Of a DNA stretch of 64,000 nucleotides, positions 1 through 64,000 are shown piece after piece. The position numbers and the translations under genes were made by a program. Each line of letters begins with the position of its first letter. Position 1 is the first letter of the stretch. The notes under the pieces are model-generated. The model was not told the DNA's origin. It did no database searches and saw nothing but the letters and a program-made list of their open reading frames with translations. This DNA is from Octopus vulgaris (taxonomy: Eukaryota): NCBI GenBank assembly GCA_951406725.2, contig OX597821.1:37944001-38008000 (forward strand). The letters run 5' to 3'.

Positions 1-127
1 GTTCTTGCGTCGAGTCACTTCAAAGATTTCAACTGTCAGCGGGAAAACAAAAATAATTCTGGGCGTAAAAGAAAACAGAGAAAGTGATAAAACAGTAGAA
101 AAAGAAGGAAAAATGATAAGGCATAAG

Positions 128-221
128 ATGAAAAGTTTAGCATGCTATATTGTCTTGTTATTTATACACTTAAAAGGTGTCATGGGGAGAACATACAAAA
201 AGGAAGTGATCCAGGTGCCAG
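128..221 (+). CDS. Exon 1 (signal peptide) of EGF-kringle-EGF-EGF-Ig protein: MKSLACYIVLLFIHLKGVMGRTYKKEVIQVP
   Basis: ATG at 128 (in-frame alternative ATG at 113). Basic N-terminus, hydrophobic core LACYIVLLFI and a plausible cleavage site at VMG|R. Donor CCAG|gtaaaa at 222 is phase 1 and matches the phase-1 acceptor at 10041 (G+AA=Glu). Confidence 0.7.
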
Positions 222-360
222 GTAAAAAAAAGACTGGAAACGTTTAGCAGAATAGTAGAATATTATCACGTCTCGTAATTACAAGGTAAATGTAAAAAAT
301 AATAGTTGTAATAATGTTTTAAACTTTGACACAAGGTCAGCTATATCGTGGGTAGGAGAT

Positions 361-521
361 TGCATCGTCCCCAGTGAGCAACTGCTACTTATTTTATCAA
401 CCCCGAAAGGAGGGAAGGTAAAATCGACCCCGGCGGAATTTGAACTTCACAACGTAAAGACGGACGAAATGACGCTACGAATTTTGTCCGGTGTACTAAC
501 AATTGTGTCACTCGTTGCCTT
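361..521 (-). mobile_element. Degraded copy of SINE family A (tRNA-like head, Meta-domain-like body)
   Basis: Reverse complement matches the aaggcggcgag...gttcaaattccgccg...cctttcggggtcgataaa consensus seen in many copies in the window. Confidence 0.7.
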
Positions 522-603
522 ATCAATATTTGTAATAATAAATATAGTCATATATACACGCATATATTCATACAAACACACGGAATTTCATATACACACA
601 AGC

Positions 604-683
604 ACCTACCTACCTACCTACCTACCTACCTACCTACCTACCTACCTACCTACCTACCTACTACATACATACATACATACCTA
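604..683 (+). repeat. (TACC)n followed by (TACA)n microsatellite
   Basis: Seen directly. Confidence 0.95.
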
Positions 684-1678
684 ACCACCCACCCATCTAC
701 CTACCTACTTACGAGGGGCGTATATTTCGGGTGTGCTAGGTGTGCACACCTATTGAAAATAGCCATTTCATTATAAATATTAACCTTACTCATTAATTTA
801 ATCACAAATCTTAATGCGAAACTTTTTGTATACTCCGGCTTGAAATTTGGTGGCATTGGGTGTGGTAGCACACTCAATACAACAACCACCATACGCCACT
901 GCTACCTACCTACCTATCCGTTTGTCTGTCTGTCTCTCTGTCTGTCAGTCTATCTGTCTCTGTCTGTCTCTCCCCCCCTTTATGAATGGATTAACGATAT
1001 TGTAAGTGTATTTTTCAAGTACTCTTTGCTACGAGGAACGAAAATACCTTTTACATATGATTTCACCTTCATTTCAGTTTCAAATATTTCATGCCAAACT
1101 ATCTAACTAATTCTCTATCAAACTCTGAGACGGTAGCGGGGGGTGGGTGGTACAAAAAAACATTAATCTAATAAATGAGATGAAGTCTGGAGTATATTTT
1201 AAATATCGATAGATTTAATGTTAATCTCTGATTTTTATTTCCTTTTTTGCATTAAATAGTTGATATATTCCGTGATATATTGATTGTCGATTCTGAATTA
1301 AGCAAGCACTTATCAAATAGCGGCGAAATCATCAACGAGTTGGGTTCTAAGTATTAAATTATTTTAACCGTTGAGTTGAATTTTAAATTAAAAATCAAAT
1401 ATGGAATTTCGCCATTTGGGTAAACAGAATTGATTCACAATCTCCGTTGTTGAAGAATACAACAACAACTCTAAATATTTAGTAGAGTCTACTGGTGTAT
1501 TATATTCATTTTTAAAAATCAACGTAAGGTTATGAAAATCTGGATAACAAGACAATCAAACATATAGAGGTATCACGATCTAGGTTTTATTTGTCGCTGG
1601 AAATCTGGTGGGAATATATTTGCGATGTAACTCAGCAGTTGGACAGTTGACAATGGTTAAGATCGGCTTCTATTTTAG

Positions 1679-1714
1679 ATCAAAAGAAACCAAAAATGAA
1701 TTCCACAATGTGCA
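1679..1714 (+). CDS. Candidate 36-nt phase 1-1 exon (DQKKPKMNSTMC)
   Basis: Acceptor cttctattttag|, strong donor A|gtgagt, length divisible by 3, open and in frame between exon 1 and the first EGF exon. No homology support. Confidence 0.4.
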
Positions 1715-1875
1715 GTGAGTAGTTCATTTCAATAAGCGCATATGTTGTAATGATGTTCATTGCGAATTTTTAGATATTATTATCGGGAAAATGTATAGAA
1801 TAATGGCCGGGGAGTCGTATATTCCAGTAGTCGTCGCACACAAAACTTCATTTATGAGTGTATTTTACGTACTAG

Positions 1876-1931
<56 letters not shown>

Positions 1932-2668
1932 GCTTTTTTTATGTTTTGAAGATAGAGCAACATTTCTGTTACAATTAAGGCGATAAGTTAGAGGCAATAA
2001 CCAGATGGCAAAGAAGAACTAGAAGAGATTGAACGTAAGACCAAAAAGAAATGCTTAGTATTTGCATTTCAGGCAGACATTTAGTATTTCCATTTCCTTT
2101 AACGAAATGTGTTAAGTGTAGCTTGTGGTACATATATTGAAAATCCGCTGATAAATTCTTTAAATAAAGAAACATGAGCACTAACGCTTTTCTTTGTAGC
2201 AATGTTAAAATCGCCCCATGCTATTATACATTCCTACAAACGCAGCGGAGTGGTGCAAGTATCACTGCTTAATAAAACTACAGCCGCAATCGAAAAGAAT
2301 TGTTTATTTTTATAAAATAAATATTCAATGTTGTTCGACGCATAAACACGGCACGCAATTGTATTATGGAAATGCATACAACAAATGCATGAATCTAATA
2401 TCATAAACATCCAATCTATACATACACACACGCACACTTTTAAAAGGAAGAACTTTCTCTTCTCGCAGACACGATATATTAATGTCTGCAAATGCATATG
2501 ACTAATAAATCACAAAAATACGACTCTACTTGAATGGCAGCGAGATCGATAACGTTTAATGTGTGGATCACCCTCGAGGGATTTGATATCACTTTGATTA
2601 ATTGGAGTACTTTTATATAAAAGGGGACTACGCACAACACACTCGCGCGCACACATACATACATGCAG

Positions 2669-2712
<44 letters not shown>

Positions 2713-3496
2713 TGTATGTATGTATATGTATTCTTCCGTGTCCATTTTGTCAAAACCTTCCAGTCATGAATGAACAATGAATCAGAGAAAAGTAATCTCA
2801 AATAAATGTAATACATAAAAAAACAAGAACCAATAAAAAATCAATGCTGGTAACTGAGATTTTTTTCTTTAAACTCAACGTATTGATACATCTCAATCTA
2901 CATAAAATAGATCTTGCGTGCAAATAGTATTTTGTTTACAATTTTCGATATTTTAAAATTTAGTTTTGCACTATTGTATAGAAAGTACAGTTAATACATA
3001 GCAATCATTCTGATTGTTTTGGTATTAAAATCGCAAACTTCTTAAAATTATTGAAGAGCATTTGTGGAGGATGTAAAACATTGAGAACAGAGAATGAAAT
3101 CATAGTGTTTAGAGAGGGGTTCCAATTGAGTTAGACATCGATAGGTTTCAGTTCGTAGCGGTGACACGAGTGAAGTGAGTAGAAATTGAATGGAGCGGGA
3201 TTTATGGTTGCTAGTAAAGCTGATGTTAATATATGCACTGAGCATAAAAATTATAATTACATAATGCTAATTATAATTATGATGGCGCAAGAAGATCATG
3301 ATATTAAGCTTAGTCATTAAATATGATAGCCACTTCGGGGAAAAAGAGATGGCAATGCCTGATATATTTCGGTTCTCAAAAATCCTCCTCGGTGAAGTGT
3401 ACACAGCTGAAGTGTGTGTGGTGAGGTTATTAAGAATTTTGTAGAATAGGTAGGGCATTGGATAAAATGCTTGGCGGTATTCAATTCTGGTTCTTA

Positions 3497-3734
3497 AAGG
3501 CGGCGAGCTTGCAGAATTGTTAGCACGCCGGGCGAAATGCTTAGCGGTATTTCGTCTGCCGTTACGTTCTGAGTTCAAATTCCGCCGAGGTCGACTATGC
3601 CTTTCATCTTTTCAGGGTCGATAAATTAAGTACCAGTTAAGCACAGGGGTCGATCTAATCGACTTAATCCGTTTGTCTGTCATTGTTTGTCCTCTCTGTG
3701 TTTAGCCCCTTGTGGGTAGTAAAGAAATAGGTAT
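3497..3734 (+). mobile_element. SINE family A, young copy nested in an older copy, with target-site duplication
   Basis: Head aaggcggcgagcttgcagaa, B-box-like gagttcaaattcc, body gcctttcatcttttcagggtcgataaattaagtaccag, tail ...gtagtaaagaaatag. Flanked by ggtat(t/g)caattctggttctt at 3476-3495 and 3730-3749. Confidence 0.85.
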
Positions 3735-4409
3735 GCAATTCTGGTTCTTTATATTCTGAATTCAATTGTTCATGAGACCAGCTTCATCTTTCATTGTTCA
3801 GAGGTTAAAATCAAGTACCTGCCTGCTACGGTGTCGACTAAATCAACTGCTCTCGCCGGTATGATAAATAAATAATGTAACAATGCAGGTTTAATTTCTT
3901 TTGGATATCAGTTTACCATTAATGTTTTACATGACGTATGAATGTTTTTAAATATTATTTTCCTTTAAATAAAATTTGAAAAAGGAAAAAAAAAAATTTC
4001 GGCTAGATTTCTACCATAACGAATTTGCTAGAATTAATTGGGTTTTCAATAAATCGAATCGCTGATGGGAGAAGTTCAAAACTAATAAAGAATCGACTTG
4101 AAATAAAAATAATTTCTAACAGAAATATAAAATGTGTATCAATGCATGTATGTTTCGATCAATGCATGGGTGCGTATATATATGAATTCATGTATGTATA
4201 CACGTATGTATTTATGCACACGTGTATGTAAATTTCATACTTTAGACATTTTAAACAGTAGTCTAGAGATGCATCAAATATCACATCGGTGCATATACAT
4301 ACATGCACACGCACCACTACAACTCTGTATGCATACACATACAAACACACACAAACACATGTGTTTGGGAAGCAAGCTTCATATCACACAGCCACGCTTG
4401 CGCGTATAT

Positions 4410-5283
4410 AATAAAAATATAAGGTACACGAAGCGCCAGGTTGCTAGAAAGTAGAGTCAAAATCCTCACCTTATCCAACATTCTCACTGAAAATACGCAA
4501 CGGACCAACAGAAATTGCAGAAGCAAGCAACATTTAACATACTATCTCAGCTAGAAAGCTGTAGAATGAATGAGGTAACAAATATAACTTGATCACGATT
4601 TCTACATCTGGCTAGTGCCTTAATTCTATTCAGCTGATCTTGCCATACTTAAAATGAAAACTCCATCTCACCACGCTGGAATGCGTTACGCTTTGAATCA
4701 TCTTGTGCCTTATTCAAAACAATGTCAGTGCTGAGATTGTTATATATGTATTATCTCCCCTAATTTCGCTCTTGCGTCTCACGTTTGATCTTTGACTTCT
4801 GGCCGAAATCAGATCGCCATGTTGATTCGCTAGCCTCTGCACGCATTTTTTTTCTCTCCTTGTTTCTTTCTGTGTTTCTTTTCTGTGTATCTTTCTGTTG
4901 AAGAGCGTAGGCTCGAAACGTAAAAGACTTGTTTTATTTATATTCCTGAGTTCCATACTAATACAATTGTTTGTTTGTATTCCACCTGCCTTCGTCTTTT
5001 GTCTATTTTCATAAAGCTTCCCGTTATATATATATATCAACGATTAAATATTCAAATGAATATTCGCATAGATATTATTATTATCAGCGGTAAATCTAAA
5101 TACTTGATAATAATAGCAATGGTAATATTAGTGGCAGCAAGCAATATTAGCATTAAATAGCTATATAATAAATTCATAATTATAATAGAGGGCACACGAA
5201 GCAGCAGCATGCTAGAAAGGAGAGTGAAAATCCTCAACTTATCCACCAATCTCACTGAATCTACGCAACGGACCAACAGAAAT
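4410..5283 (+). repeat. Diverged direct repeat of about 100 bp (4410-4515 and 5180-5283), probably ends of one repeat family
   Basis: Both copies contain acacgaagc...tgctagaaag...aaaatcctca.cttatcca...ctcactgaa..tacgcaacggaccaacagaaat. Confidence 0.7.
4890..4927 (+). ncRNA. Minimal type I hammerhead-ribozyme-like motif (core variant CUGUUGA)
   Basis: ucuuu-CUGUUGA-A-GAGC[GUAG]GCUC-GAAA-C-GUA-aaaga: perfect 5-bp stem I, 4-bp stem II, palindromic ACGU stem III. A6 is replaced by U. Confidence 0.55.
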
Positions 5284-5288
5284 CAGTA

Positions 5289-5372
<84 letters not shown>

Positions 5373-5374
5373 TG

Positions 5375-5405
<31 letters not shown>

Positions 5406-5997
5406 GTATGTACGTACGTACGTATGTGTGTGTATGTATGTATGTATGTATGTATGTATGTATGTATGTATGTATGTATGTATGTATGCTGGTTTCTCTT
5501 AGATAGACTTGATTATAATTTTAATAATAATTATTACGTATGAGGTTTTTTTCCATGCTGGTCACTTGATGTGATTATTTTAAATAACGATTTATCCCTA
5601 TTTATCTATAACAAATTTATATATATATATACGTATGTATGTTTGTATTTAAAATTTATAATTTTATATATAATTATTGTATGCCCAAAAAGTCGAAACA
5701 AAACTTATTTCCTCCATACTGAGTTAATGGCCAATCATTACGAAGCTACATAAAAAAAACTCCATAAATACATGCGATTGAAAGCGCGCTAATGAGATTT
5801 CTCCCTTTAAATAAATAAATATATATAATTACCAATTTAATATATAAATCGCATATTTCTATACTGACTACATGGTAATTATCACTAATGTGATTTTAAT
5901 CCTTATTCTATATATCGATATATGTATATATATAAATTTAAATAAGGAAAGATGTCTATAAATATACATACGTACAAATATATATGTATATACATAA

Positions 5998-6048
<51 letters not shown>

Positions 6049-6102
6049 CATATATTTGTACATATGTACAAATATATACATACATATGTATGTATATATA
6101 TT

Positions 6103-6166
<64 letters not shown>

Positions 6167-6170
6167 TATG

Positions 6171-6809
<639 letters not shown>

Positions 6810-6906
6810 AGTCAATTCAAATAAACGAACAATGAAATTTACAACAACAGACAAGAAGACATGCGCAAGGAATGTATTAGTTTGACGTTCAGTAAAAACG
6901 GAGGGT

Positions 6907-6941
6907 CTTTGACATTTCGAACAATGCCCTTCGTCAGAAAG
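6907..6941 (-). ncRNA. Minimal type I hammerhead-ribozyme-like motif
   Basis: Minus strand: cuuu-CUGACGA-A-GGGC[AUU]GUUC-GAAA-U-GUC-aaag. Canonical core, GUC triplet, 4-bp stem I. Confidence 0.6.
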
Positions 6942-7099
6942 GAGAAAAAAAGAAAAGCCCAAAGAAGAGAAAGAACTCACTAACAAGTGTGTAGTTACAC
7001 TACGCGCTCGCACACATAAATCACACAAACACACACATACATACAAATATATACATGCGTGCACACACACAATACCTACTGAAGTCCTGGCATTGACAA

Positions 7100-7169
7100 G
7101 CCGACCGTTTCGACTACTGATAGCGACCTAAGGAGAGACACTCCCTTACGATTAACTTCTCGTCGGGAC
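7100..7169 (-). ncRNA. Degenerate hammerhead-like motif with long stem II
   Basis: Minus strand: guc-CCGACGA-ga...uaagggag[ugucu]cuccuua...guc-GAAAC-G-GUC-ggc. U4 is mutated to C. Confidence 0.35.
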
Positions 7170-7412
7170 GTCCAACAAGAAGAATATGAAGAATCGTCGT
7201 AAGGCTAAGCATTTTCTGCACATGAAACTCAGAATGAATCTCTAGACCAGCCATAACTATTTTCGTTTACACACACACACCTACACACATGTGTACGTCT
7301 GTATGTGTTTATGCATGTATATATGCACCTATTCCTTCATATAAACACATAATTCCCATGTAACAATGAAACACGCACAGACGTATAAAAGAAATAACAT
7401 TGAAAGGAGTGG

Positions 7413-7798
<386 letters not shown>

Positions 7799-7959
7799 AT
7801 GTGTGTATATGCACGCATGCACACACACGCATACACACCTACTCACACACGTATACAGCACACACATATCTATCTGTCTGTCCGTCTTTTTATCTGCCCG
7901 TGTGCGTATGTATGTGTCTGTGAATGCGCGTGTGTGTTTGTCTCTACGTTTGTAAGCAC

Positions 7960-8160
7960 CACCGCTTGACAACCGACATTGCTTTCTTTATGTCCCCGTA
8001 ACATTGCAGATCGGCGTAAGTATTCGATAAAATGAATAACAGGTTTTGAAAAAGAAGTACTGGGGTCGATACGTTCGACTAAAATCAATCAAGTCTGTGC
8101 CGCTGCTTGGCTGCAGTCCAATGTCTGACAAAAGCAAAAGATAAAAGTAAAAGATAAAAG
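7960..8160 (+). mobile_element. 3' half of SINE family B (same family as 55893-56298)
   Basis: cgcttgacaaccga...tgtccccgtaac...ggggtcgat...aaaagataaaag tail matches the full copy at 55.9-56.3 kb. Confidence 0.7.
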
Positions 8161-8260
8161 ATATACACACACATATACGTACATACATGAATATATGTAC
8201 ATATGTGTGTATATGTTTATATATATATACACAGATACGCACATATATCTACATATATAT

Positions 8261-8332
<72 letters not shown>

Positions 8333-8355
8333 GTGTATTACACACACACATACAC

Positions 8356-8389
<34 letters not shown>

Positions 8390-8888
8390 GGATATATGGT
8401 ATAAACACGCATCATATATTTACAGGGACAGATATATTTGTATAGATATACTGATGCGTGTGTATATGCTAGTAATGGTGCATGAATTTTCAAAGTAAAA
8501 TGGATGTATATTTTCTAGCGTGAAGAGGAAGTATATCATGTGTTAACTGTAGAACATAGAAACTGAAGAAAAATCAATCCACCGCTCTAAGCTGCGTTCT
8601 ATTAGAGACGGCGTTCACGTTTTATGTTGGTGCGCTTTTAGAAATGGAAGTAAAACGTAATTTACTGATCATTGAGATGTTTTAGTATTTATTAGGTTTA
8701 TTAAATATTTGCTTTATAACTTTATGCACATCAGTAAGATGTATATATATATATTTATATATACATACACATACATACATACATAGATACATGCATGCAT
8801 ACACACAAGCATACATACATATGTTTGTATGAATGTTTTTATATATATAGATATACGTACATACATACAAACATACATACATACATAC

Positions 8889-8925
<37 letters not shown>

Positions 8926-9179
8926 TAAACATATACACACACACACATATATATTGATGGTAATAAAAATAATAATTGATGAAGCGTAAACCCATTACTT
9001 CAAAACATTACATACACACTCGCACACACACACACATATACACACGCATATAAACGTTCATACACACAAATACATACATTCAAACTTGCATGCAACACAT
9101 GCACGCGCACTCACCCGCCCCCACACTAACACATATGTACATATATGCGTCTGTATGTGCGTGCAAGTATATATGCTGT

Positions 9180-9712
9180 TGTGTGTGTACACATACATGC
9201 GTACACACATACAATGAATGTGTGTGTGGGTATATAAAATATGCTATCTTATATTGTTGTCCATATATACGTGTGCGTGTGCTTGTGTGTGTACACATAC
9301 ATGCGTACACACATACACACACATTCGAATGAATGTGTGTGTGGGTATATAAAATATGCTATCTTATATTGTTGTCCATATATATGTGTGCGTGTGCTTG
9401 TGTGTGTACACATACATGCGTACACACACACACACATTCGAATGAATGTGTGTGTGTGTGTGTGTGTATATAAAATATGCTATCTTATATTTTTGTCCAT
9501 ATATATGTGTGCGTGTGCTTGTGTGTGTACACATACATGCGTACACACATACACACACATTCGAATGAATGTGTGTGTGTGGGTATATAAAATATGCTAT
9601 CTTATATTGTTGTCCATATATATATATGTGTGCGTGTGCTTGTGTGTGTACACATACATGCGTACACACATACACACACGCATTCGAATGAATGTGTGTG
9701 TGTGTGTGTATA
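9180..9712 (+). repeat. Minisatellite, about 113-123-bp unit, 4 full copies plus partials
   Basis: Unit aatgaatg(tg)n..tatataaaatatgctatcttatattgttgtccata...gtacacatacatgcgtacacaca...cattcg starts near 9213, 9328, 9441, 9564 and 9687. Confidence 0.9.
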
Positions 9713-10040
9713 TATACAGACATGCAGGCACATATGTCCGGATGCTTATACTGATGTATTGAAAACTGTATTTGTGTGTATAAACAGAATTCTATGATTT
9801 TGATTTTTATTTTGATGGGAAATGTTCTGCAGATTTAACAAAGTAGGTTAAAATAGTTTTGCATTCTGTCTTTTTTTATCAACTGAACTAATCACTTAAC
9901 GAACTTACTTACACAGATATAAACTTTCTATGAATTTACTCGTTCATATGATGTCATTACATATAATATATATTCCTAATCTATCTGGTTTTAAATTCTT
10001 ATAAAGTTTTACATTTTTGTCTTTTTGTTTTTTTTTCCAG

Positions 10041-10199
10041 AATCGATTGATGAATTACAAGGCAAATGCTCCAGCCAGTATTTTGGATATAAATGCAAAT
10101 TTAAATGCCATTGTCAAAGAGATGAACCTTGCGATAAGTTGGACGGAACTTGTTATTCAGGATGTGCAGACGATTACTGGGGACCTGGCTGTCAATTAT
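10041..10199 (+). CDS. EGF-like (MEGF/laminin-type, 8 Cys) exon: ESIDELQGKCSSQYFGYKCKFKCHCQRDEPCDKLDGTCYSGCADDYWGPGCQL
   Basis: Long polypyrimidine acceptor ttttttccag|, donor T|gtaagt, 159 nt, phase 1-1. Motif C..FG..C...C.C.....C....G.C...C....WG..C. Confidence 0.93.
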
Positions 10200-10279
10200 G
10201 TAAGTTGCCCCCACTCCGCCTTCTATCAGTCTTTCTTCCATAGTTTTCCATATAGACATATATATATGCAAGTACATAG

Positions 10280-10321
<42 letters not shown>

Positions 10322-11732
10322 CGTGTGTGTGTACGTATATTAGTGTATTAATGTCTTTGTGTAGACTAATTCAAGAATGAGAAATAAACGGATATTAAGT
10401 TCGGTCATTTCGCAGAAACTTGGTGAAATTAATGAAGTATTACTTGCCGTGTATTAGTTAATAACCTCCGATTATGGAGTTCATTGCAATACATTTTGCA
10501 GCTCAAAACTCCACAGCTGAATGGATCAATAGGACGTGTTAGCCGTTCTTACAAAGGTAATAGTATTTGGACGACTTCCATAAATGGAGTTTATGAACTA
10601 ATAAATTTAAACTCCTCCTTACGCTATGAATTACATTAGGAGAAATGAGTAGTTTCCATCGATTATGTTTCCTTCTAGCATCAAATAGTCTACATCTACA
10701 ATTGTAACGATTCTGCAACTTTAATTGCCGGAATTTCTTTCAAACCAGACATTTAGGTTTCCTTCTAAAAGTAAACCTCTCCACTTATAAAATCGCCACA
10801 AGTCTGCCTGTTTAAATAAGGCATTTAACTCATTTACGGCGGAATTTATTAAATTCTCTGATATTGACTGAAGCAAGAACGGATTAATCTACTTTGGCCG
10901 GTTACAGTTGTTGCAGTTAGCCACATCAAATTTTGAATACGTCATCATTCGAAATAGGTTAAAAGTCAGCTTTGGTTTGTAGAGTTTTGTTGCCGAGCAT
11001 CTTCGTCCTTGCTACCATCTGATGAAGCTCCTACGGATTCACGGAGGAGTTAAAGACGGATTGTTAGTTAACCCTCACTCTATGGTATTCCTAACTGAAA
11101 TGAAAAAAAAGAAAATAATGAAAGACATTTCACGCCGGACCATGTCGTCGTATTATATATCAAAGACTACACGATTAAAAGTGCCGATCCTTTTTCTTTT
11201 TTTTTTTAATCGGTAGGACGTGAATTGAGGGTGATTCTGCTGCAATTCCTAGCACACTAAGCAACCTCTTGAATGAGCTTTCATTGGTTCGAAGAATTGC
11301 TAAGTTAGTGAATACAAGCAACAATTTTCTCCTTAAACACAAATCACGTAAGCTTTACTTTTTGAGAGAGTCGGAGGTTTTGAGATGAGTAGAAGCAAGT
11401 TCCTTTATTTCCCCTCAAACAGCCAGAATGGTTCACAGAGTATTTATATCCTTATGTCTTCGAATCTTCTTTCTCCTCCATCCCTCAACGATGTTTTCAG
11501 GCCGGTTGGTCATGCGTATACAGAATACGTATCATTTTAAGGATAGGAATGCATTTTAAACTGTGACAATTTCCTAGATTTTCAGTCTGAGGAACCTTAT
11601 TCGTGAACTTATTCTTCAATCGTATTTTAGCTGAGTTCAGAGACGGTTTCAAGTTTCTCACCATGACCCACACCGATTACATATGGTCTGACCTTACAAC
11701 GCTAACCACTTTCCAACTGAAATAATTGTAAA

Positions 11733-11797
11733 GTAGGTCACTCTTTCCAAATGTAGGTCATTCTTTCCAAATGTAGGTCACTTTTTCCAAATGTAGG
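11733..11797 (+). repeat. 20-bp tandem repeat x3 (gtaggtcaYtYtttccaaat)
   Basis: Seen directly. Confidence 0.9.
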
Positions 11798-13653
11798 CTT
11801 AAAGTAGTTTAGGCAAAGGAATGTGGGTCTGATTCTCAGAGATCACTCACGTTTTAATGTCTAAGAAGCTATAATTCTTTTCTGCATTGAGAATTATTTT
11901 AAAATCCAGAAATATGTTACAACTACTCGTACTCACAAGGAAACACACATACATGTACACATGGGCACACACGCAATTATAACCATACTCTTGTGTATAA
12001 TATAGACATCTACACAAACATACACTTAAGAGGGACATACATACGCGTATGCATGTATGTCTGTATGCGTATTTATGTGTTTTATGGAGTGTTTAGAATT
12101 TTGCAGTTTGGTGTTTTGCAGTTGTTATTGGAATTTTTTCATAAATTAACTTGCGTTGTATCCATCAAACACTGCATTCTCTGTTATCTTGCACTATGTA
12201 AGCTTTTGGTATCTTGTTTTTTTTTAATCTTTTAGACAAAATCTCATCCTGTACTTGTGATTTCTTTTAACCTCACTCGTTATTTCGTCATCATCCATAC
12301 ACCATCTCTTATTTGATCATAAACTTCACTTTAGTTGGCCAAGATCAATGATTGCGAATTCTATACGCTACCATGTTTTATTATCTCTGTTTTATAGCCT
12401 TTGTTTAGTTTTATTTATTTATTTTCAAAGTTTTCAATGGTTTCCACTTTTGTAATTTCCAGACAGCTTGTTGCTTGGCCGACATTGATTTTCCATTAAA
12501 TGTTTTCTCTTCAATGATATTCACGCTTCAACGAATGTGTTTCCTTCCTGGAGATAACGTTTCGGGTACTTACTCTGAGTTTTCTTTAGAATGCCTCTTT
12601 CATTTGAATATCTACACTGACACACAGCTGTTGTGCACGCCCACGCCACCCTCATGGGTAGAGAAAACATACGAAATGTACGAAATTTTATATGTATGGG
12701 GAATGCTTCTTCTATGTACGACTGTCTATATATCTACATAATATATTTTCAAGCATAGAACATCATAATTATTGATCATATATGAAACATAAAGCAACAA
12801 AAAGCAGTTTTCTGTCTTAAAATTAAATATTTGAATTAACTACAACAATATGAGGCATGACTTATCATATTTATTAATATAGGGGTGTGAATGTTTTCAG
12901 CAGCGCACGCATATTACCAGCTTAATAACGCCAAAGTTATTCCCGAAATTCTTCTTTATTTTCAAAATTAACGAAAGCAGTCTATTTCAACAGAATTATG
13001 CTAACAAAAGTTCCTTCAATATCGCTGAACTCGCCCTTACTCTCAATGACATGTTCCGATGTGGCACGATTCACAAAAAACCGAGAAATCCTTGATTTCA
13101 TTCCTAAGTTACTAGCATAGTTCTGTGTGTGTGTGTGTATACATATTATGTCTCTGAATTCATCTACGTGTGTGTGTGTATGTAAGTATCTCTCGTATAT
13201 GTATGTGTACGTGTGTGTGTGAATGAGTTCAAATGAAACTCCATGTTTATACAGAGCACCTTATTCTTTGACTTTCAATAACTGTTTTTCGGTGAATCTC
13301 TTCTATTCTTCCTATTCTGTATTTACAGATTATTTAAATTTGGGCAGTTTATCCATTTCTTTGGGAGATACACTAATACAGAGATTAGATAACATTTCTC
13401 TTTGAAACGCTATTTGGCACTAATACCTCGAAATTTTCCCTTAATCTCCCGATCTGTATGAGTTAGCATCTCTTAGGCTATGGTCACCAGGTCAATACTT
13501 TTCACCTTTTCCTGGTGTATATTTACATCACCTCTACGTATTGTCGACATATCTGTCAGTCTTCTTCTTCTTGTTCTTCACCTTCCGCTTTTTCATTTTC
13601 TTATTTCTTCCTCCTCCTCTTTCTCCCTTTTCTTCTTATGTACGTCTTAGTCA

Positions 13654-14045
13654 AGGTAGGTTGGCTGAATCTTTAGCGTGTCAGAAAAAAATGCTTAACG
13701 GCATTTCTACCGTTTCTTTACGTTCTGAGTTCAAATCTCGCAGAAGTTATTTTGCCTCTCATCCTTTCGGACTTGATAAATTATATAACCAGTCAAGTAC
13801 TAATCCTCTCCCTCTAAGATTACTAACCTTCAGTCGAAATTTGGAACGATTCTTATTACTGCGATTTGTATGAAGGCAACGAGCAGTATTGGTTCCGGTT
13901 ATATTCTCAGTTCAAATTCTGCCAAGATGAACTTCATATTTACACCTTTGAGGCCCGTAAAGTAGACCACGAGTAGAGCACCATGGTCGATGTGATCGAA
14001 TAATATCATCCTTTCGGAATTACTGGCTTAGTACCAAAATTTGAA

Positions 14046-14050
<5 letters not shown>
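13654..14050 (+). mobile_element. Two degraded SINE family A copies, the second ending in (ATT)n
   Basis: aatgcttaacggcatttc...gttctgagttcaaat...tcatcctttcgg motifs. Confidence 0.6.
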
Positions 14051-14099
<49 letters not shown>

Positions 14100-14102
<3 letters not shown>

Positions 14103-14969
14103 TAATCTTATGGATGATGACGAAATAACGAGTGAGGTTAAAAGTAACGTGCTTTCTCTGTACTACCGAGCGCAGCTCTATGTGCCTTGAGTATGTGCTG
14201 TGGTTTGCTGTGATGCTCTTATGGTTACTGTATTGAAAGTAACCATAGGATGTGTGCAGTACCTAGTAGTGCTATTTTCTGTATGTTATATATACTTGTT
14301 AGTCCTGGTGTTTTTGCTACGTATTTGTCTGAATATTTTTTTATCATACCTAATGCGCCCACTATGATAGGAATTGTTTCTGTTTTTAGGCTCCACATTC
14401 GAGTTACCTCTTTTTCCACGTTTTTGTATTTTGAAAGTTTCTCCATTTCTTTTAGAGAAACGTTGTTACCTGTTGGTATTGGGATTTTGCTTTGTCTATT
14501 TCTATTGCGTTTAGTTTAACCCAGTATTTGCCATGAAGGGGCTATTTTTGCCATCGTTTTATCATGGTCCGTTACCGTTTTAGTTTTAGTTTGAATTTCA
14601 TTTGTTTTATAGCTTTTGTTGTTACTTATTCTTTATAGTTGTTAGGTAGTATGGGTTCTTGCTTGTATTTGTCAGCTTCCTGAAAGACTGAAAACATATT
14701 GTTGTTTTGAATGTGTTTTGTGGCTATTTGTATTAGCTTTCCTTGTTTCTGAAGTAGATATTTTTGCAGTCCCTATGGTGGTTATTTTATAATAGTTTCC
14801 CAGGCCTCTACCACCTTCTATACGTTGTATATATAACCTTTCTATGTCAGATTTTGTGTGGTTCATCCTAGAGTCTGTCATTATTTTTCTTGTTTTCCTG
14901 TCTATTTTAGTTCATTTAGTGTCCAGTTAAAGATATTGTAGCTGTAACTTATAACTGGGACGGCTAGAG
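14100..14969 (-). mobile_element. 5'-truncated, internally deleted R4/Dong-clade non-LTR retrotransposon (RT thumb region plus REL endonuclease end)
   Basis: Minus-strand peptides LAVPVISYSYNIFNW, SDIERLYIQRIEGGRGL and EKLSKYK...MWSLKTETIPIIVGALG...IQKIALLGTAHIL are characteristic of the R4/Dong clade. Flanked on both sides by (ATT)n. Confidence 0.8.
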
Positions 14970-15003
14970 TATTATTATAGTATTGTTATTATTATTATTA
15001 TTT

Positions 15004-15740
15004 AAGGCGGCGACCTAGCAGAATCGTTAGCACGCCGGGCGAAATGCTTAACGTTACTTCGTTTGGCGCTACGTTCTGAGCTTAAATTCCGCCGAAGTCG
15101 ACTTAGTCTTTCATCCTTTCAGGGTCGATAAATTAAGTACCAGTTAAGCACAGGGGTCGATCTAATCGACTTAATCCGTTTGTCTGTCATTGTTTGTCCT
15201 CTCTGTGTTTAGCCCCTTGTGGGTAGTAAAGAAATAGGTATTCAATTCTGTTTCTTTATATTTTTTCATTTTTTCGGGGTAGATTAAATAAGTACCAGTT
15301 ACGCACTGGGGTCGATATAATCGACTTAATCCGTTTGTCTGTTCTTGTTTGTCCTCTATGTGTTTATCCCCTTGTGGGTTGTAAAAAAATAGGTATTTCG
15401 TCTGCCGTTACGCTCTGAGTTCAAATTTCACCGAGGTCGACTTTACCTTTCATCCTTTCGGGGTCGATTAAATAAGTACCAGTTATGCACTGGGGTCGAT
15501 ATAATCGACTTAATCCGTTTGTCTGTCCTCTCTGTCCTCTCTGTGTTTAGACCCTTGTGGGTAGTAAAGAAATAGGTATTTCGTCTGGCGCTACGTTCTG
15601 AGTTTAAATTCTGACGAGGTTCACTTTGCCTTTTATCCTTTCGGGGTCGATAAATTAAGTACCAGTTTAGTACAGGGGTCAATGTGATTGATTATCCCCC
15701 TCCCAACCAAATTGAGACCTTGTGCTTATAATAGAAAAGA
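15004..15740 (+). mobile_element. SINE family A tandem multimer (one head plus about four body units)
   Basis: Repeated body/tail units joined at ...aaatag|gtatttcgtctg...; the last unit carries the alternative tail cccctccc...aaattg...ccttgtg. Confidence 0.85.
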
Positions 15741-15748
15741 TTATTATC

Positions 15749-15825
15749 ATTCTTCTTCTTCTTCTTCTTCTTCTTCTTCTTCTTCTTCTTCTTCTTCTTC
15801 TTCTTCTTCTTCTTCTTCTTCTTCT
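15749..15825. repeat. (TTC)n microsatellite
   Basis: Seen directly. Confidence 0.97.
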
Positions 15826-17071
15826 TTATCATATATTTTGTTAGAGCTCCCAGACTTTTGCATGCGTAGCGGGCTTACTACCTACAGCCTACGGTACCAT
15901 GCTATCCATTGTTTTCAGCTATTTAATACTTTTCTGATTATTCTGGCCGCAAAACTTTTTTAACAGTTCTACTGGGCACTCTATTCCAATTTTCTTTATA
16001 TATTCTCCTTTTTTGCCTCCTGATTCTGTTCACAAGGATCCAACAATAATTGGCCCTATCTTCACCTTCCTCATTTTCCATAGCCAGGCTATTTCATACT
16101 GTTAAAGTGTTGACTATTCCAAACATTTCTTTTGCCCATGACAGCATTTTTATTTTTGATTTATTTAAAAATCCACATTTTTTTTATTAGTTACTGTTAA
16201 AAGATATCATTTTATTTATTTGGGGGAAATGTAAACACTTTTAAAAAATAAAACAACACAGTAGCTTTGAAACTTGAATAACGAAGTCCTTTCATGCTGA
16301 AAAGATAAATGTTAAGGCAAGGTATTCAGTGACAAATGAAAGTGACAGCCATCAAACTTGTTGACTACCGATCGACTTTCAATGCGATGCGTGGATCTAG
16401 TTTAAATGAGTACATTTAGAACGCCGGCGTTTTTCTTTTAATAGTTTACATGTCTACTTTGTTCGATATTTACATCACTAATTTCAATCATTTGTTTCGG
16501 CAAACCACAAAGAGATAAACTAATATTTTCGTATTGACTTGAATAAAAATTCATTAACGTCTTGTTTCAATCTAGACGTCCAGCTACTTATCAGTCAGTG
16601 AAACAAGTCCTCAACATAATCCTTACAATCGATAGATAGCTTTGATGTTATCAAATGCACCGACAAGCAGGAGAGAAAGTTAAGACGGAGAGTTTTTCTT
16701 TGCAACTTAGCAACCAATTACGAAAACACTTGAGTCTCCACAAACAGAACTTACGCCATTGCAACATTGAGAGGCAGTTGGTCCTTATTTGTACTTAACG
16801 TTGAGCATCGATACAAATGTTTGCTTTAGTTGCTGTGCAACACAAGAAATGTCTCTCTGATATTGTGTTAATTAAGTTAGGCGTAACTTGTTACTTGAAT
16901 AGAAAACTGAATGAGCTTCTCGTAATATGGATTTGATGACAAGTCTTGTACTTAATGACAGTTACATGTTAATGTCTTACGACGAACGCTTCTCAGATGT
17001 TTTATCATAACACTACGCAAATGCTTAGCTGACGCTCATCTAATTTTGATGTTGTTCTTAATGCTTCTGAA

Positions 17072-18085
17072 CAGTGGTGGGCAAAGCTAATCAAAAAGTT
17101 AACTTCGCTAAACGCTAATCCCCTAACTGAAAAAGTTAGCTTCGCCAAAGCTAAACCGCTAAACAGGTAAAAAAATTAGCGGATGCTAAAGCTAATTGAT
17201 AACCGCTAAATTCTATTATATGAATTTAGATTTGGTTTTTTTTTTTTTTACTCTAAACTCCCTAAAAACAGACCTAAAGAGCTGGAATTTTCATGTTGTT
17301 GCTTTGACATACAGCTTTCTAAAAAGGTATAACATGCCAAGACCAGATGATGACCAAGGTGTACGCAAATAAGTAAACGAACAAATGAAATTAAACATTA
17401 GTTTTTCAGTCAATATACACTTTATTTACTATATAAAAAGGATTAAACAAATCAAAGCGGTATAGCAGAGCGTAGACATCATGCCAAGTTGAGATGATGA
17501 TCAAGGGGTGTACTACTCTGGCTTCTCCATCGCATCGATGTGATGCTGGTTGCCTTTCAAAAGCATCAGCCTCCCAAATTTACCACCTGGCGGAATGGCT
17601 CGCTTGGTCCTCAAAAGAATCAGCGAAGGTCTGCAGCTTCAGCTGTGTCATTACCCTGTGGACAGCTCCCCTATTCTTCTTCAGCAGGTTGTTGAGGACA
17701 ACAACAGAGTCATAGATAGAGTTCCATCTGGTTCTGTTGAGGACCACCAGCTTCCTCTTCAACGCACCCAGAATGCTCTCTGCCGCCACCGTGCTGTGGA
17801 TCTGCAGATTATTTTAGCTTTATCGGTATCCACACTGGCTACCAAGTTGACGCTATCGGCTGCACACTGGCAGGTTTAAGCCCAGGCTGTTGGACTCGTG
17901 AAGGATGGCACCAACAATGATGTACTCAACTTCGTCCATATTCCATCCTCGGGATCCACGTCCAGGATCATATCCTCGATGCCCTCCACGTCCGGATTGG
18001 CAGCAGCCTCAGGAATGTCTGGCAATTGTTCAACTTCTGTACCAAACCTCATAAATGACTTAACAAAGTTTTTACCGTTGTCCGG

Positions 18086-18086
<1 letters not shown>
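17072..18086 (-). mobile_element. hAT-superfamily DNA transposon fragment (one terminus plus part of the transposase)
   Basis: Terminus CAGTGGTGGGCAA followed by multiple gctaa/accgctaaa subterminal repeats. Minus-strand peptides DNGKNFVKSF, CAADSVNLVA (for CxxHxxNLV) and TRWNS are hAT motifs. Truncated by (TA)n at 18086. Confidence 0.8.
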
Positions 18087-18135
<49 letters not shown>

Positions 18136-18136
<1 letters not shown>

Positions 18137-18340
18137 ACCCAAACTTGAAAACACAAAGAGAAAACACAACAACGCGAGGACGCGGAACAAGTATAGTGTT
18201 ATTGGACGCTCAGGAAAGGAAAGAAAGAAGGAGGATGTAACGTTTCGAACGGAGCTCTTCTTCAGAAACATAGGAAAAGGAAAGATCCAAGGAAGGGAAG
18301 ACGGAGGAAAAAAAATCGCCAACGATACACACGCGGTCAC
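18136..18340 (-). mobile_element. Short repeat carrying a minimal hammerhead motif (18238-18268), probably a Penelope-like pseudo-LTR fragment
   Basis: Minus strand: CUGAAGA-A-GAGC[UCC]GUUC-GAAAC-GUUA with AACGUU palindrome; stem I is weak in this copy. Context resembles the element at 6810-7000. Confidence 0.5.
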
Positions 18341-19459
18341 ATTTTGAATGACCTGAAGGGAATGGGTGAAGAAAAAGTTAGGGTGTGAATGTCTGTGTAG
18401 GTGTAAATAGTGACGACAAAAGTAGAAAAGTGGAAGTAGAAGAAGAAAGGTAAAAAGAGGACGAGAAAAAGTGGAAGAGTCAGGACAAATTTTTTTGATT
18501 TATAATCACGATTACAGCAGCGTACTCCGGATGAATGGTAACAGTAACCGTAGGTGTAAAAATCCGGGAATTGGTTATCCATGTCAGTCAGAAGGCCAGG
18601 ATCCGTGTGAGCGTGCGGTATATAAAGTTATTATATATATAATAACCAAGGTGGGTAGCAAAAATTTAAAACTAAGAAGGAAATAATTCACAATTACTAA
18701 GAGAGACAAGGGTGCAGTGAGCACCAGCATTGCTAGAAATAGGAGTCGTAGATTCCTTAGCTACAAAAACACATGGTCTCTTTGTATTGACAGGGGATGA
18801 AACCCTCCCCACTGTGAGCGAGATGCATTAGATTAGCATGTTAATTTCGTATCAGAAATTAATACTCATCGGTAATGCTCACTCCATCACAGCTGGTAGA
18901 GGCCAAGTCATCCTGTCAGTATTATGGAGAATGCCATTGGAATCAGCAACTGATTTTACAAAATGGCAATATGAAAGATTATAAAATAATCAAGGTGGTT
19001 GGCAGCAATTTAAATCCAACAAGGAAATAATTTACCGTCACTATATATAAACTGACGCAGAGTATGATCAAGTCCTTTTATCCACATCTGCATGCAAGCT
19101 GCAATGGCTTTCGTGAGTACGTGGTTTGTACAATTTTTCGTGGGTGGAAGTGAGGCAGGACATATGATCGCAGTATATTACAATCATGTTTAGTTTATAG
19201 AAATCACACAGAATGTAGTTTAACATTTGTTACTAGGCTATTCTAAATTCATGGGAATATTGTTTATGGTCTAATGCCTCGTTATTAAACTTTTCAAAAT
19301 AGTGACACTACTTTGATGGGTGATGCGTTGGGGGTGAGGAATAACCGAGATGAGGGATGGAATGATAGTCGGAATTTGATAAGTTCAGAACTTAAGGTTC
19401 GTTTATTCGTAATTTCATTAAAGACTGCCGTTTTAGCAGTGCAGACTTGATCATGAGTG

Positions 19460-19527
<68 letters not shown>

Positions 19528-20220
19528 GGTGAGTGTCTACTCCATATGCAGAGATTGTTCACCTCCTGTACCTATACCTTAGGACCCATCAAGGCATGTG
19601 ATCGTCGCATTGACCATAATAGAGAAAGTTGAGCCGAGAATCTGCATGAAATTTTACCAAAAGTTTGGCGATACCTACTCAGAGGCCTACGCAAACTTTT
19701 CAAAATGATTTCATCGTTCTCATCCCAATCAAGAAGCTCGAGTGTCATTTTGCCTCTATTATTTGATTTCCTAATTCAATAAAATAGTGTTAAAATAGTG
19801 TTAATCTTAAAGTTGTTAATGTTTGTCTCATCGTCTCCTTTTATAAATACCTTCGTTACTCCCGGTATTGTCACAGGTTTTTCCTTATACTCATTTTAAT
19901 TAAGGAGTTTCGTTACATGTTTCAATACGTAAGTGACGTACTTTATTTTACAATTACAATTTCTTACAAAATATGTATTGCCTACTTCTTTTTAGAATTA
20001 CAATTTTTACCCAGGTTTATGTTTTAGTTTCTAGTGCTTTAAAGCTTTTATTATCGTTTTCGGAAATTCAGCCTCAAGAATTCATTACACAAATATTCAA
20101 TTTATTTCTATGATCTTAGTTTAAGTTTATTGATTAGCTTTACAAATTATTTAATTTAGATTCAGTTTTTTCTAAGTTCTACATTTCTTGTTCACCGAAA
20201 GACCTTATATTTACTAGGCG

Positions 20221-20425
20221 AAGGTAGTGCGCTGGCAGAATCGCTCGCACGCCGAGCAAAATACTTTTCGTCCGTTTACACGTTCTGAGTTCAAATTCCG
20301 CCGAGGTTGGTTTATGACTTTTAACCTTCCGGGGTTGATGAAACAAGGACCAGTTGAGCACTAGGATCCATGTAATCGATTTACCCTCCTTCCCGAAATT
20401 GCTGGGCTTGTCAAAATTTGCAACC
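20221..20425 (+). mobile_element. SINE family A copy (alternative tail)
   Basis: gctggcagaatcg...gttctgagttcaaattccgccgagg...ccctccttcccgaaattgctggg. Confidence 0.75.
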
Positions 20426-20829
20426 AGTATTTACCAAAAAAAACAACAGTTGCTGTTTATAATGCTTAGAATTGTTTCTAAGATTGACACAAAGCAGGAA
20501 ATTCCCAGAAATGACTATTACTTTAGAAATTATTAACCGGTCTCATAATAGAAGATTAAGAGTTTCTATTAGCAGAAGAGCAAAACTAATGAAGAAATAA
20601 ATCAAGGGAGGATGTCTGCCTGTCTGTCTGTCCATCCGTCCATCTGTCTGTCTATCTATCTCATTGTCTCTCTGTCTATCTCATTGCCTGTCTGTCTGTC
20701 TGTTTATCTCATTGTCAATCCCTCAATCAATCTATCTGTCAGTCTGCCCACCTGCCTGTCTGTATTTGTTTCATATAATTTATCTCATTGTTCTATCTAA
20801 ATGCCCATTCTCTATTTCTACTTCTCCCC

Positions 20830-21139
20830 GACACAGATTATCCAGGCTTTACCCGGTAGATCCACCTCTTTTCCTCTTTCACCACCGACTTCAGACTCTG
20901 AAATAAACCCTCAGTATAATAGTCCTTCTTTAGTTAAGCGATGTTTTTTTAAAATCTGGTATTCACCTCCAAAACACGTTTATCCAAGACACAGATTATC
21001 CAGGCTTTACCCGGTAGATCCACCTCTTTTCCTCTTTCACCACCGACTTCAGACTCTGAAATAAACCCTCAGTATAATAGTCCTTCTTTTGTTAAGCGAT
21101 GTTTTTTTAAAATCTGGTATTCACCTCCAAAACACGTTT
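20830..21139 (+). repeat. Recent tandem duplication, 152 bp x2 (20830-20981 and 20988-21139)
   Basis: The two copies differ at one position as read (ttctttagtt vs ttcttttgtt); 6-bp spacer atccaa. Confidence 0.92.
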
Positions 21140-21239
21140 CTTTTCCTCCCTCAGACTTCAGTCTCATTATGCTTACACAGAACATGAATCCTATCACACT
21201 GCCCAGCGTCTAAGTTATGGGTATGTTCCTTTGTCATTG

Positions 21240-21660
21240 AAGGCGGGCAAAATGCTTATCATTATTTCGTCTGCCCTTATGTTCTGAGTTCAAATTCCGC
21301 CGAGGTCGACTTTGCCTTTCATCCTTTCGGGGTCGATAAATTAAGTACCAGTTACGCACTGGGGTCGATATAATCGACTTAATCCGTTTGTCTGTCCTTG
21401 TTTGTGTTCTCTGTGTTTAGCCCCTTGTGGGTAGTAAAGAAATAGGTATTTCGTCTGTCGCTACGTTCTGAGTTCAAATTCCGCCGAGGTCGACTTTGCT
21501 TTTCATTCTTTCGGGGTCGACTTTGCTTTTCATTCTTTCGGGGTCGATAAATTAATTACCATTTACGCACTGGGGTCGATATAATCGACTTAATCCGTTT
21601 GTCTGTCCTTGTTTGTCCTCTCTGTGTTTAGCCCCTTTTGGGTAGTAAAGAAATAGGTAT
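21240..21660 (+). mobile_element. SINE family A dimer with 18-bp target-site duplication
   Basis: Two body units joined at gaaatag|gtatttcg. Flanked by ggtatgttcctttgtcat (about 21220-21237 and 21656-21673). Internal duplication of ggtcgactttgcttttcattctttcg. Confidence 0.88.
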
Positions 21661-21824
21661 GTTCCTTTGTCATGTGACTAAACATGACTTATGCTGTAAA
21701 ATATTTAACATTTTCATCATGTTTTCTAATCCTAAATAACATCACACAGCACCATAAATGTCTGTAGTCTATTGGTTCATTAATTTATTCAGTATTATAA
21801 GAAATGTTCTACTTTCCTTTTCAG

Positions 21825-22058
21825 CGAAAAATTGTTACTACAATGGCAAGATCAAACAGTATATGGGGAAAAAATCGGTAACAGCTAATCTTTACACCTG
21901 TAAAAAATGGCAAGACCAAGATATCTACAAACCAGAACATTTTCCAGACAAGGTTTACCCTGAAAATTACTGTCGTGTGACTCATGATTCTAAAAAGAAT
22001 TGGTGCTATACAACCGACCGGAAAATGCGCTGGGACTATTGCAACGTAAAAGATTGCA
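21825..22058 (+). CDS. Kringle-domain exon: SKNCYYNGKIKQYMGKKSVTANLYTCKKWQDQDIYKPEHFPDKVYPENYCRVTHDSKKNWCYTTDRKMRWDYCNVKDC
   Basis: Acceptor ctttccttttcag|, donor A|gtaagt, 234 nt, phase 1-1. Six Cys with kringle hallmarks Y.G...T....C..W, ENYCR, WCYTT, RWDYC. Confidence 0.95.
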
Positions 22059-23597
22059 GTAAGTAATCTATATTTTACTCTGTACAATTTGTTCGTATAT
22101 GTATGCCTGGTATGTGCATTAGAATATGCTTTTGTTCGTAGTTGAATTCGTAAAGGGAATCGGATAACGGAGAGAAGCTGAGTGGCTTTGACAAATATTA
22201 AATGTAGGTGAGGGAAATTGCAAAAAAGTATAATTGCCGAGAGCTGCCGTTAGAGGTTTTGTAATAGCTGGAGTAGCAGGTGTTTTAATCAAAATGATGT
22301 AAGAATTTGCCGTAAATTTCTCTAGAAATATATTTTCTTTAAATTTCATAGTTCATATTCAAAAGGAAGAAAAAAGTTAAGAACAAAACACGTTTCATGT
22401 TAATTTTAAATAAAGGAAGCTCACGTACGTGTAGAAGACCACAGACATACGTAAGCAATAAAAGTTGTGCTTTCCTGACTGAATGTTATATATAACTGCT
22501 AACGAAATAGCATTTAAGTTGAACAAGAGCGAGACAGTTACAGGATAAAATTAAAATGTGAGTTACTTTTGCAATTGGTTAAATGGAAAAGAAGACGGCT
22601 ACCAATCACTGAATCATTAAGTGGTTGATTAGAAGTAGATATACACGTAAAGGAAAGAGGTAAATATTTAAATTCTTTGGATGTCAGCAATAACTGAAAA
22701 AAATGTCATCGCGCTGTAATATATCTTTGAACAGGATATTGAAACCCTAATATTGTGTTATAAAACTCCATAGAAAGCATAAGCCTGAGATCTCGCAGAA
22801 TGTGCAGCGATGTATAAATCATAAGCAATGCTAATCTGAAAAGACACAGGTGGAATCCTTAAAAGTAGTGAAAGTTGTTCAGCATGTGTTATATGAGTGT
22901 TAAAGATTAGTGGGAAAGGATCACCTATGCCAAACTAATGAGAAATCTAAAATTAATACACTCTTATTCCGGCTTTAGATATCTAATTATAATCAGTGGA
23001 GCACTTGATTACAAACTATCTCGGCACCAATCTCTTAAACCCGGTTTTCACAGATCCACAATTTATATAAATCATTAGGTAGTTACGTCATTTATAAGTT
23101 ATTACAATTAATATGCCAAACATTCTATAAGTAAAAAGAAGGGCAGTAAATAGATACCGACAAATACGTCGAACAGCCGGGATGATAAAAGAAACAGGCG
23201 TCGAAATTTTACTGGTAAAACTGAAATATAAGCATATATTAATAACGATGAGCCACACTCGGTAAACTATAGACTTAGCTGTCAACTGGAATTAAACAGT
23301 AATAAAAATAAACTAAAAAAAATATCTACAAAAGAAAAGCTCCCATTACAACACAAGAGAAGTTCCTTCTCTTATCACAGGTCATGCTAAACCTTGCGCC
23401 TCTCACTTCAATACTGTTCGCTTACAACTGATATAAGACCAAAGCAATAAAAAGTTGAAACCTAACCATTATACTAAAACTTAAACTCCAGAATCTACTC
23501 CCACGTGATGTAGAAAGTAGATTCGTGTATAACACATATTTAACGAGTCTTCCATCAGTAAATATGCGGGCGCGTGCTGTGTGTCTATTTGCACACA

Positions 23598-23722
<125 letters not shown>

Positions 23723-24520
23723 AAAAGCATTTTTAACTAAGATGTTAGATATCGTGTATAATCAATGATTGCTCAGTGGAAAGCGTTGTAGTTGACCGCT
23801 TCAAATTATCAAGCTTCCATATCAATTAGTAATTAGTCATAATCTCTCTGCCTCTCTTTATTTCTTCCATCTCTCTAATCTCTCTATATGTTTATACTTG
23901 TGTGCACATATATGTTTGTGTGAGTAAATGTGTGTTTGTGTATTCGTATGTATAATGTTTCTCATAAAACAGACTTGGATAATTAGCACAAACACTGTAG
24001 TTTCAGCTTATAGAAAGCTCTCTTAACTTCTATATGCTACTGTTGTGAGATAAAAAGTTTTCGCTGACAGCATTTTTTCATGCATCCCCACCGTTAAACA
24101 TAGAAAGCAAAACACAAGAACAACACCACCTACTTCCGTAATTTAACTTATTTGTCACCACCTGCAATGTTTTTTTTTCTGACGCACCGAAGGATGTAAT
24201 CCAAGAGGACATCATCCGGTTTGACAGCTCCAAAACACCGATATTGTTCTTCTTCTCAAATATATTCATTGATTTCACTCACACACCAGACACACACAGA
24301 AATGTCAATATATTCTTTCTCCTCTAATTAGTTGATCGTTTTATGCAGAAGTCAATTCATAGAGCGTTACTGGCGAGACGCGCTCCTCGAATCGAATTAT
24401 AAGAGCTGGTTTCGGATCCGTGTTGGAGCTGTTTTAGTTTATGCACAAGTGTTGTACAAAACGAAAGAATATATCTGGGTTCGGATTCCCACATACATAC
24501 ACTAAGAAAAAGGAAGGAAC

Positions 24521-24585
<65 letters not shown>

Positions 24586-25294
24586 ATTTTGTTGAATCTG
24601 AATAATCTTTACAAATCGTTCCAACAAGTGAGATTCTAGCGATTTTCAACTGGAAGCGAACTTTTCTAACAATATTGAAACACCACAACGGAAATCGCTC
24701 GTCAGATAAGGAGTTAAATATCGAATGCTGATGGGTAGATGATGGCCAGCATTATTAAAACAGACGCATTGGTTGGATAGAACGATTTTCCGACATGGCA
24801 AGTTAAAAACCTGTTAAATCAAGCGTTAATTATCGTAATTATGAAATATAATCTAAAGCCCTGGCTCTCACCACAAGACTAGTAAACCTCATTTCAGTTT
24901 TCAATCAGCACAGAAGAGTTTGACTCACATTCAGCAAAATTTAAAATATATAACTACAGAAATCTTACTAATAGGACCGGGTATATAGACAAAGTAAGAT
25001 TTTTGTTGGCGATGAAAGAAAAATAAGGAAAGGGGTCGAAAGGGAAAGCGGGTGGGTGTGATCTAAAGAGAGATCAAAGGAAAAGGTCTTATAGCAACAC
25101 ATTTACGTAATAATAGAGCCGAGCATAAAATTATAGAAATACAGTAGAAATGATACTGGAGATGAAGTAAAAGATCTAAAATAGAGTAGAGGTCTCTAGT
25201 GATGTAGGAAGCTGAATAGGGGAACCGGAAGTTGAGAAGGCAGAGGTTGAAGTACTGATTAACAGTAAAGTACATGGTGATACGATATAAAGAC

Positions 25295-25529
25295 AAGACG
25301 GCGAGCTGGTAGAAACGTTAGCACACCGGGCGAAATGCTTAGCGGTATTGTGTCTGTCGTTGCGTTCTGAGTTCAAATTCCGCCGAGGTCGACTTTGCCT
25401 TTCATCCTTTCGGGGTCGATAAATTAAGTACCAGTTACGCACTGGGGTCGATGTAATCAACTTAATCCGTTTGTCTGTCCTTGTTTGGTCCCATCTACGT
25501 TTAGCCCCTTGTGGGCAATAAAGAAACAG
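25295..25529 (+). mobile_element. SINE family A copy with target-site duplication gatataaagac
   Basis: Full head, body and tail; gatataaagac at 25284-25294 and 25529-25539. Confidence 0.85.
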
Positions 25530-25874
25530 ATATAAAGACCAGGTGGGAAACACAAGTTAGTCGTTGTTTATTTTACTGTGGGGTACAATAAAAATAAAAA
25601 TGAGTGTACGTATACAAGCAACGGAATAAAAAAAAACAAAACACGACTTTAAATGAAAATTGTCCATAGGAAAACGGCGTGAAATACTAGCTTGCAAAAC
25701 GGAAGCAATGACTTTTTGCAAAATGACTTAGGAACCAGGTTATCAACATGACAAACTAACAACCGTGAACAAGCTAGTAAAGAATGATGTGATTTGCAAA
25801 TTTGATTACAAATGTTTGATTACAAACTTTTACAGCTCTGTTACACTGGCCATACAGGTGCAACACTATCTATA

Positions 25875-25957
<83 letters not shown>

Positions 25958-25985
25958 ATCTATCTATCTATCTATCTAAATATAT

Positions 25986-26048
<63 letters not shown>

Positions 26049-28025
26049 CATACAAACATATTATATATGTATGTATACATATATGTATATATATATATAT
26101 ATAATGTATGTATATGTATATATATACAAACATACATATGCTGCAAGCCCCATAGTTCTAAGTTTTGTTCTGTTTCTTCCATACATCTTTGGGGGACGGA
26201 TGTAAAATGTTTGTTTGTATTCTACGTCAAATAAATCTCGTTACTATTTGCTTCGAACATTTTAATGATCACTATTTACATATATTTGCATGCCTGATCA
26301 GAAGCAAAAGTATATTTTTATCGCCATTTGCCATAATTTATTGCGACATTGCCACGTGTCTATGTGATGGAACTTACCATAAAAAGGCTTTACTAATATA
26401 TACGACGAGAACTGTTTTATTGTTTCAGTTTTGTTTTACAATTTCCTTTTTATCTGCGTCGTCTGTCCTCACTTTGTATTCTCCGCTCTCCATGCATCAA
26501 TACATCGGCTGCTTAATGATATTTTATTGAAGATTATACTCTTGTTCAACGTAGTTTCTCATAAAACCTTTGTCCTGGATACGAATTCGTTTTTCTTTGA
26601 TACATTAACCCTTTTCATTTGAATAATGTTTTGTCCTAAAAATACATTGTTCAGATGTATTTTTCAGAATCTATTATTCTGATTTAATTCAGCAATTGAG
26701 GAAAATCATATTCAAATTTTTTTTTTTAAACTTAAACTCCACTCACACACTCTCATACACACACAACACTCATACAAACTCTCACACAACACACATTCAA
26801 ACATTCACATAACACACTCACACGTTGGCTGAATATTTGAATTCATTTTGTTTCATCGCTCTTTCCGGTGAGGCGATCGTTTGTTTTATTGTCAATTCTC
26901 TCTAAATAATTGAGGAAGTGTGATTTCCAATTCTAGCTAATAAATAATCTCTATCATATATCGATTAATCACTTCCGTTATTTTGCTAACATACTGAAAA
27001 TTACTAGAACATCTATATTTTACTAGCACCTACCAGAACATCTGTATTTTGGTATATCATGTGTATAAAGTTATGGGACGATAATACACCTTATAGAAAT
27101 GTTGTCTAAATGATTTATATAGATTTATAATACTATAGCATCCACGGGTATTTCCTTTTGGTGTGTTGTCTCTTATTCTTCAAAATATTTAAGCAAAGCA
27201 ACAGAAGTAAACAAAAGTTTCTTAGTATGATTTCCTGTTTTCCATTTATCATTTAAACCATATTCGTCTTCACACTCTCCAATGATTTACAAAGTTGTTA
27301 GTTATTAATACTTTTGAATGAAGTAGTTATAGAGGGAGTAGTTACTTGGATTCGACCAGGGTTTAAAGCCACCTCCCGACCACTGCTTACTGGGACGTTA
27401 AAACTTGCTTTTCATCGACAACCATCAATACACTTCAACATTAAGTTATCGTCACGTGTATGTTTGAAATTTTCCTTTGTGATCATATCGATGATATCCA
27501 TTAAAAATGGATATCAACCAAATGATCATACATAAATGGAGTGTTATCTGAGGTAACAAACTGTCCTAAATGAGACATTAAATTATATAGACATATTTCA
27601 TACTATTTTAAAATGAACATATTTTGCAAATTCACATTCCAAATTTTCATTTACATTCCCATATTTGCTTCGTGCATCCAATAAACCAGTAGCTTAGATG
27701 ACTCCTAATATGTTTTTAATAGCTGTGTTTTATGTCTTAAATCACCGCTATATCAAAACAATGTTTTACATTGCATTCTGCTTTTGTGTTACCAGATTTA
27801 TTAAAATTTTTGACAAAGTTTGTGCATGCTGAAAATTGAGAAATATCCTATTTTTTCTTCTTTTGTTAAACTGGCTGAGTTTTACTTGTTCTGCTTGTTC
27901 AATAATGAACATCATCCAAATTTAAATTGGATGAAACAGAAACGGTGAAATATATATATCTATATCAACATAGAAAGCATTTAAACATTGGCATACTGTC
28001 ATTGCTTTCTTATTTTCTTATACAG

Positions 28026-28163
28026 AATGTATTCCTGGTCGGTTTGGAAATAATTGTGAAAAAGAATGTCATTGTAAAGATCCTGACGAAGTGTGTAACA
28101 GCATCCTTGGTCATTGCACCAGTGGTTGTGCCTTGGGATGGACTAATCCTGATTGCCAGAAAG
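28026..28163 (+). CDS. EGF-like (8 Cys) exon: KCIPGRFGNNCEKECHCKDPDEVCNSILGHCTSGCALGWTNPDCQK
   Basis: Acceptor ttttcttatacag|, donor G|gtaagc, 138 nt, phase 1-1. Same Cys spacing as the exon at 10041. This frame is not in the supplied ORF track. Confidence 0.93.
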
Positions 28164-28559
28164 GTAAGCTGCCGGAATATTTCTACCTATCTCATTTCAA
28201 ATGTCTCACTTGCCGAAAAGTAGTTTATGAAATATTTAGTATTTCAAATTTGTGGGGGTTGTAAAATAAGTATTTCCGTTAACATTTGCGGAGCGATTGT
28301 CATGCACTTTTCATTGCACTAAACAATGGAATTAAATTACAAATATCGTTTTATTAAAGTTTCAATGAAAAAACAAACAAAGAAACAAAACAATTACGTT
28401 TAAACTTAAAAAAAATATTCAAATAATGCAATAGAAGTTTCTAAATGAAGCGAAATGCAATGGAATTTTGTGAAAAGTATAGCTTATTCAACCGGTAACA
28501 TTATTCCTTATAATGATATTGGTAGCATCTAAAAGCTAATGGATTCTTCTGTATTCATC

Positions 28560-29560
28560 TTTGGTGAATGTATCTTGGGCCAAAAGGAACTGATGTGCTC
28601 AACGTTCATCGGGTGTTTCGACCCTCCTATTAGTGAGTCAGCAGAGGTGGCCAAATCTCTGTTCATTATATCCTCGCTTCTTGCTTAACTTCTCTCAATA
28701 GCTCCATAACCAGCACGTTCTTTCTACTGCTTCTCTCATCCTGCGTGCTCTTACATTTCACCATTTTCCTCTCCAATGGCTGTAACCATCCTCTATAACG
28801 ATTGGGCAGAGCATTTTCTACAGCTAACCACGACTATGAATAACCATGACTAACAATCCTTCAACCCTGCTATCCTGCCGAAAGCTCTGCTTCTCGACAC
28901 TCTTCCATTCAAAGTCTTGATCATACACTTCTCACGGCACTGTAAGCTCGATCATGATTGTTTTCTTCACCTTTTCAGACCACAAAACAACGTCTGGTCT
29001 CACTGTTGTCAGATGACATAGGGGAAACTGCAATCTTACCGAAGGTCTACTGTCACCTCCTATGAATAACTCCCCCCCATGTAGCATACTACTTATTCTT
29101 TATTCTGTCCTCGCTGGCTTTTTCCCTTCCATCACCAATTTGAGTATCACTCGTGCGCATACGTTACAAGTGACTTATCATAACGCCATTTGTATCTCCT
29201 TTGGATGAGTGCTGTTTTGCATCCTGACAAGATGTGTGACACGGTGTCCTTTCTAACAAAGTCTACACTACTTCTTCACTTTCATATTACGTCAGTGCAT
29301 GTTTCTTGGTGTTGGGAGTGTGTCTTACACCTCCAGCATCAGGAAGATGATGCAAAAACAATTCTAGTTCTGTTCATATGGTTTTCCTGTTGGGCGATTC
29401 TATTAAGGCCAGGCTCCTTGGGAAATCCCTTTTCTTCCTCTGCGTGCCGTACTTCAGCTTGGGTCATGCGCGCACCTTTCTCTGGTATCTACCTTCTTCG
29501 ATTGTTGAAAATGGGAAGAACCGAGACCTGCCGTTCTGTGCTTGTGGCATAATGGAAGGC
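28560..29560 (-). mobile_element. Degraded 3' part of an R2-superfamily (HERO-like) non-LTR retrotransposon
   Basis: Minus-strand peptides GLGSSHF, EVRHAEEE, CRLC...VSHILSGCKTALIQRRYKWRYDK (CCHC knuckle), VRPDVVLWSEKVKKTIMIELTVP*E (REL PD..E motif) and AVERTCWLW, with stops and frameshifts. Confidence 0.75.
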
Positions 29561-30160
29561 ATTGGTGACCCTACGGCATTTAACGGGTTTAAAGACGAAA
29601 CGTAAATGTTCTTTACTAAATAGTGCAAGTAAATTTATTCACTAATGCTGCTATTGACTGAAGTCTACAACGATCCAGAATGTATTTTTTACTCATCATC
29701 AGCATATTTGCAACATGTGAGTAAAACATGTATTTTTTCATTGTACAGCCTGAAAGAAGCCTAGAAAAACCTGTACTAAATATACAAAATCCTCATACTT
29801 GGCCCTCGTAACTCTTCATTAACAGTACTGCTATACACTGCACATCCAAAACACCATATTAAAAATTCTCCTTGTGCGGATGTCCTACGTACCTCAGTCT
29901 TCGTGTATACAATGATTTATTGAGAAAATGACAGCCGTTGTTACGAACCAACCAGGCAACTACTGCTAAAAGTGACTCTTCTTTTTGATTGTGTTTCTCT
30001 TTTTCGTTGTTTCTTCTTTTTCATCTTTTCTTTTTCTAAATCTTTCTTCTCATCCTCCATCTTACATATTCGCTTCTTTTGCGAAATCCCCATCCATCCA
30101 ATACCATCGCCAACCATCTGTTACATTTAGTTGTTTTTATTATTCAATTATTAGAATATA

Positions 30161-30236
30161 AAATCTGATGAGCCTCATTTTCATGAAAAGCTACTAGAAC
30201 AGATTAGTTGCTTTGATAAAGGGGAAACCGAAATTT
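30161..30236 (+). ncRNA. Degenerate hammerhead-like motif with long stem II
   Basis: aaau-CUGAUGA-gccuc...aaagcuacua[gaacagau]uaguugcuuu...ggg-GAAAC-c-gaa-auuu. The cleavage triplet looks mutated. Confidence 0.35.
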
Positions 30237-33200
30237 GAAGTAACCAATACTGATCCCGCCATTCTCCAAATATTCTTTGAATACCTTACTTGCAAAATTC
30301 GAACTCATACACACATACCCGTTTAATAATTTGCTTAGAATTGTCTTCATATGAGATTGATTACGAAAACAAACGGTTAAGAAATTTAAACTAAATACAA
30401 GATGGCGTAAGGACGCATGCTTTCGCTTTGTTAATCAAAACATTGGAAAGATTGGGAGACGTCTTAATCAAACTGATAAAACAAACAAGATTGAAGAACG
30501 ATACCAATGAGTTCTACCCTGTAAATAAAATCTAGGAAGCAATTTATGCATTGAAATATGATTTTGAATTTGTATGATCATAGAAATGTACATTCGAGAC
30601 TAATATTAGATATTTAATCTAAGAAATCTGCACTAACAATAACTTAAGATAATGGTAAATGATCCAGCGGGAAGATTTGGTCTCATACTTAAAACTAGGA
30701 CACCGTATTAAACACACATAAACCATATCCAACGCTTAAGTACGACAGGCTACCTTAGTAGGACTGCTGAAATATTCTTAATGGCTTTACATCTATAGCC
30801 ATGCGCCTACTGTTAGCTGCATAATTTGGTAAAACATCCACCGCTATAGCCAAAATGTCCATAAAGTATAATAATAAACGCTACGAAATCACTGTTATTT
30901 TATGACAACTTGTTCTACTTTAATTAGAACGTAGGCTAGTTATCTGACATGCCAATGGCTAACTATGATGGCACTGTCTTCTCAGATCTCGTTCATCATT
31001 TTTTTTACTGCAGACGCTGAGACACAGAATAAACAATAATATTGGACTGGACTGAGACGGCAGACAAACCGTATCCCAGAATACGAACAGACACTTGCAA
31101 AGACATTCATTAGTACATTCAGACAGTTTGATGTCAAAAAAAATCCATATAAATACCAACTTGAAAATAATTGACTTTATCGTCGTAACGTTGATACTTC
31201 TATGTACGCTATGAAAGTCATCTGCTCAATCATATTCCTACGCCGAAAGTCCAAATTATGCCGAATGTCTCAGTCAAATAAATCGACCATACTATATTGT
31301 GAGAAAAGATCGGAATCCGGTGGTGTTTAAACTTTCATTAGATATGGAAAAAAACCCATTATCGTGGTAGTGGCGGCACGGGGAGAGTATCAAATATGCA
31401 TGTTCATTCGGCAATATGCACGACAATTGAACGTATGCTGGAGGAATGATAGGTTTTTAAAAGTTTTGATGGTGACTTATAATGTCTGTAACGGTTGAAA
31501 ATAGTTTTGAAATTTTGATTGAAGCTGCGTAACTTTAAATTAACTGAAATTATGTGTGTGCAAGTGTACATGCATACATACATAACTATCTACATACATA
31601 CATACATACTTACATATACGTCCATGCACACACAAACACAACACACACACACACACACACACACACTCATGATAGCAGCAACTCCCAGCAATGTCACCAA
31701 TGATTGTTCTCTTGAATATGACTATGGCTTCATAGTCTTGCTAGGAATCTGCACTCTTTCGCTGAAATATAGTAATGATGGTCACCTCTTGCAGCAATAG
31801 TTCAGAGAGCTTGTTACTCACGCTGATGCGTGAAGAGGCCTTTTAAAATGAGTAAAGTTCTCGCATAGGGGCAATCCCACTCTGTAAGCAGTTTTTGCCA
31901 AGACAGAAGTAGTCAACATCAGTTTTTCTTCCAGAGAGAACTATCTGAACAAAAATTAACAGCCTCTCACTCACAGCTGTTGGTTGGCCGTTCTATTTAT
32001 TGAGTTCTTCCGCCCTTTTTACTGATTTTGAGTGTTTAAAACGAAAACCATTTTGGTTACGACATACATATGTACGTACATACGTACAATAATACGTACG
32101 TACCTACATACATACATACATACATACACACACACACATTCATACACACATTCATATGTTTGTATATCCTGCTATGCACAATAGAGTGCATGTAGTTTTA
32201 GGGCAGAGTATTCATTCTACATTTAACTCATATCTCCAAATATGACATAAATTCAATGTTCGCTTCGAAGGATAGGCTAAATGTAAACCCCGAGCCACAT
32301 TATTTGATAAGATAGATTTTGATAGCTATGTGATAGCTATGCATAGGTTTCAATGAGTAGCTCATTTCCTCAGTACATTGGCAAATGAATACAAGTTCTG
32401 GACTTCGAGAAATAGTATGAATCGCGTACTACAACCGAAAAGTTCAATATATTACCGATACACCGAAGAAATGCCGACTCTTGGAAACACCTGTACCTAA
32501 AGGCACAATAATATCAAAAATATTTTCTGATTTTCTCATTTCACAGATACACACACGAGCACAAGCACACACACACAATTTCACAGCTTCACACATACAT
32601 ACCCATATGTACAAATATACATGCCATATATATGCATATCCAATACGCACACATACAAACATATGGTGAACTTGAGATGAAAATTACGCAGGCTTTTAAC
32701 TTTCCACTATAAAATTTTGCTTATTTATGCGATTCAATCTCTTATCGATGGCGATTTATATGGGCGATAATGAACCCAGCCAATAACGTCAATCACATTA
32801 TTATTTCGAAAATGTATATTGATTTATTATATTTGAAACGCTTAATTGTTAAACTTGGAACTATGATATTAGAGTTGGAGCTGATCAGATATATTTGGCC
32901 GGTTTAGCGAAATTTCTGGTTACACGCGTGAAATTATATTCTCAGATATAATTAGTATTTTTTATTGATCAAACGTATTTGCTCATCTCTTTTTACTCCA
33001 GAATATTTTAAGAATTATATGTATATATATATACATTTACCCAAATGCGCCACTAAATGAATCCTTCTTAAATTTACATCTTGAAAGGTACATTGAACTT
33101 AACTCAAACTATATCATTTCCAGCTTACTAATTTTACCTTTACTAAGAAAGTTCAGATCGCACAACGCACATACGCATACACACACACACAAAGACACAC

Positions 33201-36011
33201 ACATACAGACACATTCGTCTCTCCGGTTCTCTCTATCACTTCCTCATTATCTCAATCTCTTTCTCTCACATATCGAAATCAATATGGCTTAGATTTAAAA
33301 TTATGGTTTATGTCCTTCTGAAATGTCCCTGCTATACCAACTGCAACAACTTGAAACACTCTGTCTATATTTCTTTCACTTCATATAGTTGATAAGATAT
33401 ATTTTAGATTTATATTATTTTCGTTTCCCACAAGAGGCAACGTCAAAATCAAAAACTGAATGATTGTCAACATGTTTCGATGTTGATACCTTCCAATAAT
33501 GTGAACTATTCCTAATCGAATCTTATTCATTGATTGAACGGTACAACTTGACAGTATTTACATTTGTATGGCCATCCTTAATTCACAGTATTATTAAAAT
33601 GTGCCCATGGAAATGAATGAAACTGTCTTTATCTCCCTTGATAGTTCAAGAGATGTGTATCTGTATCCAGTACCATAGTGGTATAAATTTCCTCATCAAT
33701 GGATTGATGAATACATCCTTGTATCAGCGAAGTAAAACTGTTTCACCCATTTTCAATGACAAACTGAATCCAATAGAATTACCATATTTAAACAACTAAT
33801 AATGAAACATTCTAAGTGTAGTGAATACTTTTATCAGATACATTTCTGCAAACTCGTCATTGTGAACTAATTCTATAGTTGTATTGGATTCGAATTCCTA
33901 TAATTTTGTTTTCAACTCCTGTTTTATCATCTTAGAAAATTAGCTTACAAATGAAATTAAATTTTATAGTTAGATATTGTGAGTGGTATTCCTTGTTGTA
34001 ACACTGGTATTCAATTTTATCCTCTGACAATTAGTTATTGGTTTCTCTCGAATATTAAGTCTTTGAATATTATCTTCAAAAATTAAATATTGTGAAACTT
34101 TTCTGAAATCTTCCGCCATTTCACATCCGAAAACATTTCCCATGCATCAGTCTTTATGCATCTGTTGAAGGAACCTTACTTTGGTCTTCCGAGACAATAA
34201 TCAAAATTAAATGTGTATAAACATAACATAAAACTAGAAAATTCAACATGTGCACTGTCCTGTATACAATAGACCACGGCGTATAAATTTATGGATTAGT
34301 TCTCAGGTATCTAGAGATAGAGCATATTAAACTAGTTTGGAGCATTCTATTACGAAGATTATACTTGAATAAGATGAAATAGTAGAGTTATCCCGCAAAG
34401 CGGGTTTACTTGGATATGATAGCAATAACTGAGTCATCCATTAGAATGGCTGTATCCACAGAACTGTATAGGTTCTGCTCATACAAATATATTAATGACA
34501 TAATATCCATTCATATTAACGGCGATATTCAGATTAAATTAAAAAAAAGTTAGTCATTTTACTCACTTATTCTGTTAATATAACAATAAAAAGCCCCGGA
34601 ACAAAGAATTCCTGTAATAGCAGTTCATTTTTAAAAAGAAAATATCCTTAAATGTACTTTCTGTACAGGTTGTAGTAATGCTACACTATTTAGAGAATGT
34701 AGAGAAAAAAGAATGAAAATACTAAAATATCAAGTAGGTAATATTGGGGTAGGTATTGTGGGAGGAAATGATTTATCGCTGGAATTATTAAAATGATGAT
34801 TGCAAAAAGACTAAAAAACGTTGAAGTCTTACGAAGCCAATATTTTTGTCCATTATTTTTACTTTTATCGTAATTAACAAAATCGAGAAAGAAATAGCTA
34901 CTGATGTTTTCGAAAACGAAGCAAAGACAATTGAGTTTTTCTTTGCTTCATGATTCATACCATTTCATTTTTTGTTTTTATTTAGGTTTGCTCAAATAAA
35001 AATATCTGAGCAAGAAAAGAATGATAGCAAACCAATAAAATTGATATGAAAAATAGTGCACCAAATCAGCTAATGATATATAAAAATCTTGAAAGGTCAT
35101 AAATCTTTGTAATTGCCCAGTGAACTAATTAGCTTTTAAAAAAAAATACTTTATTAGATTTGCTGATAACGTTTAGTAAATATTTAATGTTTACTATGCT
35201 TGATTAACAACAATGCCCATAAAAAATACTGACTGGCTTATAGTGACATTAAAACACTTCTCTGTATTCACAAAAAGCCACGAAAAGAAATATGTTTGTC
35301 ATAATTTAGAGTATAGTGAGTTGACTAAGCACAGCATTTTAAAGGAAAGCCGTTTTAGTCGATTTACTGAATTCAGTTGATTAATGGAACTTATTAATTG
35401 TAGAACAGTGGAGGCTAAAGCAGGCACGAGTAAAATATGAAGCATGGACATAGAAACTCTTGCATTCAACAGCTTGAAGCGTAGAAATTTATCGTAATCT
35501 AAGGTTTTGTTTTTGGTCTTAAATAAACGTATCAGTCGTCAAAGGACTAGCCTTCGATCCATCTAAAGGAGTACTTCCAGATAACCCAAGAGTGTAGAAT
35601 TATATGCTCTGTCTTCAACAAAATACCGAAATGTAGCGGTAAAGAACTACTCAGCATTTAAACATAATTTCTTTCGTCCCTGAGGATTAGTTATCTTTAC
35701 CTCATACTTTAAGCTGGCTTACATTGCCACAGATCATAATGTTAGAGCGCACATATATAATGAGAGGAATGTGTATCAAATATATTACTAGTATTATTTA
35801 TTGTCCTCCGGAGGAACGGTCGGCTTGGTTTTTAGGTAGAATGTAAAGAGAAATAACAAAACATTTTATTCTGTTCTCTACCATAATGACCATGCAACAC
35901 CAACTTTTACTTATACGCAATACGCACAATAGTTTCGTAACTATCTTATTGATGTTTATTATAAGAACTATTGTATGTAACCAGTGTTATATATAATACT
36001 GATACAACTAG

Positions 36012-36043
<32 letters not shown>

Positions 36044-37584
36044 TACTATTGCTGTTATATTTAGTTAAAACTATTGTATATATCTATTATATATAAAACT
36101 TGATATTATGTATATAAAACTATTTGTTTCACCTTATTTTCAGTTTTATAAAATATCCTTTAAAATGATGATTCATGAGATAATTGATGATACAATTTTA
36201 AGTCTTTGTACGGGCTGATGCATAAAATAATCAAGATATGAATGAATGGCACATATTTTCTGTACATAGGTTTACCAAAAATGTGAGTTGTTAGATTTGA
36301 TAGAAATGGTAGAAATCCAAAACTGAAAGTATATGCGTCGGTAAATATTTTCTGAAAACTAATCTAGTTTGTTTCACGTGATATTATAGTAACAATACTG
36401 TCACATTTGTTTTGCAACTTAGACGTTGTTCTTTTTTTATCAGATGAAAGAATCAATTTAAAGGTATGAATCAGGAAAATATATCTTCTACTTACCGTTG
36501 ACAAGCGAATAACTGACATCATTCTTTTCAAAATGAATGCTAATTACAATTATTCCTTATTAATGTGACTTGATAATTATAAGGCGTAGGTGTTATACAA
36601 CACGGGTAAATTATCTTTACGAAATTCAACCCTTGATTCTCCTCTTCGACAATTGCATAAGATCTGTCGATTTTGGTTATTCTTATCGTAACTGTAAGAA
36701 TACTTCGAAGTATCTTCGAGTATAAATGAAATGAATTGAAGAAAATTGTAATTAGGAGTAGAAGACGGGGCAATACTTGTAAAGGTATCGATTTTCCTAT
36801 TGGACAGATATGATCCAATCAATCGTTTATTCATCTGGACGAGATATTTATCTCTAAATCCTGGACGCTGAATTGAAAGGAACTAACAGCGTAACAAGAT
36901 TCCGATTCATCGTGTATTACTTCATTCATAGCCAACAGTGGCTTTAATGTAATTCCTCATTTAGTCAAACATCATTTCCTCCTTAATTGCTACAAAATAT
37001 ATTAGATATGTGTTTTCCTTGTATTACATTTCAAAATAGCGTTATAATCCGTTTTCCTGCTTTTCTTAATTCCTTTATATGCAATGGGATGTAGTTATAT
37101 AATAACTATAATTTTTTTATCTCTCATAGACCGATATCGGTAATACTTTATCTCTTATTGATTATAATTCACTATACTATGAGTAACCGTTCAAACACAC
37201 TGGCTAATATTTTACAGTTTTCTGTCGTTCGTTAAATTAATGACTTCTCCAATGAAAAAAGACTGAGTTTAGTTAAAGTGGTTAACAACGTTCGCCCTCA
37301 TATTCATGCAGTATCAAAATATCAAATCTTTTTCTAAAAACCGCAATTAAAATAACTGAACATCTGGTACAGAATTAACGGATGTTATTTCTTGGAATGT
37401 AAACTTAATCACTAATTAACACCTTGTATATATTCACATCAATGCATAACATTCTAAACGCTTTTTCGATCAATCTAACATGATATTAGAATCTTAAAAG
37501 TTCCAGTTTAAGAATATTCAAATATAAACATCCATTTTGAATTTTTGTGTTGGTAAATACTACACGCACACACATACACACACA

Positions 37585-37643
<59 letters not shown>

Positions 37644-37783
37644 CCACATCCACGAGTTCGAAAGAGGCAGCAAAAGCCGCAACACTTTATTAAAAGATAT
37701 GCATATGGTAGGTCAGTTCTATACTCAGCTATTTCCGGAGTAGGTAGACAATCTTCTTAACGCCAAAAAGGCTACAATTATTT

Positions 37784-37990
37784 GAGCTGGCAGAATCGTT
37801 AGCACGCTAAGTTAAATGCTTAGCGATGTTTCATCAGTCTACGCCCTCAGTTCAAATTCCACCGAGGTCCACTCTACCTTTTATTATTTCGGGGTCGATA
37901 AATTAAGTACCAGTGAGACAATGGGGTTGATGTAATCGACTAGTCCCCTCCCCTAAAATTTCAGGTCTTGCTTCTTTAGTAGAATGGATT
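37784..37990 (+). mobile_element. SINE family A copy (alternative tail)
   Basis: gagctggcagaatcgttagcacg...ggggtcgataaattaagtaccag...tcccctcccctaaaatttcagg. Confidence 0.78.
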
Positions 37991-38265
37991 ATTTTTGTTA
38001 TTCCTGATATACATTCTACGTGAGGTGCGGCCCCGATGAACGTCTCTCCGTCTCCATCTCATCATAGTCTTACTTCGTAGTCCCCTACCCTCTCCCTTCC
38101 ATCTCCTTCTACTATGCTCTCGTATGTTAACCCTACTATTTTTATTTACATAATGCTATACATAAAACTCTTCGTCTTCGTATTGTATTTTTGCCGAGTA
38201 ATGCCGATGAATGCAACTGGCGGCATTTGTTCACATAAATAATTTTTATGCTCACGTAATTGAAG

Positions 38266-38302
38266 TCTTTTACGTTTCGAGCCTACGCCCTTCAACAGTA
38301 AG
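38266..38302 (-). ncRNA. Minimal hammerhead-like motif, second copy of the CUGUUGA variant
   Basis: Minus strand: cuua-CUGUUGA-A-GGGC[GUAG]GCUC-GAAAC-GUA-aaag. Same family as 4890-4927. Confidence 0.45.
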
Positions 38303-38800
38303 TAATGAGGAAATAAACAAGGACAGAATGAAAAAAGCGTGTCGAGTTCAGTAGTCCATATATATATCGGATTCTCCGCTATTATATAGTAAGCTTTGAA
38401 AAGATTCCCTTAAAAGGATTGCTATAATAGTTATGGCATATCTTGGCTGTTTGACGAAGATATTCTTTTAATCCGTCCGTACAAAATATCAGCGAGAAAG
38501 ATGGATGGCTGAGAGTCAGATTGTGTGGTAATATCGTTGAATTTACACGATATGCGAAATGAAAATTATTTATCAGACACAACCCGCCGATTTTAAAGAA
38601 TATGCATTCTATGAAAATCTATCTACAAAATGGCGAAAGGGAATAAAACATCTGAAGCATTTTTCGATTCATTACTATCTATATAAAATGTAGTACATCT
38701 TATGTAGATAGGAAGGATATAGAAATTGTAACAATCAACATATATATATATGTGTAGATACAAATGTATGTTTGTATGTATGTGTGTATAATTATATATG

Positions 38801-38901
<101 letters not shown>

Positions 38902-38971
38902 ATGTGTGTGTGTATGTGTGTCTATACATGTATATCTATCTCTCTATCTGTCTATCTACCTCACTCCCTGT

Positions 38972-39028
<57 letters not shown>

Positions 39029-39825
39029 TGTATACATATATACGCGTGTCTCGTGAATTATTCTTCAAAAATATGTTCTATATTAAGGGGAATATTTACA
39101 ACTGGTGGTGTCAATCTCCTAATCAGTATTAAGTATGGAAAAGCATTTAGATCGTAATATGCGCCATCTTGTACATTTTCGATGGAGAAAGTTGCATCTT
39201 ATTTGCTCGATGTTATTCTAGCTAAAGTGACGTGTGAGGATTTATGTTATATGAAAATGAAGAGAATCAGCTTTCATTTGCACACAATATTAGAATAAAC
39301 ATTTACCGATTAATTTCGACGATATTATCACATTGAAAGCAGTCCAGATTACTTAATATATCCTCCGTGGTTATAATTTCAGAACCTCTCGCCTTTCTTA
39401 GATAATAAAACCCGGTACGAGAATAACGTATACAATACAATGGCCTTTCAAGTAGCAATCAAAGTTTCATGAAATATTATTCCATAAGAAAATAACATAC
39501 GAGAATGTTGCAATAACTTCCGATCAAAATTCTATGAGGATTTTACTTTCTATTTTTCAAACGACGCCTGTGATTATAAAGGGGATAATGGGAAACTTAT
39601 TGAATAATCGATATCAATAACTGACCCTTAAATTATAGCAAAGCCGATCAGATATAATTTTGTTCCACTCTATATCAATGAAAGTTAGACATTCTATCAT
39701 ATTTATTTTCTTATTATTTGTACATCGGGTTTAGAATTGTATACTCCAGCTCTATGAGAAAACCTATAGCTCAATATATTGGCAGGAAAACAAGGAGACA
39801 ATAAAGAAAATATGGATAATTGGCT

Positions 39826-39895
<70 letters not shown>

Positions 39896-40059
39896 GCTTG
39901 CCTGACTGTCTGTCCCCTATTTCATACTCGGTATATTCATAAACACTCACAAAAATATTTCTTTATATACGTGCCTCTCTCTCTCAATATGCACATATAT
40001 CTGCAAGTTGTGTATATCACACACACACACACACGAATACATATTTGCACGTGTGTATG

Positions 40060-40091
<32 letters not shown>

Positions 40092-40162
40092 TAAATAAAT
40101 GAATATATGTATATGTATATAAATATGAAATATATATATATATATACACACACATACATATA

Positions 40163-40209
40163 CAGAAGTAACTCGGTTTCGGAAAACCTCGGATCACGAA
40201 TAAATCGTG

Positions 40210-40258
<49 letters not shown>

Positions 40259-40388
40259 CACGATTTATCCGTGATCAGAGTTGTTCGTAAACTCTGAGGT
40301 ACTACTGTATTAAATGATTATGAGAAAGACTGGCGATAATGCACGATTTATTCGTTATCAGAAGTGTTCGAAAATCGAGGTACTACTC
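40163..40388. mobile_element. Tigger/pogo-like MITE (Tc1/mariner superfamily) with (TA)n centre and an extra right terminus
   Basis: TA|CAGAAGTAACTC...aaatcgtgcttt (40163-40213) is inverted relative to aaagcacgattt...gaggtactactg|TA (40255-40307). A second right arm lies at 40341-40388. Confidence 0.7.
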
Positions 40389-40400
40389 TATAAGTAAATA

Positions 40401-41668
40401 ACAGCTCTTCCCATAAGTTTTGTCCGATTTTAACCTTTTTAAAATTGAATGAAATTCAATAGTATTTTAGAATGTCTAATGGAATTAAATATTATTTTTA
40501 TGCATTTGTGTACATTTAAACTAATTAAATATTCTTTTACAGAATAATAGAATTAAAATTTCTTCGATTAAAACTTTTTCTAACATGGAAGTATCCAAAG
40601 AGCATTTGAGGCACATAATGCTTTATGAGTACAAAAAAGGAAACTCTGCAGCCGAAGCGACTCGAAACATACACTCAGTTTATGGGAAAGAATGCTTGAA
40701 TGAAAGAATTTGCAGATGATGGTTTGCAAAATTCAGAAATGCCTTGAAGAAGAAGACCGAACAGGACGTCCAGTTGAGTTTGATGATAAGCTCCTTGAGG
40801 ACTTACTTGAAGAAAATCCTGCATTATCAGTTGAAGAATTGGCAATAAGGCTTAGTTCAAACCATACAATTGTTCATCGTCATCTTCAACAACTTGGAAA
40901 GGTTCCTAAACTTGGAAAATGGATGCCTTATGAATTTTCCGAAATCAACCGCAAATCCCGAGTTGACATTTGCTCTTCTCTCCATTCTCGCGAACTCAGT
41001 TCACCCTTTTTTGGATAGACTTGTGACAGGTGACGAAAAATGGATCTTCTATCGAAATGTTAAACGTCGAAAACAGTGGCTTGGTAAAAGGGAAAACACT
41101 CAACCACAACCGAAAAGGAAACTTCATGGGAAAAAGTTTCTTCTCTCTATCTGGTGGGATTGCAAAGGAGTAATTCACTTTGAATTGTTACCACCAAATG
41201 CAACAATCAATGCTCAAGTCTACTGTCAGCAATTAGACCGTTTGAACCAAGCTTTAAAGAAAAAAAGACCCGCTGTAGTGAATTGAAATGGAGTGATGTT
41301 TCATCAGGACAATGTGCGACCCCACACTGCAAAGATCACATCACAGAAGATCGAAGAGCTTGGTTGGTAAAAAATTCCTCATTCACCTTATTCTCCCAAC
41401 CTTGCTCCTTCAGACTACCATTTGTTTCGTAGTTCACAGAATCATTTGAGGGACATAAGTTTCTCCAGGAGGAGGTCGAAAGTGACATGTCAGAGTTCTT
41501 CGCTTTGAAACCAAAAGAGTTGATGGGATTAAAAAGCTTGTAAATAGATGGAAGGAAGTCATAGATAATCAGGGAAAGTACTTTGATGATTAAATTTCAA
41601 TCAAATATAACATTTGATCACTTGTTTTCTCTATTCAAAATTCGGACAAAACATATGGGATGACCTGA
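40401..41668 (+). mobile_element. Full-length (1268 bp) inactive mariner transposon
   Basis: 27-bp TIRs (acagctcttcccataagttttgtccga vs the reverse complement of tcggacaaaacatatgggatgacctga, 4 mismatches), TA duplications at 40399-40400 and 41669-41670. Confidence 0.95.
40585..41593 (+). pseudogene. mariner DD34D transposase pseudogene (resembles mellifera-subfamily sequences)
   Basis: MEVSKEHLRHIMLYEYKKG...WFAKFR, GRP, WMPYE (for WVPHE), TGDEKW, HQDNVRPH, PYSPNLAPSDYHLF, ...GKYFDD*. Several stops, frameshifts and small deletions. Confidence 0.93.
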
Positions 41669-41749
41669 TATGTAATAAGGATGTCCGGGTATTTGTGCAT
41701 TACGACCGTTTCAAAAAAATTTATTCGAACTAATATTTAATATAAAATC

Positions 41750-43387
41750 CAAGAAAACATCCACTTAAGAGAAACTGACACCCGAAGAAGTTTAATAACT
41801 TGATTAAAACACTTCAGAAAAAAAAAACGGGAATACCTGTGCCGGTGGAAAAAAAAACCCAGGGAACGTGTATCGACTAAACTATGAAACCTATAAAAGA
41901 TTAATATTAAAAGAGCTTAATTCCAAATATAGAGTAACTATGGAAAAGAATTTCTTCGATATCAATTTAGAAATTAAAAAAATTATGATGGTCTGTGACC
42001 TCAAAGAGCATAAAAGGAATTTTCACGACAGTCCCTCTTTTAGACTTATTTGCGCGACTGAATCAGATACTTATCAACTTAGTAAATCCATTCTTGATAC
42101 GATATTACCCCTAATAATTCCGAATTTATCTCTTATATTATGGTGTAATACACTGGTTCACCTCTAAAGAAAATGTAATTACTCGTTTATAAAATTTGGT
42201 ATCAATAGTTATTATTCTAGCACCTCCCCTATTCTCTTAAACAAGTCCCTGATTTTCGCTCAAAGCCTCTCTCTTATAACTAGGGACAAAATAGATATTC
42301 TTTTAGCTAGGAAAACTATTATAGAATTTGAGGGTAGGTTATGGACGAGGTCTGACATCCCTAATAATTTTGATTGCGTTATGGGTTCGAGTGACTCGGC
42401 TCACTTTCGAATATGGCACGAAGTTAACTTCTTAGACACTCCTTTAGATATAAACTCCAGCTTATACTACTTCTATAGAAAACCGGATGAAGTCACTAGG
42501 TATATGAGCAGATCTTCTAATCCTCCCCCTAACGTATTAAAATCATTAGTAAATGGAATTTCGCGACGAATTACGCAGTCATCAGCTAATAGGGATATAT
42601 TTGATTCATATTCCCACAACTATAACTCTGTTCTTTCTAAAGCAGAATATTATCAGGAGATTGCTTTCCTTAATTTGGAACTTCAGATACCTACTAGGAT
42701 TTGCAATGAAATAGAAGTGAAAAGAGGTACAAAATCCCACCTAGTTGAGCAGATAAACCTACTAGGATAGCCTCTAGCATTCCTATTAAATCAATGAATA
42801 AGATATATATGAATAAGTCAATAGAATCTAAGGACGGTAAAATGTCTAATATGTATAATAATAATAATAGTAAGGATATGACTGGGAAGAATGGAGCCTG
42901 CTCTAATGATAACATAAATACCGGAATAAGACCATATTCAATAATCAGAGAGTTCGAGAGGTAGTAAAGAAGTGATAGGGCCCGCTTTCATAAACATAAG
43001 AATTCTTGAAATAATAACGTAGTCTAGTATAATATTCCCTTTAGCTGTGTTATATCTATTAATATATATAATAAATTTATGATGATTTTAGCAAAAAACT
43101 TATCATCTTCTCATAAGAACAATAAAATCTTCTCCCGTAAGACAATAACAATCTCATATTCCTAATAAAGATACTATTACAGCCCGATTTAACAGAAGAA
43201 ATATAAAATTATCCCGGAGGATTAGTAATAGTAACATTGTCAACAGTGCTTAAAACCCCTGCAATGATAATAATATTGGATTTGTAGGAATCCAAAACAA
43301 TAGAACTAATATAAACAATGATGCCGCTACATATAATAATTCAGGCATTACCGACACAAAACATAATACTGCAATGGACTTGTGTGG

Positions 43388-43431
<44 letters not shown>

Positions 43432-43460
43432 TTACTACTACTACCACCACCACCACCACC

Positions 43461-43539
<79 letters not shown>

Positions 43540-44750
43540 ATAATAATAATAATAGAAATAATACCCCAGCTGCAATTGTAGGGTAGGACCCCAGCGTCCG
43601 TTATTAGGTCGTTGTTTATCCCAAAATGTTGTTTACAACTGTACAGTGATGACCGAATCGTAACTTTATTTACGTCAGGTGCTCGATTAATATGAAGAAG
43701 CGCCTGAACCATGTTTCATCTTTTAGATTTAGACATAAAGCTAATAGTACATTATTATATAGTAAAATCTGTGAAATTAAGGATACCGATAGTAAATTGG
43801 GATATATAGTACAACGAGCTCAGCCATACAAAGATATGGATGCGAACTATATTGTGTGGAAATTTACGAAATTTTTAAGTATAGAGAAAAGAATAACCTA
43901 ATTTATAACAGAGTAGACCTTAGGGTATATTGTGTGCACTGAATCACCCGTACCTTCAAATATTTTGCAAAAAAATGATATTTTCTATATCATACTATGA
44001 TTTGGTGAGAGAAATTATCTGGAGTGTCATATCTTTCATAACATACCGTCTATTGTATGAAATTATATGTAATATTGCCCTGTTATTATCCTTACCTGTT
44101 TAATCTGCATTCCTCCTATACTTATATTACACTATTTCCCCTTTGGTACTATGACCTTCTTCGATACCAGTCGTAATCAGTATATTTACAATGGGTTATC
44201 AGATCCTACGCCCCCTTTAAGTATATTACATGGCCCCTAAGAGTTGTTGTGATTCTACACACATCTGTGCCTGTAATAATATATCTTACGACTATTTTAT
44301 AAAACCATTTCTAATGGTATCTTTATTTTATTTTACTTATTTTAAAATTATTTTTAGTTCGATTTTGTTATGAATACCTTAACTTATCCTTATTTTCTAT
44401 CTGTTATCTCTCTTTTTATATTCGGTACATATTTTATGGCATTTACAATGTAAAATTGTTATCTTTGTTTGTTTCTTCTGTTTTTCATTTTATAAATCCT
44501 TTATTGAAATTTCATACAAATATTTTCCTTTTTTTCTTATTCCGTTTTATTTTATTCTCTCATATTATATTATATTATATTATTGTATTTCGTATATCTA
44601 TATACTCTAACATGTACTGGTGTAACGTCTATAGATTGTGAAGGAGTTTGTAACTTCCCTCTTTAGTAATCATGATATATAAGCATGATATATAATACAA
44701 TATGGTGTTTATATTTATTCATTATTTATATTTTATGATTACACTATATA
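41750..44750 (+). mobile_element. Degraded Penelope-like element, RT followed by C-terminal GIY-YIG-type endonuclease (Naiad-like)
   Basis: HKRNF..SPSFRLI, FDCVMGSSDSA (for MGSYDGAE), VNFLDTPLDI...YRKPD...SNPPP, NIPFS...KIFSRKTITISYS, CNCR...LGRCLSQNVVY, KKRLNHVSSF, AQPY. Boundaries approximate. Confidence 0.8.
43388..43553. repeat. Compound trinucleotide repeat (TAC)n(CAC)n(TAC)n(TAA)n inside the Penelope-like element linker
   Basis: Seen directly. Confidence 0.95.
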
Positions 44751-44970
44751 CTTAACTTATATATATATATCTTTATATATACATATATTATGTCTTTATA
44801 TATATACATATATTATATATTTATATATATATTATATTTATATATATATTATATCTTTATATACATATATAATATCTTTATATATATATAAATATATTTT
44901 TTTCTCTAGTTTCAGCTCAGAGCTGCGGCCATGCTGATGCACCGCCGTTATATCTTTATATATATATAAT

Positions 44971-45028
<58 letters not shown>

Positions 45029-45032
45029 ATAT

Positions 45033-45760
45033 AAGGGAAGTTGAAATCACCCATAAGAAATATGGTCACGTGGTGTTCCAGCTTCATGAGGATTTCTTTA
45101 ATTCTTGCGAGGCAATCTTCAGACATTCCTATGTGGTTTGGAGCATCCGGTGGGCAATATGTATTGCATATGACTATATTGTCTTAAGTATACAATTAGA
45201 GTGTGTCACATACCGAATTTGAGTATGACAGTAAAGTCTGGGGTGTGAGGTCGTCACAGATGTATACAGCAAATCCAGCATGGCTCATTTCCCTTCTATC
45301 TGTTCGCAGTATGGCATAGTTTAGTACGTGTACTTCTGTGTTCTCTATATCAGGGCTGAGGTGAGTTTCCACCAGTGCTATGCATAGGGCTTGACTGCAA
45401 GCAGTAAGATCTCTCAGGAAAGAAATTTTGCTTTTATTATGATGCAACAGGCCCCCACTATTTAGTAAAAGTATTGGGGTGACGACTGTGCAGGCGTTAG
45501 GGGAGGTCTTCTCGTGTCTGTGGACTGTGGTGGTCTTCCATTGTGGTGGGCAAGGTTCCTTGTTTGTGCTTGTTGTAGCCAGGTCAGCTGCTGCACAATC
45601 TTTTGTGCCATGTACTCTTGCTCATGTTGATTGGATGTTTGATTTGTACCACTTTCTAGTTCAAGTGTGCCGCATATCATCCCCACATGTCCTCCTTCTA
45701 GAGTTTAAGAGGTGCAATTTAAGAGTTGACTGTAACATTGATACATATGCACTTCTTGTG
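45033..45760 (-). mobile_element. Apurinic-endonuclease (APE) domain fragment of a LINE (CR1/L2/Jockey-group type)
   Basis: Minus-strand IALVETHL, LRTDR...HAGFAVYI, YCPPD and IFLMGDFNFP motifs; truncated by (TA)n. Confidence 0.75.
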
Positions 45761-45764
45761 ACAG

Positions 45765-45834
<70 letters not shown>

Positions 45835-45907
45835 CTCTTTCTGTCTGTATGTCTGTCTATCTCTCTCTCTCTATCTATCTATAACGTATGTCCATTAATG
45901 TGTATAT

Positions 45908-46294
45908 GGATGGAAGCACTCCGTCGGGTCCGACGACGAGGGTTTCGGTTGATCCGATCAACGGAACAGCCTGCTCGTGAAGTTAACGTGTAAGTGGCTG
46001 AGCACTCCACAGACACGTGTACCCTTAACGTAGTTCTCGGGGATATTCAGCGTGACACAGAGAGTGACAAGGCCGGCCCTTTGAAATACAGGTACAACAG
46101 AAACAGGAAGTAAGAGTGAGAGAAAGTTGTGGTGAAAGAGTACAGCAGGGATCACCACCATCTCCTGCCGGAGCCTCGTGGAGCTTTAGGTGTTTTCGCT
46201 CAATAAACACTCACAACGCCCGGTCTGGGAATCGAAACCGCGATCGTACGACCGCGAGTCCGCTGCCCTAACCACTGGGCTATTGCGCCTCCAC
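45908..46294 (-). mobile_element. tRNA-derived SINE family C, copy 1
   Basis: Minus-strand head gtggaggcgcaatagcccagtggttaggg (A box) ... ggtttcgattccc (B box); about 385 bp. Confidence 0.85.
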
Positions 46295-46295
46295 A

Positions 46296-46368
<73 letters not shown>

Positions 46369-46371
46369 GGG

Positions 46372-46413
<42 letters not shown>

Positions 46414-46418
46414 GTGCG

Positions 46419-46790
46419 TGGAGTTCCAGCGGTTACGACGATGCGGGTTCGAGTTGATTCGATCAACTGAACATCCTGTTCGTGGAATTAACGTGCAAGT
46501 GGCTAAGTACTCCACAGACATGCGTACCCTTAACGTAGTTCTCGGAGGAGATTCAGCGTGACACAGTGCGACAAGGCTGGGCTCTTTGAAATACAGGCAC
46601 AACAGAAACAGGAAGAAAGAGTAAGAGAGAGTTGGGGCGAAAGAGTACAGTGGGGTTCGCCACCACCCCGTACCGGAGCATCGTGGAGCTTAGGGTGTTT
46701 TCGCTCAAACACTCACAACGCCCGGTCTGGGAATCGAAACCACGATCCTACAAGTGCTCGTCCGCTGCCATAACCACTGGGCCATTACTT
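46419..46790 (-). mobile_element. tRNA-derived SINE family C, copy 2 (more diverged)
   Basis: Colinear with 45908-46294 along its length; separated from it by (TA)n(TG)n. Confidence 0.85.
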
Positions 46791-46829
46791 CTTATATATA
46801 TATATATATATATATATAGATATATATAT

Positions 46830-46868
<39 letters not shown>

Positions 46869-46978
46869 TATATATATAGATATATATATAGATATATATA
46901 TACATATATATGCGGTGTGTGTGTATATATATATATGCACACACACATATATATATAGATGTGGTGTACGTGTGTATG

Positions 46979-47010
<32 letters not shown>

Positions 47011-47043
47011 CACATTTATATATATAGATGTGGTGTACGTGTG

Positions 47044-47085
<42 letters not shown>

Positions 47086-47519
47086 GTATGTCTATACGTG
47101 TAGCGTGTGTGCATATATATGCATATATATATATACACAAGTATATGCATATACTTATATGCCCTCACACACATACACATATATGTCAATATGCACATGT
47201 TTGTATATTTTATATATGTGTGGGTGGTGAGTGCTGATATGTGTATATGTGATACGTACACATCTGCCTGAAAGCAATCAAATTGAACAGGAAATTTGCA
47301 GAATTACATTGGAATTTCGACGTTATTATTGCAGTGATATCCTTTGCTTTCAGTCTTGCAGTGAACTCATTGTATTGTAGAATGTCCAGTTTAATGACAC
47401 ATCTCAGTATGTCATGATATTTCGATTGAAGTCTGCTAATGAGCTTTTATTTTCAATTCTTCTCTACTCTCACTTTCCTCTGTTCCTACTTCCATATCAA
47501 CCACAATTGTAACCGACAT

Positions 47520-47556
<37 letters not shown>

Positions 47557-47597
47557 ACGAATATATCCATGTTCATATATTTATGCACTCAATAATT

Positions 47598-47675
<78 letters not shown>

Positions 47676-47869
47676 TGTGTGTAAAGAATGGGCAAAATTG
47701 ATAAGAAAACCCCTAATACTGAACAAGCGAAAATAAGAAAAGGTAAAAAAGCAGCAGCTATTTTGTTGAGGATTCTGGCAGTTTCGATACGTTGAAATAG
47801 AATTGCTAACTCAGTGACATCGAAAACCATTTGATATGGTTGTTAGTTGACACAAAATCGAGAGAAATA

Positions 47870-48050
47870 ACGGTTTCAAATTTTTGCACAAGGACAGCTG
47901 TTTTGGGGGTGGGACTAAGTCAATTAAATGTACCCCAGTCTTCATCTGGCGCTTATTTCATCGACCCAGAGTGTCTGAAAGGCAAATTCGACCTAGACGG
48001 AAATTTGGACGCGACGTATTTCGCCCGGCGTGATAACAATCCTGCCGGGG
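47870..48050 (-). mobile_element. Degraded SINE family A copy
   Basis: tttcgcccggcgtgataac, tcgacccagagtgtctgaaaggcaaattcgacc motifs. Confidence 0.55.
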
Positions 48051-48639
48051 TTAATGCCTTAAAATATCGTGAGAAATATCAACTTCAATCATACTGACTG
48101 AAACGAAGGAAATGCAAGGATGGAGAAACACTGCATTGTTTAGAAAAACGAATTGGGGAGGAAACCGATAATATAGGTCCAATTAGGATGAAATTAAGTA
48201 TCATACTATTTGTCAGTGCATGAAAAAATGTCTTTTTCAGAAAAATGAGTAAATTACGATGAAAACGATATGACAAAAGAACTGAAAAGTATGGCTCTGT
48301 AAGTTTCCGGGGAAAGCTAGCGCGATGCCCTTAATGCAAAAACGGAAAATACGATGTCTGCTTGTTTGACAAGCTGAAAGAGAGATCTGTTATCTAAAGC
48401 AGGAAGTAATGTCGAAACAACCAGAATCCTTAGTAAGGCAGCTGATGAAGTCTAAATTTTTGACTCCTTGTTTTTCCTGTCACATTTTTTTTTATTATTT
48501 GAACCGATTTTTCCCAGGTTAATTATTTCTGACGCACACGATGCTTCTCAATCGTTTTCCTCTACTTTCTGTGACGATCTTCTGATCCAAGTCTCTTTCT
48601 TTCTTCTATTCTCTCACACTTTTGTCTTTCTTTTGCTAA

Positions 48640-49287
48640 CACAATATTCAGTAAAACATTTCACATTCAAGGCTATGAGAAGTCAACTAAACTCGTGGCT
48701 GGACTATATTATAGCTGGTCTGCTCTGCTCATGCCTGGAATATATTATTATTATTGGCTTGCAGTTGATAAGCGGAGCGACATTCAACCATATCCTTTCA
48801 TTCTTTTGCCTTTCTTTTGTTTCCTCTCTCACCTCACTGTTCCCCAACGAGATGTCTCTGTCTATCATGTTGCCTTCCGTTCCCAGGTTGCCAGTTTCTG
48901 CTTCCGCTCTGTCCAAAATAAAGTAACTGCCACTGTTCCTGAAAAAAATATTGCCAAAACCGACTGTTGGAGACGTTATAAAGATGGAAATAGGTGCACG
49001 TACACGCACGCAGATTTATCCTTACCAAGGTCTACATAAGTATCCGAGAGAAATTAGCCTGATGTTGTAACTGTTGAGTGAAAAACCTTATTTATATAAA
49101 CATAAATCACATCCTAGCATCTTTTAAAAGGACTGATACAATATTCAGTGAAACCTATCACATTCAAGGCTATGAGAAGACAGCTAAATTCGTGGCTGGA
49201 TTATATTATAGCTGGTCTGCTCTGCGTATGCCTGGAATATCTTATTTTTGGCTTGCAGTTGATAAGCAGAGCGACATTCAATCACAT
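48640..49287 (+). repeat. Diverged direct repeat of about 150 bp (48640-48793 and 49137-49287)
   Basis: Both copies contain atattcagt.aaac.t.tcacattcaaggctatgagaag.ca.ctaaa.tcgtggctgga.tatattatagctggtctgctctgc...gagcgacattcaa. Confidence 0.85.
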
Positions 49288-50388
49288 ACGTCACTGTATT
49301 ATTTTAATTCGATTAGTGCGCGTTCTTCAATGGAGTTTGCAACACTCTATTGAAAACGTATCAAGCCCTTGAAATTTAAGCTGGTCCTCAGTGGAAAATC
49401 TTGATACATTTCATTTTGCTTCAAATTCACTGAAATGCATTCTCAAAGAATATCTTTTTTCAATTTAATCTTTGAGATAACAACGTTTACAGATCAAATT
49501 ACATTTCTCAACGCATCTTAGGCTTATGATAACACAGTTTAATTTCATTTAATGATTATTCAATCTTTAAGAGAAAAAAACAAACAAATAAACTCAACTT
49601 TTAACATATGAAAGACAAAATATAGCGAATACGTTAAATTCACTTACTTAATTTCTATGATTGGCAAAGAAATTTAATCTAAGAGTGATTTTGTCGTAAA
49701 TGAAGAAGTAGAAGGGAAGTGAATTAGTGCGTAAATTCATTTACTTCGGCAAGAAAAATCTGCAAACAACATCGTAGCTCGGAAGCAGTTTTAGATTTTT
49801 TTGAAGCAATAACTATTTCTACGTTTCTATGTTTTGTCTTTTTTTATCTTATTGTTTTATTGCCAATTTTACAGAGAGTCAGCGAAAACGTCATCTTTTA
49901 AAAGGATCCTTTTACGGACGGAGGCGTTGTAAGTTCAACACTTAAAACACAAAATATGAGAAACGTTTGCATTTTGTTGTGGCATTCTAAAAAGAATTGT
50001 TTTATATCTGCTTCATAATCTCCAAGTAATTTGGTACTAAAGTTATTTCAATGAAACCTAACTAACAATTACCGAATGCTTGAACCCCGCCTCAACCGCC
50101 AGCTCGATCGATATAAAAAAATTATATAAATACTCTTCACTATCATATTGTAACTTTATAATGGACAACCAACTTTTCTCCCCTAAGTCCGAATTTTGGA
50201 TCATGTGTTTATGATATATCCAAGGCAAGGCAATAGATTGGAGAAGACACTTGTAGTTTAGTGACTCAGTGGTTTTTATCCGGTAGGATTAAACTTACAA
50301 TGAAGTAGGATTACGAAAGAAATATTGACTTTTAAGTGAAATACATTTAATCGACCAAGATCTACATAAAATTTGGCATTTGAGTTGC

Positions 50389-50434
<46 letters not shown>

Positions 50435-52827
50435 CTCTCTCTCTCTCTATCTATATATATATCTATATATATTATCTCTCTCTCTCTACCTCTCTCTTAC
50501 ATATACATGCTCTCACACAAAAACACACATCCACCCACATACATAAGCACACACAACAAGCACATGTGTGTCAAGAAAGACAGTAATACATTCGTATTTT
50601 ACATCCTTAATGGCAGGGTAGGAATTTAAATATGAAAAAAAAATATTTCTTTAAGAAAATGATGTAATTTCTCAGAGATGTGATTTTAGATCATGTATCG
50701 AAGACTTTCAGTTGTTCCATTTATTTCATGGAAATTATATGAAGCCATTCTTGGAAAACGAATAAGTTTGAGAATATACGAGATTTTGTTTTAAGCTGAA
50801 CAACTATTTCTTAAACCACTTAACAGATTTCAGATAATATAATACACATACTTCACTAAAGGATTTCTCTTTTATTGTCTCTCTGGAATACAACATTTCA
50901 CAAAAGACAAGCTCTCAGAAATCTGTATAAAAACTGACGTTAGCAAGAAGAGAATCTTTTACTCTTGTTACTACTGTTCTACGTAATACACATCTCCTTA
51001 AATATTGCTGTACGAGAAAATGTTCCACGTTTGCAGTCCGAATATGGCGATTATTCCTGTAAAGTCACTAACATGTCTTCCCATAACGACTAATACGTTT
51101 TTTCATCTTTATTGTTGTCAACTAATTAGATTAATGTTTTCGGTTTGAATTAAAAAGTTTTATTGTGTAATTTTCACGCCATTCCTAATCTTTCACCCCT
51201 CTTTCATTTTCTGTCTGTCTGTCTGTCTCCCTCTCTCTCTACATACATGAATATAGTGTATAATTACTAGCTTATATGTGTACGTGTGTGTGTGCAACGT
51301 TATATTTAATTAAATAGTCGTGCTTCCGTTTCAGTGTAAACTCATAATAAATCTTCAGTCAGAGATTTCATAAAAATTTGAATTCACTGTTATGTAACAT
51401 ATAATACTAGTTACAATCTTTTTTTCTTTTTGCGAACTCTTAATTCTGATTCTTTTTCATAGTAAGTGCCTCTTCATTGATTATGGTTAAAATACTTGTC
51501 CAGGGAAAGATTGAATTGGATATAGGTTTTAATTCAACACACCATGTACTTGGAACATTTTCTTTGGTGTTACGTTTTATTTTGCTGACAGAGTTGTCCT
51601 CTTGAAATCTCTCTACATATTCTCTAGCGAGATAGTCACGAAGATGTAGCCCCTATACCTCAATGTAAATATACACTATAAAGTTTAATTACATATTATG
51701 TTAGTTATATGTTATATCAATGCTAAACATATATCTACTCGAATGTAGCTAATTAAATATTATTTGTGTAGCAGAAAAATCATTTGATAATATAAAATCT
51801 CAGCTTCTTTGAAAAGTAAAAAGGTCCACTAATTTTCCGACTTTGAGTTTGAGGAGAAAATATTAAATTAATAGGTAGTTTACTTTCAAAACATTAATAA
51901 ACAATGTCAGTAAAGTCCTGACAACATAGCAAAACAAAGCGGGTTGTGTCTTCCTATTTTTATTTTTGCAAAGTATCTGAGAAACAAATTAATTGTGTAG
52001 AAAAGAATGAAATATTACCCAAGTTATTTTGTTCCTATATAAATGCATCATGAAGCACGTGTTTGAAACTATTATTCTGAATTATGCAGAGATTATTATA
52101 TTGTAAGCTTCCACAAAACATAAACTACTAGGATAACCTGTATCATTGTTTTTTCATTTGGGGAAATAAAATACGAACATCCAATATAATATTGTTTATC
52201 TAAGCAGCCAGCCTTGATCAGGCATGATCAAATAAATATTTGACTTGACATATATTAGGTTTGTAAATATATTTGAGAACTAGATCACAAAATGTTTAAA
52301 ATCTCAAATAAAATTACCAAATTTTCTCATTGATATTCCTACTCTGTTCTTGACAAGGATCAACGCAACACCTACGGAATAGAAAATCTTCCTTTTGTGA
52401 TAGACACTCGTGTCCGAACTTAAATATACCGGATATAATGCATTAAGATAACTTCTCACATCTATATTAACATCCGTAAAATAAAACAATTAGTTATCTT
52501 CTATAGTTTTAATGAATTGTTGGGAAACATGATATACTAGTAATAAAACTTCCCAAATATTCCGAAGAACATACCAAATGGACTAAGATCTTCATGTCTG
52601 AATACCTCAGTATTTAGCAGAATATATTTACAGTGGCATATATTTCACATTACTTCATATATAGCCGAATTCATTTCATATAAAATAAGTATATATTTTA
52701 TATTAATGTGACTTGTTTTTTTCTGCCTGTAATTAATCCTAATTTTTCTAATTTCTAAATCTTTGGTTTGTTTTTCTCCCGTACTAACTTTAGCATTATT
52801 TTGTTATATTTTCTCTACTAATTCCAG

Positions 52828-52974
52828 AGGAAGCTTGCCCTGCTAACACATATGGTTGGGATTGTTCCCAGAAGTGCTATTGTAGAGATCCTTCTAACTG
52901 TCACAGGCTAAGAGGACCTCTACCATCCTGTGAATGTAAAGAGGGTTATTTTAACCGGCCAAATTGTCAACGAG
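52828..52974 (+). CDS. EGF-like (8 Cys) exon: EEACPANTYGWDCSQKCYCRDPSNCHRLRGPLPSCECKEGYFNRPNCQR
   Basis: Acceptor ttctctactaattccag|, donor G|gtatgc, 147 nt, phase 1-1. CP..TYG..C...C.C motif. Not in the ORF track (too short). Confidence 0.9.
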
Positions 52975-55083
52975 GTATGCTACTAATTATTGCATGAACT
53001 AACAATGTTTTATATATTTTTAATGAAATTTAATGTATAAAAATATTTTCTTTCAGCATATTCAATAAATTGTGAATTAAGATAGACATTATGATTGTCG
53101 GTTTAAATGTCTTTATGGTTTTCTGCATATGAAGACTTTTAATATGAAAGCATATGCTTAAGATAAAACAAGTTTTATTATAAATCGTATTAGTTTAATC
53201 AATATAGATTTTTAAAAAATATCGTATTGCAAACCTAAATAAATTTTCCATTATAATTACGACCGACCGTATTTTACCCACATTGGCTTTGCAAGAGTAA
53301 ATATATCCTTTAATGCAAAATTTATTCACTTCCGACCGCGAAGATCAGTTGATCAGTTGATTCAAATTGAGTATTATAACTTATTTTTAGAGTCATTAAT
53401 TTATCAGATCCTGATACAGCACCGCCTTCGATGAACAGTGTTCTTTATTTCGAGTGTCATGTCTGATGTCTAACGTTTAATACAGTTTTGTTGTTGACGT
53501 TATTGGAAGTCGAAAGCAGATAATGTTTGCGCATTTTTTGTTGTGCAACTTTCAGTCATCGAAGCGTGTCAAATCTTGTTGAACTATAACAATTTTCAGT
53601 TTGTTATTGACATTTTCTGCACAAAATATATTGTGTGTTGTTTGCAATAGCCCTACATTTCTTGCCATTGTTCTGATCTTTCCTTTGGTTAAGTCTGTCT
53701 CCTGCTACTCCCGAGGCTATAGAGACTCTTCCAAAATTACTAACTTTCAAATCCCAGTGATATTGAGACAGGAAAGTTGTATGTATTGTACATATGTATC
53801 TGAAAAAGGTATGCGTACTAATAATTTGCCCCTGTTATTCCATAACAATTTCAGGATACTATCTTCTGGGTTTGTTGCAATTTTTTATATAATCTTCAGA
53901 AGGCAAAAATCCATTTACTGATATGGACTTGATATATCTGCAATTTTAAGACTTTTAAGGTGAATGATAAGTGGGTGAGAGATGATGGTTATGCATTTTC
54001 TTGCTGTATACATGATAAAATAGTTTTTTTTTATCATTCCAGTAGAAATGTCTGTGTAAAATTATGAGATTGAAATATGACTATCCCCTAAATAGAGGAA
54101 TATTGTAGCAATATTTGTTTTTAATTTTATTGTGTCGCTGCATCGTATAAAGGATTTTCCGTGCTATTTTCACAGAAGTACTATTCATAAACTACTTTAC
54201 TAAAGTCAATTTCAGGAGTATTATTTTACAAATTAAGTATTGCTTATTGTATACAAATATACGGTGGATATCCGCTTATTGTTCTGCTATATTGTTATAA
54301 AGACTAGGGTGGTTTGTGGTTTATGTATGTCATGTCCTCTTTTTTTGTCTTCTGTAGGAATAATTTTCGCCTTTCGTCTGATCGTCTATGATATTCAAGA
54401 AATTAGCGGTTCTCAGGTGGTTGTTGATTATTTTGGGGTCGTACACTCAAATCTGCTTATCAGGTCGTTTCTAAATCTATTTCTGTTGTAACAGTTTATA
54501 ATAGGAGACACAATCCACCGTCTTCTTATAATCCAGCTTTGTCTTTGGTGTTTGGGTAGGTTAGTCTAGTAAGAATAGTGACATAATAACTGTTTTAGGC
54601 ATACGACTTATTCTCAACTTTCCGCGAACGCGCGTTCCATATCAACATCAAACAAAGACACCAGCGATTACTTACGCTCACCCGAAGAAGGTGCAGCTCC
54701 TTCCATTAGCTTGGTTTCTTTATTCATTCTAAAAACTTTTTCTCTGATCGTCAAATGTGAAACCATACGCATATGAGTAGATTTCGAATAGTTCAGATCG
54801 CCAAATATATACACACGGGCATTGCGCGCGCTTTTCTGAATCTAACTAATTAAGAAATTACTTAAACCATTTATTTCTTCGCTACCTTCTCTCATAGATG
54901 TGCAATTTGTCCTCACTCGATCATGGGGTGCTTCAATCTTATTTATATATTTTTCAATTGCCGACGATATTCAAAAGTAACATCGATTAGTGAGTAATAA
55001 TCTGTAATTATATACATACATACACACATATGTAGTTATATAAATATATATATGTATATACATATACGCTATTATATATGTAC

Positions 55084-55147
<64 letters not shown>

Positions 55148-55151
55148 TATA

Positions 55152-55472
55152 TATCAAATATGAATTAGAGATAAAACCACTATTATGCAACCGAATTTAT
55201 TTCAGTTGAATTTAAACTTAATTGTAATTCGAATTTAATTGTAGCCATGAAATTGTAGTGTTTTCACTTATTATATTATATATTTATCATTCATTTCATA
55301 CTTTTTGAAATCTAGTTATAAGTTATATATAAGAAAAAGAAAAACAATGTCTATCACTGTTTTAGTTGCATAATAGTGGTTTTGTCTCTAATTCATATTT
55401 TATATACTGATACTGTGAAATTTGATTTGATACTAAATTGAATTTTTACCTGTAAGTTTGGAGTTATACACC

Positions 55473-55476
<4 letters not shown>
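55152..55476 (+). mobile_element. Short element with a 40-bp inverted repeat, inserted in (TA)n (probable Penelope-like terminal remnant)
   Basis: 55152-55191 is the reverse complement of 55365-55404 (2 mismatches); the element continues about 70 bp past the right arm to ...cacccta(ata). Confidence 0.5.
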
Positions 55477-55516
<40 letters not shown>

Positions 55517-55892
55517 CACACACACATATATATATATATAAATGAGAGAGAATGAGGGAGGGAGGGGAAAGAGAAAGTGAGTGTGAGCGCTATCTCGCAG
55601 ACATGAACGCATTTTAGAGTAGTTATATCAAGTGTGCAGAGTAATCATTGTTTACTTAGTTTTGAAATTGTTTGAAAATTGAAAAAAAACCAAAAAACAA
55701 ATTATCAGTTATGAAATGTTAATGGATCTCGTTGATTGAAGACCTGTTATACATATCTGAATGTAAGGATCAAACGGACCTTATCCAAGTTCTTCAACAA
55801 AAAGTAATGAATGATGTTTAATATACAAACTTTTAATAACAGCATACGTACATGTGAACACGCATGCGCACACACATATGTTTAAACATACC

Positions 55893-56298
55893 AGGAGTGG
55901 CTGTGTGGTAAGTAGCTTGTTTACCAGCCACATGGTTCCGGGTTCAGTCCCACTGCGTGGCACCTTGGGCAAGTGTCTTCTACTATAGTCTCAGGCCAAC
56001 CAAAGCCTTGTGAGTGGATTTGGTAGACGGAAACTGAAAGAAGCCCGTCGTATATATGTATATATATATATATATGCGTGTTTGTGTGAGTGTGTTTGTC
56101 CCCCTAGCATTGCTTGACAACCGATGCTGGTGTGTTTATGTCCCCTTTACTTAGCGGTTCGGCAAAAGAGACCGATAGAATAAGTACTGGGCTTACAAAA
56201 GAATAAGTCCCGGGGTCGAGTTGCTCGATTAAAGGCGGTGCTCCAGAATGGCCGCAGTCAAATGACTGAAACAAGTAAAAGAGTAAAAGAGAAAAGAG
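55893..56298 (+). mobile_element. SINE family B, full copy (tRNA-like head, CORE-like ccttgggcaagt segment, AAAAGAG tail)
   Basis: A box gtggctgtgtggtaa, B box gggttcagtccc, internal (TA)/(TG) tract, tail gtaaaagagtaaaagag. Confidence 0.85.
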
Positions 56299-56779
56299 AA
56301 TACATATAAATATATACCTGTGTGTGTGTGTATAAAGTTTTTCTTTGCCAATTGTTTGCGTTATTCTTGTGCGTTCTTCAACGGTTTTTCACTAATGATT
56401 CTATCTAAATATTCAAAGATTGTGACTTTCTTAGGTTTCTAAGTGTCAAAATAATTCTATTCATCCCACGTTTTTCTATTGGTAAAACAGACGCCGATTT
56501 TCTGAAAACACTATTTGCAATTAATCTAGCTTTTCAGAGTCAATAATCGAAACGATTTTTGTATTTGATTTTTGTGTTAAGGAATACGTTATGAACATTT
56601 CTATGCAAAGTATTGCTATATTTCAGGTAATGACGTTGTTTTTTCTGTTCTCCATCAAATATTTATATCGCCTTTCGGCAGTAGGCATTCCAAAACTGGC
56701 TGACTCTAGCGATATCATCCCGATGCCATGTACTGTGTCACTATTTTATGGCATAGAAGTTCTGTGGGGAAATAGAATG

Positions 56780-58980
56780 CAGAATTTATTCAGGGCAATT
56801 ATATATGCCTGAGAGTATTTCCTAAATTAAAATCTAGAAGTGGGGAAATCCAGATGTATGATACACTTATAGGACCTGTGAATCAGGACTTCTTGAGGAA
56901 AGCAAATAAGTGTCTGCTTTACTAGGGATATTAGGAATTTTTAATTACACATTTCTGGGCATCAATCACGAGTCGAGTCAACCGAACAACGTGCTGGCGA
57001 AAGGCCTCACACATCTGGCTGGAATCACTCAGCCCGTGTCCGTCTCGGTCCGTCAAAGACCGAATTGTGGTTTTTCTTACCACGCTGCGCATCCGCCACA
57101 TCGGCCCATCGAACAGCTTTGATCCCCTAGTTTCTTAGAGCATGCGCTTTAGCTCTGACAATGCATCGTTCCTGTTTCGCATTGAAGAACTGGTCTAATG
57201 TCATTCTCGCTGCTAGCACGTCGGTTGCAATTCCACTACAAATATTCTCATCCCGTTTAGGTGCCAACCCCTCCACCTATTTTTTTCTAACGCCACTTCT
57301 TTGCTAAACCCTATTATTGTAATCTTTCTTTTGAGAGTCGGCCACCACCTGTTGTTGATGGCCCCGCCTGTCAAATTCTGCTTAACTAAATTGTTAACCC
57401 GGTCCCTGTAAGCCTTACGTACCGGAAAGGACATGTTCAGCTTCCAGTACCCGGGTTCTGACCTACGCATCTTATCTAGGTTGACCGTACAGATTACAAT
57501 CTTATGATCTGAATTGGCGACCGTTTAAAATAAATGGACATCCTACACTATTACTATCGACTTTCCTAGCGAAAATTCTATCTATATGCGATTTAGCTGA
57601 CCCTAAGCAGTTGATCCAGGTCAACATTGGCGCATTAAGGAAATCTCGTCGGTTAGATAGTTGAAACTGGCTGATCAGGTGCTTGAGGCTCTTGTACCCC
57701 GCTCTTTTATCAGCTACTCCCACACAATCCTAGCTCTGGTCTAATACTCCATCCCAGCCCCACCCCCACTAACAGTAAAGGGCGAGACGTACCTAGAAAA
57801 TCTTTCAGGCCCCCAAAGAAATTCAACCGTTTGGCTCTGGTAGACGGCCACCAGGGAAAAGACACTACCTTCACTATTGCTCACGTCCAGGACCGCCAAA
57901 TTTCCGTCCGATTCGAGTAAATCCACCTTGCGTCGAGATCCAGTTCTTTCCTAAACAGCACGGACACTTCACCTCCCATTCCCAGCCCACTAACAGATGC
58001 AAAGATTTGATAGTCGTTGAACAAGGAGGCCAGTGTGCGTGTATTAGAAATCCTAGTCTCACTAGCAGCAATTACATGCTGTTCTAAACACCTAAGGTCG
58101 TTGAGCAGGCACCCTTGCTTCCAGGGCGACCCTAGGCCTCGAACATTTAAAATTCCTACTCTTAATACGGCCATGTTAGCAAGCTAAAGGGAGAAGGGAA
58201 AGGTCTGCTTACCTCCCGGTGTCTTGTGAAGGCCGAGTGGTTCGACTTTCATAACTGGTGGGTTTTTTTGGGAACCCTTTTAAGAGGTTCGATGTGGGTC
58301 TCACGTTCACCGTTCCCACGTCCCCAGGAAAGCTTTCTCCAATTGTACAGGAACTGAGCAACATTCGCACCAGAAGCAAATCTTCTGGTGCACAAAATAT
58401 GACCGATTCGAAAATCACACCCCGTGCTTATGTGTGTATTTTTGTTTGGTCTGAGGCGGGTGGGAGAGCTCCCTTCGTTTTCCCATAGAGTGGTTAATGT
58501 CTTTGGATCTTCGTTTGTTGTTGCTGGTGGTTTTGCCAGTGCTGGTGCTGCTTGTGGTCCTCATCCTGGTGCAGGCAGCAGTGGAGGCCTCTGACCCCTT
58601 GCACTTTTTACCAATTTGGGGCAGCAAACTCGCAAGGAATAGTTTCTCTACAATCAAAACAATGCAGCCTGTTGGCATCAGTCATTATGTATGTCCCCGT
58701 CCCGTTCTGGAGACGGATGTTGTCTGGGTGTTTTTTTTATGTTTTCGGACCTAATCTGGAGAAGTATCTCCAGTTCAACCCCGGACCAGTCATCCCTGGC
58801 AGTTCTTCTCCACTCCATCGGGACGGTACCCATGCCCTCCACAATTACACATCCTAGAAGCCGCAACATATAAAGTCCTGGTGAGATCCTAGGAATGCAG
58901 ACACATGCTATACGCTTCCCCATGTGGGAGGGGTACATAATGACTTTTCTGGTTTGGCATGTTTCTACTATAGACACACT
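56780..58980 (-). mobile_element. Degraded Tx1/L1-clade non-LTR retrotransposon (ORF1 remnant plus ORF2 APE domain)
   Basis: ORF2 start at 58174: MAVLRVGILNVRGL...IAASETR...GGEVSVLF; then LVAVY, TW...SHIDRIF, SDHK and GYWKLN. Upstream remnants are GC-richer; interrupted at about 58980 by a SINE. Confidence 0.8.
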
Positions 58981-58984
58981 GTCT

Positions 58985-59353
58985 GGATTTTGTGGGGAGG
59001 GGACAGTCGATTACATCGACCCCAGTACTCAACTGGTACTTAATTTATCGAACTCGAGGGGATGAAAGTCAAAGTTGATCTCGGAGGAATTTGAACTCAG
59101 AACGTAACGACGGGCGTAATATATATTTATTACCCACAAGGGGCTAAACATAGAGTCGAAAAACAAGGACAGACATAGATATTAAGTCGATTACATCGAC
59201 CCCAGTGCGTAACTGGTACTTAATCTATCGACCCCGAAAAGATGAAAGGTAAAGTCGACCTCGGCGGAATTTGAACTCACAACGTAACGGCAGACGAAAT
59301 ACCGCCGAGCATTTCGCCGGGCCTGCTAACGATTCTGCTAGCTCGCCACCTTA
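58985..59353 (-). mobile_element. SINE family A dimer
   Basis: Head at 59352, unit with tail ...gccccttgtgggtaata, then a headless second unit with the alternative tail. Confidence 0.85.
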
Positions 59354-60914
59354 ACAACAACATGTATGTATGCAGATATACACTTGTCAATTGCACTCAA
59401 ACAAGGAAAACTAAACGTCGCCACAGTCTTCTTAAATGCAATCGCTCTGAGACTTACAGAGATGCCATTCAACCACGATAGTAGGGATGCTTAACTACGG
59501 GGAACCACTTTTATGCCATCGTCTATTAAGATAAGTAGTCCTATTAAATTGATATTTCTCCAAAACTCTATTTGGCGATGCTCCAGCTTTTTGACATATT
59601 TCCAATCCCTAAGATTAAAGCCAGATATATATGTTATCGAGAACCTATGGATTACACATACACACACACACACATACGGGCGTGCGCGCGCATAGCTGTT
59701 CATATATAATGATGAATGTGTAGTATGACAATAGCTGTGTAGTTCCTTGTTGTCTCTCCTCCCCACCAAATTCATTAATTTAATCTCTGGTTCTGATACC
59801 GTGATTATATCCAGTTTAAATTTCTTCCTCTCTGAGCTTGATTTCTTTCATCGATTTCAATAAATATTGTCGGTCATTTATTCTTGTGTTCCAGTTGTAC
59901 TGAATCCCGATGTTTCATCCAATACTAACATGTATTAAGACATATATTGATGTCATTCTGCATGTCACGCAAATACTCTTCAACACACTCCAGCCCTGTT
60001 ACCACCGTTAGACTCGACATTTAGTCCCCTTAAAAATTACAAGCTTGTCGCTAGTTGAAAATAGTTAAATATGCCTTTATACAATGTAATTATTGGTAAT
60101 TACACATTTTGAAACTTTCAAATACTGTCTCTCTATGAAGTAGTAAACTATAATGGTTCATGTTGAAATATGGTTAAAATTCTTAGCAGGTGGGAAAGTC
60201 GCGTTTATTAATTCCAACAGTATCAGTACTTTAGTCATTAGAATGATAAGTGCTCGTATATCAAAAGAGTAGTTTATTTTCATAAGGGATTGCTAGTACG
60301 CAGTAAATGCAACAACTAGTTTCGTTTGGAGACAGGTGGACGGCAAAAGGAGTTACAATAAAATCTGCAATTAAGAAACAATTGGTGATAACCCAATGTA
60401 AATAAAGTATGTCAAGTAAAAGAGCTCTGGACCATTGAGGTAGGATCCATGTGGTTCATTGAGCAACTAGAAATAGCATCCACAGCGTCCTAAAATCACG
60501 CTGTCCTTTAAGTAGAAATGATACATCGAATAATGTAAATACACTCTAAATACACGGAATGGCCACGGCTGAAAAACAAGCCTACTCGATGAAGTGGGCC
60601 TACACGAGGATAAGAACGCCAACAACAACAATAATCTATAAACTTAATCTGTGAAGAACAGAAAATTACAAACGAAATACTAAGACATAATGTTGAAAAT
60701 ATATTTCATTGCATGATATTTAAATTGGCATTTTCTATTTCCATACCTATACCAATTTTGAAATATAAAAATGGTCCAAGTCTTTTGGGAAATATTCTTT
60801 TAATTTCTTCAAAACATAGTTTCAGGTCAGACATGGTAGAAGAATTGAAGAATTTACATTCTGATATTTAAAAATTTTGTATTTAAATCTCGGTAGGTTA
60901 GATTTCTAGCTAAG

Positions 60915-61293
60915 CAGCCCGAAATTTTGGGGGAGGGCGCCAGTCGATTAGATGGATCCCAGCACGCAACTGGTACTTAATTTATCGACCCCGAGAGGAT
61001 GAAAAGCAAAGTCAACTTCGCCAGAATTTGAAGTTAAAACATAAAGTCAGACGAAACACCTATTTCTTTATTACCCACAAGGGGCTAAACATAGAAGGGA
61101 CAAACAAGGACAGACATAGGTATTAAGTCGATTACATCGACTCCAGTGCGTAACTGGTACTTAATTTATCGACCCCGAAAGGATGAATGGTAAAGTCGAC
61201 CTCGGCGGAATTTGAACTCACAACGTAACTGCAGACGAAATACCGCTAAGCATTTCGCCCGACATGCTAACGTTTCTACCATCTCTCCGCCTT
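60915..61293 (-). mobile_element. SINE family A dimer
   Basis: Same architecture as 58985-59353; junction ...aagaaatag|gtgtttcgtctg on the minus strand. Confidence 0.85.
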
Positions 61294-62004
61294 AGTGGTT
61301 GGCAAATATTACGATGACTATTATATTGAATATGGCCCGTTCCTTCTCTCTGGTCATTCGACAACAGCAATTAAATCTACTACTACTAGATTTGACATGG
61401 TGCTACTTCTTGTCCTCCTATTGAATATTATAGTTCACCCTATTTATATCCCGTAATAAACACTTGGTTCTTCACTCCTTTGATACTCTGACCACCATCA
61501 ACCCAGAAAAGTGTTACTTGAATTTCAACCATATTGATCTAACTAATCAATGTAGGCCTGGAAAGGTTAAGGCCGTTAATCCTCACCCACATAATTTATA
61601 TTTCTCTAGTGTATTAGATTAGTCTCAATTTCTTTTCTCTTTCGTTTTATGTCTTATGAAATGTTATTCGATAAAATAATTCGACAAATGATTTGGCATA
61701 AATAATTGAGATGAATTTTATACACGTGCGAAGTATGATTAATTATTCCATATTTCCTGATAAACATCACGATAGCTTATGAAAAACAGCTAATAAATTA
61801 TTTCGAATCACCTCTGTTCAATAATTCATTCTAAATTCAGACCAATAGATTCAAAACAGTTACGTCAAATTTTCAAATTTTAGATTTAATCACTTTATAT
61901 ATTATTTTAATGAAAGCAGTCGAGCCAAATAAAGCTGATTTAATTAGACATTACATCAATATATATTTCTATTATCAAAATTAAAATTTTCTTTTCTATT
62001 ACAG

Positions 62005-62295
62005 TAACGAAGCCTCGAATCGTGGATTTTAAGAACAAACGCGTGAATCCCGGAGAATATACGGTTTTCAACTGCACTATTTCAGCCTTTCCTACTCCTC
62101 GGCGAAACGATATTACTCTCAAGAGCTCTGTTAAGAAACAAATTACATTAAGTGAATCTCACGAACTAAAAACATTCAAAAATAGTCGGGCCAATATTTT
62201 TAAAGTAAATTCTGTGGCCCAAAATGAGAAATATACATGTTATATGGATGGCGAGTCTGGTAAGACGTCTCTTACGATTCCTGTCGACCTGTATG
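62005..62295 (+). CDS. Ig-like domain exon: VTKPRIVDFKNKRVNPGEYTVFNCTISAFPTP...EKYTCYMDGESGKTSLTIPVDLY; gene continues past the window
   Basis: Acceptor ttttctattacag|, donor G|gtgagt, 291 nt, phase 1-1. P-x-I, V..GE....NC...A.P.P and Y-x-C motifs give the two canonical Ig Cys. Confidence 0.9.
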
Positions 62296-62372
62296 GTGAG
62301 TCTTTTCTTTTTTAAGTTTCATTGGAATTTTTTTTGAAAGTTTACAGATGTAATCACCTCTAATATAGATTC

Positions 62373-62533
62373 CAAGGCCAGAAATTTCGGGCGTTGGATA
62401 ACTGGTACTTATTTTATCGACTGCAAAGAGATGACAGGTGATGTCGATCCTGGCGGTATTTGAATTCAGAACGTAAAGTCGAAAGAAATGCCCCTAAGCA
62501 TTTTGTCCGTAACGATTCTTCTAGCTCGCCGTT
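62373..62533 (-). mobile_element. Degraded SINE family A copy
   Basis: aactggtacttattttatcgac...ttgaattcagaacgtaa...ctagctcgccg. Confidence 0.65.
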
Positions 62534-62789
62534 TTAGTCATCTCTAGGAATGATTCTATATTTTAAAGTGAGTCTTGTAATAAAAATGCCAGTAAATATG
62601 TCTGAGCTTTACTTCTCAAGAACGAAATCTCTCTTACATAGCATTGTAGTTCAGAAGGGTGTTCGCTTTTTGTCTGAAACTCCAACAATATTCAATATTA
62701 CAATTTCAGAAATAAACAGTTTCAGTGCCGACGTCTATTCGAATCACTACATCTCTTTATACTCCTATCAGTATCACACTTTGGACATT

Positions 62790-63160
62790 TTGTTTATGGC
62801 ACGCAGCTCATTAAAAGTATGAAGTACACCTCTTAGAAACATTAGTAAGAGACAAGCGATGACGATATTCAGAAACGTCTTGCTGCTTGCATAATTCAGG
62901 AGCATCAGCTCAGACTAATTGGTCATGTAGTACGATTTTCAGTATTGTATTCTGCATAACGTGTCCTCTTCTCTGAGGATCTGGCTGGGGTGACGGTTAT
63001 TAGTCGGCTACGTGCCACATAGTCACGGTGTTTAGGCAAATCTTCTCACCAAGAAGGGGACTGACAACGACATTGCTCGGAATGTTTCCAGGGACGAGCA
63101 GAGAAAATACCGACAAAAAGAGGTTGTAGCGACACGCTTCACTCATACCTGACCTGGCCT
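62790..63160 (+). mobile_element. Degraded 3' end of an RTE-clade LINE
   Basis: IIQEHQLRLIGHVVRF resembles the RTE C-terminal R.RQLR..GHV.R motif; ends in atacctgacctg. Confidence 0.5.
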
Positions 63161-63719
63161 TTTACAAACAATAAATTGTTTAAATTAGACCATTCGTTAT
63201 ATACTTTCCTAATTAGTGAAAGTCAATCACCTTGTGCAATAGTCGTAATTGAAAATATTGATAGCTGTTTAATGGGACGTTTTATATCACGTTTTCTTCT
63301 ATTTTTTGAAATGCTAACTTTACTTCCTTTAGAAATTCTTGCACAAGTTCCCATCAAGACTGATCTGTAAATCATGCAGAAATTGTTAAATTTATTGATC
63401 TCTATCGTGCTTCACAAATGCCCTACATTTGTTGACAAATAGAAATACAATAGTGTGCTGTCCTTATAGGTCCCAAAGGTTTAACAGGCGTCATTGAAAT
63501 AATTATCGTTCAACGAAGAATGAGAAGATTTTCACAATCTCAGCTGAAATACTCAAGAAGCTATTAAATAATTGATTCCACTGCTAAGAAATTGGTTTCT
63601 GTATCAGATTATCCCAATGAAATTTCAACTCCGGTTGTACTGAAACTAAATTAAGTACAGCAAATCGTTTAACAAGACACTCTCAGTGTTTGAGTTGTTA
63701 ATGTCCTTTCAAATATTAA

Positions 63720-63932
63720 CGCGGCAAGCTGCTGGCAGAATCATTTGCACGTCAGGCAGAATGTCCAGCAGCATTTCGTCCATTTTTACGTTCTGAGTTC
63801 ATATGGCGCCGGGATCGACTTTACCTTTCATCCTTTCAAGGTTGATTAAACAAGTAGCAGCTGACCAATGGGGTCGATGTATTTGGCTTATCTTCTTCCC
63901 AGAAACTGCAGACCACGTGCCAAAATTCGAAA
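63720..63932 (+). mobile_element. SINE family A copy (alternative tail)
   Basis: gctggcagaatc...gttctgagttca...cctttcatcctttc...gtgccaaaattcgaaa. Confidence 0.7.
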
Positions 63933-64000
63933 CGAAAATCTTAAAAAATTTTCTTTACTTAAAATACAATAGTGTTATGGTTCTACGCTCGATCTCTCTT

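What the first reader, a model, noticed from the sequence alone, without database searches (positions are those of the whole stretch)
128..62295. Mosaic secreted/surface protein: signal peptide - EGF - kringle - EGF - EGF - Ig, spread over more than 62 kb
Seen: six exons with canonical splice sites join in frame to about 354 aa with natural junctions (CQL-S-KNC, DC-K-CIPG, CQK-E-EAC, CQR-V-TKP). Established: 8-Cys EGF repeats of this type occur in MEGF10/Draper/SCARF scavenger receptors and Tie kinases, and EGF repeats followed by an Ig domain is the Tie-like order. Kringles are typical of plasminogen/HGF-family proteins, ROR and Kremen. I do not recognise a characterised vertebrate or insect protein with a kringle inserted between such EGF repeats upstream of an Ig domain. 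Inference: the ectodomain of a lineage-specific receptor (FN3/TM/tyrosine phosphatase or kinase downstream would be expected), possibly for immune or cell recognition. This is the best candidate in the window for an uncharacterised system.
Basis: partly seen in the sequence, partly recalled or inferred. Interest (0 to 1): 0.75.

Follow-up and report, generated by a model that had tools for sequence, protein, structure and literature searches.

The report
Kringle-tipped mollusc receptor tyrosine phosphatase
These exons encode the outer tip of an octopus cell-surface tyrosine phosphatase that is conserved across squid relatives, clams and snails; databases name it after vertebrate PTPRT, but it carries an unusual kringle-and-EGF tip that likely binds an unknown partner and is predicted to control the enzyme inside the cell.

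Summary
Five of the six exons are real and form 322 N-terminal residues of an already annotated 1,607-aa receptor protein tyrosine phosphatase (RPTP): EGF-kringle-EGF-EGF-Ig, five FN3-type domains, a basic cleavage site, one membrane helix, an intact D1 and a degenerate D2. The gene spans about 670 kb. Two junctions are spliced in contigs of 4 of 4 runs. The proposed signal exon (128-221) is unverified: no record uses it, and the one 5' junction seen comes from an exon 316 kb upstream. A 54-nt cassette exon was missed. The gene is not octopus-specific: one well-supported orthologue clade covers cephalopods, bivalves and gastropods, a paralogue and an annelid RPTP share the EGF-kringle-EGF tip, and a brachiopod relative has lectin domains in the same slot. 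The database name (PTPRT/K/M-like) misleads: there is no MAM domain, and a clade with vertebrate R2B is rejected (p-AU 0.003). Single copy, a conserved tip and no exon variants favour an endogenous ligand over polymorphic immune recognition. Ligand and function are untested. I found no paper describing this architecture. Verdict: an uncharacterised variant of a known receptor class, moderate interest.

The parts
128..221 (+). The supported first exons lie outside the window: C8:37628413-37628488 (316 kb upstream) and about 67 kb upstream.
   Evidence: In frame; best signal-like candidate of 4 rows in 110 kb; TATA-like word 29 bases before the window; in 0 of 15 records; bases 31-180 have an 87% inverted copy 1.3 kb before the window; far exon joined to exon 2 in run X1
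10041..10199 (+). EGF repeat 1 (8 Cys, MEGF10/Tie type)
21825..22058 (+). Kringle exon (6 Cys, symmetrical phase 1-1); lacks the acidic pair of the plasminogen lysine-binding site
   Evidence: Pfam E 5.5e-14; spliced on both sides in 4 of 4 runs; alignment to plasminogen kringles (site numbering recalled)
28026..28163 (+). EGF repeat 2
49875..49928 (+). 54-nt phase 1-1 cassette exon encoding 18 basic-rich residues; replaces EGF3 in one O. sinensis isoform model
   Evidence: 18 of 18 residues match P0013; AG and GTAAGT ends; single copy
52828..52974 (+). EGF repeat 3; skipped in isoform models of two Octopus species
62005..62295 (+). Ig (I-set-like) domain. The gene continues beyond the window: FN3 exons at window-equivalent 77,587-103,590, helix and juxtamembrane exons 109,416-154,300, PTP D1 and D2 exons 165,780-352,887.
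   Evidence: Pfam under cut-off; pLDDT above 90 and Ig-fold matches; single copy in the genome; downstream exons

Best explanation
The exons encode the outer tip of a single-pass receptor tyrosine phosphatase conserved across shelled molluscs and cephalopods, which likely binds an endogenous cell-surface or matrix partner through its EGF-kringle-EGF-EGF tip and is predicted to dephosphorylate proteins at cell contacts through its first phosphatase domain. Shown: exon structure, full domain order, orthologue clade, intact D1 motifs, degenerate D2, single copy of the Ig exon, splicing of exons 2-4. Inferred from vertebrate RPTPs: cleavage at the basic site in the membrane-proximal FN3 into two subunits that stay together; the Ig-FN3 stalk as a spacer; ligand binding changes clustering or position and so the access of D1 to substrates; D2 as a regulatory or substrate-binding pseudophosphatase. 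Inferred from conservation: the ligand is a conserved protein of the animal's own and is probably not bound through a plasminogen-type lysine pocket. Cassette exons (kringle, EGF3, the 18-aa exon) and alternative first exons would tune the tip by tissue. Confidence that it is an active RPTP of this architecture is about 0.95; the figure given is for the whole mechanism.
For: 35 blocks match 1,599 of 1,607 residues of P0004 exactly, in order, in the 464 kb held. Pfam: kringle, fn3, Fn3_PTPRU, two Y_phosphatase stretches (on the 98.6% identical P0001). D1: KNRY and WPD in 17 of 17 orthologues, HCSAGVGRT in 16 of 17; D2 has WPD in none. A K/R-R pair at the cleavage position in 16 of 17, strict R-x-K/R-R in 8 of 17. 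The top 50 of 120 listed hits to the intracellular part are 45 named molluscs and 5 unnamed records; the orthologues form one clade, 100/100. Mean pairwise non-cysteine identity over 17 species: EGF2 0.58, kringle 0.56, EGF1 0.53, EGF3 0.49, Ig 0.47, FN3 0.35-0.46, so the tip is held more tightly than the stalk. One match for the Ig exon in the genome; no differing letters in exons 2-4 in 4 runs; 99.9% identity to O. sinensis. Kringle-less isoforms in Mytilus, EGF3-less isoforms in Octopus and oysters. Furin cleavage and D1-active/D2-inactive layout in vertebrate RPTPs: PMC12067748, PMC7959691 (passages).
Against: No ligand, substrate, tissue or activity data. The kringle region of the predicted model is low-confidence (pLDDT under 50 at residues 53-78 and 95-128), so the tip's shape is unknown. 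Cysteine-rich modules may be more conserved than FN3 domains for folding reasons alone. Four runs of contigs drop rare variants and are a thin test of polymorphism. The closest described invertebrate relatives (snail MEGF/galactose-binding RPTPs) are linked to parasite resistance. Isoform diversity comes from database models, not from reads seen here. The strict furin motif is missing in 9 of 17 orthologues.
Confidence: 0.55

Rival explanations
1. Immune recognition receptor: the tip binds microbial or parasite molecules on haemocytes, like the snail MEGF/galactose-binding RPTPs.
For: EGF-rich RPTPs lie in schistosome-resistance regions of Biomphalaria (PMC12297450, PMC13712769, passages). In the tree the MEGF-type RPTPs (and the chelicerate pair) fall on the same side as this gene against R2B, LAR-like and R3-like rows, weakly (78/96). 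In Lingula the slot between two EGF repeats holds two F5/8C lectin domains.
Against: No lectin domain here; single copy rather than clustered; tip more conserved than stalk; no exon variants in 4 runs; the MEGF RPTPs form their own long-branched clade (97/98) apart from this short-branched one; neither snail paper mentions a kringle in its main text.
Confidence: 0.15
2. Functional stand-in for vertebrate R2B (PTPRM/K/T): a homophilic adhesion receptor in which EGF-kringle-EGF-EGF replaces the MAM domain.
For: Apart from one sponge protein with four PTP domains, the best-scoring hits outside lophotrochozoans are fish R2B proteins (52 of 120 listed rows). D1-only PDB chains score best for PTPRK and PTPRT (327, 325 bits) against 266 for PTPRA D1. 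It shares Ig, FN3s, the Fn3_PTPRU domain and a basic cleavage site. Only 2 Fn3_PTPRU matches in the genome, and none of 87 MAM matches lies near a PTP match (compared by eye).
Against: No MAM domain, which defines R2B (PMC10815196, passages); a clade with R2B is rejected (p-AU 0.003; with the wider lophotrochozoan group 0.025); five rather than four FN3-type domains.
Confidence: 0.25
3. The window's exons mainly give a secreted EGF-kringle-EGF-EGF-Ig protein starting at exon 128-221, as the title of the finding suggests.
For: Exon 128-221 is in frame and signal-like; shedding of the cleaved ectodomain is known for vertebrate RPTPs.
Against: The Ig exon ends in a phase-1 donor with no stop; contigs carrying exons 2-4 are up to 6,542 nt long; 14 of 15 cluster members are full-length membrane forms and none starts at 128.
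Confidence: 0.05

Closest known systems
Vertebrate R2B RPTPs (PTPRM, PTPRK, PTPRT, PTPRU)
   Same: Ig, FN3 repeats, membrane-proximal Fn3_PTPRU domain with a basic cleavage site, one helix, tandem D1/D2; about 45-46% identity in the intracellular part; source of the database name.
   Different: No MAM; EGF-kringle-EGF-EGF instead; one more FN3; not one clade with them (p-AU 0.003).
Snail MEGF/galactose-binding-domain RPTPs (Biomphalaria SudRes1; LG5R subgroup 1C)
   Same: MEGF10/Tie-type EGF repeats outside, tandem PTP domains inside (PMC12297450, PMC13712769, passages).
   Different: Those carry a lectin domain and occur as variable, clustered paralogues; this gene has a kringle, Ig and FN3 stalk, one copy and high conservation. 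I did not fetch the snail sequences themselves; unnamed, Haliotis and Mercenaria MEGF RPTPs stood in for them in the tree.
Tie-like EGF-Ig-FN3 RPTPs of chelicerates (Tachypleus P0049, Centruroides P0170) and similar ectodomains in Ptychodera (P0197) and Branchiostoma (P0062)
   Same: EGF repeats followed by Ig and FN3; in the chelicerates also Fn3_PTPRU, helix and D1/D2.
   Different: No kringle; in most of them more EGF and FN3 repeats; separate clade with unresolved position; seen here only as annotated records.
Tie1/Tie2 receptor kinases
   Same: Order EGF-EGF-EGF-Ig-FN3; top two Foldseek hits.
   Different: Phosphatase instead of kinase; no N-terminal angiopoietin-binding Ig pair (recalled); kringle inserted; TM-score 0.28, rmsd over 20 A, so no shared overall shape is shown.
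Plasminogen/HGF kringles
   Same: Six cysteines and the aromatic/arginine core.
   Different: The two acidic residues of the lysine-binding site (recalled) are His/Ser here and are not conserved in orthologues.

Membership tests
Receptor-type classical PTP with tandem domains | Ectodomain, one membrane helix, two PTP domains in one gene | tested here: met
Receptor-type classical PTP with tandem domains | D1 with pTyr loop, WPD loop, HCxxGxGR and Q loop; D2 degenerate | tested here: met
   motifs in 16-17 of 17 orthologues; D2 lacks WPD in all 17
Receptor-type classical PTP with tandem domains | Phosphotyrosine phosphatase activity | not testable with these tools
   needs an assay
R2B (PTPRM/K/T/U) | N-terminal MAM domain | tested here: not met
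   no MAM hit in P0001/P0002; definition from PMC10815196
R2B (PTPRM/K/T/U) | One Ig and four FN3, the last of PTPRU type with a basic cleavage site | tested here: inconclusive
   one Ig and PF23144 with R-K-K-R present, but five FN3-type domains in all
R2B (PTPRM/K/T/U) | PTP domains group with vertebrate R2B | tested here: not met
   p-AU 0.003 under LG+G4, 30 rows, 2 R2B rows; tested after a first FastTree had been seen
R2B (PTPRM/K/T/U) | Homophilic trans adhesion | not testable with these tools
   needs an aggregation assay
R2A (LAR) | Three N-terminal Ig domains (recalled) and grouping with LAR | tested here: not met
   one Ig; clade with the octopus LAR-like locus C10:11.7 Mb (named from recalled motifs, 302 of 557 columns filled) rejected, p-AU 0.0008
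R4 (PTPRA/E) and PTP69D | Grouping of PTP domains | not tested
   no such row in the tree; PTPRA D1+D2 scores as high as PTPRS (482 vs 484 bits)
Snail MEGF/GBD RPTPs | Galactose-binding (F5/8C) domain | tested here: not met
   no such Pfam hit
Snail MEGF/GBD RPTPs | Clustered, variable paralogues | tested here: not met
   Ig exon single copy; one distant paralogue 60 Mb away
Tie receptor kinases | Intracellular tyrosine kinase domain | tested here: not met
   two PTP domains instead
Lysine-binding kringles | Acidic D-x-D/E pair plus Arg and two aromatic residues (recalled) | tested here: not met
   aromatic and Arg residues kept, acidic pair absent

The most novel reading that the evidence does not exclude
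This gene is the conserved member of an unnamed lophotrochozoan RPTP subfamily with a swappable sensing slot between its first two EGF repeats: a kringle in molluscs and annelids, F-type lectin domains in brachiopods, and splice-out forms with an empty slot. The same EGF-kringle-EGF cassette was shuffled onto a second RPTP and an adhesion GPCR, pointing to an unknown, half-billion-year-old ligand-receptor pair from whose family the parasite-resistance RPTPs of snails radiated.
Probability: 0.3. Interest if true: 0.62.

Novelty: new variant of a known kind. Interest (0 to 1): 0.38.

Why it matters
No vertebrate or fly RPTP that I know of (recalled) carries a kringle, and six targeted literature searches returned no description of this architecture, yet it is kept as a near one-to-one gene across cephalopods, bivalves and gastropods. 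Automatic names (PTPRT, K, M, alpha, epsilon, S, F for the same orthologue in different species) hide it in transcriptome and GWAS studies. A correct orthologue set gives a handle on phosphotyrosine signalling in mollusc development, nerves or tissue contacts, and a stable reference beside the fast-evolving EGF-RPTPs tied to schistosome resistance. It does not overturn a principle: mosaic RPTP ectodomains in invertebrates are known.

Tried and rejected
Octopus-specific or unannotated gene: rejected. Kinase downstream: rejected. True PTPRT/R2B orthologue: rejected on MAM and on the tree. Retrocopy as the source of the spliced contigs: the kringle and Ig exons have one near-identical match each in the genome. 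Homodimer prediction for two copies of the tip: no answer, score 0.00 against a mark of 0.32, alignment not used; no evidence either way. ESM Atlas: best cluster 0.87 (Tie-like, echinoderms), a lead only. No RNA holder listed for the Ig exon. Read support for the exon 1-2, 4-5 and 5-6 joints was not obtained and stays open. Contig lengths upstream of exon 2 (277, 305, 310 nt in three runs) fit a start just behind an initiator-like word 325 nt before the far exon's donor, and overshoot the TATA-like word before exon 128-221, but this is arithmetic on lengths, not sequence. The support labels printed were shifted by re-rooting and were not used; one search replaces them. The 30-row tree left out 30 of the 60 rows (extra orthologues, two R2B rows, non-receptor PTPs, long branches). 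The structure model is unreliable over the kringle. dN/dS could not be computed (no orthologous DNA).
Full report
Observation. The window lies at G000:C8:37944001-38008000, + strand. Six exons (128-221, 10041-10199, 21825-22058, 28026-28163, 52828-52974, 62005-62295) join without a stop to 354 aa; every intron is phase 1 with GT/AG ends. Pfam finds the kringle over cut-off (E 5.5e-14), the Ig under cut-off and no EGF family over cut-off. Contigs of 4 of 4 runs from 4 studies join 10199>21825 and 22058>28026 with GT..AG ends and show no differing letters in these exons; the runs are RNA by guess only. The later joints rest on database proteins: exons 2-6 give 322 of 322 residues of P0004 (CAI9726685.1, Octopus vulgaris, 'receptor-type tyrosine-protein phosphatase T').

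The first exon. None of the 15 members of the octopus cluster starts with exon 128-221; 12 start with an exon at window-equivalent -67056..-66939, 2 (O. bimaculoides X4, Argonauta) with another, and 1 is a fragment. The loose end of the X1 contig before exon 2 encodes that second N-terminus and occurs once in the genome, 316 kb upstream (coding part C8:37628413-37628488), ending in a phase-1 GTAAGT donor. Exon 128-221 does look like a signal exon: it was the best of 4 rows in a crude scan of 110 kb (that scan's donor list missed the -67056 exon), with a TATA-like word at -29. But bases 31-180 have an 87% inverted copy 1.3 kb upstream with a multi-copy repeat between them, and no record or visible contig uses it. 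I leave it as a possible third promoter, about 35%.

The whole gene. In 464 kb of genome held around the window, 35 blocks match 1,599 of 1,607 residues of P0004 exactly and in order: FN3 exons at window-equivalent 77,587-103,590, helix and juxtamembrane exons at 109,416-154,300, D1 and D2 exons at 165,780-352,887; with the far exon the gene spans about 670 kb. The order is EGF, kringle, EGF, EGF, Ig, four FN3, a PTPRU-type FN3 with R-K-K-R, one helix, D1, D2. D1 keeps KNRY and WPD in 17 of 17 orthologues and HCSAGVGRT in 16 of 17; D2 has WPD in none.

Range. A search with the ectodomain returned 23 proteins: 22 molluscan or unnamed at 42-99% and one horseshoe crab protein at 32% without a kringle. 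A search with the intracellular part scored 7,988 candidates and listed 120: the top 50 are 45 named molluscs and 5 unnamed records (62-98%); the next 18 are one sponge protein, three broken models of the first group, a second group that is molluscan where named, and Owenia, Tubulanus and Lingula (43-48%); the last 52 are fish R2B proteins (42-46%). The orthologues cover cephalopods, bivalves and gastropods; no chiton member was seen; Babylonia has two. A profile of EGF-kringle-EGF-EGF-Ig against 1.84 billion representatives gave one full-length single-stretch match among the best 150 (Gigantopelta), and 10 of 150 with an EGF-kringle-EGF run by my domain profiles. Those I could name are molluscs or annelids: among them a Babylonia adhesion GPCR, Mercenaria and Haliotis EGF-rich proteins and a Paralvinella fragment; one unnamed protein joins it to dermatopontin. 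In the own genome, 14 kringle matches include a second single-exon kringle at C8:98.09 Mb inside a paralogue, EGF-kringle-EGFx5-helix-D1-D2 without Ig or FN3 (CAI9727201.1 cluster), and a third before a kinase domain at C8:102.9 Mb. Owenia P0249 is EGF-kringle-EGF-FN3s-PTPRU FN3-helix-D1-D2; Lingula P0254 has two F5/8C lectin domains between two such EGF repeats. Mytilus isoform models lack the kringle and octopus and oyster models lack EGF3.

Placement. In a 30-row D1+D2 tree (LG+G4), the orthologues (100/100), the paralogues (100/100), R2B (100/100), the chelicerate pair (100/100) and the MEGF-type RPTPs (97/98) are each firm, but the backbone is open. Holding the orthologues with R2B costs 38 log units (p-AU 0.003); with the octopus LAR-like locus p-AU 0.0008; with the paralogues p-AU 0.46 (not rejected); the group with paralogues, Owenia, Tubulanus and Lingula is in the best tree at 78/67. 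Limits: no R4 or PTP69D rows, only two R2B rows, own-genome rows are partial and named from recalled motifs, no mixture model. Against this, raw similarity does favour R2B among vertebrates, and the genome shows no MAM match near a PTP match. So it may work like R2B, but it is not filed as one.

Mechanism. Shown: structure, order, motifs, clade, copy number. Inferred: cleavage at the basic site (a K/R-R pair in 16 of 17 orthologues, strict motif in 8 of 17) as in PTPRK (PMC12067748, passages); a stalk that sets the distance; a tip that binds a conserved partner. Non-cysteine identity across 17 species is 0.49-0.58 in the tip and 0.35-0.47 in the stalk, the Ig exon is single-copy and O. sinensis is 99.9% identical: the pattern of a receptor with a fixed, probably endogenous, ligand rather than of the clustered, variable MEGF/GBD RPTPs of snail resistance loci (PMC12297450, PMC13712769, passages). 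The kringle keeps the aromatic core but lacks the acidic pair of lysine-binding kringles (site recalled). The model is confident for EGF2-EGF3-Ig and poor for the kringle; its best structural matches are Tie2 ectodomains by order, not by overall shape.

Literature. Searches for this architecture: 1 listing, astacins; 37 papers with 3 of 4 terms, 25 listed, none on it by title or abstract start; 0; 0; 0; 1 listing, SRCR genes; some searches were for context. I read passages only, of PMC12297450, PMC13712769, PMC10815196, PMC7959691 and PMC12067748; in the first three 'kringle' was searched and occurs 0 times in the main text. Supplements were not opened; the snail papers' domain tables could list kringle RPTPs. 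The library lacks most subscription journals, among them (recalled, not seen) the sea urchin and pan-eukaryote phosphatome surveys that name invertebrate RPTP classes, so absence from print is not established.

Verdict. Real, annotated, misnamed, mollusc-wide and uncharacterised; a new variant of a known kind. Interest 0.38.

Noticed in passing
G000:C8:98021280-98098097 (-), loci L045, L048-L055: Paralogous RPTP with EGF-kringle-EGFx5-helix-D1-D2 and no Ig/FN3; its own clade includes chiton, gastropods and bivalves; the kringle of its O. bimaculoides and chiton orthologues escapes Pfam.
   Followed up: partly
window 31-180 and 1,301-1,457 bases before the window (L033): 87% inverted duplicate that covers the start of the proposed exon 1, with a roughly 400-bp dispersed repeat between the arms (about 40 copies listed of 3,130 candidates) and what reads like a mariner-type transposase remnant just upstream (label by eye).
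   Followed up: partly
G000:C8:102922368-102922610 (-), loci L002, L044, L046: Kringle exon followed by a helix and tyrosine kinase exon, MuSK/Ror-like by recall.
   Followed up: no
G000:C14:73.28-74.84 Mb: Cluster of about eight closely similar PTP loci, with a close relative at C30:7.6 Mb.
   Followed up: no
P0102 (Babylonia), P0133 (unnamed), P0061 (Littorina): The EGF-kringle-EGF cassette also sits in an SRCR-GPS-7TM adhesion GPCR, behind dermatopontin, and twice in tandem in a Littorina EGF protein.
   Followed up: partly
G000:C9:71851125 (-), C25:14010456 (+), C2:120299834-120305168 (-): PTP domains in long intron-free frames; the C9 one has a degenerate active-site motif; the C2 one is a long-branched receptor type with a PTPRU-type FN3.
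   Followed up: no
window 42168-42770 (+): 200-codon open frame in the intron without a Pfam match; looks like a retroelement remnant by eye.
   Followed up: partly
window 15137-15381, 21345-21431, 25225-25833 and others: Dispersed SINE-like repeats that draw very high contig depth, so depth in introns is no sign of transcription here.
   Followed up: no
L014-L015 (window-equivalent about 183585-184677): LINE reverse-transcriptase-like frame inside an intron of the D1 region (label by eye).
   Followed up: no
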